64,000 bases of DNA. It comes from a virus. Every line of letters starts with the position of its first letter. Position 1 is the first letter of the stretch. The notes under the pieces are model-generated. The model was not told the origin of the DNA, searched no databases, and saw only the letters and a list, made by a program, of their open reading frames with translations. The DNA is taken from the IMG/VR virus record IMGVR_UViG_3300046753_000522, positions 37,941-101,940 of that record, one strand, 5' to 3'. Shown piece by piece: positions 1 through 64,000 of the stretch. The position numbers and the translations under genes were made by a program.

Positions 1-342
1 GGAACCAGATGCAACATGAACAAGGTCAGCAGAACCTGTTACCTCGGAATCAGAGCAAGTGAGGTCGCCAGCAGCGACTGCCTTATTTTCAGCAACGCCG
101 TTGACAGTAGAATCGCCTGATACGAGTGTACCAGGACCGATGCTCCTAGATCCACCCTTGCCATGAACAAAGGAGGGACTGCTAAACAGTTGTACTTTAG
201 CGTCTCCTGGACCGTTACGTGCCTCTGCTGAAACAGAAGCATCCTGAGCATCGAGTGTAACCCCCAAAATGTGTATGCGTTTAACATACCCGTGGGTTAC
301 ATATCCGTCTTCAATGTATTCTATCAGTTGGTAAGTTGACAC
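1..342 (-). CDS. Putative virion structural protein, 5' part (runs off the window)
   Basis: Not in the ORF track. GTG at 342 opens a frame with no stop to base 1 (VSTYQLIEYIEDGYVTHGYVKR...DSEVTGSADLVHVASGS). Rich in small residues; CTAAATA late-promoter variant at 381-387. Confidence 0.6.
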   Translation of the reverse strand, partial: MSTYQLIEYIEDGYVTHGYVKRIHILGVTLDAQDASVSAEARNGPGDAKVQLFSSPSFVHGKGGSRSIGPGTLVSGDSTVNGVAENKAVAAGDLTCSDSEVTGSADLVHVASGS

Positions 343-383
343 TTACTGACCTATTTCTTATTATTGCGGTCCATGAGATCTAT

Positions 384-1076
384 TTAGGGAGTTTGAATTT
401 CCTCCAGCAACATCTCAACCATTTTTTTGCCTGTTTCATCTACATTGAATATAAAAGCGACTGTTGCTCTGAGGCACTCCGTTTCTGCCATATGATATAC
501 TATTTCCTTTCCATCAGGAGAGGTCTCATATGCGCCATAATAACCAAACTTGCATTGCCATCCAGGTGTATCCTCGATGGTTACTATTTCTCTTTTCTTT
601 GGGTCCCAGTGTTTCCACCGACCCTTGCCCCCTTCAGACCAAGTGAAGAGGACGTTGTATGCATCGCAGTTTGCATTATTGTGCCAAGAGATATAACCTC
701 CAGGTGGATAAATGGCAAACAGCGCATTTCTTTTTGAACCAGTCCAAGAGTTGAGTTTAGACATCAGGCGAACATATTCTGCCATAAGTTCGCCTCTATC
801 GCAATCTAACTCTGGCGCTCTACCGCCTTCAAACCCAACTCCCGTCAAAAGTTCTGGATACCCATCATGGGCATTCCACAGTTTACGGATTCGATGTAGA
901 TACTCATCCGAGCAGAATTCATCGCGCCTTTCCAACATATCTTGTTGGCAATTTCTGTGAGTCTCAATGGGTGTAGATTTGAAGAACTGCACAAACTCTT
1001 CCAAAATTTCTAAAAGTTCTTCATTATGTATTTCGACAGATTGCATCATATCTGTCTTCTCAATTGTTTCGATCAT
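384..1076 (-). CDS. 2OG-Fe(II) oxygenase-like protein
   Basis: YPPGGYISWHNN ... VYH.A.T.C.R pattern typical of phage DSBH oxygenases, with HxN in place of HxD. Confidence 0.55.
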   Translation of the reverse strand: MIETIEKTDMMQSVEIHNEELLEILEEFVQFFKSTPIETHRNCQQDMLERRDEFCSDEYLHRIRKLWNAHDGYPELLTGVGFEGGRAPELDCDRGELMAEYVRLMSKLNSWTGSKRNALFAIYPPGGYISWHNNANCDAYNVLFTWSEGGKGRWKHWDPKKREIVTIEDTPGWQCKFGYYGAYETSPDGKEIVYHMAETECLRATVAFIFNVDETGKKMVEMLLEEIQTP

Positions 1077-1078
1077 GA

Positions 1079-3685
1079 TTAACTCACTCTGACGTATAAT
1101 GTAAATGTTTCTATTGTTTCGGAAGTATCTATAAGAGTGTCACCAGCATATTGCCCAGTGTACTGGTTGGTATAGGATCCAGCGTAATCTCCGCTGTATG
1201 TGCGATCACCAGAGAAATACCGAAGTCCTGTGAACGCGCTCGCGCCAGTATACTGCGAAGAGAATACACGATCGCCTTGATACTGTATGTTTCCGACAAA
1301 CTGGTTATCTGCTGTGTAATCGGTCGAGAATGTTCTCACTCCAGCGAATTGTCTTGTTCCTTGGAAGTTGGCAGATGTGCTGAAAGTATCTGGTTTGGTT
1401 CGACTTCCAGAGTATTGTCTCGGACCAGTGAAGTCTCCTGGAGTACTGAATGCTTGCGACGGCGCACGATCGCCAGAGTAGTTACGAGGTCCAACGAAGT
1501 TTTCTGGTCGACCAAATGGTTGCGTCCTTGACCTACTACCAGAATATTGTCGAGGTCCAGTAAAGTCTCCTGGTCGACCAAATGGTTGCGTCCTTGACCT
1601 ACTACCAGCAAATTGTCGACTTCCAGTGAAGTTACCTGGACCCGTGAAAGCATAATCCCTAACCCCAAGATACTGTACTGCGCGGTTTCCACCAAATGGT
1701 TGGTACACTACTCCAGGACGATACCAAGTTGTGTATCCGAGGTACTGGAATGGTCGATTCCCAGCAAAGACTCCAGGTCGAACGAATTGAGCAGGAACAT
1801 TTTGGGTATAATAGACCACCCTAGGACCAGCAAAAGACCTTGGTGCAGTGAAGGAAGAATTTCTTGCAAAACTTCCAGGACTTGGTGCTCCAGGTCGAAC
1901 ACCAGACCAGTTTAGCACAATTGTGCGACTCCCCGCGAAACTACGTGTGCCAGAAAATACCGAGACGATAGGTTGTCCGCTAAGGTTGACCAGGGGACTG
2001 GAAATCGGTGGAACATAGTACACCGAACTAAAAGATCTTTGTCCCACAAACGATCCGTTTGGGAAGTAGTACACGGCGGTGAACGACCCATTCGAGGGTG
2101 AACCACCACGAACGCCCGAAAAATACCGTATCCCTTGAAAGACTTGTTGCCCACCAGCAAAATTTTGCGATACCACTCCAGGTCGGAAAATGATCTGGTA
2201 TCCAGCAAATTGTCGCTGACCATTAAACTGCTGGGGCAAATACGCAGGGCGATAGTATGCAACTCCCCGAGAGTAATTTATCCCACGCGGTCCCGCAAAA
2301 TATTGATATATTACTGCAGGTCTGTATGCTGGTCTTGGTCCTGAAAATGCCCGCTGTCCACCAAAGGGTTGTGGACTTCTCGCGTATTGGTCAGAAAATG
2401 TTCTTGGTCCCGAAAAGGATCGAACCCCACCAAATGGTTGTTGACCTCCCGCGTACTCGCCAGAAAATGTTCTTGGTCCAGAATAGGATCGAACCCCAGC
2501 AAAGGTTTCTGGTGCACTAGCATACTGGCCAGAAAATGTTCTTGGACCCGAAAAGGTACGAACCCCAGCAAAGGTTTGAGGACTTCCTGCATAGTCTCCG
2601 GCAAAGTCACGCGTGCCAGCAAAAGAACGAACCCCAGCAAAGTCTGTTAGGGCAGAAGTGAAGTCGCCTGGATTATCTCTGAAACCAGAGAATCCCCGAA
2701 CTCCAGAAAATTGTTCGGGAGGAGCACCATAAGCAGAGGAATACGTTCTGTCTCCAGCAAATTGCCTCGTTCCCGCAAAGTCAGTGGGGTCAGAAGCATA
2801 GTCGCCAGCATAAGTTCTATCACCGCTGTACTGTACAGAAGAGAATCCGCTATACTGCCCAGCATACTGTTGACTCTCAGTAGTGTATCGAGTATCTACT
2901 GCTGCTCCTCTCGAAACCCAAGTTCCTGTATCTGTCGGTGCACCCTGCGCTGAACTTCTCAACTGGTAAGAACCAACCTGCCCTTGATCAAACTGTTTCC
3001 TGATCATTTGGCCAAAGGTGGTTGACACTTGGTCTTGGGTCATCGCCTGCAGACCATCGTTGTAGTCTGCCATTGGAATGACACCGTATGCGTCCCTGCG
3101 CACGTACATAGGAGAGCATGAGTCTGGCATAGTTCCAGAGGTTCTCTGCCAGATTGTATATGAGGTTACTGCGCCATCAGTAGTTGTATCGGTGAATACA
3201 TCACTAATAGAGGCGGTCCAGTCAGCACTTGGGGCAGATGCAGAGAGTCTGTATACTCCAGGATATTCTTGAGTTTCGATAATAGAAAGCAGAGAATTGC
3301 CGAGGGTTGACATTGTAGTCGAATTCATGTCACGAATACTTGTGGCAGAATCGGAATCCACCACTGGACGACGGAACGCCGACAACTCATCAGTTTCTAC
3401 CGTACCATCCTTTCTTTGAAAGAGATTGGTGGTTGTTGTTCCCACCGTGAGGGATGATGCTGGGTGCGTGCCCACAGGTTGCTCATAGAAAGTATTGACG
3501 AAACTGCCTATGAGGTTGTCGGAAGTGTCTCCCTCAACATTCAACGTAATTGAGGTGGCAGAATCTACGTCGGTTGCCAGATGTAACCCTGCTTGGTATG
3601 CAAGGTAATTGGCGTCCGAAGAAGATGCCCTCTTTAGATTACCGTTGTTATCCTTTAATACGACCGGAGTTGAACTTTGAGACAT
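1079..3685 (-). CDS. Putative fibre protein with long (F/Y)xGxR repeat region (paralog A)
   Basis: 868 aa; ~270 aa N-domain shared with 4974..7373; repeats of FAGxRxF; C-terminal ETFTLYVRVS; late promoter upstream. Confidence 0.65.
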   Translation of the reverse strand: MSQSSTPVVLKDNNGNLKRASSSDANYLAYQAGLHLATDVDSATSITLNVEGDTSDNLIGSFVNTFYEQPVGTHPASSLTVGTTTTNLFQRKDGTVETDELSAFRRPVVDSDSATSIRDMNSTTMSTLGNSLLSIIETQEYPGVYRLSASAPSADWTASISDVFTDTTTDGAVTSYTIWQRTSGTMPDSCSPMYVRRDAYGVIPMADYNDGLQAMTQDQVSTTFGQMIRKQFDQGQVGSYQLRSSAQGAPTDTGTWVSRGAAVDTRYTTESQQYAGQYSGFSSVQYSGDRTYAGDYASDPTDFAGTRQFAGDRTYSSAYGAPPEQFSGVRGFSGFRDNPGDFTSALTDFAGVRSFAGTRDFAGDYAGSPQTFAGVRTFSGPRTFSGQYASAPETFAGVRSYSGPRTFSGEYAGGQQPFGGVRSFSGPRTFSDQYARSPQPFGGQRAFSGPRPAYRPAVIYQYFAGPRGINYSRGVAYYRPAYLPQQFNGQRQFAGYQIIFRPGVVSQNFAGGQQVFQGIRYFSGVRGGSPSNGSFTAVYYFPNGSFVGQRSFSSVYYVPPISSPLVNLSGQPIVSVFSGTRSFAGSRTIVLNWSGVRPGAPSPGSFARNSSFTAPRSFAGPRVVYYTQNVPAQFVRPGVFAGNRPFQYLGYTTWYRPGVVYQPFGGNRAVQYLGVRDYAFTGPGNFTGSRQFAGSRSRTQPFGRPGDFTGPRQYSGSRSRTQPFGRPENFVGPRNYSGDRAPSQAFSTPGDFTGPRQYSGSRTKPDTFSTSANFQGTRQFAGVRTFSTDYTADNQFVGNIQYQGDRVFSSQYTGASAFTGLRYFSGDRTYSGDYAGSYTNQYTGQYAGDTLIDTSETIETFTLYVRVS
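1375..1640 (-). repeat. 66-bp (22-aa) coding tandem repeat, about 4 copies
   Basis: ctggtcgaccaaatggttgcgtccttgacctactaccag at 1504 and 1570; protein unit PGDFTGPRQYSGSRSRTQPFGR; limits approximate. Confidence 0.8.
2335..2640 (-). repeat. 69-bp (23-aa) coding tandem repeat, about 4 copies
   Basis: cagaaaatgttcttgg at 2392, 2461 and 2530; protein unit PxTFAGVRSFSGPRTFSGxYA; limits approximate. Confidence 0.8.
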
Positions 3686-3715
3686 TTTTTCAATGACCTA
3701 ATCTATGCTAGTCCT

Positions 3716-3723
3716 TATTTATA
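3716..3723 (-). promoter_or_regulatory. T4-type late promoter TATAAATA
   Basis: Exact consensus about 30 nt upstream of the 868-aa gene. Confidence 0.8.
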
Positions 3724-3733
3724 CAGGTCTAGT

Positions 3734-4495
3734 TTAGGGATTATCGTCCTCCTGATCGAATTTCTTTGCTTGACAGGAGAGGTGATATACAACAGTGTTC
3801 TCTGGCATCGGTTGCTTCGTTCTATCAAGGATTGCCCAGTAGTTCCAGCGCAAATCATTTTCGAAGATTCCGACCTTTAGGTCTTTATACTTGGGTTCTT
3901 TCTCAGTTAACCACCAAAGGGTAAATTGATCCCACATCGAAAGGTTTTCACGAGGATACAATTCGTCGTCAGGTTCGCCCTGTTCGTTAGTTGGCCACCA
4001 CTGATTCTTATTTTGTTTAATAAAGTACTCGTGCCAGTCTTTCATAAACTCCATCACCAACGGATTGCTGCTATCATACAGGCAGACAGCACCACAAAGC
4101 GTGAAGGTTCCTCCAGGGAACTCAGTATCCTTGAACACATACCACCGATCCCTCGGCAATCCCGTGAACATCATATCGTGGTCGCCAAGTTCGTCCCACA
4201 CCTTTGCGATATCTTCGTGGATAACCTCAGAGTCAGCATCGATATAGAATGTGAGGTCGTATGGAGTGTTCGCCATTCCCCACAACTTTTCTCGCACGCC
4301 GTTACCGCAAAGCAGAAGATCATCTGCTAGATCTGCTCTCTGGTCTAGAAATCTTTCTTCAGTTACGAGACAAACCTTTGCTTCAGGGTGATAGTCTTTA
4401 ATTGACTCAACAACATTACAGGCAAAGGAGTAGTAGCGATAGTGCCTTGATCCGACTACAACATAACCCCTAGTCTTTGATTGTGAACTCGACAC
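3734..4495 (-). CDS. Glycosyltransferase, GT-A fold (GT8-like)
   Basis: TPYDLTFYIDAD DxD motif; WDQ motif; RWNY. Confidence 0.75.
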   Translation of the reverse strand: MSSSQSKTRGYVVVGSRHYRYYSFACNVVESIKDYHPEAKVCLVTEERFLDQRADLADDLLLCGNGVREKLWGMANTPYDLTFYIDADSEVIHEDIAKVWDELGDHDMMFTGLPRDRWYVFKDTEFPGGTFTLCGAVCLYDSSNPLVMEFMKDWHEYFIKQNKNQWWPTNEQGEPDDELYPRENLSMWDQFTLWWLTEKEPKYKDLKVGIFENDLRWNYWAILDRTKQPMPENTVVYHLSCQAKKFDQEDDNP

Positions 4496-4931
4496 CGATT
4501 TCCTCCATCATAATCAATTGTGCATAACATTGCATCTCGAGCAAACTTTTAGATCTTCGAAGTTTACTCTTCAATTTCTTATTCTCGGTGTTTTTGACTT
4601 CTTCGATTTCGAGGATCCTTATCTTGGCATCAAATAGTTCTTCAAGTTCCCTTGCTTTTTGATTTGCCTTGCGTTCTTGTTCCTCGACTTCTTGCTCTTT
4701 TGCCTTACGAATTCGGCGCTCTTCAGTACTCGTGTCGATCGCCTCTTCACCGACCTGTTCCATCAACTCTTCCCAATCGGGGTTGACGTTCATTTCGGTG
4801 TCGAATTTACGGACCGTGAGAACCTGAGAAATTTCCCGACCTTCAGAGTCTGTGATGACGAGAATCGCTTCTGCGATCTCTTTCTCTTCATTATGCCAGA
4901 AGGCATTGTCTAACCACTTTCTTTTGCTCAT
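4470..4931 (-). CDS. Hypothetical protein (charged, coiled-coil; possible fibre assembly factor)
   Basis: 153 aa, closely packed between the fibre gene and the GT gene. Confidence 0.6.
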   Translation of the reverse strand: MSKRKWLDNAFWHNEEKEIAEAILVITDSEGREISQVLTVRKFDTEMNVNPDWEELMEQVGEEAIDTSTEERRIRKAKEQEVEEQERKANQKARELEELFDAKIRILEIEEVKNTENKKLKSKLRRSKSLLEMQCYAQLIMMEEIGVEFTIKD

Positions 4932-4973
4932 TTCATTCTCCTATCATAAAGCAATGATGTAGTGTTATGTATA

Positions 4974-7373
4974 TCAGGTATCGGATACCCTACAGTACAG
5001 AGTGAAGGTGTCGATTGTCTGAATTTGTGATGTGATCGTTTGACCAGTATACTGGTTTGAATACTGTGAAGTGTAGTTTCCAGCATAGACGCCAGTGTAA
5101 GTTCCACTGTATTGCGCAGTGTATGTAGTTGGAACTTGACCCGTAAACTGATTGTCACGAGGACCAGCGTAGGTTCCGATATAGTTTCTATCGCCCTGAT
5201 ACTGGTCCCCGCGCGAGGCAAAATTTCTGTCCCCTTGGTACTGCTTACCGTATGTCCTTTTACCTTGGAACTGAGTAGATCTGACGAATTGTTGTGTCGG
5301 AGAAGTAAAATCTCCAGGTTTTATTCTTGTGCCAGAGAAACTTCGGACACCAGCATATTGAATAGGCACAAGAGTATAGAATAATTGGTTTCTCACGTAG
5401 TTATTACTGAAACTTCTTTGCCCAGCAAATTGCTGCGGAGTGTTTCTTTGTCGACTTCCCTGGAAGGGGTATGGGAACGGACCGCCAAAGTTATTAGCAT
5501 AATTGTATAATCTGTAACCTTGGTATGGTCTTGGATAGTAATACTCAACAGGGTAATTGGAGATGAAATTACGTTGACCTGTAAAGAAACTTGGAACGAA
5601 TCTCACCCCAGCAAAGGCACGTGATCCTGCATAATATCCTGGAGAAGAATATAACACATTCCGTTGACCGTTATAGTATACGACTGAATAAGTCGAAAAA
5701 GATTCCCTGACACTAACAGGTTGATATGTTTCTCGACCCTGAATCGGAACGCCACCACTGGAGAAATTGAGGTTGTCATCCCCTTCGTCAACCACGGGGA
5801 TGATCGGGTTGAAGAAGTAGTAAAACGGAGTTGGGGTTGGAGTTGGAGTTGGTCTTGGACTTGGAGTTGGAGAACTATTGTAGCGGACTCCAGTATAAGA
5901 CTGTGTAACTCCTCTTCCAAAGGGTAATTGTCCAGGACGATATAGTCCTTGGAACTGCTGAGGTCCGCCACCGAAATTGCTACCTACTGTGCGTTGAGCA
6001 GGCGTTGCCCTGTTTCCAGCAAAGGGGTATGGACCCAGTGTTCTATAGTTTGTGGCATAGGAAGATGTGACCCCGAACCCAGCGAATGGTTGAAGTCCTC
6101 CAGGTTGAACCCTGTATCCGCTAAATGCCCTTGTACGAAATCCGGCATAGTCGCCACCGTATGAGATCTGGCGCACCCCAGCAAATGTTCTGTCTTTCTG
6201 GCGCGCACCAGAATAATATGAGGTTACGAAATTCGTAAGTGGTGTAAGACCCCCACGCTGAATTGGTCTTGTATAATCATCACTAAAAGATCTTTGCCCC
6301 GAAAACTGTCTGGTTCCGGCGAACTGCCTTGTTCCAGCATAGTCACCACTATAGTCTCTCTGTCCAGCATAGGTGCCTACAAAGTTCCGAGAACCTTGAT
6401 AACTGCCAGTGTAGTTTCTGTCACCTTGGAAATTAAATGTTCGGAATCCAGAGTATTGAGTGTCGACGTCAGCGAAAGAGACGCCTGTATACTGACCAGT
6501 GTACTGCCCAGTGTATTGCCTCGTGTATTGAGGACTTGTAAACTGTACCGTGGCATACTGCAAATCTTGTACGATATGTTGTGTGTCAGTTGCTGTACCT
6601 CTTGCAACCCACGTACCGCTTGCTGTAGGCGCTCCCTGCGCCGAGGAGCGTAGTTCGTAATCGCCCACCCCAGTTGTTGATTGACCGATCAAAAGGATCT
6701 CTCGTGCTATCTCCTTCGCCTCCTCCTTCGTTATCTCTCTTAGGTCAGGACTGACGCCATCATTGAGAGCAACGGGGAAGTGCACGGGAATATTCGGTTC
6801 TTCTACAATAGAATTTTGTGTCAGTCTCCAGATATGATAGATGATATCGCCGGAAGTGCGAGTATCGGTGAAAGCAGAATCAATCCACTTTGTCCAACCA
6901 GAACCTGGAGATGACTGAGAGAGTTTAAAGGCACCAGCAAATGTGTTTACATGAACCTGCCCTGCGATTCTCTGCGCTAACTCGAGTATTCCCGCATCTT
7001 GCATTTCATATATTTCGCCGTCACTATCTGTTACGACAGGAATGGGGTAGGAACGGATATATCGAGTAGTGCTGGCAGAGTCTGCCATTTGATATAGGTT
7101 GGTGCTGATTGTCCCTTCACTGATAGAAGTTCCAGGGTGAGTCCCGACAGGTTCGTTATAGAAGGTATCGACATATGTGCCGATGAGATCCGCATTGTCA
7201 GAGTCAAGGGTTAGACTCTTGCTGTATCGGTCAGTCGTATTAGGATAAGTTGTGATTATCTTTTCCGATGCCCAATACGCCATCCATTCTTCTAATGCGG
7301 CATCAGACTGCTGTACACTTCCGTCTCCAGCGCCCGTCTTTAGAGTCAGCGGTATTGATTCATATGATGACAT
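4974..7373 (-). CDS. Putative fibre protein with (F/Y)xGxR repeats and a central PT-rich stretch (paralog B)
   Basis: 799 aa; shares TFYxxPVGTHP, LRSSAQGAPT..GTWV.RG.A.DT and C-terminal TFTLYxRVS with paralog A. Confidence 0.65.
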   Translation of the reverse strand: MSSYESIPLTLKTGAGDGSVQQSDAALEEWMAYWASEKIITTYPNTTDRYSKSLTLDSDNADLIGTYVDTFYNEPVGTHPGTSISEGTISTNLYQMADSASTTRYIRSYPIPVVTDSDGEIYEMQDAGILELAQRIAGQVHVNTFAGAFKLSQSSPGSGWTKWIDSAFTDTRTSGDIIYHIWRLTQNSIVEEPNIPVHFPVALNDGVSPDLREITKEEAKEIAREILLIGQSTTGVGDYELRSSAQGAPTASGTWVARGTATDTQHIVQDLQYATVQFTSPQYTRQYTGQYTGQYTGVSFADVDTQYSGFRTFNFQGDRNYTGSYQGSRNFVGTYAGQRDYSGDYAGTRQFAGTRQFSGQRSFSDDYTRPIQRGGLTPLTNFVTSYYSGARQKDRTFAGVRQISYGGDYAGFRTRAFSGYRVQPGGLQPFAGFGVTSSYATNYRTLGPYPFAGNRATPAQRTVGSNFGGGPQQFQGLYRPGQLPFGRGVTQSYTGVRYNSSPTPSPRPTPTPTPTPFYYFFNPIIPVVDEGDDNLNFSSGGVPIQGRETYQPVSVRESFSTYSVVYYNGQRNVLYSSPGYYAGSRAFAGVRFVPSFFTGQRNFISNYPVEYYYPRPYQGYRLYNYANNFGGPFPYPFQGSRQRNTPQQFAGQRSFSNNYVRNQLFYTLVPIQYAGVRSFSGTRIKPGDFTSPTQQFVRSTQFQGKRTYGKQYQGDRNFASRGDQYQGDRNYIGTYAGPRDNQFTGQVPTTYTAQYSGTYTGVYAGNYTSQYSNQYTGQTITSQIQTIDTFTLYCRVSDT

Positions 7374-7384
7374 AATCTACGCTC

Positions 7385-8554
7385 TTATGGATTCAACAAC
7401 ACGCCAGAACGATCGTATACGTTTGGAATCCTCGCATTTAATTCGTCGACTATTTCGTGGATAGTAATCGAACTGATGTTTCCATTAGTTATACTACCAG
7501 GACCAGAAGATGGGATAGTTATCTCTCCCAAGAACTCTGCGTTGGCGCCAGTGAAATCGATGGCAGTTGTTGTACCAGATTGTATCCTAAGTTCGCCATT
7601 GTTATCGACTAGTCTCGCATAGGTAGTGCCATCCTCTTTCAAAGTGAGGAACCCGTCGCCGTTGTCAAGGGTGATTCCTGAGGAGGCATCGACCACAAAT
7701 GCGCCTGTCACATATCCAGTGTTAGTGGCACCCAGAGTCCAGTTGATTCTTTCTTGACCGCCATGCCTAAACTTGATGTTATTGCCACCAGCATCGAGAA
7801 TGATATCATCTTCGGCATCGATTTCGACACCATCGTCGCCGCTGATCCTCATATACCCAACCGCCTCAATAGTGGTAGAGTTTAAGAGGAAACGGAAGAC
7901 GTCTACATTATCGTCTTTGAATACAATTGTGCCTGCGTCAGCATCGAGAACGATGTCTTCAGTGGCATCAATGACATAGTTGCCATTTGATGCGACAGTG
8001 TTAGTTGGACCCATCGTGTGAGTCAGTCTTGTTGCGGCACCATCGCGGAAGTAGATATGATTTCCGTCAGCATCAAGAGTGATGTTTCCAGTGACGTCGA
8101 GTATGAAGTCGCCGTTGACCGTATTCTTCCAATCACCGTTCGTGATAATGTCTAACGCAGAGTCAGTAATGATCTGCCCAGCGTTTGCATCAAAGACTGC
8201 TTCGATCTCGTTGATAGCACCAACAACAGTCTTTGCTTCTGTGTGAGTCAATTGAGCAAAGTTACCGCCACCTGCGCCGTGCAGGTCACTATCCAACTCA
8301 TTGATGGCGACTACCAGATCAGTCTTGCCATGGATAGGAAGCATGTCGGTCGTACAACCATATCGGTCGACCGTTGACAATGCTTCTGTGGTGAGCATGT
8401 TACGATCACCAATAGCACTATCCAAGTATCGCAGATCGCTATCAACCACATCAGCGTTATCGTTCATGTGGAAGATCATCTGCTGGAAAGTATCAGTTGT
8501 CTCGTATATAATATGAGGAACTTTTACTGCTTCTGTAGGATTGCTCGATGCCAT
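7385..8554 (-). CDS. Virion structural protein (fibre/whisker-like)
   Basis: DLVVAINEL/TVVGAINEI motifs and repeated DIxLDAxG beta units typical of phage fibres. Confidence 0.6.
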   Translation of the reverse strand: MASSNPTEAVKVPHIIYETTDTFQQMIFHMNDNADVVDSDLRYLDSAIGDRNMLTTEALSTVDRYGCTTDMLPIHGKTDLVVAINELDSDLHGAGGGNFAQLTHTEAKTVVGAINEIEAVFDANAGQIITDSALDIITNGDWKNTVNGDFILDVTGNITLDADGNHIYFRDGAATRLTHTMGPTNTVASNGNYVIDATEDIVLDADAGTIVFKDDNVDVFRFLLNSTTIEAVGYMRISGDDGVEIDAEDDIILDAGGNNIKFRHGGQERINWTLGATNTGYVTGAFVVDASSGITLDNGDGFLTLKEDGTTYARLVDNNGELRIQSGTTTAIDFTGANAEFLGEITIPSSGPGSITNGNISSITIHEIVDELNARIPNVYDRSGVLLNP

Positions 8555-8555
8555 T

Positions 8556-8780
8556 TTATTTTACCAATTCCTTGACAAGTTCTTTGAGTTCTGCGATCTC
8601 AGAACGGAGTTCTTGAACCTCCGACTTCATTCTCGCGTCCTCTATCTTCTTTAGTTTCTTTTGTTCCTTGCGCTCACGGGCGCGTTGTATCTCTCTCACA
8701 TTGGTATTTATAATAGCACCCGTGGTCTCATCCTTATATAGATTTGGATGATGCACAATTTTCTTGTACTGTGAACCCAT
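8556..8780 (-). CDS. Small conserved coiled-coil protein
   Basis: HPNLYKDETTGAIIN plus coiled coil; usual neighbour of the DUF4815 gene in T4-like phages. Confidence 0.65.
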   Translation of the reverse strand: MGSQYKKIVHHPNLYKDETTGAIINTNVREIQRARERKEQKKLKKIEDARMKSEVQELRSEIAELKELVKELVK

Positions 8781-11700
8781 CAGATTACCGCAATTGCTCG
8801 AATGTTTCGGAGAACTGGTGTCTGAGTGGTATTCGTAGTCTTGAATACAACCTTCATCTGATACTGCACAAAGTCAGGAAGATCTCCTCCAGGACCACCC
8901 GCCAACCAAGTGTACTCACTGAAGATGAGAGGATCAATTACCTCAGTCATCTCAGGATTAGCACGAGGGTAGACTTCTGGTTCGAGGTAAGTCCAAGGCA
9001 CACTATAAAGGTCAGTATCTAAGTCCGCTGCAACTCGATAGTAGAAGTCGATGTTTGCTGCTGGGGGTCGATAGATCTGGGCAAAGACCCGTAATCCATT
9101 CGCGGCACTCGGCACACCGATGATTCGAGTGATGTGCTTCGATGGCGATGTACCCGCCACAGGGTGTGTTTCAGGAACATAGATCGTAGGCACGTTGGGG
9201 AACAACTCGCCTGCCGTATTAGCAGAGTCGCGAGGTTGATTATCGATGAGACTATTTTTCATCGTATAACCCATACCCTGTAGATCAATGAACGGCGAAA
9301 CATCAGAAATAAACCCACGACCAAATAGACCCTGACTCGAGTCATCATTGATGCCAAAGTTTGAAGACTGTACACTGTTTAGCGTAGTGCCGACAATCAG
9401 CGATGGTTGGTTCTTACCCTCTTGCACATCATTCTCTGCATCCTCGCATGCCATGTATCGAGGTTTGATAAAGCGATGCACCATACGGTTCTGGATCAAC
9501 TGATTCTTAACATCGTAACGGGGGTCGTTGTTCTCAGTCAGATATGCCTCTGCCCAAGAGTATCCAGTAATGAACGATGCATCATATTGAATAAACGTGC
9601 TGGTCAGTTCAACTGCTTCCATGTTCATAGAACCGAGGTCGAAGTTGAAACCGTAGTTGGTGCGAACGGAGTCACTACCAAAGAATCCAGAATTGGCAGT
9701 GAATGTATCACCACCTGCGAGTTCTACAAAGTACCCACCAATGTCTGCTTCGGCAACTTGGTTGATTGGATTCATAATCTCTGAACCAGTAACTCCAGCG
9801 TATTCTTCGGTAGAGTCAAGACCAGTCATACCCACAACATCACCTACACCCAGACCATGACCATAGTGATTTACTCGGAACCTTGTCAGATCGTTCTCGT
9901 CAACGTTGAGTGTAGTCGGTCTGTTGTGACGGAACTTCGGCAACGGTGCGTTGTAGAAGTTGGTCGTACCGCTTGGTTTGAATTTAGCGGTCTTAATTCG
10001 ATATGCCAAGTCTTGGTTCTGCTTCGGCGTCCAAGTTGAACCGTTCTGCGACAGGAACAATGAACCCTTCGCTGGTTGCTTGTGCACTCGGCGGTTTGTC
10101 TTACCGAGGTGCAGGTCATAGGTCGTGGCACAAAATGCTTGATACTTGTCGCACTCTGCGAGCAGCACGAACGCAAACTCAGCACCTGCCTGTAAGTAGA
10201 ATGGTTCGGGGAACGTGAAGGTGACAGGGTTTGCCAGAACCTCATCAAGATCTTCGAGTCCGGCACCGTCTTTAATTCTTTGTACGACTTCGTAAACTTC
10301 GTCAGCACTAACGTATGCACGATGCTGCTCGCTGATAAAGTTATTGACGGGCACTCCGTTCTCAACGGGTCGGATTTGTATCTGTAATGGGATAGCAGGA
10401 TCCATTCCACCGTTAGTGGAAGTCTTTGGCGCACTACGGATGAATACATCAATAGAAGTAACGAACACTCCTGGAACTCCAAGAGAAGGATCGACCGTAA
10501 ACGATTGTGCCAGAGGATCAAACCATCGTACTGTCTCTTCCCTGTCGAGGAAGAATTCATTGGTGATCACTCGAGTTGATAGAACCTGTCTCTGAAGAAT
10601 ATTCAGTGAACCCTGACCACTGTAGGTCGTTCGTGCGCGCGAGAGAGCAAACTCTTCAGCGTTGTCAGAAACGTCAAGTAGTTTGACAGTCTGTGTGCCA
10701 GCACGGAACTTCCAACCGATATCGTTCATGACGCGAGCATCTTTAGAACCTTCGTATCTTGCTGATGCGTTTCTTTGTGCGGCAATCCAACCTTCCCACT
10801 CATCAAGGGTAGTGAACGTGTCGCCGCCAGGAACACGTGCTGTGTTGGGCAACCAGAAGTCAAACCAGAGTTTACCTTCTTCATCTGTCTTCAAGACATT
10901 AGAGGTCGCTGCGGTTGCAAAGGGGTGACGGTTAAGTGTTACGTCCACGTCCTCGTAGTTGCGGTTCATCACACCCTGGTTAAAGAGTGCCTGATATCCA
11001 GACTCGTCGGGAATAGAGATTACCCACTGAGATACGTCAACGTCGCCAAAGTACAACCAAAAACGAGTGTACGGACGCAGACCCTTTGCAGATCCGATAA
11101 TGCGTCTCTGTCGCAAGAAGGGTAGGGCACCAAGAGATACTGTAACGTCACCAAGATCTTGTTGTACTACCTGATCGCTGACTACCTCGCTACGGATCGT
11201 TTCACGAACTGTTCGTACTCCTGGTTGCCAGAATTCAAAACCGTTCCAACGAATAACTCTTCTTCCTGGTTCACCACCCTGACTCTGCCCAGCACCTTGA
11301 CCAGCACGAGGTCCGGCAATGTGTAGGGCAGGAATCTGTTCTTCCCAAGTTCTGGGGATAACATCAACAGCGCCGATGTTTACGACTTGTGTACCACCAT
11401 TGATAATATTATCGGGCAGTCTTCGTTGATCGATCCACCTATCAACAGATGGACGTACCTGTAAGAAACCCTCATTAGCAAATACGTTGAATGGGTTTAC
11501 GTTGTAGTAACCACGCTCTTCGTAACTGCGGTCGTCCGAGTACCAAGAGATAACTTCCTGCTTCATGGTCTCGTCAAGCACTTCTTCGTGCTCGAGCATG
11601 ATCAGGTCACCTTTGCGTACAATATCTTGATTTGTCAGTGTGGTTCTTTGTCTCTCGATACCAATCCAGTTATCGGTTAGGGCAAGGTTATCTGAGTCCC

Positions 11701-14506
11701 ACATTAAGTTGGTCTGCGACAACAACTGCTTGGGATAGATTTGCCTCTGCATCGGATCAATTGCGCTGGTTGTTACGCCTCGATCTTCAATGTACCGATT
11801 CTCTCGGACGGATGCTGTCAGAGCATAACCCTTGGTGAAGTCGTCAGCAAAGAAACCTGACTTGACACGGACGTTACCGTCTGAGTCATATTCAATGAAA
11901 GTGCTTGCCTCTTGCTCTAACAGTGTGAGCGAAAGAGTATCCTCAAGGTTGGTGATTCTCTTGTCGAGTTTTGCGATCTCAGTCATGCGATATCGCTTGT
12001 GAGACATCTTCACGATGTCCATGTCCTCGACGTTCTTAGTGTTACCGTTCATATAGACGGTATACAGAATCATCTCATTTGGTTTCTTCGCGGGGGGAAG
12101 TGGTTGCAACGCGGGAATGCCCTTGTTGTAGATCATCTTCCTTCGGAAATTCTGCCTACTATATCCGATACAAACGTGGTCGATTCTTTGATGATACCAC
12201 TGAACATCATAAGTAATTTGATCGCCATCGCGCGGCAACTCAAAACGATCACCGTCTGGCATAGTATCAGAGGCGGGATCAAGTTTGCTACGGAAATCAA
12301 AGTAGTCATGAAGAGGTATGCGTTGACCTGTTCGACGAGACTGGTATGTCGGAATGTCACCATAGTCGAATATGTTACGGTCAGACAGGTCGTATGAGTT
12401 GACCGAGAAGTAATCTCCGTCGTTACCCCAATCAAAGTAAGAGACCTTCGCGAAAAGAGTGGTTACTCCCTGAGGGATCAACGTGCTCTTGACCACAGCA
12501 GGTTGATAGAAGTTATCTCTCGCGCCGCCATCAAACGTAACGGCATTGATGTAGTTTGTCCCTGCTGAGTCGACTTCCGTCAGACTCAACAATTGGAGAC
12601 CGTCATACAGAGGGTCATCAAATTCAAACGTATCTGCTTGAAGGTCGGGGTCAGAAGAACGAGTCAACGTCACCCAATCTTCTGTATAAGTCTTGGACTT
12701 AGCAGTTGCGTTGTTCTTTCGCACGTATGCCCAAACAACATAGTCGGAACCTGCGGCACCAGAAGTAGTAATTACTGCGTCTTGATTAGTTATCTTGACC
12801 TTGCCCGCAGGGAGATATTCAGTACTGTTGGTGGTAACATTCAACAGAGTCCACTGACCTTCGTCTTCAAACGACTCGTTAGCACCACAACGAATGCTTA
12901 CAGTGACGGTGCCGTCAGGATTATTGACTGACTGATCAAAGAACTGGCGTTGCACAACAAACTGCACATCTGTTGCCGATTTAACTCTACCTCCAGGAAT
13001 CAAATACAGAGAATCGTTCTCGCGAGGTTCCACAACGTAGAGGTTATTGTCCTCGAGATAGGGTTCCATTACTGCCGCAGAACCATCGGTGTATTGACTG
13101 ATACCAGTCACGTTCCGCAAGTTTTTATTATCTTGCATCTGTATGTCATATAGGTGAACGCGGATATGATCTTCGTCCTGAGTACCCATATTTCGGATAG
13201 TTTTAATCCTTGCGGTCCCGACCTCTTCGGTGCCGTCCCAAAGTTTATGATTTGTCTGAAGTTTTAGGTCGCCGCCATTATAGAGGTCGAGTCCTGTATT
13301 CGAATCGTCGATATAAGGTATCTGTACATAGTTCTTATACTCAACGTCAGAAGTAGTATCTGAGTCGTTGGAGAACGTCAGGGGTTTCTCGACACTCATT
13401 TCCTTAGGAAGGTCATGTATCAGTCGGAAACCGTCAACGTATGCAATAGGGTTGTTACCCGCAACCATGTGCGGAATATCGAGAGTGAACGTGTCGCTAT
13501 CATCTTCCTCGAATCGAATCAAGAAATCCTGCGCAATGAAGTCGCCGGAGGTTTCCTTTGAACGAATCGCCAATCTTTCTTCGACTTTATTGAATCCACT
13601 GCTCGCGTCTTTCTGTGCAATGATTGTACCCTTACGGATCCAAGCGAATGAAACAAAGTTAGAAACGTCAGCGACGTCTACCTTCTTAATCAACTCCATC
13701 TGTATGCGATATCGATCAGCACCTGGAGCAGACAGGTTGGGTCTTGCACCTTGGTTGTCGTAGAGATTATTGTCGTCGAGTACCGTTACAACATCTTGTG
13801 ATACCTCAAACCCAACGATTGCGTCTGGGTCTTGGATATATTCGCCAACAATGATTTTCTGTGAGGGGGCATAGACAAAGTGCTCTTGAACATAGAACTC
13901 AGCACTCTGCATACCGTATGCGAGACCCTGACCGACAGACTCGAGAAGGGAGTTGGCGGGTTTAGTTCGTACAACCAACTCACCAACCTGCGGTACGAAA
14001 CCAGAGAGAGTTCGGATGTCGGTGATTGTGTCGCCTTCAGAGAAACGCAGAGTTTGCGGTTGAATGTCGTCGTTTTCTTGACCTTGATTGTTAGAAACGT
14101 ATCGACCGTACAGCGTTGTGTACTCAGTGTTATCATCTTCGTAGAAGTTAGTCTGTTGATGCGTTACCTCAAACTGCAAACCGCCCGTGATACCAGGAAT
14201 CGCCGGACCTTGGAAAATGACGCCAACATAACTTGAGGGGGTGCTATTGTTCCATTCTTCGACAATGACATACTCTACGTCGAATAGTGTTCCACCAGCA
14301 GAGGGCACAGAAGTTGCCGCACCATCCTGAAAGATATTATTCGCAAATCGACTGATCTGTCTCTGCAATATTGTTTGCAGAGTAGTAAGTTCCCTCGCTT
14401 GTAGAGAACGACCACTATTGAACAGAACTTTGTGGTATCCGTCGCTGTCGAGGAAGTCGTCTTTATAGACTTCCCTGAATGTTGTTCCTGTAAACTGCTC
14501 TGGCAT
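8780..14506 (-). CDS. Large baseplate-associated structural protein (DUF4815/VrlC-like)
   Basis: 1908 aa; YKDDF...YHKVLF..GR.LQARELT.LQ, APGADRY, KSGFFADDF, NVNPFNVF, DPLAQSF, GSLFLSQNG.TW motifs. Confidence 0.85.
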   Translation of the reverse strand: MPEQFTGTTFREVYKDDFLDSDGYHKVLFNSGRSLQARELTTLQTILQRQISRFANNIFQDGAATSVPSAGGTLFDVEYVIVEEWNNSTPSSYVGVIFQGPAIPGITGGLQFEVTHQQTNFYEDDNTEYTTLYGRYVSNNQGQENDDIQPQTLRFSEGDTITDIRTLSGFVPQVGELVVRTKPANSLLESVGQGLAYGMQSAEFYVQEHFVYAPSQKIIVGEYIQDPDAIVGFEVSQDVVTVLDDNNLYDNQGARPNLSAPGADRYRIQMELIKKVDVADVSNFVSFAWIRKGTIIAQKDASSGFNKVEERLAIRSKETSGDFIAQDFLIRFEEDDSDTFTLDIPHMVAGNNPIAYVDGFRLIHDLPKEMSVEKPLTFSNDSDTTSDVEYKNYVQIPYIDDSNTGLDLYNGGDLKLQTNHKLWDGTEEVGTARIKTIRNMGTQDEDHIRVHLYDIQMQDNKNLRNVTGISQYTDGSAAVMEPYLEDNNLYVVEPRENDSLYLIPGGRVKSATDVQFVVQRQFFDQSVNNPDGTVTVSIRCGANESFEDEGQWTLLNVTTNSTEYLPAGKVKITNQDAVITTSGAAGSDYVVWAYVRKNNATAKSKTYTEDWVTLTRSSDPDLQADTFEFDDPLYDGLQLLSLTEVDSAGTNYINAVTFDGGARDNFYQPAVVKSTLIPQGVTTLFAKVSYFDWGNDGDYFSVNSYDLSDRNIFDYGDIPTYQSRRTGQRIPLHDYFDFRSKLDPASDTMPDGDRFELPRDGDQITYDVQWYHQRIDHVCIGYSRQNFRRKMIYNKGIPALQPLPPAKKPNEMILYTVYMNGNTKNVEDMDIVKMSHKRYRMTEIAKLDKRITNLEDTLSLTLLEQEASTFIEYDSDGNVRVKSGFFADDFTKGYALTASVRENRYIEDRGVTTSAIDPMQRQIYPKQLLSQTNLMWDSDNLALTDNWIGIERQRTTLTNQDIVRKGDLIMLEHEEVLDETMKQEVISWYSDDRSYEERGYYNVNPFNVFANEGFLQVRPSVDRWIDQRRLPDNIINGGTQVVNIGAVDVIPRTWEEQIPALHIAGPRAGQGAGQSQGGEPGRRVIRWNGFEFWQPGVRTVRETIRSEVVSDQVVQQDLGDVTVSLGALPFLRQRRIIGSAKGLRPYTRFWLYFGDVDVSQWVISIPDESGYQALFNQGVMNRNYEDVDVTLNRHPFATAATSNVLKTDEEGKLWFDFWLPNTARVPGGDTFTTLDEWEGWIAAQRNASARYEGSKDARVMNDIGWKFRAGTQTVKLLDVSDNAEEFALSRARTTYSGQGSLNILQRQVLSTRVITNEFFLDREETVRWFDPLAQSFTVDPSLGVPGVFVTSIDVFIRSAPKTSTNGGMDPAIPLQIQIRPVENGVPVNNFISEQHRAYVSADEVYEVVQRIKDGAGLEDLDEVLANPVTFTFPEPFYLQAGAEFAFVLLAECDKYQAFCATTYDLHLGKTNRRVHKQPAKGSLFLSQNGSTWTPKQNQDLAYRIKTAKFKPSGTTNFYNAPLPKFRHNRPTTLNVDENDLTRFRVNHYGHGLGVGDVVGMTGLDSTEEYAGVTGSEIMNPINQVAEADIGGYFVELAGGDTFTANSGFFGSDSVRTNYGFNFDLGSMNMEAVELTSTFIQYDASFITGYSWAEAYLTENNDPRYDVKNQLIQNRMVHRFIKPRYMACEDAENDVQEGKNQPSLIVGTTLNSVQSSNFGINDDSSQGLFGRGFISDVSPFIDLQGMGYTMKNSLIDNQPRDSANTAGELFPNVPTIYVPETHPVAGTSPSKHITRIIGVPSAANGLRVFAQIYRPPAANIDFYYRVAADLDTDLYSVPWTYLEPEVYPRANPEMTEVIDPLIFSEYTWLAGGPGGDLPDFVQYQMKVVFKTTNTTQTPVLRNIRAIAVI

Positions 14507-14517
14507 CTCTTCTTTCC

Positions 14518-16011
14518 TTAAAGGTCGATGACGATCTTAATGTCTTCGGTTTGTTCGTCGTCACGTTCAATTGGCGATCTATTGTCTATGTAGATAACTT
14601 TTCCAGAGAAGTTATTCACTTCTGCGGGTCGTAGGTTTGGACCGAATGCATTCTCACGAATACTTGCAGTACCACCACCTTCATTAACAGTTACTTGCTC
14701 AGCACTATCATATGGTAGGAATCCTGTCCTTCCGTTTTGATGCACATAGAGAATGTTATTCTCATCATCAAAGTAGTTAATGATTGACTGCGCACCAGTA
14801 GTAGTTCCAGTCACAATCTGGTCGCCAGTAATGTTGTCTGCATTGAGACCACTGGTAACCCAAAGTTGCTTGTATGCCTGCGCGGTTGGGGCAGACAGTG
14901 CAGAGTCTCTTCCAGTCATCGGGAAGTCACCATACTGAGCGGAGTCGCGTAACGGATTCTGCACCAGACCGATCTGACGGAAGTCATTCTCTACGTTAAA
15001 GTCACCGCCCTCAACACCAGTCAGTGTGGTCTGGAACATCAGACCAGAGGAGTTGAGGTCACGTCGAGGGTCAGCACCCATTCCTGGATTCTGCGAGGTG
15101 ATGGCACGGAGTTCAGCACCGCTACCACCACCACCCGAAACGCGAATTGATGCGTGGTGATAGTTTTGTCCGAATGAATACAACTCGTCTGATGAGTCAT
15201 CCTTCATGATGATCTCACCAATGAGACCTCCTGGAGTGATATTGGCATATGCCTTTGCTTCGACAATCTGTGTTCCATAAATGGGAATGCCCACGATCTC
15301 GATTTGCGGACGGGAAGTATAACCCACACCTGCCGAGTCAATAGCAATACCCAATAGTTCTCCAGGGATTGCTTGCTTCTGAACCTCTAATTGCTTTTGG
15401 CGAGTTGTTGACAATTCGTCGTAGGGCGGTCCACCTTCTTCAGAATCTAAAACTCTCTCAACAGGCATATAACCTGAAGTTAGATAGTTTCTTGCTTCAA
15501 CAGTACCGACAGTGTACATGTATCTCCAGATGTATCCGTCGTCTCCAACCGAGAAGGGATACCCCGAAATATCGTTGGGTTTAAACAATGAGTTCTTTGG
15601 CGTTCCGTTTGATGCTCGACCTTGCTGTAAGCAGACGAATACGTTGTTCTCATCGGTGAGGACATAGTAGGGATACTGTATATCGCCAAAGGGTGCGATC
15701 TGAGTGTTCGAACCATAGTTGTTATCCCATGCTTCGTAGACCTGACCAGCAGTCCAGTTCCATCGCGGAACAACGTATGTTACGTTGGGAACCAACTTCA
15801 TTGACTGGATGCTTTCTTGGAACCTCAGAGTCTCGCCACGAGAACTATTGGGGATAGGTGGTTGCGCATCGGAATCCCATTCCTCGGTACGACCAATCGC
15901 CATATAGAATCGATCAGAATCCTCGTCGGAATCCAAGTCCAGATTCAAATAATCTGCATAGATCCTATCGAGGATGTCCCACTTAAAAAAGTCTGATACT
16001 GTTGCTGCCAT
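14518..16011 (-). CDS. gp8: Baseplate wedge subunit gp8
   Basis: VVPRWNWT.G..Y, YYVLTDE.NVF.C, DGYIWRYMY, SGKVIYIDNR.PI.R...Q.EDIKIVI. Confidence 0.85.
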   Translation of the reverse strand: MAATVSDFFKWDILDRIYADYLNLDLDSDEDSDRFYMAIGRTEEWDSDAQPPIPNSSRGETLRFQESIQSMKLVPNVTYVVPRWNWTAGQVYEAWDNNYGSNTQIAPFGDIQYPYYVLTDENNVFVCLQQGRASNGTPKNSLFKPNDISGYPFSVGDDGYIWRYMYTVGTVEARNYLTSGYMPVERVLDSEEGGPPYDELSTTRQKQLEVQKQAIPGELLGIAIDSAGVGYTSRPQIEIVGIPIYGTQIVEAKAYANITPGGLIGEIIMKDDSSDELYSFGQNYHHASIRVSGGGGSGAELRAITSQNPGMGADPRRDLNSSGLMFQTTLTGVEGGDFNVENDFRQIGLVQNPLRDSAQYGDFPMTGRDSALSAPTAQAYKQLWVTSGLNADNITGDQIVTGTTTGAQSIINYFDDENNILYVHQNGRTGFLPYDSAEQVTVNEGGGTASIRENAFGPNLRPAEVNNFSGKVIYIDNRSPIERDDEQTEDIKIVIDL

Positions 16012-16026
16012 TTTCTATGCCCTTCC

Positions 16027-16854
16027 TTATGATGCGCCGACTACAGATTGTACGGTCACACCTGTGTCACTTGATAGATGCCAGTTATTACCTGTCCATA
16101 TTAAAGATACTACTGCGTTCTGCAGAACATCGATTTGTGCACCGTTTGCAAAGTTTACGGGTTCAAGGTAGCACTTTGCTACATTAATGTTCACAAACCT
16201 TTTAACGTCGCCGATATCAATGCCATCGTCGAGATAAACTCGGAACGGAGTAGATGATTTATTAAGTAGAGTCGTCGCCTTTGCAAGTGATGCTCTTGCT
16301 TCGTGATTTACAATCGTCTCGTTGTCAAGAACAACCCGACCGTTGACGCGAACAATACCACCATTCAAACCGCTCAGGAGGAGGTCAACATCTGCGCTGT
16401 CGCCACCGACCGTCAAACTAACGCCACTGATGCTGTCGCCGTTTGTCAGCACCACGTGGTTCGGTAGTGTTCCGCTACTCCGGAATGCTAAAAGTATGTC
16501 GCCGTCAGAGTCATGAATGTCGTCGACAACGGGGTGTAGCAGAGTCTTGTTTTCAAGAATGTCAACTGTGTCCTTGAGTACCACAGTGCCCGATGCTGCT
16601 GGCAGAGTGATGTTGTAGTTGGCAGAAGTTGCGTCCTCCGCTACCAGTTTGGTGACGTAGTTGTTCGTGCCTTCGAATATAATTGCGCCCGCAGAGTCGA
16701 ACGAAATGTTTTGGGACAAGTATGAGTCGGAAGATCCTAAAACTCTCCAAACATTTGCAAAGTTGTTATTGATCTTCGTAGCAGCATCACGGAGTGTATC
16801 ACCCTTGCCGTCATTCGCGACTACCCCATTGTTTAGTATTGATCGTGTTGCCAT
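16027..16854 (-). CDS. gp9/gp10-like baseplate tail-fibre connector
   Basis: N-terminal G..ANDGKGDTLRDA..KIN.NF motif. Confidence 0.65.
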   Translation of the reverse strand: MATRSILNNGVVANDGKGDTLRDAATKINNNFANVWRVLGSSDSYLSQNISFDSAGAIIFEGTNNYVTKLVAEDATSANYNITLPAASGTVVLKDTVDILENKTLLHPVVDDIHDSDGDILLAFRSSGTLPNHVVLTNGDSISGVSLTVGGDSADVDLLLSGLNGGIVRVNGRVVLDNETIVNHEARASLAKATTLLNKSSTPFRVYLDDGIDIGDVKRFVNINVAKCYLEPVNFANGAQIDVLQNAVVSLIWTGNNWHLSSDTGVTVQSVVGAS

Positions 16855-16881
16855 TACTGTTGTCCTGTAAATTTATGTTTG

Positions 16882-16889
16882 TATTTATA
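16882..16889 (-). promoter_or_regulatory. T4-type late promoter TATAAATA
   Basis: Exact consensus, intergenic. Confidence 0.8.
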
Positions 16890-16893
16890 CTGT

Positions 16894-18495
16894 TTACTCA
16901 TCACTATCAAAGTAGGTGTGAGGATCTTCTTTGTAACTCCAGTTTGAGTTATCTTCTCTCAAATCTGAGTCTAGGATTCCAGGCGTCTGGTTGTAGTCGA
17001 GTATCGGGTTCGCATAACCTGCTTGCGAATATATCTCGGTCGTTAGGGCAATGGGATTCCCGAAGATATCGGCAAACTCAGTAGTAATATAATCTTCCTG
17101 CTCTGTAATTATTATCTCTCCGAATTCGCCGATTCTAGGCGTTCCAATCGGGGGTGTCGGATAATTAACCCATTCTGAATTGTGATTAGAATTCCAAGCA
17201 CTATCATAGTACGACCAGTGATAGTTGTTCTCATCCAACAAGTTCATAGTGTTGGAGAGGTCTGGCGCCACTTCGTCGAACGTTCGACCATCTGCGATAT
17301 CCGCACGGTATACGCTTGGATACTGTAAGTGCCACTTCTCGACATTCCTGTAGGAGAACATATCGTTTGGTTGCGTTCGTATCTGTGCACCACGCTCTTG
17401 TATGTCAGCAGGTCCAGGTCCGATCTCGGTGATATCAGTATGGAAGATAGGTCTCTTCCTGCGCCACTTGTCTCCGATCGGTGCCCTCTCGATAATCTCT
17501 ACTGGCGGTGGCGGTTCGATGATGGAAGGTTGCGGTCCAAGGTTAAAGTCGTATTCCGACAGAATAACAACCTGACCAGCAAGATACATTCCTGCTGGGT
17601 GGATAAATGTTTTGTATGCCTCTTTCCAAGTGTTGACGCCAACGGGTGTTTCGATCAACAGGGCATATAACTGATAGAATTTGTCGTTGGTAATCTTTTT
17701 GTCGGTAACGTCTGAACCGATAGTCGTGTACGGAGTATCCCGCACCGTAGTGATTTTCAACTCGGCATCTTCGGGCAACCAAGCATTGTCGTTCATCTCT
17801 CGGATGATGGCATCGTTTGGCGCCAGATACTCTTCAGCAGGTTCTTTCTGAGAAGAGGAAGTTCCCACAAACACCAAGGTACGGTCGATTCTTCTCAGAG
17901 TGATGAATCGATTGGTGAAGTCCATGATGTAGTCAAGGTCTTGACGTAGTATGACCCACTCGCCCTTGGTGTTCTTAATTTCGACCGTTACATCGGCGCC
18001 CAAGAAAGTGTATGGGAAGTTACTGCCCCCCAACTGACCCTCACCTTCGTAGATGAGAACTTCTTCCAGAGGATCACCAACGTAGAATATCTCGTCCTTA
18101 CCGTACCGAACATCAATGTCAAACCCGTAGAAGATACGGAAGAACTGACGGATCGAATACTCGGTGCCCTTTGACCGATACAGTAGGTTTGAGTATTGTA
18201 GTGCTGTTCTCTTGTCGTTGAATGACTCAAAGTATGGTTTGCCTAACAACAACTCGTTCGCAATGAACGTCAAGAACTCTTGCCGTGCTATTACAATATC
18301 TCTCGATATCAGGAGGTCATTGAGTGCCTCCGTCGGCATATTATTTTCTTCAAGTGCTTCATAGTATTTGATCAGGAACTTGGTGAGTTCCGGATACTTA
18401 TCATCAAAATGTCCTGGAAGAACTTCAAAGACGTGATACTTGTCAAAGTCAAGCGCGCGCCGATAGTTATCTGTTAGTGTCTTATCTAACGGCAT
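16894..18495 (-). CDS. Baseplate wedge initiator, gp7-like
   Basis: LYRSKGTEYS...FFRIFYG and HPAGM motifs; directly follows gp6. Confidence 0.7.
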   Translation of the reverse strand: MPLDKTLTDNYRRALDFDKYHVFEVLPGHFDDKYPELTKFLIKYYEALEENNMPTEALNDLLISRDIVIARQEFLTFIANELLLGKPYFESFNDKRTALQYSNLLYRSKGTEYSIRQFFRIFYGFDIDVRYGKDEIFYVGDPLEEVLIYEGEGQLGGSNFPYTFLGADVTVEIKNTKGEWVILRQDLDYIMDFTNRFITLRRIDRTLVFVGTSSSQKEPAEEYLAPNDAIIREMNDNAWLPEDAELKITTVRDTPYTTIGSDVTDKKITNDKFYQLYALLIETPVGVNTWKEAYKTFIHPAGMYLAGQVVILSEYDFNLGPQPSIIEPPPPVEIIERAPIGDKWRRKRPIFHTDITEIGPGPADIQERGAQIRTQPNDMFSYRNVEKWHLQYPSVYRADIADGRTFDEVAPDLSNTMNLLDENNYHWSYYDSAWNSNHNSEWVNYPTPPIGTPRIGEFGEIIITEQEDYITTEFADIFGNPIALTTEIYSQAGYANPILDYNQTPGILDSDLREDNSNWSYKEDPHTYFDSDE

Positions 18496-20408
18496 TATCT
18501 GGTCTCTACAACAATTGCCTTCGTAAATGATTCTTCGGGGTCAAACTTAATGATATTGTTTAGTTCCGAAACCACCACTGATTCATTCGCAGGTACAGCG
18601 AACAGTTTTATGAAGTTCTTACCGCCTGGAACATTCTGTACATTTAGTCCAGTGATTGCAACTCTACCCGTCTCAGGGAAATACTCGCCGACATTTTCTA
18701 TGAGCACGCGACCTGACTGAGTTACAACCTCGAGTGCGCGCGAAGGACCAACACGAAATTGCGTGGGCGCATTTTCTTCGGTGAGTCGTACTCGGTCGAG
18801 CAACTTGTTGCGGATAAAGCAGATTTGATTCTTGTATGTAAACAGAGAAGAGTAAACAGACGCTTCGTCAGATTCTTCAGGGATTTGTAATGGTGTCGGG
18901 AAAGTCTGCTCATAGTTAAACTCAAAGTTTAGCAGAGGTAGTATTCTTCGTTGTATAACTGTTCTCGATCTAGAAGAAAGAACTGACGGGTCAGTAGCGT
19001 CAACCTGTGTGAGCATGTTTGAGCGACGGAATACCTGATCGAACTTTCCTGTATTCTCTTCAAAATACTTTGCAATATTTCGTTCTACATTATTACGAAT
19101 AGTAGAAGAGTTGATGCCAGTCAACGATGGGTTAAACTGGAAGAAAGTTTGTGTTGAAATGTATGTTGTAACTGGATCAGTAAACTTCAGATCAAAGGAA
19201 ACAATTGAGAAGTCATCAGCGAGGGCAAGAATCTTTTTACGGACGTCAGCGATAGTTGAATTATCGAGACCCTCTTTCCAAACGATTGAGGTGAACACCT
19301 TTCCGTAATCGGGTTTGGGGTCGTCCTCACCGCCCCACGACTTGATGTCCTCAATGAAGGTGGAGTATCTTTTCAAGATCAAGGCAGAGTAGTCAAGTGA
19401 TGTTACCATTCGATTCTGCGCAGCATATTGGAACGGTGCGTTCTTGCGCATTGATTCGATTGTTTCTTTATCGCCACCCCCAGCGGTAGTAGACAACATT
19501 GTAACTGAGATGTTATCGGGACTGATTCCGGTTTCGTTGAGACTGATAGGAGTCTTTAGAACCAGTGACCGAATACCGTTTGCTTCCTCACCTCTGGTGC
19601 GCAGGTAGTTTACGTTGACGACATTACCTGCTGTCGGTGCTTCACCGAGTGAGTTACCATTACCGAACGTCAACTCGTAGTAACCATTCGGTGCCTCTCG
19701 CAGAACGTAGAGACGGGAAGTCTCGTCAATGGTAGTAGCATCCAGAAGGTTAGTGTAAATGTTGAACGCTGAACCGCCGTCAACTACAGCAGAACCTTGG
19801 TCGGTGAACACTTTGATAAGTGCGGTTTCGATATCAATATTCGGATCAGGCACAACGTACACGGTATCTTCTTCTGTGCCAACGATAAAGTCTTGATTGC
19901 GCTCGATACCTTCATAAACTTTGATGGGTTCATCAGGCGCATCGAAGGGGGCGAAAGTATAGACGCCTGTTCCCTGTGCGTTAGCGACCAACGAGTCACG
20001 GTTTGTGAACGTATAGTCGATGTCGTCCTTACTACCACGGAGCACCAACTCTCCAGGTTGAAGTACGGCGACTTCGGCAAGTCCAGGAACACCAACCGCG
20101 TTGATCGTTAGGTCGACCGTTGCTTCTGCTGACTTCTTTGAGTCAGGGATATAACCCAATGACTCAGCGAGCGATACAACAGAGGGTCGCAACTGTGCGG
20201 TGACGAGGTATGACTCGTTGAGGGCAAAGTTTGCGATAAGTGCGCTGAGGTGAGTGTTGTGTGATAGAACGTCAAGGATGTTACTGAGACCTGCTCCCTC
20301 AAAGTCGTAATCCGCAAACTCTCCGCTTTCTTTCAGGAAAGTCTTGAGAGTTTCTTTGAGGTTCTGAAAGTCTAATTCTGACGATTTTATTGTTGTTGGT
20401 GTTGTCAT
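18495..20408 (-). CDS. gp6: Baseplate wedge subunit gp6
   Basis: ELDF..LK..LK.FL, DYDFEG.GLS.ILDVL, QNR.VT..DY, WGGED. Confidence 0.92.
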   Translation of the reverse strand: MTTPTTIKSSELDFQNLKETLKTFLKESGEFADYDFEGAGLSNILDVLSHNTHLSALIANFALNESYLVTAQLRPSVVSLAESLGYIPDSKKSAEATVDLTINAVGVPGLAEVAVLQPGELVLRGSKDDIDYTFTNRDSLVANAQGTGVYTFAPFDAPDEPIKVYEGIERNQDFIVGTEEDTVYVVPDPNIDIETALIKVFTDQGSAVVDGGSAFNIYTNLLDATTIDETSRLYVLREAPNGYYELTFGNGNSLGEAPTAGNVVNVNYLRTRGEEANGIRSLVLKTPISLNETGISPDNISVTMLSTTAGGGDKETIESMRKNAPFQYAAQNRMVTSLDYSALILKRYSTFIEDIKSWGGEDDPKPDYGKVFTSIVWKEGLDNSTIADVRKKILALADDFSIVSFDLKFTDPVTTYISTQTFFQFNPSLTGINSSTIRNNVERNIAKYFEENTGKFDQVFRRSNMLTQVDATDPSVLSSRSRTVIQRRILPLLNFEFNYEQTFPTPLQIPEESDEASVYSSLFTYKNQICFIRNKLLDRVRLTEENAPTQFRVGPSRALEVVTQSGRVLIENVGEYFPETGRVAITGLNVQNVPGGKNFIKLFAVPANESVVVSELNNIIKFDPEESFTKAIVVETR

Positions 20409-20409
20409 A

Positions 20410-20955
20410 TCAGCGTAACCTGTTCATGTTGACTTTCGCTACGAAAGATTCTTGATAGTTGTCGATTTTAAATTCTACTTTGATCACAACAGTATTGTGT
20501 ATCTGTTCTCGCAGGATAGTCATTCCCTGCGGTATCTTTTGATTGCTATCCCAGAATTCAACATTAATGATCGTTGCTCTTGGTTCGTCCCTTTCAATCG
20601 CTCGTGTAATCTCTGTTCGCACTAATTCTTCGGTGTAGTTCTCAACCGTCTCAAAGAGCATAGCACGGACGTTAGCGCCAAAGTAGGGATTGTATGGTTT
20701 CTCAAAGTAGTTTGTGAGAAGAATATTCTCGACAGACTGTACGACAGCAGCAGCATCTTCTTTCTTATAGATGTCGCCAACCATCTGACCATCAACCAGA
20801 ACCATTCTTCCTGACCGTACATCCCATCGATAGACAGGGTCTTGTACAGTTCCAGGTTTTGGTTGGAATCGTAGATCGATATCCCTGTTTCTGCGGACTC
20901 TGGACGTCGCAAGAGTCTTGTTTTTTAATCCTGGTGATACCCGTTTGAGTGCCAT
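20410..20955 (-). CDS. gp25: Baseplate wedge subunit gp25
   Basis: AV.QSV.NILLTN..EKPY.P.FG..V..MLFE, EPR. Confidence 0.88.
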   Translation of the reverse strand: MALKRVSPGLKNKTLATSRVRRNRDIDLRFQPKPGTVQDPVYRWDVRSGRMVLVDGQMVGDIYKKEDAAAVVQSVENILLTNYFEKPYNPYFGANVRAMLFETVENYTEELVRTEITRAIERDEPRATIINVEFWDSNQKIPQGMTILREQIHNTVVIKVEFKIDNYQESFVAKVNMNRLR

Positions 20956-20980
20956 TTCGTTATCCCACCTTGTATGGGTT

Positions 20981-20988
20981 TATTTATA
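20981..20988 (-). promoter_or_regulatory. T4-type late promoter TATAAATA
   Basis: Exact consensus upstream of gp25. Confidence 0.8.
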
Positions 20989-20994
20989 CGGTTA

Positions 20995-23475
20995 TCAGTC
21001 AGTTATCTCAACAAGGTCGGCACCAGAGAACATCTTCCTGTTGAAGTATGTGCAAACTTTTTGCTCGAAAGTCGCCTTGTAGTCTTTCTCGATCTTTGGC
21101 ATAACGACAATCAACTGCTGAGACATATTCCCATCGGGGCGAGTGATATCATAATCGAGACTCAACTGGTCGAAGAAGAAAGTGTCTCGGATATACAAAG
21201 AAAGGTCAAAGGTGGCGCGATAGTCGATCTTACCTCTTGTGTTATAGAGAGTGTATACGACAGCACGACCTTCGTACTTCAGTTGGTTGATTGGGAAAGC
21301 ACCAGCAACGATAGACTTCTGGGTACTTCCACCATCTTCTTTGCGATATGGTTCGCGCCAGTATCTCTTCTGTACTGGTTCTTTCTCTTTATACTTTCTT
21401 CGGATACCGTTGGCAGGATTATAGTATGCTTCGGTGACTTGTAATCTGTGGTGCTTGAAGTCTGCGCATCCAGCAATGCCTTCCATCAACCACGCATGCA
21501 GGTAATACTGACGGGCAAGGTCTTGTCGATGTTTGATGATTGGCACAAACTCAAGACTGGTCATGGATCCAGGAGCACCAAAGAACTTCGAAACCGTACA
21601 AGACTTCGACAACTTGGTGCTGCTCGTAATCGGGGCATCGTATCGGTCTGGGTTGTAGATGGGATCTGCAAGAATCGTACGAGTCAGCGCCTGCTTGTTC
21701 TTGGGCAGGAAGGTCTTGCTCGCCCTCTCGACAGGGTTTCCGAGAAGCGTGTAACCGAACCTTGGAATAGGTTCACTCTGACCTGTTCGTTTGACCTCGT
21801 ACGGAGGAGGAGGTGCTCCGATATTATACAAGGGATTCAGGCGATTTTCGTTCAATAGGGACTCAATACACTTCGGACCGTCGGTCTGCATCTCGGGTGC
21901 GGTAACGATATCGCTCGCCCCATCCATCGTACGCAACTTCGACCGTATCTCCATTGTGTTGGGAGTCCAGTTGAAGTAGTAACTGTATGTGTCGATCTTG
22001 GCGATCTTGTCCTCAAGATAACCATCCTCGTCAACTTCAACCATACGCACAGCATACGGTGAAGTTTTCTGCCACACTTCCCACCACTGAGGGGGATTGG
22101 CGTAGTTCTTGAACAGAGGTTCATGCGGTGCGTTGGCATCTGGCCATTGCGCCATCAGGTTGACCGCATCGGGATCCTTTGGAGTTGTCCAACCCTCAGA
22201 CCACATATCAACAGATGCATAGACCACGTGATTGTTCTTTGCTTCCCAACCCCAGTCAAAGATGTACTCAGGTTTCTCTTCGCCCTTCATGTCTGAAGAA
22301 CCGTCATGGGTGTCGTCCCAATCATTAGTTGCAATGGGAAGTGCGGGGTAGTCGTGGTCGATAGGCAGGTTAATTGCACCTGGACTACCGCCGAGAGAAA
22401 CCGCCATCAGAGAACGATCAGCAGCACGTGCATGTTCTGCCCTGTAGCAATCATCTGCTCGATCAGCGTAATTTGCATAGTTGGAAATATGCGCGCTGTG
22501 TGCCTCTTCAGAATACTTTGCGAACTTTGAGGTCCATGCCTCGAGTGCGCGACCGACGAGGTTTCCGTGGAATACCGTGTCCTTGCCCTGACCGTCTTCA
22601 CCGCCAGTGTAAAGTGAACCAAAGTAATGGAAGTCCGGACCACCGATCTTTCCCTTCTTGCCGATCACGCGTGTGTCTTCAGAAGAGAATGTCATGAACC
22701 CGCCACTGGTAGCAGTGAAATGAGACATTGCAGAGAAACGAATACCGCGTTTTGCGTTGGGGATAATATCGTTACCAGAGATCAACCGTAGATCTTTCTT
22801 CGTGATGATCTTATGTTCACTTGAACCATAGTCAAGGCGATCGCCCCAAACCTTTGTGTCCATATTACCCCGAACAATGGTTGAGTGCGTGTCACCCGTT
22901 TCGGTGATCAACGTTCCGTGTACCGAGTGGTTTTGATTGGCACCGACAGTGACGTTATAATTGCCACCGACATGCATATTATAGTTGCCATTGACCGTCA
23001 GGTTGAGGTCGCCGTCATAGGTCAGGTTGCCTTCTCCCTGCACCACAAGTTCGTGGTCGGCACCAACGACTTGTACTTGGTGTGAACGAGATGAGATCAG
23101 TACTGAACCGTCTTGCTTGAGTTCAACGCCTGCGCCCGTATGGTGTTTGATTAATATGCGCTGGTTTCCTGGAGTGTCGTCCATCTCGAACGAGTGTCCA
23201 GTCAGAGTCTCGTTTGCCTGATTGAATGGGTAGATGGAGGTTGTCGCCATGGGTACGTCGAAGTTTGTGCCAACCGTGCTGCCCCGACTCCAAACTTCAT
23301 TAATCTTGATTCCCATACTCGCACGATTGAGACTTGTACCGAACCAGTTTCCTCTGCGGGGAAACTCTCCAGTGGGGTCAGCAAATCCATCGATGGGTAT
23401 ACCAGTGGTGAGTTCTTTCTCTTCACCACCTTCTTCTTTGGCGCGTTGCGTTATCTTGTTATTTCCTGTTGTCAT
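20995..23475 (-). CDS. gp5 C-terminal beta-helix spike with a degenerate peptidase M15-like C-terminal domain
   Basis: GF.DP.G.FP, YP.NQ..ET..GH.FE.DDTPG..R, VxGxxxxx repeats; C-terminal FDQL.L.Y. Confidence 0.75.
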   Translation of the reverse strand: MTTGNNKITQRAKEEGGEEKELTTGIPIDGFADPTGEFPRRGNWFGTSLNRASMGIKINEVWSRGSTVGTNFDVPMATTSIYPFNQANETLTGHSFEMDDTPGNQRILIKHHTGAGVELKQDGSVLISSRSHQVQVVGADHELVVQGEGNLTYDGDLNLTVNGNYNMHVGGNYNVTVGANQNHSVHGTLITETGDTHSTIVRGNMDTKVWGDRLDYGSSEHKIITKKDLRLISGNDIIPNAKRGIRFSAMSHFTATSGGFMTFSSEDTRVIGKKGKIGGPDFHYFGSLYTGGEDGQGKDTVFHGNLVGRALEAWTSKFAKYSEEAHSAHISNYANYADRADDCYRAEHARAADRSLMAVSLGGSPGAINLPIDHDYPALPIATNDWDDTHDGSSDMKGEEKPEYIFDWGWEAKNNHVVYASVDMWSEGWTTPKDPDAVNLMAQWPDANAPHEPLFKNYANPPQWWEVWQKTSPYAVRMVEVDEDGYLEDKIAKIDTYSYYFNWTPNTMEIRSKLRTMDGASDIVTAPEMQTDGPKCIESLLNENRLNPLYNIGAPPPPYEVKRTGQSEPIPRFGYTLLGNPVERASKTFLPKNKQALTRTILADPIYNPDRYDAPITSSTKLSKSCTVSKFFGAPGSMTSLEFVPIIKHRQDLARQYYLHAWLMEGIAGCADFKHHRLQVTEAYYNPANGIRRKYKEKEPVQKRYWREPYRKEDGGSTQKSIVAGAFPINQLKYEGRAVVYTLYNTRGKIDYRATFDLSLYIRDTFFFDQLSLDYDITRPDGNMSQQLIVVMPKIEKDYKATFEQKVCTYFNRKMFSGADLVEITD

Positions 23476-24954
23476 TTAAAACTTCTTATCCAGTACGTCG
23501 GGGTCTTTCTCTGATACCTGCGGACCTTCTCTTTCCAGTGCCTTCAGGATATCATCGGGTGAAAGGGCAGGGTCATTTAGCGGATCTGCATATAAACTCT
23601 GTTTATTGAAGTTGTTATATGCATAATCTCGAACGTCAAACCCTGGATCATCCTGTGAGGCATCTACGTCCATATGACCGAGTGCCTGACCTCCTGGGAA
23701 TTGATCAAAGAAAGTCTTGAATACACAGTACAGGGTGCTGTACTGGGTAGAAGTAATTCCTCTCGCGCCAGACACTTCGTACAAATCTTCGGTGCCCGAG
23801 GCAACGTTCACGCCACCAACCAAGCACACACCAATAGAGTATGCGTTATGGTTGTTTGGTGGACAATGCGATCCTACTGAATTAACGGGAACACCTCTCT
23901 GTATCGAACCATCTCTCATAATAATTATGTGGTATGCGTTATCACCACTACCAGTCAGATCTGTCAGGTTTTCTGCTGTCAGGTTTGCGTTAGTATATGT
24001 ATCAGAATAATGAACAATGATTTCGCTGACGTCTCTTGTGATTGACGACATCTCTGATTCTAACTCTTCCAGCGAACTAATGTTATTGTCACCAAGTCCT
24101 GCTTGCAAACTACCGATACCGATCTCGTAGGGAGGAGGCATAGGAAGGTCATCGCTGGCACCAACCGTACCAGCGAGGGTGGGAAGGTAGGATCCAAAAG
24201 TATTTGCCAAACTGTTTGTTGACACCACTGCGCCTGTCTGGGACTTAACTAATTCTGCGGCGACCGCATTTCTAAAACTCTGCGGAAGATTCTCAACAGG
24301 GATAGTGTCGGGGATGGGAGCACCACTCGGTGATGTCGTGCTCGTAAACTGACGAACTACAGCAGCAGGTATTGCATCGGTGTTCAACGATCCGTTGCCA
24401 CCCAAAAGGTCTGTCACTGCACTGGTAAGTTCGTTGTCAAAGCGAATTTGATTACCTTGACCATCCAATATGCCCTGGACCGACTGATTCAATATCTTTC
24501 TCGTTTGGTTTGTTGCGTCCGCGACCATACCCTGCATAAATCCGTTGAAACCGAAGTTATCGAGAACCTCGTCTACCTTGCCCGACTTCTCAAGAAGGTC
24601 AACGTTGTAACGACTTATCGCGGCATTCAGAGAACGAGAAACAACAAAGTCGATATCGGTTTCTACACCAAAGTTATTAAACACACCGTTAGACCTCAAC
24701 GCATTCGTGAGGGTAGATCTAGTCATTCCAGGAGTTTGCGAGAGCAGAATGTCTGCTGCTCCCGTGTATGCCTCGTCAGGTATCTCACCGTTTGGTCCAA
24801 TGCGATCTTGCATATCCGAGATGTAGTTGGTCAGGTTCGTCCTTGTTACGGGATCAAGGTTGCCATTAGAGAACTGATCAACGCCTGCCTTCGTGCCAGT
24901 CTTGATACTCTGAGCAATTATCTCGTTGAGATATGATTGATCTGGGATACTCAC
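23476..24954 (-). CDS. Structural protein with C-terminal N-acetylmuramoyl-L-alanine amidase (Amidase_2)
   Basis: IIVH, YH.II..DG, G.HC...N..SIGVCLVGG, GH.D....DPGFDV. Confidence 0.8.
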   Translation of the reverse strand: MSIPDQSYLNEIIAQSIKTGTKAGVDQFSNGNLDPVTRTNLTNYISDMQDRIGPNGEIPDEAYTGAADILLSQTPGMTRSTLTNALRSNGVFNNFGVETDIDFVVSRSLNAAISRYNVDLLEKSGKVDEVLDNFGFNGFMQGMVADATNQTRKILNQSVQGILDGQGNQIRFDNELTSAVTDLLGGNGSLNTDAIPAAVVRQFTSTTSPSGAPIPDTIPVENLPQSFRNAVAAELVKSQTGAVVSTNSLANTFGSYLPTLAGTVGASDDLPMPPPYEIGIGSLQAGLGDNNISSLEELESEMSSITRDVSEIIVHYSDTYTNANLTAENLTDLTGSGDNAYHIIIMRDGSIQRGVPVNSVGSHCPPNNHNAYSIGVCLVGGVNVASGTEDLYEVSGARGITSTQYSTLYCVFKTFFDQFPGGQALGHMDVDASQDDPGFDVRDYAYNNFNKQSLYADPLNDPALSPDDILKALEREGPQVSEKDPDVLDKKF

Positions 24955-26102
24955 GTGCCTTCACCATATGGAACATTGTTCGGATTAAATCCTCGCTGTG
25001 CTCTCTCTTCGACCGGAACTTCGTTCGGCGGGAAGGTGCTTGGGTCAGTGACGTCAACACCCGTCCTGTAGAAGTAAGCACGAGCATACTCGACGCTGTT
25101 CTTACCGCCCGAACCAGAGGGCACTTCGTTGATCGGAGACAAGAAGTCGAGTATCGCCTTCTTACCGCCCTTGACGAATCTGTGTCCTGGAATTGGCGGG
25201 TATGTCCCAACCTCTTCAATGATCTCGGGGATTTTGCCATCGTACATACCATTCTTATACTCGTCGACATATCGGTCGAGCATATCATTTATCGCTTCTG
25301 GAGAAGAGGCACAGAAAATTCTATAAGGAAAATGATTACGCTCGTTGCCGATATGATAGATGGCATCATCATTATCTGCATCTGATGCCTCGCCGTTTTT
25401 CTCCTTTACGATATCACTGCCTGTATGATACGTGATGGTCTCCATCATCCAGCAATCTGGTTCGGAGTACGCTGCGGTCGTACCGCCCTTTGGTGTATCA
25501 GTTCCCTGTAGAATATCTTGGTCTACGTCAGGTGTGTCATGCCACAAGTAACCGTGCTCCCAACCCTGATCACCCCAGTCAGGTGCAGGACCGAGTCGTT
25601 TGGCAGGTCTGTCCTTTGTGGGTTCAGGTTCATACCAGAACACGGGAGGAGGATCGTTCTTTGTTCTTTGGAATATATGCTTCTGCGTTCCACTGTAGTT
25701 TGTCTGGTGAAACTCATCATCATAGATGTGATCACCCGCCTCACCGTATCCGTCTTTGCTCTGCTCTGGCCAATACAACGGGAGTTCCATCTCGCCATGT
25801 ACATATAAAATACCTGTGCCGTATGTCAGGTGGTCAATGTCAGGAACTTCTTCCGTCAGGGAGACCCAACCGTCAGCACGGTCAAAGTGATTGGGGCGAT
25901 TATCGTTGTATGGTTTACCTAAAGAATTGAGATTACCAAACCTCTCGAAATCCCTTACAGCATATCGTCCGACATTTGAAAGGTTGTTGACAAACCACTT
26001 GCGTATTCGATCAGCATGATGCGCCTCAAGATCCCGTAGATTGATTCTATCAAACAGGTTCTTAATGTACTGATTAACTTCCGATAGGTTGATCGTTGCC
26101 AT
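24951..26102 (-). CDS. Hypothetical protein within the gp5 locus
   Basis: 383 aa, translationally coupled on both sides. Confidence 0.6.
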   Translation of the reverse strand: MATINLSEVNQYIKNLFDRINLRDLEAHHADRIRKWFVNNLSNVGRYAVRDFERFGNLNSLGKPYNDNRPNHFDRADGWVSLTEEVPDIDHLTYGTGILYVHGEMELPLYWPEQSKDGYGEAGDHIYDDEFHQTNYSGTQKHIFQRTKNDPPPVFWYEPEPTKDRPAKRLGPAPDWGDQGWEHGYLWHDTPDVDQDILQGTDTPKGGTTAAYSEPDCWMMETITYHTGSDIVKEKNGEASDADNDDAIYHIGNERNHFPYRIFCASSPEAINDMLDRYVDEYKNGMYDGKIPEIIEEVGTYPPIPGHRFVKGGKKAILDFLSPINEVPSGSGGKNSVEYARAYFYRTGVDVTDPSTFPPNEVPVEERAQRGFNPNNVPYGEGT

Positions 26103-26995
26103 TACCTTGCTCCTAATCCCCCGTAGATTCCCTTCGCTGCTCCTTCAGCAGCACCCTTTGAACAGGTGGTCAGGGGATGGACATAATACTTGACGAGTGC
26201 GGCAACTTGCCCGTTGCCCTTCTCTTCAATACCGTCGATCTTTTCTCCATACAAACTGCCCTCGATCTCTCGAGCGCGAAGTATCTTAGAGAGTGCGGTT
26301 GAGTTCGTTGTTTGTAACTCGTGTAGTACATATAACAGTTGCCCATCGAAATCTTTTGCGGTCTTTGTGGGGGCGAGTCGCTTAATATATGAGTTGAATC
26401 TCGCATACCGTGCGCTGTCTTTTGGCCAACCCGCGATTCCAAAACCGTTACCCTCTTGAGTGGGAGAGAGTCCACTGATCGTTTGTAGTACGCCAGTGAT
26501 TGACGATGCCTGCTTTGCATTGAACCCGTTGTCAATGAAGTATCGAGCGACATCTGCTGCAGGTATTCCCTCTGTTTCGAATATGGGATCTTCCATCTGA
26601 GCATTTGTTTGCTGGAAGTAATACGCGAAAGGATTGGTTGCAGGGTCCATACGATACTGTGATTGCACAGACGTAGGATACTCAACGTGTGGTAGTGAAC
26701 CAACGATGAGAGGAACCTGGGAGTTAATACCGTCAAGGAAGAAACCGAATACAATGGCACCTGCCTGTATGTGCGGTATCGTACCCAAACCAGAAACACC
26801 ATACGTATCCGAGGGAAGCATCACCTGCGCCCAAGGCAGATCCTTTTGCGGAATCTGGTTGACGTCGCCACTGTGTATACCATGTATACGAATCTTGACC
26901 CTGCCTTCGTATCCATGGGGTGGTGTGGCGTCAATTACGTTGGCGACAAACCAACGAACGTCATCGCCGTAAAATTCTTTATTATATGTTTTCAT
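26102..26995 (-). CDS. gp5 N-terminal OB-fold fused to a tail-lysozyme-2-like domain
   Basis: GRVKIRIHGIH...LPWA..M.P, VFGFFLDG...Q.PLI.GSL; GFGIAGW...R, QL.YV.HEL. Confidence 0.8.
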   Translation of the reverse strand: MKTYNKEFYGDDVRWFVANVIDATPPHGYEGRVKIRIHGIHSGDVNQIPQKDLPWAQVMLPSDTYGVSGLGTIPHIQAGAIVFGFFLDGINSQVPLIVGSLPHVEYPTSVQSQYRMDPATNPFAYYFQQTNAQMEDPIFETEGIPAADVARYFIDNGFNAKQASSITGVLQTISGLSPTQEGNGFGIAGWPKDSARYARFNSYIKRLAPTKTAKDFDGQLLYVLHELQTTNSTALSKILRAREIEGSLYGEKIDGIEEKGNGQVAALVKYYVHPLTTCSKGAAEGAAKGIYGGLGAR

Positions 26996-28395
26996 CTCGC
27001 TGGCACTTCCTCATCTTTAGGATTCTTGGCGAGTTTAGTTACATGCATAATAACATCATGAACCGTATTACGATAAAAGTTTCTACACTTATGTATTAGG
27101 TACAGTCCAGACATTTCTTGGTTCAACTTGCGGTTACCGCTTTCACCAGTGTCGGACTGTAGGAAGTCGATCCAGATAACGTCGCCCACAGAAGGCAACG
27201 AACTGCCACCGCTACCCTTTGACTTAAAGAACGAGATACCAGGAATCGTAACCTCAATCATATTTTTATTCAGTAGACTCTTGATTGCGTTTGCTCGAAT
27301 TTTATTCATTGCCTGTAACTGGTCTGGATCATCAGCATAACTATGGACCGAACCATATGTTCCGAGTGAAGATATTGTGCTGATGTAACGAGACTCACAG
27401 TCTGGTAGTTTTTTCTCTTCACCTTCTACTTCAATCTTCTGCTCAACGTCGTAAACATTCTGACCTGCTACGCCACCTGTTCCTAGCACTCCGACAGAGG
27501 CAAGTCTTTCAAGTAATTTCTTTCCGTCAAAGTGTCGATCAAACTTTTGCGAGGTGTAGGTGTCAATGTACATTAGGTTAGCGCCCAGTGCTCCCTCTTG
27601 CGTCAACTTTAGGGTGTCTTGAATACTATCAACAAGAACACGTTTCACAATCACATCTTGCTTGTCCTGCCCTTGACCAGCGATCATCATACCACGTGCT
27701 TGCGAGTAGAGCATATGCTTGTTTTCATTAAATGCCTCGGCGCTGAACATCTTCTCAAGATTACCTATGCGGATTTTGTCGACACCCTCCACTTGATCAT
27801 ACAAAGTTTGGTATGCATAGTATGGGCAACCAACGTCTGTCGTAGCGCGATCCATCAACCACTTAACTGCCTCAAGAGGACTAATGAACGGAGTGATGAT
27901 TCTAACGGGATCTTGCGACTCAACCTGATCGCCGCCATAGGAACGATCTACTTCGACACTCAGGTGGTTCTTCAAGATTGCCTCTGATATCTTGGTGAGT
28001 CTGCCTGTGTATGACCTCGAGATCTTAATGTTTTGATCACGGTAGGCATGAGGCGAGATAATATTAACATGATAGACTTCTGTTCGTTCTGCTGTCTTTT
28101 CTTGTTGAATAATAGAGACAATGTTGAACTCCATCGTCCATTCTACTTCACCAACAGTATCCTTTTCTGCTGTTGCTACCGTCAGTTTTATCTTCTCAGT
28201 GCCGAGTATCTTGATTTTCTGAATGAGACCAATGTCATCCATGAACACAATCTGTCCTGTGACATATGGTTTGTCGAGATCTTCAAAGCAAGACAATTCC
28301 ATAATGTATTGCTTTATATCATAACCTTCGTCACCAAGGCGATCCGCTGTTATGATCGCCTCAGTGATCTTAAATTCTTGAGTTAATTGGTTCAA
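26992..28395 (-). CDS. Baseplate hub protein, gp27-like
   Basis: FEDL..PYVTG.I...D, G.E.I.L, VGDVI...SGLYLI; lies between gp53 and gp5. Confidence 0.65.
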   Translation of the reverse strand: MNQLTQEFKITEAIITADRLGDEGYDIKQYIMELSCFEDLDKPYVTGQIVFMDDIGLIQKIKILGTEKIKLTVATAEKDTVGEVEWTMEFNIVSIIQQEKTAERTEVYHVNIISPHAYRDQNIKISRSYTGRLTKISEAILKNHLSVEVDRSYGGDQVESQDPVRIITPFISPLEAVKWLMDRATTDVGCPYYAYQTLYDQVEGVDKIRIGNLEKMFSAEAFNENKHMLYSQARGMMIAGQGQDKQDVIVKRVLVDSIQDTLKLTQEGALGANLMYIDTYTSQKFDRHFDGKKLLERLASVGVLGTGGVAGQNVYDVEQKIEVEGEEKKLPDCESRYISTISSLGTYGSVHSYADDPDQLQAMNKIRANAIKSLLNKNMIEVTIPGISFFKSKGSGGSSLPSVGDVIWIDFLQSDTGESGNRKLNQEMSGLYLIHKCRNFYRNTVHDVIMHVTKLAKNPKDEEVPAR

Positions 28396-28399
28396 CGTA

Positions 28400-29251
28400 T
28401 CAGTCTCTAGGTTGCGTCAATAGTTTCTTATATTCGTCGACAACTTGCTCAATGGTATCGGGTTTGAGAACTTTGATGCCTCTGGCAATATCGTTTTCTT
28501 CCTCAAGTCTTTGATAGTAAGAAACTGACTGCCTCGTGGTTACACTTTCTTGGTCCATCAGGTGAGGTGCTTCTGCAGAATAGGTTGGGTAGATCCAGTT
28601 GCCCTCTGCATCCTCGTAGTGATGCGGGGCATCCCACTGATTATATCTTCGAACAATAGAGGCACCATCAATCTCGTTGATGAATTGCTCTTCGACTTCC
28701 TCGCCGTTGAACATTGCCTCGCCCTCTGCCTTACCTATGCTGACCATCTGGTTAGATCGAATTGGCAACTTTTCGCATGCAATGTGGTACATGCCGAGGT
28801 CATAGTCTACGCGCAGGATTTTGCCCACAAGACCATCTGCCTTGAACCGCACATACTGTCCAGGAACGAGAGTGGTGCTGACGCCAAGAGGTCGGACATT
28901 TCCAGTAGGGAAGTTGATAAAGATACCGTTTGTCACGATACAAATATTCGGATAGTATCTCTGTGCTTGAGCATACAACAGGGTGTTCGATAATGGCCAA
29001 CCCTGCTCTCTCAGGTGGTTATTCATCAAGAAGAAGGTCCAGTAATAATCAGTCGTGTTATACAACTTCATCGAAACTTGATCTGGTCTCTCGGGATTTT
29101 GAATCTGATAGTCCATATAAAATGAACCATATTCTTGAACCTGATCGAATGCATCAATGTACACGCTGAGGTCTTGCCAACGAACTGGTTGCTCGTTGTC
29201 ACCAAAACGATAGTCTACCTTGGGAAAAGTTTGAAAGAAATTAGTTGGCAT
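28400..29251 (-). CDS. gp53: Baseplate wedge subunit gp53
   Basis: FF..FP.V.Y, ERPDQVS..LY....YYW, WPL, HHYED, EE.ND..R.IKVLKP. Confidence 0.88.
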   Translation of the reverse strand: MPTNFFQTFPKVDYRFGDNEQPVRWQDLSVYIDAFDQVQEYGSFYMDYQIQNPERPDQVSMKLYNTTDYYWTFFLMNNHLREQGWPLSNTLLYAQAQRYYPNICIVTNGIFINFPTGNVRPLGVSTTLVPGQYVRFKADGLVGKILRVDYDLGMYHIACEKLPIRSNQMVSIGKAEGEAMFNGEEVEEQFINEIDGASIVRRYNQWDAPHHYEDAEGNWIYPTYSAEAPHLMDQESVTTRQSVSYYQRLEEENDIARGIKVLKPDTIEQVVDEYKKLLTQPRD

Positions 29252-29252
29252 A

Positions 29253-29975
29253 TCAGAAACCCTGTTGGATATCGTCTTTACTGAGAGTTCTTGCTTCCAT
29301 GAATGTCAGGGAAATGTCAGTCTCAGAAAAGTGTGCGGGACCACTTCCGCTTTGCAAGAAAGCAGCATTAGATGGATTGTAGTTTGTCTGGAATGCCTCA
29401 AGGTAGCAGTCTGAGAGTTTAGTCACGATATTGCTTCCACCTGTCTGAAATTGTATCTTGAATTTATTTGGAAACTTATAACCGAGTGCGAGGTCTGCAT
29501 AGGTGATATTGGCAGGGTACATCTCTGTACGAAAATACTTGATAATCTCTGGAACGCTCTGTGCTTCGGATTGACTGGTGGGGATCAATTTAAATGTGAA
29601 CTGAAACTGGCGCAGGTTGACCTGCTTAAACAGAGCACGAGTGTTGGGGTTTGGCGCGTTCAGATTTCTCGCTCTTGCTGCTGCCCCCGCACGTTCACTG
29701 AACTTCGCCACTGCCTGAGAGACTAACTGTTTTGCTGTGTCAGCGAGATTACCCTCGCTTGCTGCTGCATTAGGGTCTGACGTCCCACCCATTGCTGCTC
29801 CAATGGCACCAAGTTGTGCGTTCTCGTATTCTACCTTATCCGCAATTTGTAGACCGACAGGCATATACAAAGTACAAGTATCTCCAAGAGTGCTCGATGA
29901 CTCGGCACCTGTGACAACTGTGAAGTTAATCACTCCTTCATACATATTACGATTTTCGGGGAATACCAGTGCCAT
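29253..29975 (-). CDS. gp48: Baseplate tail-tube cap gp48
   Basis: LYMP, NP....LF..V.LR.F.F.FKL.P.S..EA, LTF.E. Confidence 0.82.
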   Translation of the reverse strand: MALVFPENRNMYEGVINFTVVTGAESSSTLGDTCTLYMPVGLQIADKVEYENAQLGAIGAAMGGTSDPNAAASEGNLADTAKQLVSQAVAKFSERAGAAARARNLNAPNPNTRALFKQVNLRQFQFTFKLIPTSQSEAQSVPEIIKYFRTEMYPANITYADLALGYKFPNKFKIQFQTGGSNIVTKLSDCYLEAFQTNYNPSNAAFLQSGSGPAHFSETDISLTFMEARTLSKDDIQQGF

Positions 29976-29986
29976 TCGTATGCTCG

Positions 29987-30017
29987 CTAAATAGGTTTAT
30001 CTTTGAGTTTATTTATA
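29987..30017. promoter_or_regulatory. Facing late promoters: CTAAATA (+, 29987-29993, for gp4) and TATAAATA (-, 30010-30017, for gp48)
   Basis: Both motifs lie in the 46-bp gap between divergent genes. Confidence 0.65.
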
Positions 30018-30021
30018 CGCA

Positions 30022-30525
30022 ATGGCGAACACTTATAAAGGCAAGTATAAAGTCAAGAACCGTGGAAAGTACAACGGCAACGCAGACGATGTTGTGTATC
30101 GTTCAGGTTGGGAGAAGCAGGTGATGATCTTCCTTGACGAGAATACTGCTGTAGAGAAGTGGAACAGCGAGGACTTCAAGGTCCGATACTTCTACGACGT
30201 CGATAAACGATACCATACATACTACGTTGACTTCTGGGTCAAATGGAAGAGTGGTGGAGTTACACTAATCGAAGTCAAACCCAAGAAGCAAACCGAACCG
30301 CCCAAAGTCAAAAACCCCAAATCAAAGCGTGCGCTCAACGAGGCATTCACCTACATTAAGAATCAGAACAAGTGGGAAGCAGCAGAGGCGGTTGCGAAGG
30401 ATAACGGATACAAGTTTGTTATCTGGACCGAGGACGAGTTGAAGGCACAGGGAATACTCAAGAGGCAACCTGGGAAGTTGAAGAAAATGAAACCGCTTCC
30501 AGCATTCAAAAAGAAGAAGCGTTAG
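30022..30525 (+). CDS. gp4: Head completion nuclease gp4
   Basis: YKGKY...N..KY.G....VVYRSGWE, Y.VDF, LIEVKP.KQ, NQ.KW.AA. Confidence 0.92.
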   Translation: MANTYKGKYKVKNRGKYNGNADDVVYRSGWEKQVMIFLDENTAVEKWNSEDFKVRYFYDVDKRYHTYYVDFWVKWKSGGVTLIEVKPKKQTEPPKVKNPKSKRALNEAFTYIKNQNKWEAAEAVAKDNGYKFVIWTEDELKAQGILKRQPGKLKKMKPLPAFKKKKR

Positions 30526-32462
30526 GTTCCTCGATATGCCCCGCGACGGTGAGTACGGTCACTTCTATCAAACGGACCAGGATTCACTCCTGACGTAACA
30601 TTATTCTGAACGATAGACTGCTGCTGGGAATTATCGGCAACGACTACGTTTGAGGCATTATCGTTCGCGATGTTCGTCGCCAGTTGGTCAGCAAGGTCGT
30701 TCTGTCTTGATTCCAACTCTGCACTCTGCGCTGCATTGCCTTCTAAACCGCCAGCGACGGTGGGTTTGCCAGAAAGAACAGCAGTGCCGTCAACCGTGCC
30801 CTGTTGTACAACATCGGGTCCACCAATCTCCATACCACGTTTACTTGGATCTTTACTCGCCCATTCTGCTGCTTCTGCATACGTGTCGAAGAATTTTGTT
30901 CCTGTCTCTAACGGCATTTCTGGGTTTGTCGCCCTAAACTTGCCACTCGAGGGCATGACCATCACATTCGGATTCTCTTGTGCAAGTTCGTAACCAGTTT
31001 TTGCAACTTTCGGTTCGCGAGACATTGCAGCAGGAATAGTCTTTGCTTCCCGTGTCGGTACAGAGATTTCCTGAAGAACTGAAGAAGTCGAGGCATCGTT
31101 GACAACTTCTGGCGTTGCGGGTGCTTCGACTGTTGCGCCCATCTGAGTGTCTAATGCTGCCTTTCGCTTTTCCCGACTGGCGATTTCTTGCAGTACCATC
31201 TTCTCATCTTCGGGCGAGAGGTCATCGTCTTTTACGATAGAGATTAACTGACTCGTCGGTGCTTCCTTGATCATTTCCTTATTGATCTCAGAGTCACCAT
31301 AGATGTTTGAGTCGTACAGTCCGCTGTTCCTTGCTGCCTTCACATTCTCCCGTTGCTCCTTTCTATCCATTGTATAGTCTGCTGCGGTCTTACCCTGCTC
31401 GCGAGTATCCTCGCCAATCATGGGAAGTCCAGGAACGTACTTTGCGATTTTATTATATACTGCTTTGAGTGCCGACATCATTTTGTCGATCGCCCCTGTG
31501 ATATCTTCCCACAGTTGCTTGAAACTCTGACCCACAGGTGATGCTGCGAGCATATCATACGTTTCCTTCAACGACTGACCGAAGTCTTCGAACAGATTGA
31601 AGAATACTTCGACTGCGTACTTTGCTTCCTCTACGATGGACAGTTTCTGCATCCACTCAATACCAAAGAAGTCGCCAATGGCGTGCATAATCCAATCAAG
31701 CGGAGCGAGTAGAGTACCAAGGAATCCAGCAAAGAATCCTTCGAGTGCCGCCATAAACTTGGACTGCATACCGTCACCTGCTTCGTTGAAGTAGTTGAAT
31801 GCTTCTATGAGACCGCCAATCGTTCCGATGACCAGCGTTAGCGGAATTGCTAATTTGCTGAGGGACTTGACCATGTTCTTAAGGACTTCAAAGAATTGCA
31901 TGTTCCGAAATCCGGACAAGAAGGTGAAGATTCTGCTACCCAGATTTGAGAAGAAGTTGCCTATTGCCCTGAATGGTTTTAAGTAAGTGTCTTTGTTTCC
32001 AAGAAACTGTTTGGCGACAATCATTGTTGCAGCGATTTCGCCTGCTGTTTCTATCAACTCTTTTATGGTGTTTCCAAGACCACTAAGTGCCTTTGATCCA
32101 GAAGGACCGCGTTTCAATCCTGACTGGAAAGAATCTTTGACTGACTCTCCGAACCCTTTCTTCTTTCCACTCTGCACCTCACCCTTCTCTTCGCGATCTC
32201 TTTCTTTGTCTTGCTGCTTTTGGTACTCAAGAGCAGCGTCGAAGGAACCAGTGATACCCTCAACGATATCTTGCGAAAACTTTTCGAGGGACTCTTGTAT
32301 GGCAGGTTGCTCTAGCATACGCCCAACCTTTACGTCGATTGCGCTTGCAACACTTTCAATACCGATAAGTGCTTCCAAGTGCATATCAGTTGTGTCGTGT
32401 ATTAACTGATTTATCACTTGGAGTTCGGAGACAACGCCTTGGATGGTTGCTTCTTCTGCCAT
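30522..32462 (-). CDS. Baseplate hub / tape-measure protein, gp29-like
   Basis: 646 aa, helical and hydrophobic middle, Asn/Val-rich C-terminus; follows gp26/gp51. Confidence 0.6.
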   Translation of the reverse strand: MAEEATIQGVVSELQVINQLIHDTTDMHLEALIGIESVASAIDVKVGRMLEQPAIQESLEKFSQDIVEGITGSFDAALEYQKQQDKERDREEKGEVQSGKKKGFGESVKDSFQSGLKRGPSGSKALSGLGNTIKELIETAGEIAATMIVAKQFLGNKDTYLKPFRAIGNFFSNLGSRIFTFLSGFRNMQFFEVLKNMVKSLSKLAIPLTLVIGTIGGLIEAFNYFNEAGDGMQSKFMAALEGFFAGFLGTLLAPLDWIMHAIGDFFGIEWMQKLSIVEEAKYAVEVFFNLFEDFGQSLKETYDMLAASPVGQSFKQLWEDITGAIDKMMSALKAVYNKIAKYVPGLPMIGEDTREQGKTAADYTMDRKEQRENVKAARNSGLYDSNIYGDSEINKEMIKEAPTSQLISIVKDDDLSPEDEKMVLQEIASREKRKAALDTQMGATVEAPATPEVVNDASTSSVLQEISVPTREAKTIPAAMSREPKVAKTGYELAQENPNVMVMPSSGKFRATNPEMPLETGTKFFDTYAEAAEWASKDPSKRGMEIGGPDVVQQGTVDGTAVLSGKPTVAGGLEGNAAQSAELESRQNDLADQLATNIANDNASNVVVADNSQQQSIVQNNVTSGVNPGPFDRSDRTHRRGAYRGT

Positions 32463-32487
32463 TTTTGGGACTCTTATTATTTTGCTT

Positions 32488-32495
32488 TATTTATA
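32488..32495 (-). promoter_or_regulatory. T4-type late promoter TATAAATA
   Basis: Exact consensus upstream of the gp29-like gene. Confidence 0.8.
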
Positions 32496-32690
32496 CTATC
32501 GTTGCGATTGTTTAGCGAGTTCCATCCTCTCTTTCTCTTCCTTGATGTACTCGATGAGAAGAGTCACATAGACCTGCCTTTCCCATGGTAACATAGTTTC
32601 TAACTCTGACAAGGAATACTTGTGGTGTTGCATCAGGGCAAAGTTAGTCTTGTAATGGTTTACAAGATTATCATGAGAAAGGCATATCAG
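32496..32690 (-). CDS. gp51: Baseplate hub assembly catalyst gp51-like (probably reached by -1 frameshift from gp26)
   Basis: Not in the ORF track. Reads LICLSHDNLVNHYKTNFALMQHHKYSLSELETMLPWERQVYVTLL...; first ATG only at 32633. Confidence 0.75.
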   Translation of the reverse strand: MICLSHDNLVNHYKTNFALMQHHKYSLSELETMLPWERQVYVTLLIEYIKEEKERMELAKQSQR

Positions 32691-33394
32691 AAAAAATCAG
32701 ATAGACCCTTTAACTCCAGTTCGTTCTTCTCAGTACAGTGCTGACACAGAAACTCCGCTTTATGTTTCAGTGCGGGCATATCCTCGATAAAACTCGTGAT
32801 ATTCTTCAACTGCGCGGCGGTCATAGAAGAAACGAAGTCGAGAATATCCTCCCTGCTCTCATCAGAGCAGTCAATTCTCTCATCGTTCGTATGGATAGCA
32901 ACCATGCAGTTAACGACCACTTCCAGTGCCTTCTCGAATTCGTCGCCTTCCTTTTCTTGCTCGAGCATAACGTCGTACGAGGGATACCGCATCTCTACGC
33001 GAATGTTGTCCGTGACTTCTCGAAGATTTTGTCCAACGGGAACCTCAATCTCTAACTCGTCGAGGTCGATTTGGTATTCATTTTGTTCTTCGCACTTCTT
33101 ACAGTTGATCAAGATCGTCGAGACTTCGCCAACCGACTTCGCGCGTACCTGCGTGAACATGTACTCAACGTCGAAGGTCGCAAGTTTTGCGACATTGATG
33201 CCTTCCCTTGGATCAATGGTTGCGGAAAGAGTATCCGTCATTGCCTGCAAACAAGTTGAGGCATCCTTTGACTCGAATGCTTGAAGTAGAACCTTTTCTT
33301 CTTGGACCAGATATGGTCGATACTTGACTTGCTTTCCCAGTGATGGGATTGTCATGACAAAGTTTAGGTGCTCATTAATTTTTGGTAATGCCAT
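32687..33394 (-). CDS. gp26: Baseplate hub assembly protein gp26
   Basis: MALPKI, VKYRPYLV.EEK.LL.A, FDVEY.F..RAKSVGE, two CxxC, ends GLSDFF. Confidence 0.9.
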   Translation of the reverse strand: MALPKINEHLNFVMTIPSLGKQVKYRPYLVQEEKVLLQAFESKDASTCLQAMTDTLSATIDPREGINVAKLATFDVEYMFTQVRAKSVGEVSTILINCKKCEEQNEYQIDLDELEIEVPVGQNLREVTDNIRVEMRYPSYDVMLEQEKEGDEFEKALEVVVNCMVAIHTNDERIDCSDESREDILDFVSSMTAAQLKNITSFIEDMPALKHKAEFLCQHCTEKNELELKGLSDFF

Positions 33395-33409
33395 AATTTA
33401 ACTCCGATA

Positions 33410-33958
33410 TCAACTCGCTTCATAATTTGTGTATTGTAGGGTGACAGTAAACTCCGCTGCTGCTGTTGCTGCCTGATTTGTCAGATCGATTTCACTGACG
33501 TTAACTGGATATGCTTCGGTCAACTTGACCTTGTAAACGGGTGCCTGCAGTTTATCCAACTGTATAATTGTCACCTGCTTTCCATATTCTTGCAGGAAAC
33601 CTGCTGTGTATGGTGCGCCGCTACCGACAACGCATTCCATCCAATCTTGCCAATACTTTCTGGCAGTGTATTTATTCGTGAGATAGAAGGTCAAAGTGAC
33701 AGGGTTGAGTGTCTTACCGATACCAACCTTCTGCGGGACCATACCGATCTGTCGGTCAATAGTCACCACATCAACTCCAGGCATCTTGACAGAGGTGCAG
33801 ACCAGATTCAAATCGGAAGTGGTATAACTGCCTGCACTACCGCCTCCAGGTTTTGGTGTTCCGGATATCTGGGGAAGTTCTATCTTCCAACGAGACTCGG
33901 ACGCGACTCCGTTCTCGGTGTTTAGAAATGACCGGAGGTCATCCGTCTTAAATGTCAC
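33410..33958 (-). CDS. Tail-tube-fold protein (gp54-like baseplate tube initiator)
   Basis: C.SV.MPG, V.LTFY, I.QLD, L.EAYP..V..I.L, F.V.L.Y. Confidence 0.72.
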   Translation of the reverse strand: MTFKTDDLRSFLNTENGVASESRWKIELPQISGTPKPGGGSAGSYTTSDLNLVCTSVKMPGVDVVTIDRQIGMVPQKVGIGKTLNPVTLTFYLTNKYTARKYWQDWMECVVGSGAPYTAGFLQEYGKQVTIIQLDKLQAPVYKVKLTEAYPVNVSEIDLTNQAATAAAEFTVTLQYTNYEAS

Positions 33959-34557
33959 GATATTCTCCTCGCAATTTTGCGACTATCTTGATGAATCTTC
34001 TGTTCGCTGGACTTTCTCCAGAGGGCAAGTGGTAGGTGCACCGTCAACTCCCACTCGTTAGCAGGTACATGCGCCATTTTGCCAATCATCTGTTCGTATC
34101 TATATCTTCTGATGCACGCTTTAAATGCGCGCAATGAGTTTCTACTCTTCAGGAAATTGTAATCTATCTTTAATCTTGTGTATTCTGTGAAAACGGTAGT
34201 TGTTGCCCTCGGCAATAGGCGGTAGTACAACTGTTGCCTCAAGTCGATAGGCAAATAATGTAGGTTCAATCCCATGAAGTGTTCTTTAGAATGTTCTAAT
34301 AAAAATATCAACGGGAAACGGTCATAGTAAGGCAACTGCTGCGCAGTTTTTGGATAATAGAAGAACATGAACATTTGACCGACGATCTGTCTCTTTGCAA
34401 AGGGAAAATTATTCTTAACAGCGCGACGATCGGGCGGTTTCTGACCCGACATCTCTTCTACCTTTTCAAGAAACCATTCTGCTGACTTCTCCGTATTAGC
34501 AGAAATTCCTTTCTGCTGCATCTCTGCTTCTAACGATTTGAAATCGAGTGGGTCCAT
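33955..34557 (-). CDS. gp2: DNA end protector gp2
   Basis: G.MFMF.Y.PK....LPYYDRFPL, GLNLHYL. Confidence 0.9.
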   Translation of the reverse strand: MDPLDFKSLEAEMQQKGISANTEKSAEWFLEKVEEMSGQKPPDRRAVKNNFPFAKRQIVGQMFMFFYYPKTAQQLPYYDRFPLIFLLEHSKEHFMGLNLHYLPIDLRQQLYYRLLPRATTTVFTEYTRLKIDYNFLKSRNSLRAFKACIRRYRYEQMIGKMAHVPANEWELTVHLPLALWRKSSEQKIHQDSRKIARRIS

Positions 34558-34563
34558 GACACT

Positions 34564-34571
34564 TATTTATA
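34564..34571 (-). promoter_or_regulatory. T4-type late promoter TATAAATA
   Basis: Exact consensus just upstream of gp2. Confidence 0.75.
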
Positions 34572-34585
34572 TGGCATGCAGACAT

Positions 34586-34609
34586 AAAAAAGGGCGACCG
34601 AAGTCGCCC
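34586..34609 (-). terminator. Rho-independent terminator with cUUCGg loop after gp32
   Basis: GGGCGAC-TTCG-GTCGCCC-TTTTTT. Confidence 0.92.
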
Positions 34610-34629
34610 ATACACTTTCCAAGCAAGAG

Positions 34630-35544
34630 TTAGTCAGCGTTTGCCAACTTTTGGAAGTATGAGAATGCGTCGTCATCCCCATCCTCGTCCGATGCTTCAG
34701 CAGTCGCAGCAGCGGATACTGCTACTTCTGGTGCTGCTGCTACGGGAGCAGGAGCAGGTGCGGCGACCGTGTCAACGGCAACCTCTTCCTTCACAGTACG
34801 CGGAGCAGACTGACCCAAAACCTCAAAGAGTTTTGTTTCGAGTTGCTCATACGACTTATAGTTCTTGGGGTCAAGAAACTGGTTAATGTCGTGCAACTGA
34901 TTCAGTACTGCTTGCAGTTGAACTTCATCACCGTCGAGCAGAGGCGCAGGTGCCTTGAACTCTGAACGGTCGTAGTTTCGATAACCTTCAACCTGACGAA
35001 TCTTCAGTTGGAAGTCAGCACCCGCCCACAGATCAAACGGATCGACGGGGGTCTCTCCAGGAAACTGTGGTTGCATCAGGTCTTGTATCTTATCAAAGAT
35101 CTTCTTACCGAACTGATACATGAAGACCTTACCTTCGTTCTCAGGAGCAGAGGGGTCAGAGACAACCAGAATGTTTGTCACATAATGGAGTCGTCGCTTC
35201 TGCTTGCGGACTTGCTCGCGATCTTCTTCGTTGCCTGAGTTCCACAACTTGCTGTTGTACTCGCCGAGAGGATCCTGATTACCCAATGAGGTCAGGGACT
35301 TCTCGATGTACCACTTGCCAGTTGGTCCTTTGAAACCGTGATCCCAGTAACGTACCCATGGGACTTCTGCTTCAGCGGGGAGAAAACGAATGACAGCGTA
35401 ACCGTTGCCTGCCTTATCGACAGTCGGTTTCCAGATGTTGCTGGTATCTTCGCGTTGGTTATCGGAGGAACCGTTGCCTTCTTGTGCTGCGGCAACGAGT
35501 TTGTTGATGTCGTATCGACGTGACTTAAGAGATGAAATATCCAT
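34630..35544 (-). CDS. gp32: Single-stranded DNA-binding protein gp32
   Basis: WKP.VDK.GNGYAVIRFLP, HGF.GP.G.WYIE, FGKKIFDKI, acidic tail ending YFQKLA. Confidence 0.95.
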   Translation of the reverse strand: MDISSLKSRRYDINKLVAAAQEGNGSSDNQREDTSNIWKPTVDKAGNGYAVIRFLPAEAEVPWVRYWDHGFKGPTGKWYIEKSLTSLGNQDPLGEYNSKLWNSGNEEDREQVRKQKRRLHYVTNILVVSDPSAPENEGKVFMYQFGKKIFDKIQDLMQPQFPGETPVDPFDLWAGADFQLKIRQVEGYRNYDRSEFKAPAPLLDGDEVQLQAVLNQLHDINQFLDPKNYKSYEQLETKLFEVLGQSAPRTVKEEVAVDTVAAPAPAPVAAAPEVAVSAAATAEASDEDGDDDAFSYFQKLANAD

Positions 35545-35610
35545 ATCGTGTATCCTTTGTATGACTGTAGTATGGTTTAGTATGGTGTTCCTGTATCAGC
35601 GGAACAACCA

Positions 35611-35618
35611 TATTTATA
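35611..35618 (-). promoter_or_regulatory. T4-type late promoter TATAAATA upstream of gp32
   Basis: Exact consensus. Confidence 0.7.
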
Positions 35619-35642
35619 ATTCTACGCAAGTAGAATGAGAAG

Positions 35643-36263
35643 TCAATAGCGGGGCATAAGACTTTCAAACTGTGCCCAACTAATGAGTATTGTTCGGCGA
35701 CCCTGTAGAACAGGACTCGCTTCGTGAAAATAATATGCGGGAAATATGACAGTTTCCCATGGTTCGAGGTCAACAGTGTAACGCAGACTCTCATCGTAGT
35801 AACGATATCCGTCATCATAAATTCTAGTCTTTGGCCAAATGTAGAGGTGACCGCCTTCCAGGTCGTCCGTTTTATCGACCATGGTAACAGAAGTGAATAG
35901 ACGATTATGTTGACTGGCATCTATGTTATCATCTTGATGCGGTTTAAATGTCTCTCCATTACCGTCATATTTTACAAACTCGTATTGTGCGAACCAGAGA
36001 TCCTCTGGGTAATCATACGCCAATTCGTCAGTGAACTCGAGCATTGACGACGATATGTCGAATATTTCGGGGTTTTGTTTGTAATTGAATGAAAAGTTTT
36101 CGCAAAACCTGGATTCAGAATATGGGTTATCGCCATGCACCTTAGCACGTTCGAATTCCTTTCCCTCTAACGCATCTTGGTATTTCTCCCAGATAATATT
36201 CTTTTGTGCATCATCAAGGATAAAATCGCGAATGAGGTCACTATTCAACTGGTAATGTAGCAT
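35643..36263 (-). CDS. 2OG-Fe(II) oxygenase (prolyl-4-hydroxylase-like)
   Basis: F.PHQD, EGG.L, VIFP....HE..PV..G.R..L..W. Confidence 0.85.
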   Translation of the reverse strand: MLHYQLNSDLIRDFILDDAQKNIIWEKYQDALEGKEFERAKVHGDNPYSESRFCENFSFNYKQNPEIFDISSSMLEFTDELAYDYPEDLWFAQYEFVKYDGNGETFKPHQDDNIDASQHNRLFTSVTMVDKTDDLEGGHLYIWPKTRIYDDGYRYYDESLRYTVDLEPWETVIFPAYYFHEASPVLQGRRTILISWAQFESLMPRY

Positions 36264-36498
36264 GCCTCTCCAAGAAATTAAGTTTGGTCGCCTCTGCTTC
36301 GATCTTCTGCTTTAGAACGACATTCACATATCGTTTGACATCCTCTAACTCAATGCCGTGTTCTTCGCAAACATGGATGACCGCATCCATGTAACTCATA
36401 TTGTGACGCGATACGGTTGCGTCAACGAGTTTACGAAACTTGGGTTTCGTCATAAACTCAGGTTGATCTTCACCGTTCGCTGGATTCTGTTCCGACAC
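36241..36498 (-). CDS. gp33: Late transcription coactivator gp33
   Basis: SYMDAV...CEE..IE.E.V...V...LK.KIE.EA..LNFL; GTG start with GAGGAGG RBS. Confidence 0.85.
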   Translation of the reverse strand: MSEQNPANGEDQPEFMTKPKFRKLVDATVSRHNMSYMDAVIHVCEEHGIELEDVKRYVNVVLKQKIEAEATKLNFLERHATLPVE

Positions 36499-36661
36499 TA
36501 TCTGCCTCCTCTGGTAATGTTTCTGCACCTTTAATTGTGACAATTTCTGACTCGAGCAATTTCAACAATTCAGAAACTTCTCGATACGGGCGGTCGAGCA
36601 GATAACTGACCACCTTGTTGAGGGTATCTTCAGGGACACCCAAGTAATTTGGTTTACTCAC
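36470..36661 (-). CDS. Small hypothetical protein
   Basis: GTG start with AAGGAG RBS; YL..RPY.EV motif. Confidence 0.55.
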   Translation of the reverse strand: MSKPNYLGVPEDTLNKVVSYLLDRPYREVSELLKLLESEIVTIKGAETLPEEADSVGTESSER

Positions 36662-37241
36662 CTTTGTACTCCTTTTGTAGTTCCTGAGTCCACACTGCTC
36701 CGATGTCTGAATAGTATGTGCCCTGTACACGGTCGATTGTACCATCTTCTTTGTTGGAGGGAGCATAGCAAACGTAGGACATCGTGTTCGCTCGCTTCGG
36801 TCCATACTTATGGTCTAACCAGACACCGTCCCTAATCCAGATCTGTAGATTCTTCACATAGTTCTCTGTGATCTGATATTCCATCCTCTGTTCGCTGTCC
36901 TTCGACACTTTCTGTTGACGAATGCTTGACAGTTTCTCTTTCCACTCTTTGAGCACTGCCTTTGTATTGACAAGACTCAGAGGATGGTCGTCTGGAAGTT
37001 CCTGCACTCGAGGATGCACGTTTGTATTCTTCGCTGGCGCTCGGGCGGCACGTGCTTTGGCGAGTCTCTCGACAGCAGCAGCACGTTGCTCCTCGGTCAT
37101 AGGTTTACGTTTCTTGCGGGGTTTCTTAGGTTGTTTTCTTGGTTCAACCCCCATACGTTCCAGCATTGCCTTCTGCTTCTTCTCGCGAGTTTTTGCTCGC
37201 TTCTGCGCAGGAGTTAGTAGGTGGTCCATTTCATCCGACAT
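36654..37241 (-). CDS. Conserved hypothetical protein of T4-like phages
   Basis: ERLAKARAAR, LPDDHPLS motifs; start trimmed to the ATG at 37241. Confidence 0.6.
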   Translation of the reverse strand: MSDEMDHLLTPAQKRAKTREKKQKAMLERMGVEPRKQPKKPRKKRKPMTEEQRAAAVERLAKARAARAPAKNTNVHPRVQELPDDHPLSLVNTKAVLKEWKEKLSSIRQQKVSKDSEQRMEYQITENYVKNLQIWIRDGVWLDHKYGPKRANTMSYVCYAPSNKEDGTIDRVQGTYYSDIGAVWTQELQKEYKGE

Positions 37242-37506
37242 ATCTTCGCACCATTCCTTTGTATACAACCAGTTCGGCGATCTGAAAAGTCTCCCACTCA
37301 TTCTTTGAGATATTAAATGCGGTGAACTCTTCGGCAGGAGCACTGTTTGGATTCGCGGAACCTATCTTTGCCAGATGGTCAGGTATGGCGCCACGAATCA
37401 GAGTGTACTCCTCAAGATCCTCACCCAACTTCAGTTGAACGATACCGTGTTTCATGTGCTTGAGTATCAGTTCCTTAGTTGGGAGTTTGTTCTTCGCAAT
37501 GGGCAT
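37231..37506 (-). CDS. Hypothetical protein (possible SH3/WYL-like beta barrel)
   Basis: Start trimmed to the ATG at 37506; AFNISKNEWETF. Confidence 0.5.
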   Translation of the reverse strand: MPIAKNKLPTKELILKHMKHGIVQLKLGEDLEEYTLIRGAIPDHLAKIGSANPNSAPAEEFTAFNISKNEWETFQIAELVVYKGMVRRYVG

Positions 37507-37507
37507 A

Positions 37508-38095
37508 TTATTCCCCGTATGCAAACTTGGATTGCCAGTCGGAGATAAAGTCGTATTGGATCTCATGTAAGATCTCCCATGCCTCTTCTTCCTTACCGTC
37601 TTTCCAGTCGCCTTCATCTTCGTCATACAGTGCCTTTAACTCGGCGTCCTCTTCCATCAAAAGTTGTAGAAGATCGTCGTGCTCCATGTATGCTTCTTCA
37701 TCTTGACCGCTGTGGTCGTAGATAGCACAACCAACAAAGTTAGGCATCTCGTCCTCATAGGTCATAATGAGTCGAAAGTCCTTATCGACCTCACCGATCT
37801 TTTGAGAAATCATCTCACAAAGAGCATTGAGGGGAGACCAAGCAGAGTAATACGCAAATCCGCTTTCGTCAGCGTCAGTTGCATATGCCCACTTGGCACC
37901 AACTTCTTCGCACATTCTATTAAAGTCCCAGTCGACGAACTCGCCGTCTTTTTCTTCGAACAGAAAGTGACCCAAATGGGTCTCATAGTTATCTCTGTTC
38001 TCTGCTATCGTTCCCAGAACGAACGTGTCCCAAACTTTTTGACCTTCTTCGGACGCATTCTCGAGAGTGATGTAACCTGATACGTGATTTGCCAT
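37508..38095 (-). CDS. Acidic hypothetical protein (possibly DUF1281/YubB ferredoxin-like)
   Basis: MANHV, GAKW, SAWSP, YEDE pattern. Confidence 0.5.
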   Translation of the reverse strand: MANHVSGYITLENASEEGQKVWDTFVLGTIAENRDNYETHLGHFLFEEKDGEFVDWDFNRMCEEVGAKWAYATDADESGFAYYSAWSPLNALCEMISQKIGEVDKDFRLIMTYEDEMPNFVGCAIYDHSGQDEEAYMEHDDLLQLLMEEDAELKALYDEDEGDWKDGKEEEAWEILHEIQYDFISDWQSKFAYGE

Positions 38096-38122
38096 TTGTC
38101 TTTCCTCTAACCTATAAGAGAT

Positions 38123-38150
38123 ATTCTACTGAATGAGATTGAAAAGTCAA
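38123..38150 (-). promoter_or_regulatory. Sigma70-like early promoter
   Basis: TTGACT-N16-TAGAAT. Confidence 0.6.
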
Positions 38151-38468
38151 CTACTGCGTGAACCATCGATATAGACCGAGGGAAGCACCGATGCCAGCAC
38201 CCGCCACGGTGCCCACAAACGGAATGGGGACAAGAGTGCCTATCATGGCACCAGCAATCATACCGCCGAGCACGTGCTTCATGGCAGGAGACTTGATCGC
38301 TTCGACTGTTGCCTCTTTGGTTGCGGATCCGATTTCACGAACGTGCTCGTTCTCGCTGACCTCGATTGCTACATCTTTGGTCTTGGAACCCCAAAACTTC
38401 AACTTTGAACCGACTGCCTTGATCCGTGAAACTTTGATCTCATCGGCGAACATATCTTCTTGCATCAT
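38151..38468 (-). CDS. Small membrane protein with glycine zipper
   Basis: GGMIAGAMIG..VPIPFVGTVAGAGIGASLG. Confidence 0.6.
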   Translation of the reverse strand: MMQEDMFADEIKVSRIKAVGSKLKFWGSKTKDVAIEVSENEHVREIGSATKEATVEAIKSPAMKHVLGGMIAGAMIGTLVPIPFVGTVAGAGIGASLGLYRWFTQ

Positions 38469-38499
38469 TGTAGTGTCCTATTCACTCAACTATGGGTCT

Positions 38500-38560
38500 A
38501 TTATCCCGCATCTGGGGTACAAAGACAAGTTTAAGAAACCTGAACAAAATCAACAACTTA
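38500..38560 (-). promoter_or_regulatory. Sigma70-like early promoter with upstream IHF-consensus site
   Basis: TTGTCT-N17-GATAAT (38500-38528); AATCAACAACTTA at 38548-38560 matches WATCAANNNNTTR. Confidence 0.6.
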
Positions 38561-39193
38561 CGAACCAGTAAAGAACTCCACGTTCTTCGGAGTTTCTATT
38601 TTAGGGTTCGGATGCTTATGGTATAGGACGAATTTAATGTCTTTAAACTCATTGAATATGTGATTCCATATGGGACGCCAGACATCCAACAGGCGGTAAT
38701 TGTTGGTCTTGCTCCTGTCCGAGTTGAGAACAACGTCAGTGTATGACCGCATATTATGATCAAAGATAGAGTCAAACCCGTACATGTGGATCTCGTCAGG
38801 TTTCAATCTCGCTGCAGCATAGTGAGTCGCCATATGCCCGCAGTTAAATGCAGTTGCTGCCTCGTTTGCGCGTTTTCCACAGTATTTAGGCACGGTCGTA
38901 TAGAACTCTCGAATGTGGTGAGCATGCTTCATATAGAAGTTAGGATTCTTGTCCATCCAGAGTCGGGGGCGATTACCCATTACCCACATAAATGCATCTA
39001 GATTGATCGATCCTTCAGTCAACGCACCACACATCTTGAAGTCGACAATCGTAGTGCACCAAGGGTCTTTAATCGCAAAGGGTGGTTGATTGCAGGCAAT
39101 GAGTTTACCGTCACGTGCCGTTTTATCCCGAACACCCTGAGGCATCATATGCGCCATGTCGCCATTACCGAGTATGTGTGCCTTTTTCGTCAT
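38558..39193 (-). CDS. GT-like protein (Maf/DUF115 or sialyltransferase-like N-terminus)
   Basis: HILGNG, IACN, N.GH.A, IHMYGFDS. Confidence 0.5.
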   Translation of the reverse strand: MTKKAHILGNGDMAHMMPQGVRDKTARDGKLIACNQPPFAIKDPWCTTIVDFKMCGALTEGSINLDAFMWVMGNRPRLWMDKNPNFYMKHAHHIREFYTTVPKYCGKRANEAATAFNCGHMATHYAAARLKPDEIHMYGFDSIFDHNMRSYTDVVLNSDRSKTNNYRLLDVWRPIWNHIFNEFKDIKFVLYHKHPNPKIETPKNVEFFTGS

Positions 39194-39828
39194 GCCATTT
39201 GTCTCCGAATCTCATCATTACCTTTCTCACCAGTCCAATGCATAAGAATTGGGTTCTCTGGTGCGGTTTTATCTATCAGATCTATTCGCAGGGTGTTATA
39301 ACGATGAGGTGCCTCAGAGATGTAGGTTGCGATCTTCATAAAGTCGCCACCCAACCAAGAGTAGAGTGCCTCTTGATCGCCAACGTGCGTTCCCTGACGA
39401 CACTCTTTGTGCCAAGTGTAGAGAATATTGGGTGTGCCCTGGAACGCCACCACGCCAGAGTTATACCAGTGACCGAGTTGTGGTCGACGTGCTGACCAAG
39501 GATGGTCGATCACCATGGTCAGTTTCTCGGGTTGCACATAAGAAAAGATGCCGGAAGGATCCGAACAAACTTGGCAGTCCGTATCGATCCAGCAAAACTG
39601 TTTGGGTCCGAACATGGATCCCATTTTAATCATTGACTCTACCTTTGTGAACCAACCGTTTGGTTCGCAATCGAATACCTGTGCTTGGTGAGTCGCCCAG
39701 TCACGCATCACATCGGACATACCGAAGTCTGCAATGACGAGAGGAATATCAGTGTGTTCCGTATAATTCGCCACAAACCACGGCAATTGCCACTCTGTGT
39801 TCTTGTCACAACCAGTTAGAAACATCAC
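39190..39828 (-). CDS. Glycosyltransferase, GT-A fold
   Basis: CWIDTD, YNSGVV, GDQE.L, YN.LR, HWTG. Confidence 0.75.
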   Translation of the reverse strand: MMFLTGCDKNTEWQLPWFVANYTEHTDIPLVIADFGMSDVMRDWATHQAQVFDCEPNGWFTKVESMIKMGSMFGPKQFCWIDTDCQVCSDPSGIFSYVQPEKLTMVIDHPWSARRPQLGHWYNSGVVAFQGTPNILYTWHKECRQGTHVGDQEALYSWLGGDFMKIATYISEAPHRYNTLRIDLIDKTAPENPILMHWTGEKGNDEIRRQMA

Positions 39829-40490
39829 TTCACCCCCAACAATTCATAACGGTCACCGAGTTTCTGGTACTGATGCTTCGCCTCGATTCCTCGGTCAGAT
39901 TGAATCGTAGAAAACGAGTCCTTTGCTTCAACTGGCCAAGGGTAGTATTCCTCAACGCAATCGAAGTTCTTGTTGCTGATAAAAATATCAGTCGGTCCGG
40001 CGCACACCTTTGCTGCTTCGAGCAACTTCTTTGCTCCCTGTGGCGTCACAGCATAAGCATGGGCACCTGGAAGGTATTGCTTGGAGACAAGTGTGTTCTT
40101 GCCCAAGTTGGGTGGGGTCTGCCATCTACCATAGGAGGGGTGACCGAAAGACAGGATATCAGTAAAAGTGACGTTCGGGATTTGATCAACGAAATACGCA
40201 TCGTGCTCAAGGACAAGAAGAGTTTCTTTCTCATTGTATGCCTTCTCCCATAAGCGATAGTGCGAGGTGAATGCGGCGACGCAGTTAGCGAAACGAGAAT
40301 ACACCTCACGGAATCCTTCAGTGGAGATGCCTCGTTCTTCTAGATATTTTTGGGGATTATCAGCAGGTGTGGTTGCGGCGAACATTTCTACTTCGACGTC
40401 ATTTCTTACTGCTGACTTGATGCATCGTTCTGCTGCTTTTACTGACTGCGGCATACTTTGTATCGTAATCACATAACCTTTCATAATCAA
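39825..40490 (-). CDS. Glycosyltransferase, GT25-like
   Basis: YVITI, SHY.LW, LVLEHDA, GAHAY.V.P.GA.KL. Confidence 0.8.
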   Translation of the reverse strand: MIMKGYVITIQSMPQSVKAAERCIKSAVRNDVEVEMFAATTPADNPQKYLEERGISTEGFREVYSRFANCVAAFTSHYRLWEKAYNEKETLLVLEHDAYFVDQIPNVTFTDILSFGHPSYGRWQTPPNLGKNTLVSKQYLPGAHAYAVTPQGAKKLLEAAKVCAGPTDIFISNKNFDCVEEYYPWPVEAKDSFSTIQSDRGIEAKHQYQKLGDRYELLGVK

Positions 40491-41212
40491 ATTCCTGTTG
40501 TGGTCGACCCTCTCTTCGCAACGTCAGTATAGTATGGATAAACTACTTTGAGTGACGGGAATAACTGACGACACATAATCGCGTCGTTTGGCCAAATACC
40601 AATCGTTCGCATTTCTTCGAGTAGTTTACTCGCGAACTCTGGTTTAATTATGTAGGCACTATTTCCTGCCAGTCCCATGGGGAGAGGTGGTTCAGTAGGT
40701 TCGTCGATGACGGGTACTCGGTGTATGCCTTCCCCGTACGATGCGACTAAATCGTGGAACTTCATTCCTTTTCGAGTGTTACCTCGCGGGTCATTCAACC
40801 CAACTGCTCCCCATCTACCAGCAAGGTCAGATAAACTGAACTTCCTGATAAATCTTGCGTCATGCTCAAGTACCATTATCGGTTCATCACCGTGTGCGCA
40901 CTTCTTCCAGAGTCGCATATGACTCAGGGCACAAGCGATGACCCTGTTCTGGTCAACTGCTTGATAGTGCCTCTTGAACAGACCTGTTCGTAGATCCATT
41001 CTGTCCTCTGCTGGACTGTTGGACCACGACCACCTAATATCTTCTTGCCCGAATACTTCTCGAATCCCCTCACCAATGGTGTGGGGTTGCGTCGCAATGA
41101 AGGGCAGTAACGATACGTTAGACTCGGTGTCAGTAATACTCTGCGACAGAGTGCGATACCCTGCCAGCGAGTCTTCGTTATCATTCATCACAATCGCATA
41201 TGCTATCATCAC
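40487..41212 (-). CDS. Glycosyltransferase, GT25-like
   Basis: ACALSH..LW, MVLEHDA, GNSAYII.P..A..L, PND. Confidence 0.8.
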   Translation of the reverse strand: MMIAYAIVMNDNEDSLAGYRTLSQSITDTESNVSLLPFIATQPHTIGEGIREVFGQEDIRWSWSNSPAEDRMDLRTGLFKRHYQAVDQNRVIACALSHMRLWKKCAHGDEPIMVLEHDARFIRKFSLSDLAGRWGAVGLNDPRGNTRKGMKFHDLVASYGEGIHRVPVIDEPTEPPLPMGLAGNSAYIIKPEFASKLLEEMRTIGIWPNDAIMCRQLFPSLKVVYPYYTDVAKRGSTTTGI

Positions 41213-41808
41213 GGCACCTGTATGCTGAACTGACTTCCCATACCTTCTTGCATTGGCGTCATATTGTAAACCGTCTTGAACTTCTCGACTGCCTGTGTCA
41301 CGCCATCCTTACCATACTTCTGGAATGCCCACTTGTAGTCATCACCGAGGATGTAACCGCCCGACTTGACCACCTTAACAGCATTACATAGGTCTCGGTA
41401 ACAACCCTTGAACGAGTGGTCACCGTCGATGTAGATCCAGTCGAGTTTGCCTTTGAAAGACTCGAACCACTCGTCGGATGTCATACGGTGAATCGTCACT
41501 GCTGGATCTTTACCCAGAGTCGCTTCGACACCCATATAAACTCCCTCGTAGAATGCGGAGAACTCTGCCTCGGTGTTGCCGCCAGTCAGGGTAGCGTAAC
41601 GGTCCAAGTAGTTTTGGTATGTTCCGTGCTCGTCCGACTCTTCGTACGCGACTGTGCTCCAAGAGTCAACAAGGTGCAACTCCTTCGGTTTCTTCGCGAG
41701 AAACTTCTTTGACGACAACCCCTTCCAGACGCCAATCTCTGCACCGACAGATCCTTTCTTTATCAGATGCATGACGTCTACCGAGTGCTTATTATTCCCG
41801 AACATCAT
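41209..41808 (-). CDS. Class I SAM-dependent methyltransferase (Methyltransf_24-like)
   Basis: GAEIGVWKG, LVDSW, DWIYIDGDH, GG.I.GDDY. Confidence 0.88.
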   Translation of the reverse strand: MMFGNNKHSVDVMHLIKKGSVGAEIGVWKGLSSKKFLAKKPKELHLVDSWSTVAYEESDEHGTYQNYLDRYATLTGGNTEAEFSAFYEGVYMGVEATLGKDPAVTIHRMTSDEWFESFKGKLDWIYIDGDHSFKGCYRDLCNAVKVVKSGGYILGDDYKWAFQKYGKDGVTQAVEKFKTVYNMTPMQEGMGSQFSIQVP

Positions 41809-42464
41809 AATTGTGCTTCCTTCTGCAACCAGTCATATGTATCGATGTTTAATTCTTCCTTTGCGCTACCGATCTTGCCCTTACGGGTTTTATAAAATCC
41901 ACGAGACATATGCGCCTTCGAAACTCTCATGTCGACCTTACCCGAACGCTCACTTTGTTGCAGTTTAGAGAACTCGCATTCTCTTACTGCGCTCTTCAGT
42001 GCTTCGCGATCAACTTCTCCCATTAACAATTCGATGATAGGTGCCACAGTTTCAGTTGTTTTGTGATGCATTTCTTCATACGACAACTGCAGGTCATAAT
42101 TGAGCGAACCTGCCTTGCGATAAAATTCTTTAATGTGTGTTATATGTTCTCTCACATAGTCGTTGACGTCAGGGCAACCGACAAGACGTGATGGATTGCG
42201 AAACATATCATCGTGGTAATACGAGACGAGTGAGTCGGCGAGATCGCGAGTGAGTAGAACTCTTGGTACATCTCGGTGCCTGAGAAAAAACTTATTGACC
42301 TCAACCGCACTGTCGTGACCATAACCCAGATGAGTCCATAGTATTTTCGGCATTGGCATGCCGTTGAACTCTCGATACCATTCGAGTATAACCTTCAACC
42401 AAGTTCTTCCGGACTTGGGATAGGAAACGATTACCATCTTCGCGTCATTCATACTCCACTCCAA
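41805..42464 (-). CDS. Sulfotransferase
   Basis: PAPS-binding SYPKSGRTW; RD..D.LVSYYH; YE.M; RKG..G. Confidence 0.88.
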   Translation of the reverse strand: MEWSMNDAKMVIVSYPKSGRTWLKVILEWYREFNGMPMPKILWTHLGYGHDSAVEVNKFFLRHRDVPRVLLTRDLADSLVSYYHDDMFRNPSRLVGCPDVNDYVREHITHIKEFYRKAGSLNYDLQLSYEEMHHKTTETVAPIIELLMGEVDREALKSAVRECEFSKLQQSERSGKVDMRVSKAHMSRGFYKTRKGKIGSAKEELNIDTYDWLQKEAQL

Positions 42465-43251
42465 TCTTCTCCATCAGTGCTTCGACGTTCTCTCCCGCAG
42501 AGGGCAACTTGTCTTTCAGGAAGAAGTGAATGAAGTGTGCTTCCGGAATATGCTCGTCTTTGACCGCCGAGTACAGGGCATTCCACTTCCATGACATGTC
42601 TTTCGCCTTCATGTTCTCTTTCTTGACCCAATAGTTTAGGAGAGTCTGGTCTGTCGACCATTTCCAATTACCAACTCCGTCAATGAAGTCCAAGAACTGG
42701 GGGCGGTCAAGAAACTCTCTTGCAGTCTGTCCCTTCAGATACTTGACAATAGACTTATTCATCACAATCATTCCCATATTATAGAAATGTGCTCCCCAGT
42801 CTCGCCAGTCCCACTGCACATCTGTGAGACTATTGTACTGCATATGAGAGTAGTTCTTGATCTTCATTGCGTACTGCCCACTGATGGGCATGCTGCGCTC
42901 AACAACAGCACCAATGTCATACTCATCCTCGAGATCGTCGAAGATGTTAGGGGCATCGGCACGAATGTAAATGTCGGCATCGATGATTGCGATTTGATCA
43001 TAACCTTCCGCGAAGCAATCGAAGGCGTTTTCTTTTTCATAGATTGGCAGAAATCCACCATGCTTCACATATGAATCTGCGTTTCGATTCGTCACAAACG
43101 GGTCGGGTTGGATTTTGAGGTGTGCTTCTCTCTGGACAAATTGGTCGATATCGTGTTTCTTGCAGTAATCTGTTACCGAATCGATACACGTAGAATAGAG
43201 TTTGGAGTCCTTTGCCTCGCCGAGACAAACTTGATAGATTAGACGTTTCAT
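42445..43251 (-). CDS. Glycosyltransferase, GT-A fold (GT8/GT34-like)
   Basis: IIDADI, YN.G, DQTLLN, WNAL, FIHF. Confidence 0.78.
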   Translation of the reverse strand: MKRLIYQVCLGEAKDSKLYSTCIDSVTDYCKKHDIDQFVQREAHLKIQPDPFVTNRNADSYVKHGGFLPIYEKENAFDCFAEGYDQIAIIDADIYIRADAPNIFDDLEDEYDIGAVVERSMPISGQYAMKIKNYSHMQYNSLTDVQWDWRDWGAHFYNMGMIVMNKSIVKYLKGQTAREFLDRPQFLDFIDGVGNWKWSTDQTLLNYWVKKENMKAKDMSWKWNALYSAVKDEHIPEAHFIHFFLKDKLPSAGENVEALMEKIGVEYE

Positions 43252-43859
43252 AATTTGTGTTCCGCTGACGTTCCGATATCATAATTAACTATTTGAAAAC
43301 AAGATGCTCTGGGGCAGTATACTTGATTTAGTTGTTCCATGCGTTGCTTTGCTGTCTTGTTTTTGCTCATGTTTAACTCTTTCTCAAAGTGCGTATGGAT
43401 ATGACCGTCTACATTTTGCGAAATGGTATCCTCTAATGCTGCAGCAGTTAGTATAGCAGCAAACCTCTCGCTTATATAGTAACCGCTTCCAGGAGAAATA
43501 TGCTCTTCCATCTTTAACCACGCTCTGTTGTTTCTTGGAAACACTGAGAACAATCCGTAGTCTTCCTTGAACTCAGGGAGTGAGCGAAATGGATACGTGT
43601 CGTGCTCAATAATGTAAGTTGGTTCCTTCACAGTTTGCCATACCCGAAAGTGACTGTACCATATTGCTTTCTCTGTTGGAGTGAACGGTGTCTTAGACGT
43701 CATCTTTATATCTGCGAATTCTAACTCATCGCCAAGAGTGTCGGGCGTGGTTCCCTGGAACAGACTTATATTATACCCTAATTCTCCCCATCTTTCAACA
43801 CATATCTTAGAGTAGTATTGAGACTTGGGACAGTCCGATAGGGCGATCATGCGGATCAT
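43248..43859 (-). CDS. Glycosyltransferase, GT25-like (divergent)
   Basis: TTP, SHF.VW, IIEHD, GYYIS...A..L, NVDG. Confidence 0.65.
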   Translation of the reverse strand: MIRMIALSDCPKSQYYSKICVERWGELGYNISLFQGTTPDTLGDELEFADIKMTSKTPFTPTEKAIWYSHFRVWQTVKEPTYIIEHDTYPFRSLPEFKEDYGLFSVFPRNNRAWLKMEEHISPGSGYYISERFAAILTAAALEDTISQNVDGHIHTHFEKELNMSKNKTAKQRMEQLNQVYCPRASCFQIVNYDIGTSAEHKL

Positions 43860-45385
43860 GAAGTGAAAACCTTGACTCCATATTTCTGCTCAAATTCTTC
43901 AGCGTGAGTCACATCATTCACCATGGGTTTGCCGCGAATGTTGAGTGAGGTGTTGAGAAGCATAGGAATGCCCGTGCGATCATAGTAGCACTCAAGGATA
44001 CGGCGAAACACTGACTGCGAGTCTTTGTGCACGAGTTGTACTCGCGCGGATCCGTCTACGTGCGTGACCGAGGAGAAGTCATGCTTGGCATAACTCGTGT
44101 ATTGCATCCAGCGGTTCATATGTCCCGTGAAGTACTCATCTGCGTGCTCTTCGAGAATCGCAGGAGCGAAGGGTCGATACTTCTGTCGTTGCTTGATCTC
44201 GTTGACAGTGTCCTTGACCTCATAGCGAACATCAGCAATCAGTGAGCGATTACCATAGGCACGATAACTGAACTCGGCAGGACCATTGGCAACACCACAC
44301 ACCTGCTTCTTCATCAAATAGTCGACAACCTTCTCGGGGTCGAGATCGCCCTCGATATTGTGACCAAGATAGGGATGTGACCACTGAATACGCTCTGCGC
44401 CAGTGTCTTTCATGTAATGGTATGCTGCAGCACCGAGACTCGCTCCACCATCTCCAGGATTCACGTCGATCCAGACATCGTCAAACAGGTCGCGCATACG
44501 AGAGTTTGCCATGATGTTTTGCGCTACGCCGCCACTGTAGCAGAGTTTGCTACCGTATTGCCTTGCCTTCACCATGAAGTCGTATATGAGTTCTTCCACT
44601 CCCCTTTGGAGGGATGCTGATGCATCAGCGGTATTCTTACAATTTTCGAGCAGGTAGTCGATCATCTTGAAGATATGCATTTTCTTTACGGAAAATTTTT
44701 GCGCCCAATCGAATTTGTCCCAACCGTCTTGATCTTCCATGGTGTAGGAAGGGACGCATTGGAACATCTCGTAAAATTGTTCCCAGTGAGTGGGTTCGCC
44801 ATAGCAAGAGTACCCCATTACCACATACTCATCCTCGTTGGCATTGAGGTGCATACCAGGAAGGTTGTCTGTGAAATTGGCGTAGGTGTACCCAATCGAT
44901 CGCGGGAACGATACTTCATGGACAATTTCGAAATCGTTGTTGAGGATGAGCATCGAACGATACTCACCAATACCATCGATCACAACGTTGACGACGTCTT
45001 CTTTAGCGAAAGATTCGGGGCGAGTTGCAAAAGCAGCAGCAGCGTGAGAGTAATGGTGATTGGTCGAGAGGAAGTTCTTTCGAAAAACTGGATGCTGCTT
45101 CCAAGGTTCATCATGGTTTTCGGCATGATAATAATCTGGATCTTGCAAGACCGGATCGTACGCACCGTTGCGGAACTTCATTCGCAATTCCCAGTCGTCG
45201 TGGCATATCCACTTCGTGTCTGGAATTTGCATGTATTTCTTCAGAAGATCATGAGGGATGTGTGGATCGTGCTTCTTTCCGCTGTATCTCTCAGCAAGAG
45301 TCGCAAATTCTACTTCACCATTTTCATTAATAAGAGTGAGACCCGCGTCGTGGAACCACTCTCCTCCAATACCTAACCATTTCAT
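43856..45385 (-). CDS. O-carbamoyltransferase (NodU/CmcH/TobZ family)
   Basis: HDA, ER.S..KHD, HH.SHA, DG.GE, GGVA.N, GDGG.SLGAA, GNRS, RPFAP, HVDGSARVQ, LNTSLN. Confidence 0.92.
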   Translation of the reverse strand: MKWLGIGGEWFHDAGLTLINENGEVEFATLAERYSGKKHDPHIPHDLLKKYMQIPDTKWICHDDWELRMKFRNGAYDPVLQDPDYYHAENHDEPWKQHPVFRKNFLSTNHHYSHAAAAFATRPESFAKEDVVNVVIDGIGEYRSMLILNNDFEIVHEVSFPRSIGYTYANFTDNLPGMHLNANEDEYVVMGYSCYGEPTHWEQFYEMFQCVPSYTMEDQDGWDKFDWAQKFSVKKMHIFKMIDYLLENCKNTADASASLQRGVEELIYDFMVKARQYGSKLCYSGGVAQNIMANSRMRDLFDDVWIDVNPGDGGASLGAAAYHYMKDTGAERIQWSHPYLGHNIEGDLDPEKVVDYLMKKQVCGVANGPAEFSYRAYGNRSLIADVRYEVKDTVNEIKQRQKYRPFAPAILEEHADEYFTGHMNRWMQYTSYAKHDFSSVTHVDGSARVQLVHKDSQSVFRRILECYYDRTGIPMLLNTSLNIRGKPMVNDVTHAEEFEQKYGVKVFTS

Positions 45386-45400
45386 AACAAAGTGGTATCC

Positions 45401-45856
45401 TTATTTTACAAATTCAAGTCGACTCATTAAACGGTTTGCACGATTACCAACCTGATGGTACCATCGCGAGTCACGACCCTCTACAGATGCAGTTTTCCAA
45501 TCGCCTTCGCGAATTGCTGCATTCATCTTCTTAAACTTAGATAGGCGTGGTCGACCCATGTTAAACATCATGTTCACGAGGATCTCTTGGACCGCTTCTG
45601 GCAGTACTTGCCAGCAATCATCATATAGAACTTCGCATTCTTTAATTGCGGTATTTAAATCCACTCCAAAGAGGTTACGGACTCGTTGTTCCGATACTTC
45701 AGTACCCACTTCTTGCCCGTGCTCCAGATCGTTCTCAAGGATGAGATGACCGACGCCCAGTGTAGGATAACCCAGATGATCGAGATAAATTTCATACACG
45801 ACTCCTTCGTCTATTTTGAGTTGCTCGTATACGCGGTTTCTTGCTTCGGGGGACAT
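45401..45856 (-). CDS. Lysozyme/endolysin (GH24, T4 lysozyme-like)
   Basis: DEG....IY.D.LG.PT.GVGH, NM.FNMG, SRW..QV..RA. Confidence 0.88.
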   Translation of the reverse strand: MSPEARNRVYEQLKIDEGVVYEIYLDHLGYPTLGVGHLILENDLEHGQEVGTEVSEQRVRNLFGVDLNTAIKECEVLYDDCWQVLPEAVQEILVNMMFNMGRPRLSKFKKMNAAIREGDWKTASVEGRDSRWYHQVGNRANRLMSRLEFVK

Positions 45857-45883
45857 AGTAGAATCCTGTTAGTAAGACTCTCC

Positions 45884-45890
45884 TATTTAG
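45884..45890 (-). promoter_or_regulatory. Late-promoter variant CTAAATA upstream of the lysozyme gene
   Basis: Intergenic, about 28 nt before the ATG. Confidence 0.5.
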
Positions 45891-45892
45891 TA

Positions 45893-46123
45893 TTAGAGGT
45901 TGATGCTGTTGCCTCTCCCTGATCCTTTCTTTGTTGCCTTGAGAAGATCTTTCCAACCATCGGGAGTTTTGTTAATGATATTGCCAGTGTGTGAGATGAG
46001 AGTAGTAGCACTGTTATGAACTATAGTCCATTCTCCGCTCGCTACCATTTCTTCCATTTTAGAGATAGAACAGAATTCCTCTCGCTCTTCTCCATCTTTT
46101 GTTCGAATGTCGTATGTTGGCAT
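45893..46123 (-). CDS. Small conserved protein (FmdB-like N-terminus, no Cys pairs)
   Basis: MPTYD...GE, K.PDGWKD.L; start trimmed to 46123. Confidence 0.6.
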   Translation of the reverse strand: MPTYDIRTKDGEEREEFCSISKMEEMVASGEWTIVHNSATTLISHTGNIINKTPDGWKDLLKATKKGSGRGNSINL

Positions 46124-46241
46124 AGTATTAGTTTCCCAGGCAGCGATGTCTTTTATTTTAAGCATCTCCACTCAAAAGACAACAACTTTCTTGATCTTTT
46201 TTGACGATACCCTCACGTCCCTGTGAGGGCACGAGATAGGA

Positions 46242-46424
46242 TCACCTCCAGTTTTGTAATTCTGAAATTGTAGAGCGGATAAATTCCTGCTCCCTTTTGA
46301 CTCTGTGCGCTTTTTTAGTTTTGCCTCTCCTTATAAGACGGTTGATTTGGTTACTCATTTCCGAACAATAATTGTTCAATTGGGTTTCATGATTTACCAT
46401 AGGCGACTCCTGTTTGCTTAACAA
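46242..46424 (-). CDS. Small basic hypothetical protein
   Basis: Fills the gap in the operon. Confidence 0.45.
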   Translation of the reverse strand: MLSKQESPMVNHETQLNNYCSEMSNQINRLIRRGKTKKAHRVKREQEFIRSTISELQNWR

Positions 46425-46425
46425 G

Positions 46426-46878
46426 TCATAACAATTTCGGCAATCCCTCCTTCACATCTTCTATTTCGAGTCCCTCAGGTGCTTTCTTGTTGATCATCAT
46501 AGAGAGGATCTCTGCATCTTTAGGGTGGATTACCTCGAGAAGTCCAATAAACATCGTTTCCCGTTTCAACGGGTGCATGGGATCGGACTTGCGTGACCCC
46601 TTCACGAAGTATTGGAGTTTTACGTTTTGCTTGTGCCAAGAAGTGGGCACTGCTTGCTCTTCCGCTGGAGTATAGGGAACCTCTCCTCCAGGAAGATTGA
46701 ATTGAATGCGGTCGTCAAACACGCAACGTAGATAGTCTGTCCACGATGACATGCCTGCGTATTTTCTAATCAAAGTCACCCTTTCTTCCGGCGTCTTGCT
46801 CTTCGCAATTGACTCGATTATCTCATATAGTTCTGGGACCCGCTTCTTCCCATTTTGTTGCTCAGTTATCATATCCAA
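46426..46878 (-). CDS. Conserved hypothetical protein of T4-like phages
   Basis: LP.G..PY, KRE.MFI.LLE.IHP.DA. Confidence 0.7.
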   Translation of the reverse strand: MDMITEQQNGKKRVPELYEIIESIAKSKTPEERVTLIRKYAGMSSWTDYLRCVFDDRIQFNLPGGEVPYTPAEEQAVPTSWHKQNVKLQYFVKGSRKSDPMHPLKRETMFIGLLEVIHPKDAEILSMMINKKAPEGLEIEDVKEGLPKLL

Positions 46879-47314
46879 GTTCCCTCTTCAATCTATCGCT
46901 CAAATGTTTCTGATGTATACGAACATTCACGATTCCATTTAAGTATTTATCGTCAAATAGAACCTCACGACGAACCTGTTCAATCATTTCCAAATAATTC
47001 AGGTCTCCTTTTGAGTACCCGAACCGTATTATCTCTCTTATATATCGGTCCGATAAACCTTCGGAAATATTCTGCTTGATGGTCTCGCTAGAGGAGTAGT
47101 AAGTCCTCCAATCCGACTCTACCAAGACCTTCTGCCTGCGCTTTCTGTTCTTGGTGATGGGAAGAGTCTTTTGTCTGTGGAATCTCTTCTGACCCACATA
47201 CATCTCGCCCGTTTCCGTATCGGTGATCAGGTAGACAAACCCAATCCAGTCTGGGTGGAGAGCACCGTACTCGATAGCGAAGGGTTCACCCTCGTATAAC
47301 CAATCCTTGTTCAT
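46862..47314 (-). CDS. GIY-YIG family endonuclease
   Basis: GFVYLIT....G.MYVG.K, ESDW..YYSS, REI, Y.NG. Confidence 0.78.
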   Translation of the reverse strand: MNKDWLYEGEPFAIEYGALHPDWIGFVYLITDTETGEMYVGQKRFHRQKTLPITKNRKRRQKVLVESDWRTYYSSSETIKQNISEGLSDRYIREIIRFGYSKGDLNYLEMIEQVRREVLFDDKYLNGIVNVRIHQKHLSDRLKRELGYDN

Positions 47315-47723
47315 AAAGTATTTCCCGATTCTTCAAATGTTCTGCTTCAATATCTTTCTTGGACTGACCAAAGTATTTTACTGCCAGTTTCTTTGTTATC
47401 ATCGCATCATTGAGTGACATTTCGCGGTCAAACTCATGGACGTAACAAATTAGTTCGCCGAGGATTCTACCGTACTTTCCTTTTCCGTCAAGTCGACTGC
47501 GTAAAGTGAAAGTGGTGCCTTCCGATATGTGGTCCGCGATGTACTGTGCGGCGAGTTTCCCGCACTTCTTCTCTTCGAGGTCTCGAGTGCGCGATTCAGG
47601 CGTGTCAATGCCGTAAAGACGAATACGCTGATTAGAGAGGATAATACCAAAACCAAGGTCAATATCCACATCAACGGTGTCACCGTCAACAATGCGACGT
47701 AGTGTGCTACGGTATTCATACAT
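47286..47723 (-). CDS. Thermonuclease (SNase-like)
   Basis: RIVDGDT, RIRL.GIDTPE, GKYGRIL. Confidence 0.88.
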   Translation of the reverse strand: MYEYRSTLRRIVDGDTVDVDIDLGFGIILSNQRIRLYGIDTPESRTRDLEEKKCGKLAAQYIADHISEGTTFTLRSRLDGKGKYGRILGELICYVHEFDREMSLNDAMITKKLAVKYFGQSKKDIEAEHLKNREILYEQGLVIRG

Positions 47724-47727
47724 TTCC

Positions 47728-48354
47728 CTATCCTTCTGTACACCCTTCGTATTCGGTGTATTCGTCGATGAACCTATATGGTGTGGTTTGGGAAATCTGA
47801 AAATCTTGCGTCGCGGTGTTCCAGGTAAGTTCGACGTTCCAAGATCTTTGTCCTACCTGAATTCCCTCCAGCACCAACCTATCCTGCCAAAGATGTATTC
47901 TTCGCACCTCATATAGTTTAATATCATTGGGGTCTTTAATGAAATTAGTGTTTGCCAACTTGCTGACGCAAAACTCTGCTTCTTTGAAATTATACCTCCC
48001 GTCAAACGTGTATGCGTAAACGGCGACACGGTGGTATCCTTCGTCATATTCTTTGAAGTTGACTGTTTGTGAGAATCCAGAATATAGAGCGCCATCGACG
48101 TCCGGAAACGCATTGGCGACATCTAATCTCGACCCGCCTACAGGAACTTCAGATGAAAACTGCTCGTCGATATAGATCTCAACAACTTCGACTGATTTGG
48201 TGGGGTGAAGCGTCCATCCTCTGACCGTCCCGATATTTCCGAGCGTCACTCCGTTTACAGGAGTCTCGAGGAAAATCCTAATATTTTCGTCTCTTGTCTG
48301 CGCCTGTGCAGTAGAGAATACCGCAATCATTGCTAGTAGTAGGAATGTTCTCAT
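47728..48354 (-). CDS. Exported protein with an Ig-like domain
   Basis: Signal peptide MRTFLLLAMIAVFSTAQA; LE.P..G, RGW, VEIYID, GG.R.DV...FP, SGFS. Confidence 0.6.
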   Translation of the reverse strand: MRTFLLLAMIAVFSTAQAQTRDENIRIFLETPVNGVTLGNIGTVRGWTLHPTKSVEVVEIYIDEQFSSEVPVGGSRLDVANAFPDVDGALYSGFSQTVNFKEYDEGYHRVAVYAYTFDGRYNFKEAEFCVSKLANTNFIKDPNDIKLYEVRRIHLWQDRLVLEGIQVGQRSWNVELTWNTATQDFQISQTTPYRFIDEYTEYEGCTEG

Positions 48355-48473
48355 AGGTCTTCTACCTCTACGGGTGCTCCACACATGGGACAAAAAGAAG
48401 GCATTTCGTCATCATCTTCGGTGTATACCTGAGTAACCTTCTCGCATATTTCACAACTGATCTCGTATTCCAT
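48351..48473 (-). CDS. 40-aa zinc-ribbon protein
   Basis: Not in the ORF track. MEYEISCEIC...FCPMCG; GAGGAG RBS; ATGA overlap with the next gene. Confidence 0.7.
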   Translation of the reverse strand: MEYEISCEICEKVTQVYTEDDDEMPSFCPMCGAPVEVEDL

Positions 48474-48482
48474 TTTTACTCC

Positions 48483-49013
48483 TCAATCTAACCATTCAGA
48501 TCTATGAAATGGCAACTTCATTCCGCTCAGGGTGCCTCTTTTTACTATACTGAGCGAAGTCCTGTAGTCAGTAAGAACTTTGACTTGATGTGTTACTCCA
48601 CATGGCATATAGAGTATTTTATCCATTTCACCCAATTCAACCGTTTCAATCTCACCAGTTATCAATGAGAAGTACTCCCAGACAGTTCTTCCTTCGATGT
48701 TGAAAGCATAAACATCATAATTATCAACATGCCATCCAAGGGAAGCATTACTGTCTATATTATCTCCGACAAATCCACTCAACATAGCATCATCATCGTA
48801 AACATCTAACTCTGTTATGTATCGTGGGATTAGTTCTCTAGATTCGTGCAACTCGCAATGTCTGTGTACGAGACCCACAAGTTCTTGATCTTTCCATTTT
48901 CGCCATAGGTCCCATCCAGGACGAATGCGACTGCCCCACTCCCAAAACTCTTCGGGAGTGGTGGCGAGGTCACGCAACGCCTGAGGGAATTCCGTGACCT
49001 CTGGCACCATCAT
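48483..49013 (-). CDS. JmjC/cupin-like oxygenase
   Basis: LGWHVD..DV, G...W, LY.P.G..H.V, R.SLS. Confidence 0.72.
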   Translation of the reverse strand: MMVPEVTEFPQALRDLATTPEEFWEWGSRIRPGWDLWRKWKDQELVGLVHRHCELHESRELIPRYITELDVYDDDAMLSGFVGDNIDSNASLGWHVDNYDVYAFNIEGRTVWEYFSLITGEIETVELGEMDKILYMPCGVTHQVKVLTDYRTSLSIVKRGTLSGMKLPFHRSEWLD

Positions 49014-49993
49014 GCAGCAGCACCCCAAACATCTCCCCAGTCACCGCTCAATGCGCCACGTGCGTAGTCAGTAGCACGATTCTCAAAGAAGTTGGTGTGG
49101 GTGGGTGCGTTAATCATTTCTTCTACCCAAAGCAGAGGATTCTTCTTGACCTTGAAGATGCCCTTCAGTCCGAGCGAGATCAGGCGGCGGTCAGCGATGT
49201 AGCGAATGTAGGTCTTGACCTCTTCTGAAGTTAATCCCTCCATCGGACCCATAGCAAAGGCGAGGTCGATGAACTTATCCTCAAGTTCGACCATCTTGGT
49301 TGCGATAGTATAGATGGTAGACTTCAGACTGTCTCCCCAGATCTCAATATTCTCTTCGACATACTGACGGAACAACTTGATCATGGACTCAGCATGCATC
49401 GTCTCGTCTACAATAGACCATGTAACGATCTGCCCCATTCCCTTCATTTTACCGTGTCGGGGGAAGTTGAGTAGCATAATAAACGAGGAGAACAACTGCA
49501 TCCCCTCCGTAAACGCCGAGAATGCCGCGATATTTGCTGCAACCGACTCAGTAGTACCATTCTTCCCGCTGAGGTCAAGGAAGTACTCGTGCTTCTCTCG
49601 CATTGCCTCGTACTCGAGGAACTCGTTGTAGGTAGAGTCGGGCATACCCAAGGTTTCTATCAGGTGCGAGTATGCAGCAACGTGGAGCGCCTCTCTCGCG
49701 GCGAATCCACACAGCATCATGCGTACTTCTGGTTGTTTGAAATATGGCAGGTAGTTTTGCACATATCCACCCGCCACGTCGATATCTCCCTGTGTAAAGA
49801 ATCGGAAGATGTTAGTTAGAAATGCTTTTTCTTCGTGCGACAGTTTACGTTGCCAATCTTTCACGTCCTCTGCCATAGGCACTTCGGTGTGTAACCAATG
49901 GGACTGTTCGTGTTTTAACCACGCCTCATATGCCCATGGATAATTGAACGGTTTAAAGTATTCTCTTTCTTGCGTTAGTAACGTCTTTGACAT
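49010..49993 (-). CDS. nrdB: Ribonucleotide reductase class Ia, beta subunit
   Basis: FFTQGD, EALH..AYS, EGMQLFSSF, DETMH, NFFE. Confidence 0.95.
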   Translation of the reverse strand: MSKTLLTQEREYFKPFNYPWAYEAWLKHEQSHWLHTEVPMAEDVKDWQRKLSHEEKAFLTNIFRFFTQGDIDVAGGYVQNYLPYFKQPEVRMMLCGFAAREALHVAAYSHLIETLGMPDSTYNEFLEYEAMREKHEYFLDLSGKNGTTESVAANIAAFSAFTEGMQLFSSFIMLLNFPRHGKMKGMGQIVTWSIVDETMHAESMIKLFRQYVEENIEIWGDSLKSTIYTIATKMVELEDKFIDLAFAMGPMEGLTSEEVKTYIRYIADRRLISLGLKGIFKVKKNPLLWVEEMINAPTHTNFFENRATDYARGALSGDWGDVWGAAA

Positions 49994-50548
49994 TTAGAAT
50001 TCCTTTTTATTGCTCCACCATGTCACAAGTACAATCCTGTGACCCTGATACACTTTTGACACGCCATGTTGAAGATGCGGACCATAGCAAAGAGATTCGC
50101 CGTCTTTTATATCAATCACGTCAGTAATTATGTCTTGTCCATAACCATTGTAACCGTGTTCGTCACGAACAGCATCCCAATCACGTGGTCTGCTTTTCTC
50201 TTCATAGGTTCCCATTGCGATGGAGTGTCCTCCAACGAGATCGGATGATTCGAGTAATGTGACGATAGTTAGGTCAGAACCGTTATCTCCGTGAACCTTT
50301 GTGAATGATCCAGGAATATACTTCAGGAAATAAAGTGATGATAAAGGGCATTCAGTGCGTGCTCTTTTATGTAGGGTTTTCATGAACCCTGAATCCATTA
50401 AATCTGAGGATTTTACATCTCTTCTTTCTACTTTGTATAGGTTATAAAACTGCCAATACTGATCCATTGGCGTTTGGTGATAGAGGTCCAATGCCTCCTG
50501 TATTTCTTCTGGACTCAGTAGAGTCTCTTTGGTGTAACCACCCATCAT
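49994..50548 (-). CDS. 2OG-Fe(II) oxygenase
   Basis: Y.PGSF...HGD, GG, HGV..V..G.R.VLV.W. Confidence 0.75.
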   Translation of the reverse strand: MMGGYTKETLLSPEEIQEALDLYHQTPMDQYWQFYNLYKVERRDVKSSDLMDSGFMKTLHKRARTECPLSSLYFLKYIPGSFTKVHGDNGSDLTIVTLLESSDLVGGHSIAMGTYEEKSRPRDWDAVRDEHGYNGYGQDIITDVIDIKDGESLCYGPHLQHGVSKVYQGHRIVLVTWWSNKKEF

Positions 50549-50551
50549 AAT

Positions 50552-52351
50552 TCATCCCTCGCAAGCGAGACATTCTTCATCATTCACTAATGCAGACATA
50601 TCAAGTTCTTTGATTACCTGTCGCTCAATCCTTGCAGATACCTTATCTGCTTTACCGAGTTTTTCTGACCGACAGTAGTACATAGTCTTCAGTCCTCGCT
50701 TCCATGCGAGGAAGTGTACCGCATGCAGATATAGGATGCTGGTGTCGGGTCGGAAGAATACGTTGAGAGACTGCGCTTGATCAATAAAGTTCTGGCGGTC
50801 AGCAGCATGCTCAACAACCCACCGTTGATCGATCTCCATCGATGTCTTAAAGACTTCCTTATCGTCTTGCGATAAGAAGCGCAGGTGCTGGCACGAACCA
50901 TCATTGGCGATTATTGATGACCAGATCTCATCATAGTCCTGTTTTGTCTCCCCTGCCTCAATTTTCTCTTTAATCTTCGCATCCAAATATTTGTTCTTGT
51001 TGAGATATGCACCTGAGAGTGTGTCCTGCCTGTAAGCATTCGCCCTAAATGGTTCAATGGACGGCGAAGTGTTTCCCATAATAATACTACTAGAAGCGTT
51101 AGGAGCGATCGCCATAGTGTGACTAAATCTTCGTCCTGTGCCTGCAGCATCAGGCGCTTCGCCTCTTTCTTGGCCAAGTTCCAGGTTTGCATTGTCGAGT
51201 TTCCTTTTAATGTGTGAGAATAGACGGTTGTTTGTCACCTTCGCCATAGCACATTCAAAGGGCAGATTCTTCTTCTGGAGATAGGCATGAAAACCCAGTG
51301 CTCCTATACCGATACTCCTCTCTCGAGAAGCAGAGTACACTGCTCGCGCAACTGACGGGGGAGCGTTAGTTATGAAGAAGGTTAGCACGTTGTCAAGCAT
51401 CTCTGCCATGTCTCGAAGGAACATATCGTTCTTGCTCCAAGCATCATAGTGCTCGAGATTCACGGAAGAGAGACAACAAACAGCAGTCCTCTCCTCGTTG
51501 GTTGGCAGGATAATTTCTGAACAAAGGTTAGACTGATGTATCTTGAGACCCAGTTCCTTAAGAAACTCGGGTAAGTTTCTGTTGCTGGTGTCAATGTAGT
51601 GGATGTACGGTTCGCCCGTCTCCATCCGTAACTCGAGAATCTTTTGCCACAATGCCTTAGCAGATATCGTCTCGCGGACTTCGCCCGAATGCGGGTCGGT
51701 CAGATTCCACCGATCATCTGCTTCTGGGTCTGTCATACACCTTTCGATCAACTCCATGAAACGGTCGTTGATATTGATACCGTGGTGTAGGTTCAGGCAG
51801 CGACGATTGGGGTCGCCTGTCGGTTTACGCATCTCGAGGAACTCAGTAATATCTGGATGCGAGATGTCAAGGTATGCTGCATATGACCCACGCCGAGTCT
51901 TGCCCTGACGGTATGCCAGAGAGGATGCGTCGTATGTTTTGAGGTGAGGAATTACGCCTGTAGACTTTTCGTCGGAAGAGCGGATACCGAACCCGATACC
52001 AACACCACCACCCATCATGGACAACCAGTTTGTTTCGGACAGATTGGCAACCAGACCCTCAGCAGTGTCCTCGATGAAGTTGAGGAAGCATGAGATTGGC
52101 ATACCCTTTCCCGTGCGCCCGTATGCGAGGATAGGAGTTGAGTAGGATAACCAATGCTTGGATGCGTATTCGTAGAGGCGCTGGGCGTGTTCTGGATTAG
52201 AACCGAATTTCTGTGAGACGAATGCGAACCTGTGTTGCGGAGACTCTTCGTCATCACGCATGTAGGATTCTTTCAGTCTTTGTATTCCCAGAGGATCAAA
52301 CAGTTTGTCGCGGGATAAATCAATTTCAATACCAAGATATGTTTCTTTCAC
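50552..52351 (-). CDS. nrdA: Ribonucleotide reductase class Ia, alpha subunit
   Basis: PISCF, GGGVG, SNLCSEI, AIAPNASSS, IDQ.QS, YY, C-terminal CLACEG. Confidence 0.95.
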   Translation of the reverse strand: MKETYLGIEIDLSRDKLFDPLGIQRLKESYMRDDEESPQHRFAFVSQKFGSNPEHAQRLYEYASKHWLSYSTPILAYGRTGKGMPISCFLNFIEDTAEGLVANLSETNWLSMMGGGVGIGFGIRSSDEKSTGVIPHLKTYDASSLAYRQGKTRRGSYAAYLDISHPDITEFLEMRKPTGDPNRRCLNLHHGININDRFMELIERCMTDPEADDRWNLTDPHSGEVRETISAKALWQKILELRMETGEPYIHYIDTSNRNLPEFLKELGLKIHQSNLCSEIILPTNEERTAVCCLSSVNLEHYDAWSKNDMFLRDMAEMLDNVLTFFITNAPPSVARAVYSASRERSIGIGALGFHAYLQKKNLPFECAMAKVTNNRLFSHIKRKLDNANLELGQERGEAPDAAGTGRRFSHTMAIAPNASSSIIMGNTSPSIEPFRANAYRQDTLSGAYLNKNKYLDAKIKEKIEAGETKQDYDEIWSSIIANDGSCQHLRFLSQDDKEVFKTSMEIDQRWVVEHAADRQNFIDQAQSLNVFFRPDTSILYLHAVHFLAWKRGLKTMYYCRSEKLGKADKVSARIERQVIKELDMSALVNDEECLACEG

Positions 52352-52397
52352 TTCAAATCCTCTGTTTAATTAAACGGCAGGATTATATAGTATTAGA

Positions 52398-52553
52398 TTA
52401 TTTGGTAATACGTTTGCGCTTGCCCATAACTTCAATAAAACTTCGGGTCAGCACTTTATGCTTTCTCTTCTTAGTGCCCATGTCCTTGGTGTCCTTCGGG
52501 ATACCTGCATCGACAGTTGTGGTCATCTCTTCAAACTCTTTAAACGACTTCAT
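52398..52553 (-). CDS. 51-aa basic protein with a capsid-targeting-like N-terminus
   Basis: Not in the ORF track. MKSFKEFEEMTTT...KRKRITK; ATGA overlap with the upstream gene. Confidence 0.65.
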   Translation of the reverse strand: MKSFKEFEEMTTTVDAGIPKDTKDMGTKKRKHKVLTRSFIEVMGKRKRITK

Positions 52554-53131
52554 AGTCTCAGTTCCCCCGAAGTGACATAAATCTGCTGTTTCGTTTTTAG
52601 ATGAGTCACCTCGTATACGGGCACGCCCAAAGACTCACCAATCGGATAGTTGTCTAATATAACCTGTACGGTGTCGCCCTGCTTCACGATCTCTTCGAAC
52701 GTAGAGTTGACGAGTTTGTTACTGGATATCTTGTAGTTTCCTGGAGATAACATACCGTCATCGGTCACGAACCACTGAGTGTTCTCGTCTAAGAACCCAA
52801 GCGGATCAATACCTGCCTCGCCAATGATTTTATCCATCGACTTATCAGATAGTTGCAGGTGCTCTTTAATCAGGAACAGCGCAGAAGCGTAGGAGGCAAA
52901 CTTGGTGCTGCCACCTGGAACCTTTGCGAGTAATTTCTTCAGGTTGAAGACGAGGCGGTGGAAGGCATTGTATGCTGACTTCTCTTCATTGGTCTTTGGG
53001 GATTTTTGCTTAGTACCCTTCGCGTCAATCAGACCAAGTTTGTAGGCAGTGGTGTCTTCGAACTTCGTGGTCAATAATCGAAGAAACCGAAGGGTGTAAG
53101 TTAAATCACCTGCCCTTGAAAGTAATCCCAT
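52550..53131 (-). CDS. Conserved hypothetical protein of T4-like phages
   Basis: Y..RFLRLL...F....AYKLG.ID..G, FHRLVFN.K.L. Confidence 0.7.
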   Translation of the reverse strand: MGLLSRAGDLTYTLRFLRLLTTKFEDTTAYKLGLIDAKGTKQKSPKTNEEKSAYNAFHRLVFNLKKLLAKVPGGSTKFASYASALFLIKEHLQLSDKSMDKIIGEAGIDPLGFLDENTQWFVTDDGMLSPGNYKISSNKLVNSTFEEIVKQGDTVQVILDNYPIGESLGVPVYEVTHLKTKQQIYVTSGELRL

Positions 53132-53499
53132 CAGATATTGTCCAGTTTCGTTTTAACCCAAGGATCGCTTTCTATGCCCTCGAAGTCATTGCCCTTAATT
53201 GCCTTCAAATACTCCAAGAACGGTTTGATTACTGGAAGGTGATCGGCACCGACCTTGTACATCAACATCAAGATAGCAGGTTCATTGCCAAAAATATTCA
53301 ACAGTATCGTGATGTGGTTGAGTATCAACCTCTCTCGTAACTCGTCGCCTCTCTGGTAACGGTTCACCAACCTCTTGATATACTTGAACCTACTCAGTTC
53401 TTCATAGAACTCTTCGGCATCAATACACCTTGGAGTGTGATAATGCTTTGCCGCATAGATGACAAAGTTGTCATCATTTAACTCTTCAAATTTTATCAT
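53131..53499 (-). CDS. Conserved hypothetical protein of T4-like phages
   Basis: NF..YA.KHY..P.C, EF.E....FKYIKRL, ERLILNH. Confidence 0.7.
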   Translation of the reverse strand: MIKFEELNDDNFVIYAAKHYHTPRCIDAEEFYEELSRFKYIKRLVNRYQRGDELRERLILNHITILLNIFGNEPAILMLMYKVGADHLPVIKPFLEYLKAIKGNDFEGIESDPWVKTKLDNI

Positions 53500-53514
53500 A
53501 ACAAAAGTCTTATT

Positions 53515-53763
53515 TTATGACTGTGATTTTAGGTCCGCAATCATGTTTGCTTTTGTCTTGCGCTTATCAAGTTCTACGCCAATGTCTCGTCCAAAGGTTT
53601 CTAACTGCCCTTTGGTCATCTTCTTCAGCGTGGCGTCAGTAGGCAAGACCGCTTCAGGTTTCTCAACCGCTTCTTTTCCCTTGGGCAAAAACCCGACCCA
53701 ATAAATGATCACGCATAGCGCCAGTGCTGCTGGGACCAATAATAGTATTTCGCTCATATTCAC
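53515..53763 (-). CDS. Membrane-anchored small protein (Rho-N/HeH-like tail)
   Basis: N-terminal TM helix; L.KMTK.QL...G...GVELD.R.TK..MI. Confidence 0.55.
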   Translation of the reverse strand: MNMSEILLLVPAALALCVIIYWVGFLPKGKEAVEKPEAVLPTDATLKKMTKGQLETFGRDIGVELDKRKTKANMIADLKSQS

Positions 53764-53769
53764 CTCTCA

Positions 53770-54054
53770 TTATCCCTCGGAATTTCTTCTATTGTATCCC
53801 TTTTCAGCACCTTTCTTGACACGGTCATAAGTCGCTTGTCCACCATCACGCTTGATGACTTTCTTCGCCTTTCTGACTTTCTTCGCGGCATCTGCTTGCG
53901 CCTTGTTAGGAGTGCCGCCCATGCTACCAACCGAACCGCCCTTATCAGCAGCGTGGTCGTAGTTGCTTGCTCCGCTTTTTGGTTTGGAAATGGTCTTGAC
54001 TGCCTTCTTCATTTTAGGGGTCATTTCTTCTCGAATTTGCGCAAAAGTTTTCAT
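53770..54054 (-). CDS. Basic protein, putative internal head protein
   Basis: MKTFAQIREE N-terminus; Lys-rich. Confidence 0.55.
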   Translation of the reverse strand: MKTFAQIREEMTPKMKKAVKTISKPKSGASNYDHAADKGGSVGSMGGTPNKAQADAAKKVRKAKKVIKRDGGQATYDRVKKGAEKGYNRRNSEG

Positions 54055-54058
54055 AGTG

Positions 54059-54910
54059 TTATCCTTTTCCTGCTTGCTTAAACGGTTTCAGGTCACCGTT
54101 GTCCAATTGATCTGTACCGCGACGATTGGGCGACTGACTCTTAACTGCTTCGCCACCTGCCTTCGATACGTCATCTACCGACTGGTCGTACTTGACCTCA
54201 AACTCTTTGTCGGACTGTTGGTGCTGACGAATAAATTCTTTAGATTTGGGCGACTCTTTGTCGACCAGACCTTCGGGTTCAGTAGACGACCTATTGTGCT
54301 TGTCGTATTCCTTGGTGTTGGGATCAGTCTTTGATTGGCCAAGAGGTTCCATATCCTGAGCAGGTTTGTTCTTGCCCTTGAAGTTGAACTCTTTGCCATA
54401 TGGCCATTCGTTAGCAACCTTTTCCATGAAAGTAGCAAAGTCGATAACGGGAGCATTGAAGTCAAGTTTTGGTTCTGTCGACTCGGACACGCCACCCTTT
54501 GAGTGCTTCTCGGGGTCGCCTGCCTTCACCTTACCCATAGGATCTTGAGGTTTCTTTGCTTTCTTTTGCTGGGCACCTTCAACAGATTCTTTATCAGGAG
54601 TACCTGGAACAACTTTCTGCATCGGGTCTTGAGTGGACTCACTATATGATGGTTTTGAGTTCTTTTCAGGATCGCCTGGAACGCACTTCCCCATAGGGTC
54701 AGATTTCTTCTTGTCGCCCTTTCGGGGATCACCGCCTTTGATAGGATCAGCAGGTTCGTTTGCTTCCTTGTTCAACATCGCCATATCTTTATCATCGATA
54801 TCGCCGTCGTTGTCCTTGTCGAAGTGCTTCTTCTGCTTGGCAGAAAGTTTCTTACCTTCCTGCACTTCGAGGTATGCTTCCCATACACTCTTCATTTGCT
54901 TGAGGTCCAT
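54059..54910 (-). CDS. Charged repeat protein, putative prohead/internal protein
   Basis: EF-hand-like DKDNDGDIDDKD; DPMxKxxxGxPxK repeats. Confidence 0.55.
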   Translation of the reverse strand: MDLKQMKSVWEAYLEVQEGKKLSAKQKKHFDKDNDGDIDDKDMAMLNKEANEPADPIKGGDPRKGDKKKSDPMGKCVPGDPEKNSKPSYSESTQDPMQKVVPGTPDKESVEGAQQKKAKKPQDPMGKVKAGDPEKHSKGGVSESTEPKLDFNAPVIDFATFMEKVANEWPYGKEFNFKGKNKPAQDMEPLGQSKTDPNTKEYDKHNRSSTEPEGLVDKESPKSKEFIRQHQQSDKEFEVKYDQSVDDVSKAGGEAVKSQSPNRRGTDQLDNGDLKPFKQAGKG

Positions 54911-54915
54911 TATTA

Positions 54916-55326
54916 TTACTCCTGGGATTTTAATTCGGTAGCAGTATTTATACTCTCTTTAGACTTGGTTATCTGATCTTCGTAATAAACGATTATCGCC
55001 TGCTGTTGCTTTATATATCGTTTGATATCGGCAAGGTTCAGAGAGAGGTTTTCGTAGTGTGGGACAGATATAGCAAAGAACACAAGGTCGCCGTTATCGT
55101 TCTCAAAGTTCTTTTCAAACTCATCAATGTTGTCTGTAGTAACAGTGTACCACTTCACGTCCGACATATTGATCGGACGAGGGGGTCTTTGCTGAGGTAT
55201 GTTAGGTGCTTTGTAGACTACCTGAGTTACAACAACCTCTTCAGGTTTACTGAGGAGACTGCACCCCGTCGTCAGTAGGAGCACCACTGACAGACTCAAT
55301 AGCGTCAAATGCTTTTTTAGTTCCAT
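54916..55326 (-). CDS. o-spanin (Rz1-like lipoprotein)
   Basis: Lipobox LTTGC, Pro-rich segment; overlaps the upstream i-spanin gene. Confidence 0.72.
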   Translation of the reverse strand: MELKKHLTLLSLSVVLLLTTGCSLLSKPEEVVVTQVVYKAPNIPQQRPPRPINMSDVKWYTVTTDNIDEFEKNFENDNGDLVFFAISVPHYENLSLNLADIKRYIKQQQAIIVYYEDQITKSKESINTATELKSQE

Positions 55327-55642
55327 TGTTTACTCTCGTCTCGATTAATCCAGGTTTCTTGAGCGCCAACCTCGTGAGGTCATGCTTACCAAACACTTCA
55401 ATGAGTCGGTTACGACTCTCTTCGGATTCTTCTAATCTCTCCTGAAGTTCCTCGTTCAACTCAGCATTGATTTCCGCTTGGTTCTCCATGCTATCGATAG
55501 TCGCCAAGTTCTGCGCGTTCGCGAGTTTCAACTCTGCGTTGTTCGACTGTAGTTGTGCAATACGTGCTTGGGTGTCGGTGTAATAGAACCAACCGCCACC
55601 TGCGATCGAACCTGCTAACAGTAGGACGAGTAGTATAGGCAT
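55247..55642 (-). CDS. i-spanin (Rz-like)
   Basis: N-terminal TM helix, coiled coil, KPGLIE.R.N. Confidence 0.72.
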   Translation of the reverse strand: MPILLVLLLAGSIAGGGWFYYTDTQARIAQLQSNNAELKLANAQNLATIDSMENQAEINAELNEELQERLEESEESRNRLIEVFGKHDLTRLALKKPGLIETRVNNGTKKAFDAIESVSGAPTDDGVQSPQ

Positions 55643-56109
55643 TATTTCCTCACTAATCTATAGTCTGTCGCACCCTTTCTCGAGTCAACCTCGTAGTTAT
55701 ATCCCATCGACGGTGCGAATCTTTTTACCATTCTTTTGTAGAGTTTCTCTCTTGAACTTTTAACATTCGGTTTGTCGCCCATCTCAATCTCAAACCATTC
55801 GGGTTTGACCGCACTAAAACTCATCTCTTGCGGTTTCTCTGACTTTGTGAAGTCTCTAATGATGTTGATGACCGTTGCGAATATTCGCATAGCATCACCC
55901 TCACCAGTCATATCCTGCCTCATGTTCCTTTCGAAACTGACATTCCAGACCGACTCAGAGTCAGAGATCTCATCTTCTTTGAAGATCACATCAATTTCAG
56001 TCTTATCATCTGGAACAAACCGATACACAAACCGACCCTTCATAATCTTTTGCTTTGTGAACCTATAGGGTCGGTTGAACGATTCTCTCAACTCAAAAAA
56101 GTCTATCAT
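55642..56109 (-). CDS. Hypothetical protein, putative internal head protein
   Basis: MIDFFELRES N-terminus; TG.GDA.RIFATV, SR.KLY. Confidence 0.55.
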   Translation of the reverse strand: MIDFFELRESFNRPYRFTKQKIMKGRFVYRFVPDDKTEIDVIFKEDEISDSESVWNVSFERNMRQDMTGEGDAMRIFATVINIIRDFTKSEKPQEMSFSAVKPEWFEIEMGDKPNVKSSREKLYKRMVKRFAPSMGYNYEVDSRKGATDYRLVRK

Positions 56110-57935
56110 TACTTTGCTCTTTTACGAAGTTCCTTCGTGACCATGATCTGAAACTTTCTCTTTTCTTGGGGTTTCTGCAAACTATCAAATCGCTTGAGCA
56201 GTTTATCAATCATTGCCTTGGGCAGTCGAGCAGTCCGACCTTTGGGGGATACGATAATGTCGTGATTGCCCTTGAGGTCTTGTGCCTTACGGAGTTGCAT
56301 GACGATGTTGCGGTCACCTGCCTCCATAGAACCCATGTGCCTTTTACCAGTACTGGTCTTGGTTGTGCTCTGCTTCTTCGGCGCTGCTTTCTTCGCCCTT
56401 GCTGCACCACGCAACTCTTCCTGCGCACGTGCTTTCAACTTACGCAACTCAACAGAGTTACGAGGCAACTGACCCTTGGGGGCGAGTTCCTTCATCTTAT
56501 TCAAAAGTTTCTGCGAAGTTGCTTCTTCTATTGACTCTTTCTGTGCAGCACTTCCACCGACGTTGTATCGAGACTTAGTAGTCTTGCCAGTCTTAATATT
56601 TCGAGACACCTTATAACCGTTACCAGAAGTGGTAGTAACTGACTGCCCACTTGTGCCACCTGGTGCTCCCTTTCGCCCACTCGAGCGCGAGGAGGAAGAA
56701 GATGAAGAAGATGAAGAGGATGAAGATGAAGAAGATGAAGACGATCTCATTGGATTCTTTCTGACCATTAGAAACTCATCAACGGTTTCTTCCATAATCC
56801 TACGACCATCTGTCTTGTGGACTGTCGCCTTATGCCCAACTCGATTTGTCTTGTTGATTCTATCGGCGTACTTCTTTGCCCCTTGTGAGGTCGGGTGGTA
56901 CTGCTTAATCATCTTCTTGCCACCAGGTTTGGTGACAACGACGAGGTGACCAGGACGGTCAGTGTGATCGCGAGGGTCCATAGATTCGCCAACATCACGC
57001 TTATGGTCGTGATCTAATTCTTTTTTGTGGGCAGGTTGCATCCTAACCCGCTTCTTGCCTGTTCTGGGGTCAGTTACCATGACGGGTTTCTTTGCAGAAG
57101 AATCAGTTTCAATTTCCTCTTGGAACTGCTTGCCCTTGTGCTTGACGTATCCCTTCTTTTCTTTCTTCTTTCTGTCTGCCATCACGTGCGCTTTGTTGTA
57201 CTCGCGCGCATGCTTTGCAACGAGGTTATTGGTCTTTTCTGATACGTGATACCCTTTATCGTCACAGTGGTTACAACCCTCACCCTCACACTTGGGGCAT
57301 TCAACCTTCTTTTCTACCTTCATAGTGGCATATTTCTTACCGCCTGTCGGTGAAGGGATAAACTCTTGAGAAGATGGTGCCATTATTGCTGTGGACTCAG
57401 GGACGCAGTTGGGGACCATCTTATCTCCCTTCTTCTTCATGCCCTGTTTCCTATAACCAGTCCAGCATTCATCAGCATTCTCTTCATTCTTACTTGCCCT
57501 TTTCTCCCGCTCCTTTCGCATCATGTCAGCAACTGCACCCAACTTCTTCTGATCAGAAGAGGACATACCCGCTCGTTTTTTCTTGTCACGAATTGCTGCT
57601 TGCGAGTCGGCATATGCGTCGGTAGATTCTTTCTTCGCGCCTTTCTTTGCATCCATATAAGCAGCAATTGCCATTGACTTTCGGTCTTCGCCAGACTTAC
57701 CTTTAAATTGAGGGGCATCAGATTTCTTAAAGTCGTCAATCCACTTTGCGATAGGGTCTTTTGAACTGAGGGGCATTGTTTTCTCCTTAATGTCGTTCCT
57801 TTTTTGCGAATGCACGACCTTACTACCCGAAGCAATCTTACCGTCTTTCTTTGATTCGTTGGGTGTTAGTTTCTTTGCGTATTTAGTTGAGGCATCTGTG
57901 CCCCATTGGTGCTTGCTTGGGTCATACTTACTCAT
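56109..57935 (-). CDS. Lys-rich modular protein (putative polyprotein of internal peptides)
   Basis: Start trimmed to the ATG at 57935; CWTGY...NCVPE module, CxxC..CxxC module, Ser run. Confidence 0.6.
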   Translation of the reverse strand: MSKYDPSKHQWGTDASTKYAKKLTPNESKKDGKIASGSKVVHSQKRNDIKEKTMPLSSKDPIAKWIDDFKKSDAPQFKGKSGEDRKSMAIAAYMDAKKGAKKESTDAYADSQAAIRDKKKRAGMSSSDQKKLGAVADMMRKEREKRASKNEENADECWTGYRKQGMKKKGDKMVPNCVPESTAIMAPSSQEFIPSPTGGKKYATMKVEKKVECPKCEGEGCNHCDDKGYHVSEKTNNLVAKHAREYNKAHVMADRKKKEKKGYVKHKGKQFQEEIETDSSAKKPVMVTDPRTGKKRVRMQPAHKKELDHDHKRDVGESMDPRDHTDRPGHLVVVTKPGGKKMIKQYHPTSQGAKKYADRINKTNRVGHKATVHKTDGRRIMEETVDEFLMVRKNPMRSSSSSSSSSSSSSSSSSSSRSSGRKGAPGGTSGQSVTTTSGNGYKVSRNIKTGKTTKSRYNVGGSAAQKESIEEATSQKLLNKMKELAPKGQLPRNSVELRKLKARAQEELRGAARAKKAAPKKQSTTKTSTGKRHMGSMEAGDRNIVMQLRKAQDLKGNHDIIVSPKGRTARLPKAMIDKLLKRFDSLQKPQEKRKFQIMVTKELRKRAK

Positions 57936-57936
57936 A

Positions 57937-58191
57937 TCAGCAGTTCCATCTCCGACGTGCTGCTTTGCCTCTCTCGCCAGTCCAACTGCGCGAACGAGCA
58001 CAAAAGGATTTGCGCCTGCCTGCTGCCTTGCCATTTGGATCAAGTTTGGAAGGTGGAGTTGTCACAGCGGTCTTGACACCTGCTGCCTTTGCACCTTTGC
58101 GAGTTAGACCAGCACCGTCTTCCACAGGTCTCTTATGACCCGACTTGACCCCGCCCTCAGATACCTGTAGAAATTCGATAAACCGCTTCAT
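57937..58191 (-). CDS. Basic protein with RRKSFCAR...WNC motif (DUF6321-like)
   Basis: MKRFIEFL N-terminus with GGGAG RBS; conserved C-terminal motif. Confidence 0.6.
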   Translation of the reverse strand: MKRFIEFLQVSEGGVKSGHKRPVEDGAGLTRKGAKAAGVKTAVTTPPSKLDPNGKAAGRRKSFCARSRSWTGERGKAARRRWNC

Positions 58192-58218
58192 TGCACTCCC
58201 CATATTTCTGTCGGGCAT

Positions 58219-58252
58219 AAAAAAAGACCTATCAAGTTGCCCTAATAGGTCT
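58219..58252 (-). terminator. Rho-independent terminator with GCAA tetraloop
   Basis: AGACCTATTAGG-GCAA-CTTGATAGGTCT-TTTTTT. Confidence 0.8.
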
Positions 58253-58260
58253 TATTTATA
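58253..58260 (-). promoter_or_regulatory. T4-type late promoter TATAAATA abutting the terminator stem
   Basis: Exact consensus. Confidence 0.75.
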
Positions 58261-58271
58261 CATGTAAAAAC

Positions 58272-58598
58272 TTACTTCTTACCAGACCACGCCTGCGCTC
58301 CGAAGAATGCTGCCACGATACCAGCAACAGAAACAAAGTAGACTGACGCCATTGACCCGAGGATCTCTGCTGCTTGGTGCAGATTCATTATCTCGGTCGC
58401 CATAACGGTCGCTGGATAGAGCAACATACCAGACAGGGCGAACCATGTCATCTTACGTTGCGCGTCTCGCATTGCATCTTGGTCTTCAAGTTCCTTTCTC
58501 TTGAACTCCATATACATCTTATGCTCTTCCTCGCTGACCTTTCGGTCACCGTTGGTATCTGCGGGATGGAATCCTGCCTTTTCGATTTCTTCTGCCAT
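58272..58598 (-). CDS. Two-TM membrane protein with an EF-hand-like loop (holin candidate)
   Basis: DTNGDRKVSEEE followed by two hydrophobic helices. Confidence 0.55.
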   Translation of the reverse strand: MAEEIEKAGFHPADTNGDRKVSEEEHKMYMEFKRKELEDQDAMRDAQRKMTWFALSGMLLYPATVMATEIMNLHQAAEILGSMASVYFVSVAGIVAAFFGAQAWSGKK

Positions 58599-58606
58599 GT
58601 TACCCC

Positions 58607-58873
58607 CTATTTGGTTTTAATAATGTCATAACCAACAGGATCAACTGTTTTGATATGCACAGCATGACCGTCAACAGTCTTCAACTTAAACTCAGTTTGC
58701 GATTTAACCTTTACAGTTCTACACGTGTAGTGCTTTGGGTTGAAGTGTACTGTCTCCGAACCATCCTCGTTCTGCACCTTACTGGCAGGAAAATAAATGG
58801 TGACCTCAAACTCATCGATGAACCAAGCGAGGATCCAGTCCCAGATTCTTTTCCAAATACTTTTCTTCTTCAT
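58607..58873 (-). CDS. Hypothetical protein
   Basis: 88 aa; amphipathic Trp-rich N-terminus. Confidence 0.55.
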   Translation of the reverse strand: MKKKSIWKRIWDWILAWFIDEFEVTIYFPASKVQNEDGSETVHFNPKHYTCRTVKVKSQTEFKLKTVDGHAVHIKTVDPVGYDIIKTK

Positions 58874-59325
58874 GATAGTGGATTGTCCAGTACTTTCTGA
58901 ATTTTATCTTCGAGGTTATCCTCGATCTCTTTGATCTTACGATCTGTTTCGCTGACAAGGGCATCTCTCTTCGTTTCAAATCTTTCGTCTGCCTTATCAA
59001 TCATTGTTCGGACTTTGTCCTCTGACTCGCGCACCATATCTTCGATACGGTCTGCCTGTGCCTCAACCGAGAGTATATCATCCCTCAGATCGGACTTAAT
59101 ATCTCTCGTGTAATCGATCGCCTCGTCGAGTTTCGTTTCGATGACATCATTCCTTGCTTCAATCTCTCCGACGTCGATGTTCTGGATAATCTCTTTCATA
59201 TCCATGTAATCTTTGTAAAACTCGAATGCACCCCAAGTCGCCCCACCAAGTGTAGTGAGCGCAGTGAGCAAGATCATCATCTTGCCTCCTTTGAATGTCA
59301 TACCGCCAAATTCTACTTCTGCCAT
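58870..59325 (-). CDS. Membrane-anchored coiled-coil protein
   Basis: TM segment ILLTALTTLGGATWGAF followed by a long coiled coil ending NPL. Confidence 0.65.
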   Translation of the reverse strand: MAEVEFGGMTFKGGKMMILLTALTTLGGATWGAFEFYKDYMDMKEIIQNIDVGEIEARNDVIETKLDEAIDYTRDIKSDLRDDILSVEAQADRIEDMVRESEDKVRTMIDKADERFETKRDALVSETDRKIKEIEDNLEDKIQKVLDNPLS

Positions 59326-59534
59326 TACTTGTCCATCTCTCTGATTGCCAATTCCCTAATATTTTCCTCTGCCTCTGCCAAGTCATCCTGTAGTATCGCG
59401 ACCTGTGTCTGTAGCAGGTGTAACTCTTCCAGTGTCTGGAAGTAGGTTGCCACAAATGTGAACAGTAAAGACAAGAAGGCGACCAAACTCTTAACCGACA
59501 TTCTAATTTCAGTTTCTTCGTTCAAAAAACTCAT
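59325..59534 (-). CDS. Small membrane protein with coiled coil
   Basis: One TM helix; start trimmed to 59534. Confidence 0.5.
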   Translation of the reverse strand: MSFLNEETEIRMSVKSLVAFLSLLFTFVATYFQTLEELHLLQTQVAILQDDLAEAEENIRELAIREMDK

Positions 59535-59570
59535 ATCATTTAAGGGGGAGCAGAACTCCCCCATTCCCCC

Positions 59571-59729
59571 TTATTCTGCTTTCCAAAGAGTCCACGCACC
59601 GTAGGCACAGAGCGCCATTGCTGCGAGTTTACCGAGCGGACCGAGCAGCAGCACGGATGCTCCAACCCCGAGACATACTGCCCCATCGAGTGAAGTCCTT
59701 TCTGCCATTCTTGCTTTTAACCAGTCCAT
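59571..59729 (-). CDS. 52-aa two-TM membrane protein (holin-like)
   Basis: Not in the ORF track. MDWLKARMAERTSLDGAV...YGAWTLWKAE; AGGAG RBS. Confidence 0.65.
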   Translation of the reverse strand: MDWLKARMAERTSLDGAVCLGVGASVLLLGPLGKLAAMALCAYGAWTLWKAE

Positions 59730-59730
59730 T

Positions 59731-60327
59731 TTATTCTCCTATTTTACAGTTACGTTTGCGGTGACCATTCCACGCCACAAATCCACCAATACGCAATGCC
59801 CAATATGCCAAATAGTTTAAGAAATGGAAACCATTTTGCTCTATGTTGATGTCTCTAAAGATTATGTCCATATCTTTTTGAGTTTTCCATCCACAGTTTT
59901 CTTTCCAGTCTCCTTTGTTCTTCGTGTACAGGGTTTCATATTTGTATCCGTAGTCGTGGACAAGTCCCCCCACTAATAGGACTCCAACAGGAGACAACCA
60001 TGATGCCAAGAACTTCGGCACTGATGCTCCGTCGAATACAAATCCTTTCGGTATGACGTAGTTTACGCCACCGATTGTGTAATGCCAATCTTTTACAATC
60101 TCCCATGTTCGACCGCCGAGTAACCACATTTTGACTGCACCCCAGAATCCCTTACCTGCGGTTTCTATCCTAACAGGTTTCATATGGGGCATTTCTTTGT
60201 ATGTGAACCCGAGCAACTCTTTGTCGTTATCGACTCCAAACAAGTTGACCACAAACCCAACAAGGATTAGGATCGCGGCAACGGTGAACATCCAAAATTG
60301 CATTGCCAAGTTAAACAGTGTTTCCAT
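59731..60327 (-). CDS. DUF1353 family protein with N-terminal TM helix
   Basis: IP.GF.FDGASVP, VHD..Y, D..F. Confidence 0.78.
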   Translation of the reverse strand: METLFNLAMQFWMFTVAAILILVGFVVNLFGVDNDKELLGFTYKEMPHMKPVRIETAGKGFWGAVKMWLLGGRTWEIVKDWHYTIGGVNYVIPKGFVFDGASVPKFLASWLSPVGVLLVGGLVHDYGYKYETLYTKNKGDWKENCGWKTQKDMDIIFRDINIEQNGFHFLNYLAYWALRIGGFVAWNGHRKRNCKIGE

Positions 60328-60768
60328 TTATTCGTACTCCTCGAACTGCATTTTTCTGAGGTTGGCGATCTCTGCCTCCAACTTCTCTACTTCTAATCTC
60401 TTCTTTCTCAACTCCAGTTGATACAGGGCATCACAATTCAGTCTCTTCTTCGGAGCACCAATAGGAATAATGATACGACCGTAAACGCCAACGTCCCGTA
60501 TAAACTGGTCGTTGTTGTACCTCTGTGCCATATAAGGATCTTCCTGCGATAAACGGTAGAGTGGATCCTCTTGGTTCAGTATACCAACAACGCCAAACTC
60601 GACATTAGTTGACGAACCGATTGCCATGGAGCATTCTGTATCTCCTGCTCGTATCCTATCATTCTGAAAACTCTGTTGTGCCTGAGGTATCGACATGTTC
60701 AATGACGAAGACTGCCCCCATACAAGAGAGGGTACAAAACAAAGAATGATCAATAGTAGTTTTTTCAT
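60328..60768 (-). CDS. Exported protein with a Cys pair and C-terminal coiled coil
   Basis: Signal peptide; DRIRAG..EC..AIG, GVYGRIIIP, RLNC..LY.LEL. Confidence 0.65.
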   Translation of the reverse strand: MKKLLLIILCFVPSLVWGQSSSLNMSIPQAQQSFQNDRIRAGDTECSMAIGSSTNVEFGVVGILNQEDPLYRLSQEDPYMAQRYNNDQFIRDVGVYGRIIIPIGAPKKRLNCDALYQLELRKKRLEVEKLEAEIANLRKMQFEEYE

Positions 60769-61148
60769 TTCGCCTTTGAGCAGATACGGGAAGCAACTGC
60801 TGCCCTACTCCGCTGTTCCTTCAACAATTTCGATACCGAGCAGATATAAACCGCCCTTTCAATGTCCTTCTTCCTAACGTAAACCTCAACCGTTTTCTTC
60901 TTCAAGTGTGGTACTTTCATCACTTTTTCTGATGTAACGAACGGTACGGGTTCCATATCAGCATCGAGTACTTGTACACCATACCACTCGACGTCTTTCC
61001 TGGAGTTAAACAACTCCATCTTTACGGACACAACTCCATCAATGTACGAACTTTCCCACTTCGGATAAGTCGGCGTCCACTGGTGGGCAATTGCTGGTCC
61101 CGAAAATATTAACAACGAAACCAGCAGTTTCTCGCATAACGAAAGCAT
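60765..61148 (-). CDS. Exported beta-sandwich protein (pilus-chaperone-like)
   Basis: Signal peptide ending AIA-H; LFN.R, YICS..., SRICS. Confidence 0.55.
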   Translation of the reverse strand: MLSLCEKLLVSLLIFSGPAIAHQWTPTYPKWESSYIDGVVSVKMELFNSRKDVEWYGVQVLDADMEPVPFVTSEKVMKVPHLKKKTVEVYVRKKDIERAVYICSVSKLLKEQRSRAAVASRICSKAK

Positions 61149-61153
61149 AGAAA

Positions 61154-61651
61154 TTACTTCGCTATGCAATCTGCTTGAACAATTGACCGATAAGTGCCTG
61201 ACGGGAATGCCCTATCAAACCCATATGCAACGTCTGAAGAAACGGAGAACCAAGTGCTACCTGCAACAGTCAAGTCATACTCCGTCTTGTTGTCATAGGT
61301 CACCTTGCCTGTCTCGTATCCAGACATTGTGGTTTCCGATACTTCTTCTACTGTTGTTGAACCTGTCCACGCAGTGTTGTCAATCAGTGTTGGACTCTCA
61401 CTGAACGACATTGGGTGAGCAATCACTGCCTTATAGTAGTTTGCCTGTAGCACATCAAACCGAACGATGGGTTCTACCCCACCATCAGCAGCATCAGTAC
61501 TGAGAGTATCTGGTGTTGAGTTGCCATAGACACCTTCTGTGTCAGCAATGATCTGACACTTTGATTGGACTTGACCGACAATTTGAACTTCTTCCGCATA
61601 AGATGCGCAGGTGAAGATGCCAGCGATGAATCCGATGATTAACTTCTTCAT
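61154..61651 (-). CDS. Exported beta-rich protein (fimbrial-subunit-like)
   Basis: Signal peptide; I.G.V.SKC near the N-terminus; G.Y...V.A.C at the C-terminus. Confidence 0.55.
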   Translation of the reverse strand: MKKLIIGFIAGIFTCASYAEEVQIVGQVQSKCQIIADTEGVYGNSTPDTLSTDAADGGVEPIVRFDVLQANYYKAVIAHPMSFSESPTLIDNTAWTGSTTVEEVSETTMSGYETGKVTYDNKTEYDLTVAGSTWFSVSSDVAYGFDRAFPSGTYRSIVQADCIAK

Positions 61652-61652
61652 A

Positions 61653-62525
61653 TTACTTTCCCTCGTATTGTTGATCAACCATTTGGTTGTGTAGTGCATC
61701 GTTCGCATAATTCAATCGCCGTAACTGTACATTGTCGGGCAATGTCGCATCCTTTAACTCAATCCTCTCCTCATACCCAGGATCAGGAATAACTCTTTCG
61801 TATGATGCTGGCACAAAGTTGAGTGCCAGCATCTGCGCGTGTAACATCTCTGCTGGTCCTTGTAGTTCGTTCAACGAAAACGTGCCCAGCATTTTCTCAA
61901 GGTCAGTCAGTACCAACTTCTTCTTCTCTTTGTCCTTTATCCTCTCGAAGTCGCGACGCTCTTGATCATCGTCACGGAATACCTGCTCACGGTCCATCTG
62001 GTCTTGGAACGATTCCCCCGCCAGATCTAAATTTGTGTCGTCAGTCTCTGGTATCACTGGTGAGTATCCTGGACAAGTTGGATTGTTCTGCGGGTTAATA
62101 CACTTGTCATCATAGCGATAGGTGTATAACACAGAGGGGTCGACAACCTGCCCTTCTCCCTCTACGACGATAGAACCGTCTCCCCAGTACTCAACGGGAA
62201 TGTAATCAACTGGTACGATCTTATTGATTGTATTCCCTGGAAGTCCAGTCCAGTCGTCGACCTCACGGAAGATATAACCGCCATCGATCGGATTCTCGTT
62301 CTGCACGGAAACGACCATGGGGTCGCTGGGGTCTTTGATGGTTGTGTACTGATACACAACTCCGTTGACCGCCAGTCCCGTGTATTGGGGAATTACATTC
62401 TGCATTACCCACTGCTGCCCACTTTGGGCAGCATTACCACTGGATCCGTAGATTACTTCAGAGGAGGAGTAAGAGCAGTAACCCAGCAAGAGCACCGCCA
62501 CCAGCAGCAGTTTTTTCTCCAGCAT
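61653..62525 (-). CDS. Exported protein
   Basis: Signal peptide; C.NPQ.NP.CPGY; helical C-terminus. Confidence 0.62.
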   Translation of the reverse strand: MLEKKLLLVAVLLLGYCSYSSSEVIYGSSGNAAQSGQQWVMQNVIPQYTGLAVNGVVYQYTTIKDPSDPMVVSVQNENPIDGGYIFREVDDWTGLPGNTINKIVPVDYIPVEYWGDGSIVVEGEGQVVDPSVLYTYRYDDKCINPQNNPTCPGYSPVIPETDDTNLDLAGESFQDQMDREQVFRDDDQERRDFERIKDKEKKKLVLTDLEKMLGTFSLNELQGPAEMLHAQMLALNFVPASYERVIPDPGYEERIELKDATLPDNVQLRRLNYANDALHNQMVDQQYEGK

Positions 62526-63006
62526 CTAAACCCTCCTCTTCGGGTTGTTCTAATTCTTCTCTCTGCCATGCTGCCTTTGCAGCGTCACCAATCATACCGT
62601 CTTTGGGGCAGGGAGTTCCTGCGTTCATCATTGCGTCGAATACTCTCTTGTCTTGGCACATCATCGACACTGCTGCCACTTTCATGCCCATATCATAGAG
62701 AGTTTTAGAATTCTTGAGACGCTCACAGTTTTCGTCTGTGAACTGAGTCCCCGTCGAGATACCAAGTATCTGAGTTTGCACTGCACCCGCAACTCCAAAC
62801 GTACAAAGGTCGGAGTTCGACGTGTTGATAGTGGGGGATATAGCGGAAGCAGGCGGTGACTTCAATTCAGTCTCCGTCTTTCCGTTTGTTGTAATCGTAC
62901 TGGTCGTTACAGACTCTGAACGAATTAGGTTGGGGTCTACTGGATCTTCTTGTCCAATTGCAATTGTACTAAAGAAGATTGCAGCAAGTGCAAGCATCCT
63001 TTTCAT
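62458..63006 (-). CDS. Exported Cys-rich protein with hydrophobic C-terminal tail
   Basis: Signal peptide; PP.SAISP, four Cys, GTPCP; ends GGGALAGLLLLLLL. Confidence 0.65.
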   Translation of the reverse strand: MKRMLALAAIFFSTIAIGQEDPVDPNLIRSESVTTSTITTNGKTETELKSPPASAISPTINTSNSDLCTFGVAGAVQTQILGISTGTQFTDENCERLKNSKTLYDMGMKVAAVSMMCQDKRVFDAMMNAGTPCPKDGMIGDAAKAAWQREELEQPEEEGLDAGEKTAAGGGALAGLLLLLLL

Positions 63007-63080
63007 CTTATACCTCAGTTTTATTATCTGTATAAAATTACTCAGGGGTGTTGCATGTACTTCAAATTCGAGTTATTATT

Positions 63081-63308
63081 TTATGCCAAGTCTTTGTCGT
63101 GGTTCAAACCACCTTTCTTCTTCTTAACGATAAAGGCATTGACCCGAGCATGTCCCCACTGCTGGGGAGTGGTTCCAGGACGGTGCCCCGTCTTCCATGC
63201 TGCGACGCCACGGTTGTAAACCTTTTTCAGAGTACCGACGGAGATACCCGATTTATCTGCTTTCGCAGCAAGTCCCTTTGACTCTTCAATGTAGTCAATA
63301 AATTTCAT
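63081..63308 (-). CDS. DUF5824-like basic protein
   Basis: VYNRG.AAW.TGHRPG.TPQQWG.ARV.AF; MKFIDYIEE N-terminus. Confidence 0.65.
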   Translation of the reverse strand: MKFIDYIEESKGLAAKADKSGISVGTLKKVYNRGVAAWKTGHRPGTTPQQWGHARVNAFIVKKKKGGLNHDKDLA

Positions 63309-64000
63309 TTCTTATCTCCATACATCTGTTTAAACTGCTTCGTGTACTTTGATGGTTTAGTCTTTGCGTCGGCATCTCCAGGAGCAGGTTTGTATGCTTT
63401 CGGGTTTGAATCCGACATCTTCGCCTGCTTCTTAAATTGTCTATCTCGGCGGGTCTTCATCGCCTTGGATAAACCTTTATGGTATTTAGCGGGTTGTGTG
63501 CCCTCGCGGTCCTTGATTTCAGAATCTTGTGCTACTTTTTTCTCGACCACTTCATCGTCTTTCGCCTTTCGCGAGGTCTTTCGCTTTTTGCGACCAACAT
63601 CAACCTCTGGTTCGGGAACGTCCACATGTCCAGCGTCCATACCGCCACCGCAGGACTCGTCGAGTTTCTCTACAGAATCTAACCACTTGCGGAGGGACTT
63701 ACCCTCAGCAATCTCAACAACAACGTAGTTGCTACCGAGAACAGTTACCGTTCCGATCTCTTCGGACTCTTTGACGACCACTTGATCGCCAACAGAGAAC
63801 AACTCGCCCTTCACAAACTTCTCTCGGGTTTCGCTGACCGATTCTAACTCAACGTGTCTCTTGAATACGGTTTCCTCTTTGATGCCCATGCCCTTACGGA
63901 CATCGGTAAACAGTTTCTTGGAATCTTTGGTGTTCATATTTCGACCGAGTCCCTGAGAGAAACTGGCGAAGTCGTTGTCTGATGCGAAAGAACGTAGTTT
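63305..64000 (-). CDS. Cytidylyltransferase-like protein, C-terminal part (5' end outside the window)
   Basis: Frame open to the window edge: KLRSFASDNDFASFSQG...KLF..VRKGM, RE.F..GE.F.VGD. Confidence 0.6.
   Translation of the reverse strand, partial: KLRSFASDNDFASFSQGLGRNMNTKDSKKLFTDVRKGMGIKEETVFKRHVELESVSETREKFVKGELFSVGDQVVVKESEEIGTVTVLGSNYVVVEIAEGKSLRKWLDSVEKLDESCGGGMDAGHVDVPEPEVDVGRKKRKTSRKAKDDEVVEKKVAQDSEIKDREGTQPAKYHKGLSKAMKTRRDRQFKKQAKMSDSNPKAYKPAPGDADAKTKPSKYTKQFKQMYGDKK

Follow-up and report, generated by a model that had tools for sequence, protein, structure and literature searches.

What, if anything, reads the short peptide D-S-[A/D] that recurs in the tail proteins of this locus? 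The window, by which we mean the whole 64,000-nt stretch of DNA that was analysed, belongs to the genome of an uncultured marine T4-like phage (IMG/VR IMGVR_UViG_3300046753_000522). Its seven fibre and outer-baseplate proteins (1079-18495, 5,269 aa; Table 1) contain 31 DS[AD] sites where 3.9 are expected from composition, and the per-protein counts given in a preliminary description of this DNA (3, 4, 4, 7, 7, 3 and 3) proved exact. Shuffling each protein 20,000 times yielded 3.83 ± 1.94 sites and never more than 15 (z = 14, Poisson p 4e-18); the enrichment claimed there holds after correction for composition. A or D follows 31 of the 41 DS dipeptides in these proteins, the background f(A)+f(D) being 0.138 (binomial p 6e-19), and only two of the 38 among the window's other 56 ORFs (Fisher p 7e-11), once in the inner baseplate/hub set and once in the sulfotransferase. 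The Ser of the motif is written with all six codons (TCT, TCC, TCA, TCG, AGT and AGC), placing the signal at the level of protein, not DNA.

Table 1. Features of the window, with the positions of DS[AD] codons
Feature	Coordinates	Strand	DS[AD] sites (codons)	Remarks
868-aa fibre, [FY][AS]GxR hexapeptide repeats	1079-3685	-	3 (3557-3565, 3350-3358, 3344-3352)	all in N-terminal 112 residues
253-aa ORF	3734-4495	-		glycosyltransferase (GT) in the preliminary description; language-model lead to nucleotide-sugar transferases
799-aa repeat fibre, paralogous	4974-7373	-	4 (7197-7205, 7074-7082, 7020-7028, 6873-6881)	N-terminal 165 residues
389-aa fibre or spike-like protein	7385-8554	-	4 (8435-8443, 8414-8422, 8285-8293, 8156-8164)	
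1908-aa giant outer-baseplate protein, DUF4815 / VrlC-like	8780-14506	-	7 (14441-14449, 13493-13501, 13358-13366, 12563-12571, 11879-11887, 11690-11698, 9221-9229)	
gp8 baseplate wedge protein, 497 aa	14518-16011	-	7 (15925-15933, 15913-15921, 15868-15876, 15331-15339, 14938-14946, 14899-14907, 14701-14709)	
275-aa protein, gp9/gp10 N-terminal domain	16027-16854	-	3 (16690-16698, 16504-16512, 16393-16401)	
533-aa gp7-like wedge protein	16894-18495	-	3 (17197-17205, 16963-16971, 16900-16908)	C-terminal 103 residues
Ten inner baseplate and hub proteins, 4,452 aa	18495-32462	-	1 (26411-26419)	
211-aa soluble Maf / GT42 sialyltransferase-like protein	38558-39193	-		candidate initiating Ser O-glycosyltransferase
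212-aa GT8 / nucleotide-diphospho-sugar-transferase-like protein (GT-A)	39190-39828	-		
GT25 glycosyltransferase, paralogue a	39825-40490	-		
GT25 glycosyltransferase, paralogue b	40487-41212	-		subfamily used to pick 13 further contigs
SAM methyltransferase (Methyltransf_24)	41209-41808	-		
Sulfotransferase (Sulfotransfer_1)	41805-42464	-	1 (42306-42314)	stray DSA
268-aa GT8-like protein	42445-43251	-		weak Pfam match on G053 orthologue
Third, divergent GT25-like paralogue	43248-43859	-		18.3 bits, under cut-off
NodU/CmcH-type carbamoyltransferase	43856-45385	-		

Could such an excess arise from composition, from paralogous repeats or from a hand-picked tripeptide? Part of the fibre sites do lie inside paralogous repeats, as also in the repeats of phage C48C1. 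However, when the 8,000 possible tripeptides are ranked without bias over the seven proteins, DSD comes second and DSA third (p ~1e-9 each), behind FAG, whose source is an unrelated hexapeptide repeat; moreover, every one of the seven proteins is enriched singly, most strongly the non-repetitive ones such as gp8, and the excess is replicated across dozens of diverged genomes. With a DS[AD] observed/expected ratio of at least 3 defining a trait-positive relative, 50 of the 80 gp8-anchored IMG/VR loci sampled qualify. We reject an artefact on the strength of the shuffles, the ranking and these loci, and give it practically no chance of being correct.

Pooled over the trait-positive loci (212,899 aa), DSA is found 488 times against 98.7 expected (z = 39) and DSD 463 times against 95.3 (z = 38), the next tripeptide reaching z = 17; the excess over chance in outer tail, baseplate and fibre proteins is about eight-fold across the whole clade as in the window phage. 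DS[AD] is at or below expectation in 15 loci and in cyanophage P-TIM40, pelagiphage Mosig and Melnitz, and phage C48C1 keeps it only on three fibre proteins, having lost it from gp8, the giant baseplate protein and the giant fibre. Orthologues of the 1908-aa protein in trait-negative phages carry 0-2 sites, and the family of the 275-aa protein is present in 41/50 trait-positive and 0/15 negative loci. DS[AD] enrichment is a trait of one large clade of uncultured marine T4-like phages.

The DS dipeptide itself is scarce in the ten inner baseplate and hub proteins (8 against 19.5 expected), and this depletion extends to their homologues in eight positive genomes (51 vs 135 expected), compared with 60 vs 70 in trait-negative genomes, and is replicated in 13 contigs selected by GT25 (108 vs 234, p 2e-20); no clear DS avoidance beyond baseline was seen in non-structural phage proteins. 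ORFs of the window past 45.4 kb have no DS[AD]. The 38 kb of contig that precede the window add about 46 sites, in the sheath, in gp14 and gp15 of the neck and in several fibres; the portal has one, and the major capsid protein, scaffold, tube and terminase are free of the motif. A 2884-aa repeat protein contains 44 structural DS dipeptides, none of them followed by A or D.

The fuller form of the motif is D-S-[A, D > S > N, G] with no Pro next. In pooled clade proteins DT[AD], ES and NS show no enrichment, Thr being excluded; E, F, L, Y, M, Q, R, K and P are depleted at least two-fold after DS, hydrophobic L, I, V and M being disfavoured third residues, and Pro directly after the motif is reduced to 0.1-0.2x, a selectivity of the kind that an enzyme shows. 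In keeping with the preliminary description, we regard DS[AD] as a genuine linear motif under selection, specific to Ser and limited to peripheral tail proteins. Its positions turn over and are not set by the fold. The gp8 of the positive clade has on average 4.1 sites, spread over 49 alignment columns in about 13 loop regions, and A and D are both seen at the third position in 13 of 26 gp8 DS columns, with S interchanging too; at column 790, where DS is ancestral, negatives have DSV or DST and positives DSD, DSS, DSN or DSA. In an AF2 model of gp8 (pLDDT 88) each of the seven sites occupies coil, the end of a strand or the N-terminus of a short helix.

Could DS[AD] instead be an element of structure or metal binding? 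As an Asx/ST-type turn, say, or a loop supplying Ca2+/Mg2+ ligands, adopted by the clade for ecological reasons, it would steady exposed loops or serve cation-bridged adhesion to host polysaccharide, with an unrelated GT cluster remodelling host LOS/LPS during infection. Hydrophobic residues before the motif and a 2.2x enrichment of Gly after it would suit a strand end followed by a turn, D-S-D-G has the look of a frequent type-I turn or Ca-binding loop, every site in gp8 lies in a loop, several of these sites keep their position down to 36-40% identity, and many fibre sites sit in recurring contexts (YVDSAxxA, AIDS[AD]FLDERM). However, the sister clade uses unrelated residues at the orthologous gp8 columns, where it averages 0.37 sites, and swapping of Ala for Asp at the third position ill fits a ligand role. 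Neither the roughly 2.5-fold purge of DS from the inner baseplate, confined to positive genomes, nor the 0/44 of the repeat protein is explained by such an element, and on balance we consider it unlikely, if still worth keeping in mind.

The 38.5-45.4 kb region, previously named as a cluster that helps to build a glycan coat, indeed encodes soluble GTs and tailoring enzymes, its nine proteins having neither a TM helix nor a signal-like N-terminus. The 211-aa family has no Pfam match; its fold nonetheless aligns with Maf 5mu5 (Z 11.5, rmsd 3.8, 172 aa) and 2p56 (Z 10.3), and its best Foldseek matches are CstII. Every covered trait-positive genome has the family; its sole carrier among 50,697 deposited phage records is C48C1. 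PF01755 (GT25) has 3-5 copies in six genomes (G000, G001, G002, G003, G007 and G010) and was not found in C48C1, in the negatives P-TIM40, Mosig and Melnitz, these four being complete, or in the 81%-complete negative G008. Conversely, selection of contigs by GT25 alone recovered a motif excess in the structural module of 13/13 long contigs, eleven 29-52 kb pieces of which sum to 515 DS[AD] against 114 expected. The anticipated co-occurrence of motif and GTs is therefore borne out, relatives without GTs being also without enrichment. The sulfotransferase was found in the window genome only, among the genomes compared, and the carbamoyltransferase is not specific to the trait, since trait-negative phages have it too. 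The 253-aa ORF, previously taken for a GT acting on the motif, has no Pfam, PHROG or NCBIfam match and travels with FxGxR-repeat fibres rather than with DS[AD], being present in C48C1 also; that role is not supported.

Two features of this co-distribution temper its weight. Trait and GT genes both fall in one gp8 clade (100* support), so that their association amounts in essence to a single evolutionary event with a single partial loss (C48C1/L066) and is confounded by phylogeny. In addition, the GT island is absent from its syntenic slot in one positive contig (G006, 37% complete); two other positive contigs (G004 and G005) are without GT25, the expected region lying off the contig. GT25 enzymes are familiar chiefly from LOS/LPS synthesis, where their activities have mostly been characterised, so that the target of the cluster could be the host envelope instead, as the structural explanation would have it.

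The motif, its avoidance and its turnover demand a trans-acting reader but are silent on which, and the GTs may merely share the clade with a code for some other factor, such as phosphorylation, phospho-sugar addition or acylation carried out by an enzyme of phage or host, or docking of a decoration or assembly protein. We screened all ORFs of G001 and of the complete G053 for presence in positives and absence in five comparison genomes. Beyond structural proteins this returned only GT25 and GT8-like genes and a few small or unknown ORFs, three for G001 and two for G053, and the latter two (429 aa, at 40354-41643 of G053, and 81 aa), clade-specific and of unknown function, leave some room for another reader. 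However, no clade-specific kinase or other transferase family emerged, the recognisable clade-specific enzymes in the genome-wide screens being glycosyltransferases only (GT25 paralogues, GT8-like and the 211-aa Maf/sialyltransferase-like protein), and we regard such a reader as rather improbable.

We propose as the most likely cause that DS[AD] is the sequon of a phage-encoded, soluble, cytoplasmic Ser O-glycosylation system that builds a glycan coat on the tail exterior, a model to which we give an even chance. Since only the motif-bearing phages also encode the soluble sugar-transferase set, DS[AD] as an attachment code for a phage-made sugar coat is credible but unproven. Exposed loops of the outer part of the sheath, of the neck, of the outer baseplate and of the fibres have acquired DS[AD] again and again, with the DS dipeptide purged from the buried inner baseplate. 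In the model, the 211-aa enzyme, or perhaps a GT-A enzyme, would place the first sugar on Ser, the GT25 and GT8-like paralogues would extend it, and methyl-, sulfo- and carbamoyl-transferases would tailor the glycan, leaving the tail exterior coated. The proposal draws on the observed motif statistics, clade distribution, positional turnover, buried-protein avoidance, gene co-distribution and folds; from these we infer modification of Ser itself, its glycan nature and the identity of the starting enzyme. It retains from the preliminary description the selected peripheral motif, the GT cluster and their co-occurrence, and parts with it over the 253-aa ORF and the Bacteroidota sequon.

Bacteroidota general O-glycosylation uses the sequon D-(S/T)-(A/L/V/I/M/T) and proceeds in the periplasm from a lipid-linked glycan onto non-cytoplasmic targets (PMC12871550). 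Both that system and the putative phage code have three residues and demand Asp ahead of the hydroxy residue, DSA is common to both, and in both the motif is enriched over composition in the target protein class, so one might suppose that the host machinery reads the phage sites as D-(S/T)-(A/I/L/V/M/T). The residue preferences contradict this: the phage motif excludes Thr, disfavours L, I, V, M and T as third residue, and accepts D as often as A. Virion proteins are, moreover, assembled in the cytoplasm, and genes for a lipid carrier, flippase or oligosaccharyltransferase are lacking from the phage, whose candidate enzymes are all soluble. We consider a reading by the host very improbable.

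Mycobacteriophages have GTs of their own that decorate virion proteins (Freeman et al. 2023, PMC10527164, as cited in PMC12619734), as we propose for this phage. Their glycans are reported on the C-termini of siphovirus capsid and tail-tube subunits, with no tripeptide sequon, whereas here capsid and tube are motif-free and the putative targets form the tail exterior of a T4-like myovirus. Maf enzymes O-glycosylate flagellin Ser/Thr in the cytoplasm with no known sequon (PMC11339370). The 211-aa protein shares their catalytic-domain fold, and the proposed phage reaction would likewise be cytoplasmic O-glycosylation of surface-exposed residues on a protein that self-assembles into an extracellular filament. 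Unlike Maf, which at ~600 aa is about three times longer, has substrate- and flagellin-binding domains and uses CMP-nonulosonates, the phage protein is a bare core, and the phage encodes no nonulosonate pathway, neither NeuB nor a CMP-sugar synthetase being found in the phage genomes.

A parallel to the code itself is SdgB, a Ser O-GT whose minimal acceptor tripeptide is DSD; with SdgA, which extends the glycan, it GlcNAcylates staphylococcal Ser-Asp repeat adhesins and shields these exposed surface proteins (PMC8561734). Both enzymes are of the GT-B type, contain a DUF1975 insert and act on long tandem SD repeats, unlike the isolated phage sites, where DSA is as frequent as DSD, and unlike the Maf-like, GT25 and GT8-like phage candidates. 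DSD as a Ser acceptor is nevertheless a precedent for the putative phage code.

A viral contig of 101,940 bp (60% complete) ends with the 64 kb of the window, whose large genes (ORFs called by a simple longest-ORF procedure) all lie on the minus strand. The T4-like tail module of the window comprises gp8 (14518-16011), a gp7-like wedge, a DUF4815 giant, fibres and a 275-aa protein (16027-16854) whose N-terminal domain is of the gp9/10 type, and the contig upstream encodes capsid, portal, sheath, tube, neck and further fibres. Megablast found no nucleotide-level match to deposited phages; the closest deposited gp8 is that of phage C48C1 (32% identity), followed by cyanophages, pelagiphage Mosig and Melnitz at ~27%. 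The preliminary description had counted by hand 31 Asp-Ser-Ala/Asp tripeptides (DS[AD]) in the seven fibre and outer-baseplate proteins (5,269 aa), and the counts proved exact. Against 3.83 ± 1.94 in 20,000 shuffles this gives z = 14, with all seven proteins individually enriched; in a ranking of the 8,000 possible tripeptides, second place goes to DSD (16 of 31 sites, half of them) and third to DSA. Ala or Asp follows 31 of the 41 DS pairs in these proteins and 2 of the 38 found elsewhere in the window. The motif continues upstream, where it takes up all DS pairs of the sheath (3/3) and of a 220-aa protein (4/4) and recurs in gp14, gp15, a 290-aa protein and fibres of 723, 970, 878 and 1773 aa; none occurs in the capsid protein, scaffold, tube or terminase of the same contig.

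Features discussed in the text; positions without a prefix are those of the window
Feature	Position	Matches and remarks
gp8		T4 gp8 baseplate wedge family; PF09215 (Phage-Gp8) 42.2 bits; phrog_438 (PHROG 438) E 1e-70
230-aa ORF	384-1076	no match in PHROGs, Pfam or NCBIfam
Repeat fibre	1079-3685	38 [FY][AS]G matches
253-aa ORF	3734-4495	no match in PHROGs, Pfam or NCBIfam
153-aa ORF	4470-4931	no match in PHROGs, Pfam or NCBIfam
Repeat fibre	4974-7373	21 [FY][AS]G matches
211-aa Maf-like ORF	38558-39193	no match in PHROGs, Pfam or NCBIfam
Cluster ORF	39190-39828	no match in PHROGs, Pfam or NCBIfam
GT25 paralogue a	39825-40490	PF01755 43.2 bits (gathering cut-off 24)
GT25 paralogue b	40487-41212	PF01755 42.3 bits (cut-off 24)
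Sulfotransferase	41805-42464	PF00685
Cluster ORF	42445-43251	no match in PHROGs, Pfam or NCBIfam
Third GT25-like ORF	43248-43859	18.3 bits, below cut-off 24
2884-aa repeat protein	G000:C1:29628-38282	upstream part of the window's own contig; overlaps window 1-342
GT25 gene of relative G010	G010:C1:43766-44440 (L133:3766-4440)	inside structural module, between gp8 and DUF4815 giant
429-aa ORF of relative G053	G053:C1:40354-41643 (L258:354-1643)	no Pfam match
1568-aa baseplate-to-fibre connector of C48C1	L005 15164-19870	carries residual sites
457-aa fibre of C48C1	L005 26531-27904	carries residual sites

Such an excess might in principle reflect a motif read in the DNA, but the sites use every one of the six Ser codons and both codons for Asp, and a DNA-level motif is therefore rejected. 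Paralogous repeats are ruled out as the sole cause, gp8 and the DUF4815 giant being non-repetitive yet individually significant. The two paralogous repeat fibres consist mostly of hexapeptides of the form [FY]-[AS]-G-x-R-x, and no tripeptide of the region is more over-represented than FAG (22 vs 1.6 expected); the DS[AD] sites of the two fibres lie in the N-terminal parts, outside these repeats. The 230-, 253- and 153-aa ORFs beside them form a cassette that travels with FxGxR-repeat fibres, and the combination was found in loci L029, L055, L022 and L064, in relatives G001, G052 and G053, and in C48C1. The preliminary description had taken the 253-aa ORF for a glycosyltransferase that helps to build the glycan coat, and a language-model lead does connect it to nucleotide-diphospho-sugar transferases (PF03407/GT8), which hints at a distinct role in modifying or assembling the fibres. 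It fails to track DS[AD], and all three ORFs are rejected as writers since they accompany FxGxR fibres and occur in C48C1.

DS[AD] is also not a general property of phage fibres. Across 41-kb structural regions, P-TIM40 (9 observed vs 11.8 expected), Mosig (5 vs 8.0) and Melnitz (11 vs 9.3) are at or near expectation; the relative G008 is likewise at or below it. Most gp8 homologues from metagenomes (33-96% identity) have 2-7 sites, with ~0.5 expected. Among 80 loci retrieved by a gp8 profile scan of IMG/VR, the observed/expected ratio is bimodal, at least 3 in 50 loci and below 1 in 15. Pooling of the 50 positive loci (212,899 aa) gives 488 DSA against 98.7 expected and 463 DSD against 95.3, the next-best tripeptide reaching only z = 17; these z-scores are purely descriptive because the trait itself defined the positive set. 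Within this set ES[AD] and NS[AD] are not enriched, and Asp directly before Ser is obligatory; the Thr versions are depleted (DTA 76 vs 110, DTD 52 vs 103), as are hydrophobic third residues (DSL 40 vs 92, DSI 60 vs 87, DSV 59 vs 90, DSM 1 vs 16) and bulky, charged or Pro residues after DS, and DSS, DSN and DSG are mildly enriched. The gp8 tree splits into two clades with support of 100, one with zero positives that includes cyanophage, Mosig and Melnitz, the other with all 50 positives and, nested inside, C48C1 and locus L066, for which the tree points to a secondary reduction of the trait.

Comparison of gp8 orthologues shows that the fold does not dictate the motif. Positives average 4.1 sites per gp8 and negatives 0.37, and the sites span 49 alignment columns in ~13 loop regions. 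In homologous DS columns, position three is occupied by A in 111 cases, D in 80, S in 73, G in 30, N in 21 and T in 17, with both A and D found in 13 of 26 columns. The negative clade has unrelated residues at orthologous columns, and where DS is shared the third residue is V or T in the negative clade but D, S, N or A in the positive clade. The expectation of surface loops was borne out in so far as all seven gp8 sites of an AF2 model (pLDDT 88) fall in coil, at the end of a strand or where a short helix begins, exposure being judged here from secondary structure alone. The buried inner-baseplate homologues show the reverse bias: eight positive genomes have 51 DS against 135 expected, single genomes going as low as 2 vs 17.8 and 2 vs 18.2, compared to 60 vs 70 in six negative or ambiguous genomes, and the depletion was replicated in 13 contigs chosen by GT25 (108 vs 234 expected, p 2e-20). 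The 2884-aa protein, of which no homologue was found in related loci, consists of ~44 repeat units, each 22-26 aa long and sharing the core x-[SGT]-D-S-[ITKQLR]-V-x-G-x-x-E-R; each of the 44 repeats keeps a structural DS, and the residue after it is I, T, K, Q, L, R, E or S and in no case A or D.

What genes accompany the trait? Every ORF of relative G001 was screened for a match in G002 and none in G008, P-TIM40, Mosig, Melnitz or C48C1; five ORFs were returned, the two most widely distributed being GT25 paralogues. The same screen of G053, a complete genome of 149,135 bp with terminal repeats, returned three GT25 and two GT8-like genes, two unassigned ORFs (429 and 81 aa) and three ORFs that are structural or belong to the baseplate region. 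The 429-aa ORF occurs in G001, G002, G052, G053, G006 and G009, and is absent from G008, P-TIM40, Mosig, Melnitz and C48C1, and also from the window's contig (60% complete). PF01755 (GT25) has 3-5 paralogues each in the window's contig (G000), G001, G002, G003, G007 and G010, and none either in G008, a negative at 81% completeness, or in C48C1, P-TIM40, Mosig and Melnitz, whose genomes are complete, so that the proposed co-occurrence of the motif with glycosyltransferase genes holds. PF01755 has no match in 40 short gp8 contigs, which at 7-25% completeness are uninformative on this point, and no glycosyltransferase island is present at the syntenic slot of motif-positive G006 (37% complete). 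With all 20 GT25 paralogues too diverse for one pattern scan, contigs were chosen by an alignment of the GT25b subfamily alone; 13 long ones also hold gp8 (two apparently near-identical), and the structural module has a motif excess in 13 of 13. Trait and transferases share one clade, so this association rests on approximately one gain and one partial loss. The partial loss is that of C48C1 and L066. C48C1 keeps the 211-aa gene, a GT8-like gene and the carbamoyltransferase without GT25, and its motif excess is confined to three fibre proteins, with no DS[AD] in its gp8, DUF4815 giant or 3347-aa fibre. Its residual sites lie in regular coiled-coil-like repeats (…LIDSA[DE]ATAI… / …L[IV]TDSDI[TL]…). 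Among 50,697 deposited phage records, GT25b has no real homologue and the 211-aa ORF only that of C48C1; a weak resemblance to GT25b (31-33% identity across half of the protein) is found in Synechococcus phages S-8S53, S-8S55 and S-8S56 (OQ504982-OQ504984) and in no other deposited phage. In two of these three records it falls within genes annotated as having a 2OG-Fe(II) oxygenase domain.

All covered positive genomes have the 211-aa family, which forms 1,576 metagenome clusters, with a Pfam domain in 0 of the 120 listed. The protein has no Pfam match at E ≤ 0.01 and none in a PDB profile search, and PDB sequence searches with it and with the 268-aa cluster protein (42445-43251) gave nothing useful. 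Its AF2 model (pLDDT 85) aligns in VIA-align to Maf 5mu5_A (Z 11.5, rmsd 3.8 over 172 aa) and to CstI 2p56 (Z 10.3), and the top Foldseek matches are CstII (E 5e-3); the predicted fold is thus that of the Maf catalytic domain and Campylobacter sialyltransferases. NeuB and CTP_transf_3 (CMP-sugar synthetase) are absent from five phage genomes, one of them complete, and a CMP-nonulosonic acid donor may be supplied by the host. None of the nine cluster proteins has a TM segment or a signal-like N-terminus, and all are predicted to be soluble; the cluster also has no recognisable flippase or OTase. For the cluster and the clade-specific ORFs, Pfam gave GT25, GT8-like and tailoring families, and no GT-B (GT4) enzyme with DUF1975. 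The sulfotransferase has no homologue in any of the 16 further genomes used for comparison, so relatives differ in the tailoring enzymes of their clusters. Glycosylation of DNA is an unlikely role for the cluster because four of five positive genomes, the complete one included, lack the thymidylate-synthase/dCMP-hydroxymethylase family.

We consider a phage-encoded modification code on exposed Ser residues the best explanation of these findings. That some trans-acting factor reads DS[AD] appears probable to us; that the modification is glycosylation we regard as evenly balanced. More tentatively, and somewhat short of an even chance, we propose that this clade of abundant uncultured marine T4-like phages encodes a self-contained, sequon-directed cytoplasmic system for protein O-glycosylation. 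In this scenario the D-S-[A/D] of exposed loops would be recognised by a miniature Maf-like enzyme or a GT-A paralogue, after which GT25 and GT8-like enzymes would build a methylated, sulfated or carbamoylated glycan at these sites, and the resulting glycan would coat the entire outside of the tail. The observation of the preliminary description is confirmed and extended and its interpretation stands in part, without the 253-aa ORF as the tracking enzyme and without the Bacteroidota sequon. If the scenario is correct, prokaryotes and their viruses would have a second known O-glycosylation sequon, and bacterial viruses their first, in the form of a strict code of three residues that small soluble enzymes recognise. 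Ocean phages of a large group would then sugar-coat their adsorption apparatus, with bearing on host range, resistance to proteases and grazers, and sticking of virions to marine polysaccharide gels, and the pair of tag and enzyme would be a compact one for glyco-engineering. With motif, targets and a few candidate enzymes all defined, recombinant proteins allow a direct test of the prediction.

Our literature search found no paper on the DS[AD] motif or on a glycosylated T4-like marine phage. Bacterial O-glycosylation generally proceeds without a sequence code, the Bacteroidota motif being the only known exception (PMC12871550). That sequon shares with DS[AD] the obligatory Asp and includes DSA, but it takes Thr and prefers a hydrophobic or methyl-bearing third residue (L, I, V, T, A, S or M), whereas in the phage motif Thr is depleted and D accepted; moreover, Bacteroidota transfer the glycan en bloc in the periplasm to non-cytoplasmic proteins, whereas the carriers here are virion proteins (PMC12871550). 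The link that the preliminary description drew to this sequon thus fails on the depletion of Thr and hydrophobic third residues and on the excess of DSD (463 vs 95). SdgB modifies Ser in a minimal DSD acceptor, which the phage motif shares, but it belongs to the GT-B enzymes and works on tandem repeats (PMC8561734). Maf glycosylates exposed flagellin Ser/Thr in the cytoplasm with no known sequon (PMC11339370), whereas the phage motif is sequon-like; the modelled 211-aa protein has the Maf fold but no sequence match to PF01973. Mycobacteriophages, as far as Freeman 2023 is conveyed by PMC12619734, carry glycans at the C-termini of capsid and tube subunits. By the features tested, the present system is not a member of the Bacteroidota-sequon, SdgB or Maf families, nor, probably, of the mycobacteriophage type; by analogy, it most resembles a putative sequon-directed, flagellin-type cytoplasmic glycosylation applied to a phage tail.

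Follow-up and report, generated by a model that had tools for sequence, protein, structure and literature searches.

A composite cassette of predicted envelope-exported proteins in a marine T4-like phage, built around a widespread three-gene core

T5 Llp and T4 Sp and Imm are phage proteins which prevent further phages from infecting the cell and stop progeny from adhering to debris. In marine phages, a CsgGF curli pore has been found to be encoded by the pelagimyophages Melnitz and HTVC008M, with a role in lysis timing having been proposed (PMC9004378). TtaP, from the typhoid toxin islet, is the founding DUF1353 member and the only one studied, and has been characterised as a phospholipase A2 (PLA2) with a His/Asp dyad (PMC11525133). 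The locus described here belongs to an uncultured marine T4-like phage and was examined in a window of 64,000 nucleotides, the whole stretch of DNA analysed. Five consecutive minus-strand genes spanning 63006-60328 encode proteins with signal peptides, and their products and surroundings (Table 1) are compared below with these and other described systems.

Each of the five proteins has a basic n-region, a hydrophobic core and a small-residue cleavage site, features which are kept in all relatives, and Sec-type export is predicted for them from sequence rules and this conservation. With a crude signal-peptide heuristic, 8 of the 74 minus-strand ORFs in the window were positive; five of these are the consecutive cassette genes, the others being w52, an o-spanin lipoprotein and an ORF at 47728-48354. 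The mature chains all contain an even number of invariant cysteines (four in w182 and two each in w290, w165, w127 and w146), and w182 ends in a hydrophobic tail (GG..LLLLLLL). Downstream of w146 lie a TM-anchored DUF1353 protein, recognised by Pfam, and then the small TM or coiled-coil proteins w52, w79 and w151. The adjacent signal peptides, the paired cysteines, the single C-terminal anchor and the TM-DUF1353 and TM coiled-coil proteins had all been read from the DNA in an initial annotation, and were confirmed. Bases 63006-58272 would constitute a single transcription unit, closed after w108 by a hairpin that is the sole coding-strand terminator candidate between 58000 and 63400, and a TATAAATA motif for the next unit is present at 58253-58260. 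No T4-type late promoter was found directly upstream of A (w182) in the window, and the RNA signal for the cassette consists of a handful of short contigs at low depth from RNA libraries, which may contain DNA.

Table 1. Features of the cassette and of the neighbouring spanin genes (positions in the window)
Feature	Position	Strand	Remarks
A (w182), 182 aa; first gene of the A-B-C core	62458..63006	-	phrog_20531 at 3.5e-17
B (w290), 290 aa	61653..62525	-	5' end overlaps 3' end of A by 68 nt
w165, 165 aa, predicted secreted Ig-like beta-sandwich	61154..61651	-	AF2 model
w127, 127 aa, small predicted secreted beta-sandwich	60765..61148	-	mature chain ~105 aa
w146, 146 aa, predicted secreted	60328..60768	-	phrog_37374 at 2.8e-8
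DUF1353 protein with N-terminal TM anchor	59731..60327	-	Pfam DUF1353 9.8e-11, 41.6 bits against a cut-off of 22.5
w52, small membrane protein	59571..59729	-	Melnitz homologue at 9.5e-20
w79, small protein, TM and coiled coil	59325..59564	-
C (w151), TM and coiled-coil protein; third gene of the A-B-C core	58870..59325	-	HTVC115P gp49, 1.4e-24
w88, small protein	58607..58873	-	closest relatives only
w108, EF-hand-like loop (DTNGDRKVSEEE) and two TM segments; last gene of the unit	58272..58598	-
Terminator-like hairpin, intrinsic type	58224..58253	-	13-bp stem and T run
Canonical overlapping spanin pair (context)	54916..55642	-	~3 kb downstream of cassette
i-spanin	55247-55642	-
o-spanin lipoprotein	54916-55326	-	lipobox LTTGC by heuristic

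Comparison among phages reveals that the cassette is a composite, a point missed by the initial annotation. It has been assembled around a much older and very widespread core of three genes, A, B and C (w182, w290 and w151), with w165, w127 and w146 located between B and C without exception, and with the DUF1353 gene and those of small TM proteins as optional additions. Homologues of w182 form at least 8000 clusters at 90% identity, every one unnamed, and at least 600 w182 loci occur in IMG/VR; the cassette is a very common yet undescribed gene block for envelope-exported proteins. Cultured phages with w182 homologues infect Pelagibacter, Roseobacter, Achromobacter and Ralstonia, and all cultured hosts of carriers are Gram-negative. 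The A-B-C core has been detected in myo-, podo- and sipho-type phages of Gram-negative hosts, cultured SAR11 phages included, and is found without the three inserted genes in the cultured pelagiphages HTVC115P, HTVC023P, HTVC202P and Mosig, as well as in many MAG-binned phage contigs. The five cassette genes are absent from Melnitz and HTVC008M. A scan of 185,579 species genomes returned matches only in MAG or single-cell contigs, which resemble co-binned phage DNA, with no homologue found in isolate bacterial genomes or prophages, and a link to Vibrio suggested in the initial annotation was not upheld.

The co-conservation on which the initial annotation had made its proposal depend is observed. 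The five-gene order is kept in 14 of 14 IMG/VR loci found with w146, as far as the contigs reach, and in all 45 loci recovered with w182 whose contigs extend at least 4.5 kb further downstream, with w151 lying within 5.5 kb downstream of A in every one of the latter. It is therefore very improbable that these are unrelated secreted accessory proteins (morons) loosely gathered at one insertion hot spot, with no joint function. DUF1353, w52, w79 and w88 are variably present among relatives and pelagimyophages vary in what lies between the cytidylyltransferase-like and RNR genes, as such a hot spot would have it, but A-B-C, and in the window's clade all six genes, hold their order across phage types and at identities as low as 35-45%. 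Moreover, the genes abut or overlap, with an A/B overlap of 3n+2 nt kept in most lineages.

Within the core, w182 comprises a signal peptide, a Ser/Thr/Pro-rich linker and a conserved 4-Cys core (residues ~66-147) ahead of its hydrophobic tail. Its AF2 model (pLDDT 61) is confident in the helical core 90-150 only, and the fold search gave no match to a known fold (best Z 3.6). In w290, a signal peptide is followed by a beta-rich N-terminal domain, a Cys loop (C..C-P-G-Y), an acidic linker and a conserved C-terminal domain of ~100 aa ending in ..LH..MV..QY.., with no match in Pfam, NCBIfam or PDB sequences. This last domain is common to secreted proteins of 430-850 aa encoded after A in other phages (blastp against the L038 and L029 proteins, 4e-5). 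The third protein, w151, has a conserved N-terminus (MAE.EFGG.K..GGK), predicted to be cytoplasmic, one TM segment, a predicted periplasmic acidic coiled coil and a conserved end (..LDNPL), an i-spanin-like architecture.

The N-terminal region of B is highly variable (290-850 aa), in contrast to the conserved B C-terminus, A and C, a pattern typical of arms-race or host-specific binding. Such a pattern could reflect superinfection exclusion or receptor masking, where the cassette would block later infections and keep progeny off debris, with A, the B C-terminus and C as a scaffold presenting the variable B N-terminus and, in the window's clade, the Ig-like proteins. The presumed targets would be host surface receptors or incoming phage parts in the periplasm. 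The frequent position of the module after tail-fibre genes (HTVC115P, L039, L050, CRP-810) and the predicted periplasmic or membrane-bound location of every protein are consistent with this. Nonetheless, exclusion is considered rather unlikely, given that the proteins resemble neither the tail-fibre or receptor-binding proteins of the phage itself nor the Sp, Imm, Llp or Cor families. Exclusion genes described so far mostly occur singly, are early and show little conservation, whereas the cassette comprises several genes, is conserved among phages of different morphotypes and repeatedly adjoins holin and endolysin; exclusion genes are also common in isolate bacterial genomes and prophages, in which the scan detected no cassette homologue.

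The inserted genes had initially been read as a fimbrial subunit (w165), a small chaperone (w127) and a further exported protein. For w165, relatives favour the ATG at 61651 over an in-frame ATG at 61708. An AF2 model from a 14-sequence alignment (pLDDT 88.4, pTM 0.75) is all beta, with Cys32 and Cys162 linking the first and last strands and a disordered N-terminal stretch before the first. Its top Foldseek matches were CfaB, FimD-tip subunits and PapG pilin domains (E 2e-3 to 1e-2, TM ~0.4), the best being chaperone-usher pilins at E 2e-3 and TM 0.41, while the independent aligner VIA ranked SdrD/FnBPA-type Gram-positive adhesin domains highest, with a Z of 7.5 that is at background level. 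The model thus suggests a generic Ig-like sandwich; for w165, only 102 representative clusters were found among 1.84 billion proteins. After its cleavage site, w127 has an invariant N-terminal His, and its Atlas model reaches a pTM of 0.75; among Atlas clusters with a Pfam family, PapD_N comes closest, with a score of just 0.83, and is a lead only. Two conserved hydrophobic strand-like segments, the Cys pair and a C-terminal charged coiled coil make up w146, for which Atlas, Pfam and PDB gave no lead.

As the initial annotation had remarked, no usher is visible: PF00577 yielded nothing in the 102-kb record or a 152-kb relative. Cassette proteins had no Pfam match to the PapD_N, Usher or curli families, PapD_N was also absent by genome scan, and hhalign gave probabilities of 0.8% for w165 against FimA and 0.07% for w127 against FimC, so that neither the subunit nor the chaperone assignment found support and the pilus reading is unsupported. 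An usher-less variant may be envisaged, in which w127 would be a half-size PapD-like chaperone, w165 would polymerise through strand exchange, giving a fibre in the periplasm or on the surface, and w146 together with C would form a new route across the outer membrane. The pilin matches and disordered stretch of w165, the PapD_N lead and the unfailing adjacency of the two genes speak for it, but w127 is single-domain rather than two-domain, the profile and structural signals are those given above, and many phages carry the older A-B-C core without the pair, making this variant improbable.

The DUF1353 protein has invariant H124-D125 and D154/D159 residues, candidates for a His/Asp site, and is predicted to be phospholipase-A2-like. 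It is an optional insert, present in Melnitz, HTVC008M and loci L006, L007, L018 and L019 and absent from L008-L017.

Lysis genes occur repeatedly beside the cassette. In loci L089, L092, L097 and L103 the order is A-B-w165-w127-w146-C-w108-holin (phrog_3427)-GH19 endolysin, and L091 is alike except for a gap behind w108. In L038 (phrog_181, 8e-77) and L039 (phrog_7) C is followed by an endolysin, and in L073, L079 and L126 an endolysin immediately precedes A, while in HTVC023P an M15 peptidase comes next after the TM coiled-coil gene. Rz/Rz1-type spanins lie within ~2-6.6 kb in the window (profile matches to phrog_739 at 4.4e-15 and phrog_812 at 2.3e-13) and in L012, L072, L075, L077, L094 and L148. 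By a lipobox heuristic, which detects the o-spanins of the window and Melnitz and misses an atypical HTVC008M candidate, no o-spanin candidate was found in loci where the cassette adjoins holin or endolysin, and none was found in HTVC202P, HTVC023P or HTVC115P, whose genomes are complete. In HTVC202P and HTVC115P the core is far from annotated endolysins, and with a few probe families lysis genes were recognised within ~7 kb in 15 of the 45 loci with enough DNA. The late-operon end of small phage genomes holds tail-fibre and lysis genes, so some proximity is to be expected. As a canonical spanin pair is already present in the phage of the window and in its T4-like relatives, the cassette is no mere replacement for spanins.

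Taken together, the favoured interpretation, held at about even confidence, is that the cassette encodes a complex, so far undescribed, which spans the periplasm and acts at or around lysis. The initial proposal of a structure built in the infected cell envelope, as opposed to virion parts, agrees with this co-conserved set of predicted exported or membrane-anchored proteins, for which assembly is plausible; among the roles offered there, lysis control fits the context best, through holin and endolysin adjacency, and the pilus-like part is unsupported. The products would bind one another in the envelope of a Gram-negative host, with the N-terminal TM segment of C fixing it in the inner membrane and its coiled coil reaching into the periplasm, and A exported and anchored through its tail. 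B would be exported too, docking through its conserved C-terminal domain and turning its N-terminal domain, which varies between lineages, towards the cell wall or outer membrane. In this and many other lineages the Ig-like sandwiches w165 and w127 and the strand-plus-coiled-coil w146 have been inserted between B and C, to which the window adds the membrane-anchored phospholipase-A2-like protein and small TM proteins. The complex would likely weaken or open the outer envelope layers after holin and endolysin action, or time that step, beside classical spanins or in their place. A lysis role is favoured by the export signals and invariant Cys pairs, strict order, single terminator, separable core, nearby lysis genes, missing lipobox candidates at abutting loci, i-spanin-like build of C, PLA2 activity of the characterised DUF1353 member and Gram-negative cultured hosts. 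Counted against it are the phage's own spanin pair, the distant endolysins of HTVC202P and HTVC115P, the 15-of-45 proportion, the lack of a T4-type late promoter upstream of A, the sparse RNA contigs and the heuristic nature of the lipobox search.

When compared to two-component spanins (lambda Rz/Rz1, T4 PseT.3/PseT.2), the cassette likewise is predicted to yield phage envelope proteins spanning the periplasm of Gram-negative hosts, C has the i-spanin build, and several cassettes adjoin holin and endolysin without a lipoprotein spanin candidate. It differs in having no spanin-family homology, no lipoprotein partner and three to at least six proteins as opposed to two, and the window phage additionally has a true Rz/Rz1-like pair. 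T4 holin T, antiholin RI, Spackle and Imm are also small exported or single-TM phage proteins, some disulfide-bearing, with periplasmic action, and C and holin T presumably share a topology of one TM and a large periplasmic domain; there is, however, no family match, and sizes and gene order differ. The chaperone-usher pathway (FimC-FimA, CfaA-CfaB, Caf1M-Caf1, CsuC-CsuA/B) resembles the cassette in its adjacent Sec-exported small beta-sandwiches with disulfides, predicted here, in the weak fold resemblance of w165 to pilins and in the weak language-model lead from w127 to PapD_N. The cassette nevertheless lacks an usher, a two-domain chaperone and a sequence-profile signal, and its w165/w127 pair sits inside a larger conserved phage module. 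The phage CsgGF pore (PMC9004378) likewise consists of exported envelope proteins in the same marine T4-like phage family, but these are unrelated to the cassette proteins and lie at a different locus, and neither CsgG nor CsgF was found in the window's record or the 152-kb relative. With TtaP, the DUF1353 protein shares a Pfam score above the family cut-off, an invariant His-Asp pair and a downstream Asp, of which the equivalence to TtaP H70/D71/D85 is putative, and the phage protein is distinguished by its extra N-terminal TM anchor.

A cassette of exported and membrane proteins occupies part of the minus strand of the window, and its features are collected in the table below. It opens with five genes, w182 (hereafter A), w290 (B), w165, w127 and w146, each of whose products has a signal-peptide-like N-terminus that is preserved in every relative despite differing residues. 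A signal-peptide heuristic flagged 8 of the 74 minus-strand ORFs, five of which are these neighbouring genes. The mature chains contain invariant cysteines, numbering 4, 2, 2, 2 and 2 in gene order, and the product of A ends in a hydrophobic tail. For w165, a start at 61651 is favoured by the relatives. The gene after w146 encodes a DUF1353 protein with an N-terminal transmembrane (TM) segment, followed by w52, w79, w151 (C), w88 and w108, and neighbouring genes overlap or adjoin. The initial annotation had described five consecutive signal-peptide genes with paired cysteines, followed by a TM-DUF1353 protein and further membrane proteins; the ORFs, the export-like N-termini, the invariant cysteines and a Pfam match bear this out. 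The cassette it had delimited also stood, but not its end at 58870, as the unit reaches 58272 and is closed by a terminator-like hairpin after w108, the sole one on the coding strand in 58000-63400.

Genes A and B share 3n+2 nt (62-95 nt) in most lineages, where A ends and B begins in different frames. One stretch of DNA read in two frames thereby supplies A with its hydrophobic tail and B with its signal peptide. A fusion of A and B by a +1 frameshift would be a conceivable product. Beyond w108, a late-promoter motif and a terminator are squeezed into about 40 nt: the motif TATAAATA comes first, the hairpin directly after it, and the next gene starts at 58218. In the w108 protein itself, two TM segments come after an EF-hand-like loop, DTNGDRKVSEEE, and it may be a candidate second holin or antiholin, because its gene directly precedes a holin and an endolysin in several relatives. 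A 208-aa ORF elsewhere in the window also has a Sec-type signal peptide, with no match in family searches.

Features of the cassette and of the surrounding window
Feature	Position	Strand	Basis or remark
w182 (A), exported	62458-63006	-	ORF calls
Overlap of A and B	62458-62525	-	68 nt
w290 (B), exported	61653-62525	-	ORF calls
w165, exported	61154-61651	-	ORF calls
w127, exported	60765-61148	-	ORF calls
w146, exported	60328-60768	-	ORF calls
DUF1353 protein	59731-60327	-	Pfam
w108	58272-58598	-	
Late-promoter motif and hairpin	58224-58260	-	
Terminator-like hairpin	58224-58253	-	13-bp stem and T run; directly after w108
Spanin matches	54916-55642		PHROGs
o-spanin gene	54916-55326		lipobox heuristic
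208-aa ORF, outside the cassette	47728-48354	-	

The window is the final 64 kb of a 102-kb IMG/VR virus record with an estimated completeness of 60%, and its minus strand carries all of its long ORFs. Matches to PHROGs include T4-type baseplate wedge and hub proteins, an amidase, class I ribonucleotide reductase (RNR) subunits, a carbamoyltransferase and an overlapping Rz/Rz1-type spanin pair. The closest cultured relatives by DNA are Melnitz and HTVC008M, Kyanoviridae myophages of OM43 and SAR11. In Kyanoviridae-like phages, an islet beside the primase and RNR genes contains spanins, DUF1353, a C-like gene or A-B. The T4 late-promoter motif TATAAATA occurs in 10 copies against 1.3 expected, all on the coding strand, with none on that strand in 58260-64000. 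No late promoter lies directly upstream of A in the window, while 24 of 90 related loci have one at this position. RNA libraries yielded a few short contigs of low depth, which do not constitute evidence of transcription and leave parts of the stretch without cover.

Pfam, NCBIfam and PHROG searches over all cassette members returned only DUF1353 and unnamed PHROGs. The five secreted proteins had no match in Pfam, NCBIfam or PDB sequence searches, and PDB profile searches with these five and the DUF1353 protein gave no match below E 0.4. Among the families tested for membership, DUF1353 was the only one assigned, the others giving a negative or undecided outcome. A is nonetheless represented by at least 8000 clusters at 90% identity and at least 600 IMG/VR contigs, and w127 by 1510 clusters, whereas for w165 the 1.84 billion proteins give just 102 representative clusters. 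No cluster of these three families is named or has a Pfam domain. Two distant relatives of w165, P0200 and P0205, are each a singleton cluster, and no locus for them was found in viral or metagenome contigs. As judged from these searches, all six proteins lack a name, a Pfam family and a structural match, and no description of the cassette turned up in literature searches around DUF1353 and pelagiphage lysis genes. The module of exported envelope proteins is real, occurs very widely among phages and has gone undescribed.

The gene set is conserved as a unit, as synteny searches with two of its members have shown. A scan of IMG/VR with w146 gave 14 loci, in which all five genes occur in the same order, with 44-88% identity, wherever the contig extends. 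A scan with a diverse w182 profile gave at least 600 matches, from which 80 loci were kept; w165, w127 and w146 are present in all 45 of those with at least 4.5 kb of downstream sequence, with w151 at most 5.5 kb away and usually directly after w146. The genes for the DUF1353 protein and w52 form an insertion in some lineages only, joined by w79 in the two closest relatives, and in loci L008-L017 a 153-aa C-terminally anchored protein replaces this insertion. None of the five secreted genes occurs in Melnitz or HTVC008M, but both carry DUF1353, w52 and a weak w151 relative.

Comparisons with more distant carriers indicate a composite build. Homologues of A have been detected in the cultured pelagiphages HTVC115P, HTVC023P and HTVC202P (1e-37 to 1e-40), as well as in Mosig, HTVC033P, Baldr and the Roseobacter phage CRP-207, weakly in CRP-810 (7e-6), and as more remote homologues in Achromobacter and Ralstonia phages. 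Around two dozen more MAG-binned phage contigs have A without the three genes w165, w127 and w146. In these contigs and in the cultured phages just named, the gene after A encodes a single large secreted protein (430-850 aa) at every readable locus. Where sufficient sequence lies downstream, most of them have a w151-type protein next. The N-terminal parts of these large B proteins differ, with a C-terminal domain of about 100 aa common to all, and Pfam gave no match on nine of them. The same domain is found in w290 (blastp 4e-5; ending in ..LH..MV..QY..). The occurrence of A-B-C in insert-free phages, together with the shared B domain, argues that A-B-C is an old core and that w165-w127-w146 was inserted between B and C. 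No similarity was found between cassette proteins and tail fibres or any other ORF of the window.

Two carriers require separate comment. In CRP-810 (L065), genes at 4372-5127 ('OmpA family protein', carrying the A domain) and 5758-6180 ('lysozyme') bear doubtful labels. An OmpA fusion of the A domain was dropped, as the label is without Pfam support, and so was a lysozyme neighbour, whose label likewise lacks Pfam support and whose gene is a homologue of C. The 3.6-Mb bin 'Rhodobacteraceae bacterium Water_Bin34' (G003; loci L023, L024 and L025) holds at least three different cassette copies and five CsgG genes on separate contigs, which suggests that several T4-like phage genomes have been binned together in it.

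The secreted proteins w165 and w127 had been taken for a fimbrial subunit and a small chaperone in the initial annotation, which had also remarked that no usher was visible. An AlphaFold2 model of w165 (pLDDT 88.4) shows an Ig-like sandwich of beta strands only, and the stretch ahead of the first strand is poorly ordered. Foldseek placed chaperone-usher pilins first (CfaB, FimD-tip subunits and the PapG pilin domain), with E values of 2e-3 to 1e-2 and TM scores of about 0.4 (best 0.41), and the VIA aligner placed staphylococcal adhesin/MSCRAMM Ig domains first at Z 7.5, a background level that according to the tool is the usual top score for models without a real match. For w127, an Atlas model (pTM 0.75) had PapD_N as its nearest Pfam-bearing cluster, with a feature score of 0.83, below the lead threshold of 0.9. 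Sequence profiles gave no such signal: hhalign gave probabilities of 0.8% for w165 against FimA and 0.07% for w127 against FimC, and Pfam found no PapD_N in w127 or in genome scans of the 102-kb record and a 152-kb relative. With about 105 mature residues, w127 forms one domain only, as opposed to the two-domain PapD-like chaperone (PapD_N and PapD_C, about 220 aa), and the 120 relatives listed among 1510 are all 117-135 aa long. The usher family (PF00577, about 800 aa) had no match in the record or the relative (60% and 84% complete), with a positive E. coli control, and no usher-sized ORF lies in or beside the cassette. The missing usher was correctly noted, and neither assignment was supported: the w165 model has a generic Ig-like fold, and a common fold type is what the pairing of fimbrial subunit and chaperone draws on. 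A chaperone-usher system is unlikely, given that no usher turned up in these two incomplete records, that no two-domain chaperone is present and that the profile tests were negative, and the cassette is most likely not a pilus system.

A different suggestion for w127 comes from its mature N-terminus. In all 120 listed relatives a histidine stands right after the predicted signal-peptidase site (the Ala of the site, then H-x-[WMF]-x-P-[TA]-Y-P), and each has exactly two cysteines. A mature N-terminal histidine is a feature of the histidine-brace copper sites of CopC, YcnI and LPMOs. The conserved residue recalls these sites, and by this analogy w127 would be a candidate copper-site protein of the histidine-brace type instead of a chaperone. 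The remaining models were less informative, as that of w182 is confident only in a small helical core (residues 90-150) and gave no match (best Z 3.6, best Foldseek E 0.6), and Atlas provided neither a usable hit nor a model for w146.

Two other known systems were considered. CsgG (PF03783) and CsgF (PF10614) had no match in the 102-kb record (G000), nor had CsgG in the 152-kb relative (G001), with positive controls, and neither matched the five secreted proteins at E up to 1; the link to a curli pore was therefore dropped. A GlyGly-CTERM/rhombosortase signal in the w182 tail was also rejected, since the NCBIfam model had no match at E up to 1 and the tail has Leu residues at its end and no basic cluster.

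The DUF1353 domain spans residues 75-177 of its protein (41.6 bits against a cut-off of 22.5; E 9.8e-11). H124, D125, D154 and D159 are invariant in five sequences and are candidate catalytic residues. TtaP, the founding and sole characterised member of the family, is a phospholipase A2 (PLA2) with a His/Asp dyad (PMC11525133), and the PHROG label 'tail assembly chaperone' (phrog_1158) is doubtful for this reason. No PLA2 was recovered in a PDB profile search with the cassette protein.

In several relatives the cassette lies close to lysis genes. The order A, B, w165, w127, w146, C, w108, holin and GH19 endolysin is contiguous in contigs L089, L092, L097 and L103, and L091 is alike but for a gap after w108; the holin of this group is 64-69% identical to a phrog_3427 holin. 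Just after C there is a GH19 endolysin in L038 (phrog_181, 8e-77) and a small TM protein with a lysozyme in L039, while HTVC023P has an M15 peptidase after its TM coiled-coil gene. An endolysin is located directly upstream of A in L073, L079 and L126, and Rz/Rz1-type spanins lie within about 2-6.6 kb in the window and in L012, L072, L075, L077, L094 and L148. Of 45 loci, just 15 had recognisable lysis genes. The cassette of the window is near the spanin pair only, about 3 kb away, and in HTVC202P and HTVC115P the core is far from the annotated endolysins.

A lipobox heuristic, which correctly picks out the o-spanins of both the window and Melnitz, detected a lipobox in none of the cassette proteins, the 54916-55326 product being its only find on the coding strand. 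It gave no credible o-spanin candidate in loci where the cassette adjoins a holin or endolysin. In the whole genomes of HTVC202P, HTVC023P and HTVC115P (L149, L150-L153), no lipobox o-spanin or u-spanin was found on any coding strand. C has the architecture of an i-spanin, with an N-terminal TM segment and a periplasmic coiled coil, and matches no spanin PHROG. T4-like carriers of the cassette already have spanins. Taken together, the proximity to lysis genes, the missing lipobox candidates, the build of C and the DUF1353 link point to an envelope complex working at lysis, and the cassette would most likely be tied to lysis, going by its genes and their neighbours. A more far-reaching proposal is that A-B-C and the three secreted proteins would form a new lipoprotein-free multi-component machine for the last lysis step of Gram-negative hosts, a counterpart of spanins in abundant ocean phages, including SAR11 phages without a canonical spanin candidate. 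This proposal is tentative and somewhat unlikely.

The carriers include cultured SAR11 and Roseobacter phages, which are among the most abundant virus-host pairs of the sea, and in three cultured pelagiphages without a recognisable spanin candidate the outer-membrane breach is the step in question. Should the cassette perform or control this breach, lysis components would gain a new class, and the way in which much of the bacterial mortality in the sea comes about would be better understood. Even as a builder of a periplasmic fibre or a means of blocking receptors, it would count as an envelope structure that is made by phages and so far undescribed. Both readings are directly testable, since cultured carriers exist.

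Among known systems, two-component spanins provide the closest working analogy, with C sharing the i-spanin build and the cassette differing in having no lipoprotein partner. In the same family of phages, the nearest precedent is the CsgGF pore found in Melnitz and HTVC008M, for which a role in lysis timing was proposed (PMC9004378), the pore itself being absent here. The chaperone-usher pathway is the nearest fold analogy for two members, w165 and w127. When compared to a TtaP-type PLA2, the DUF1353 protein has an invariant His-Asp pair and a downstream Asp as candidate counterparts, and differs by the TM anchor placed in front.
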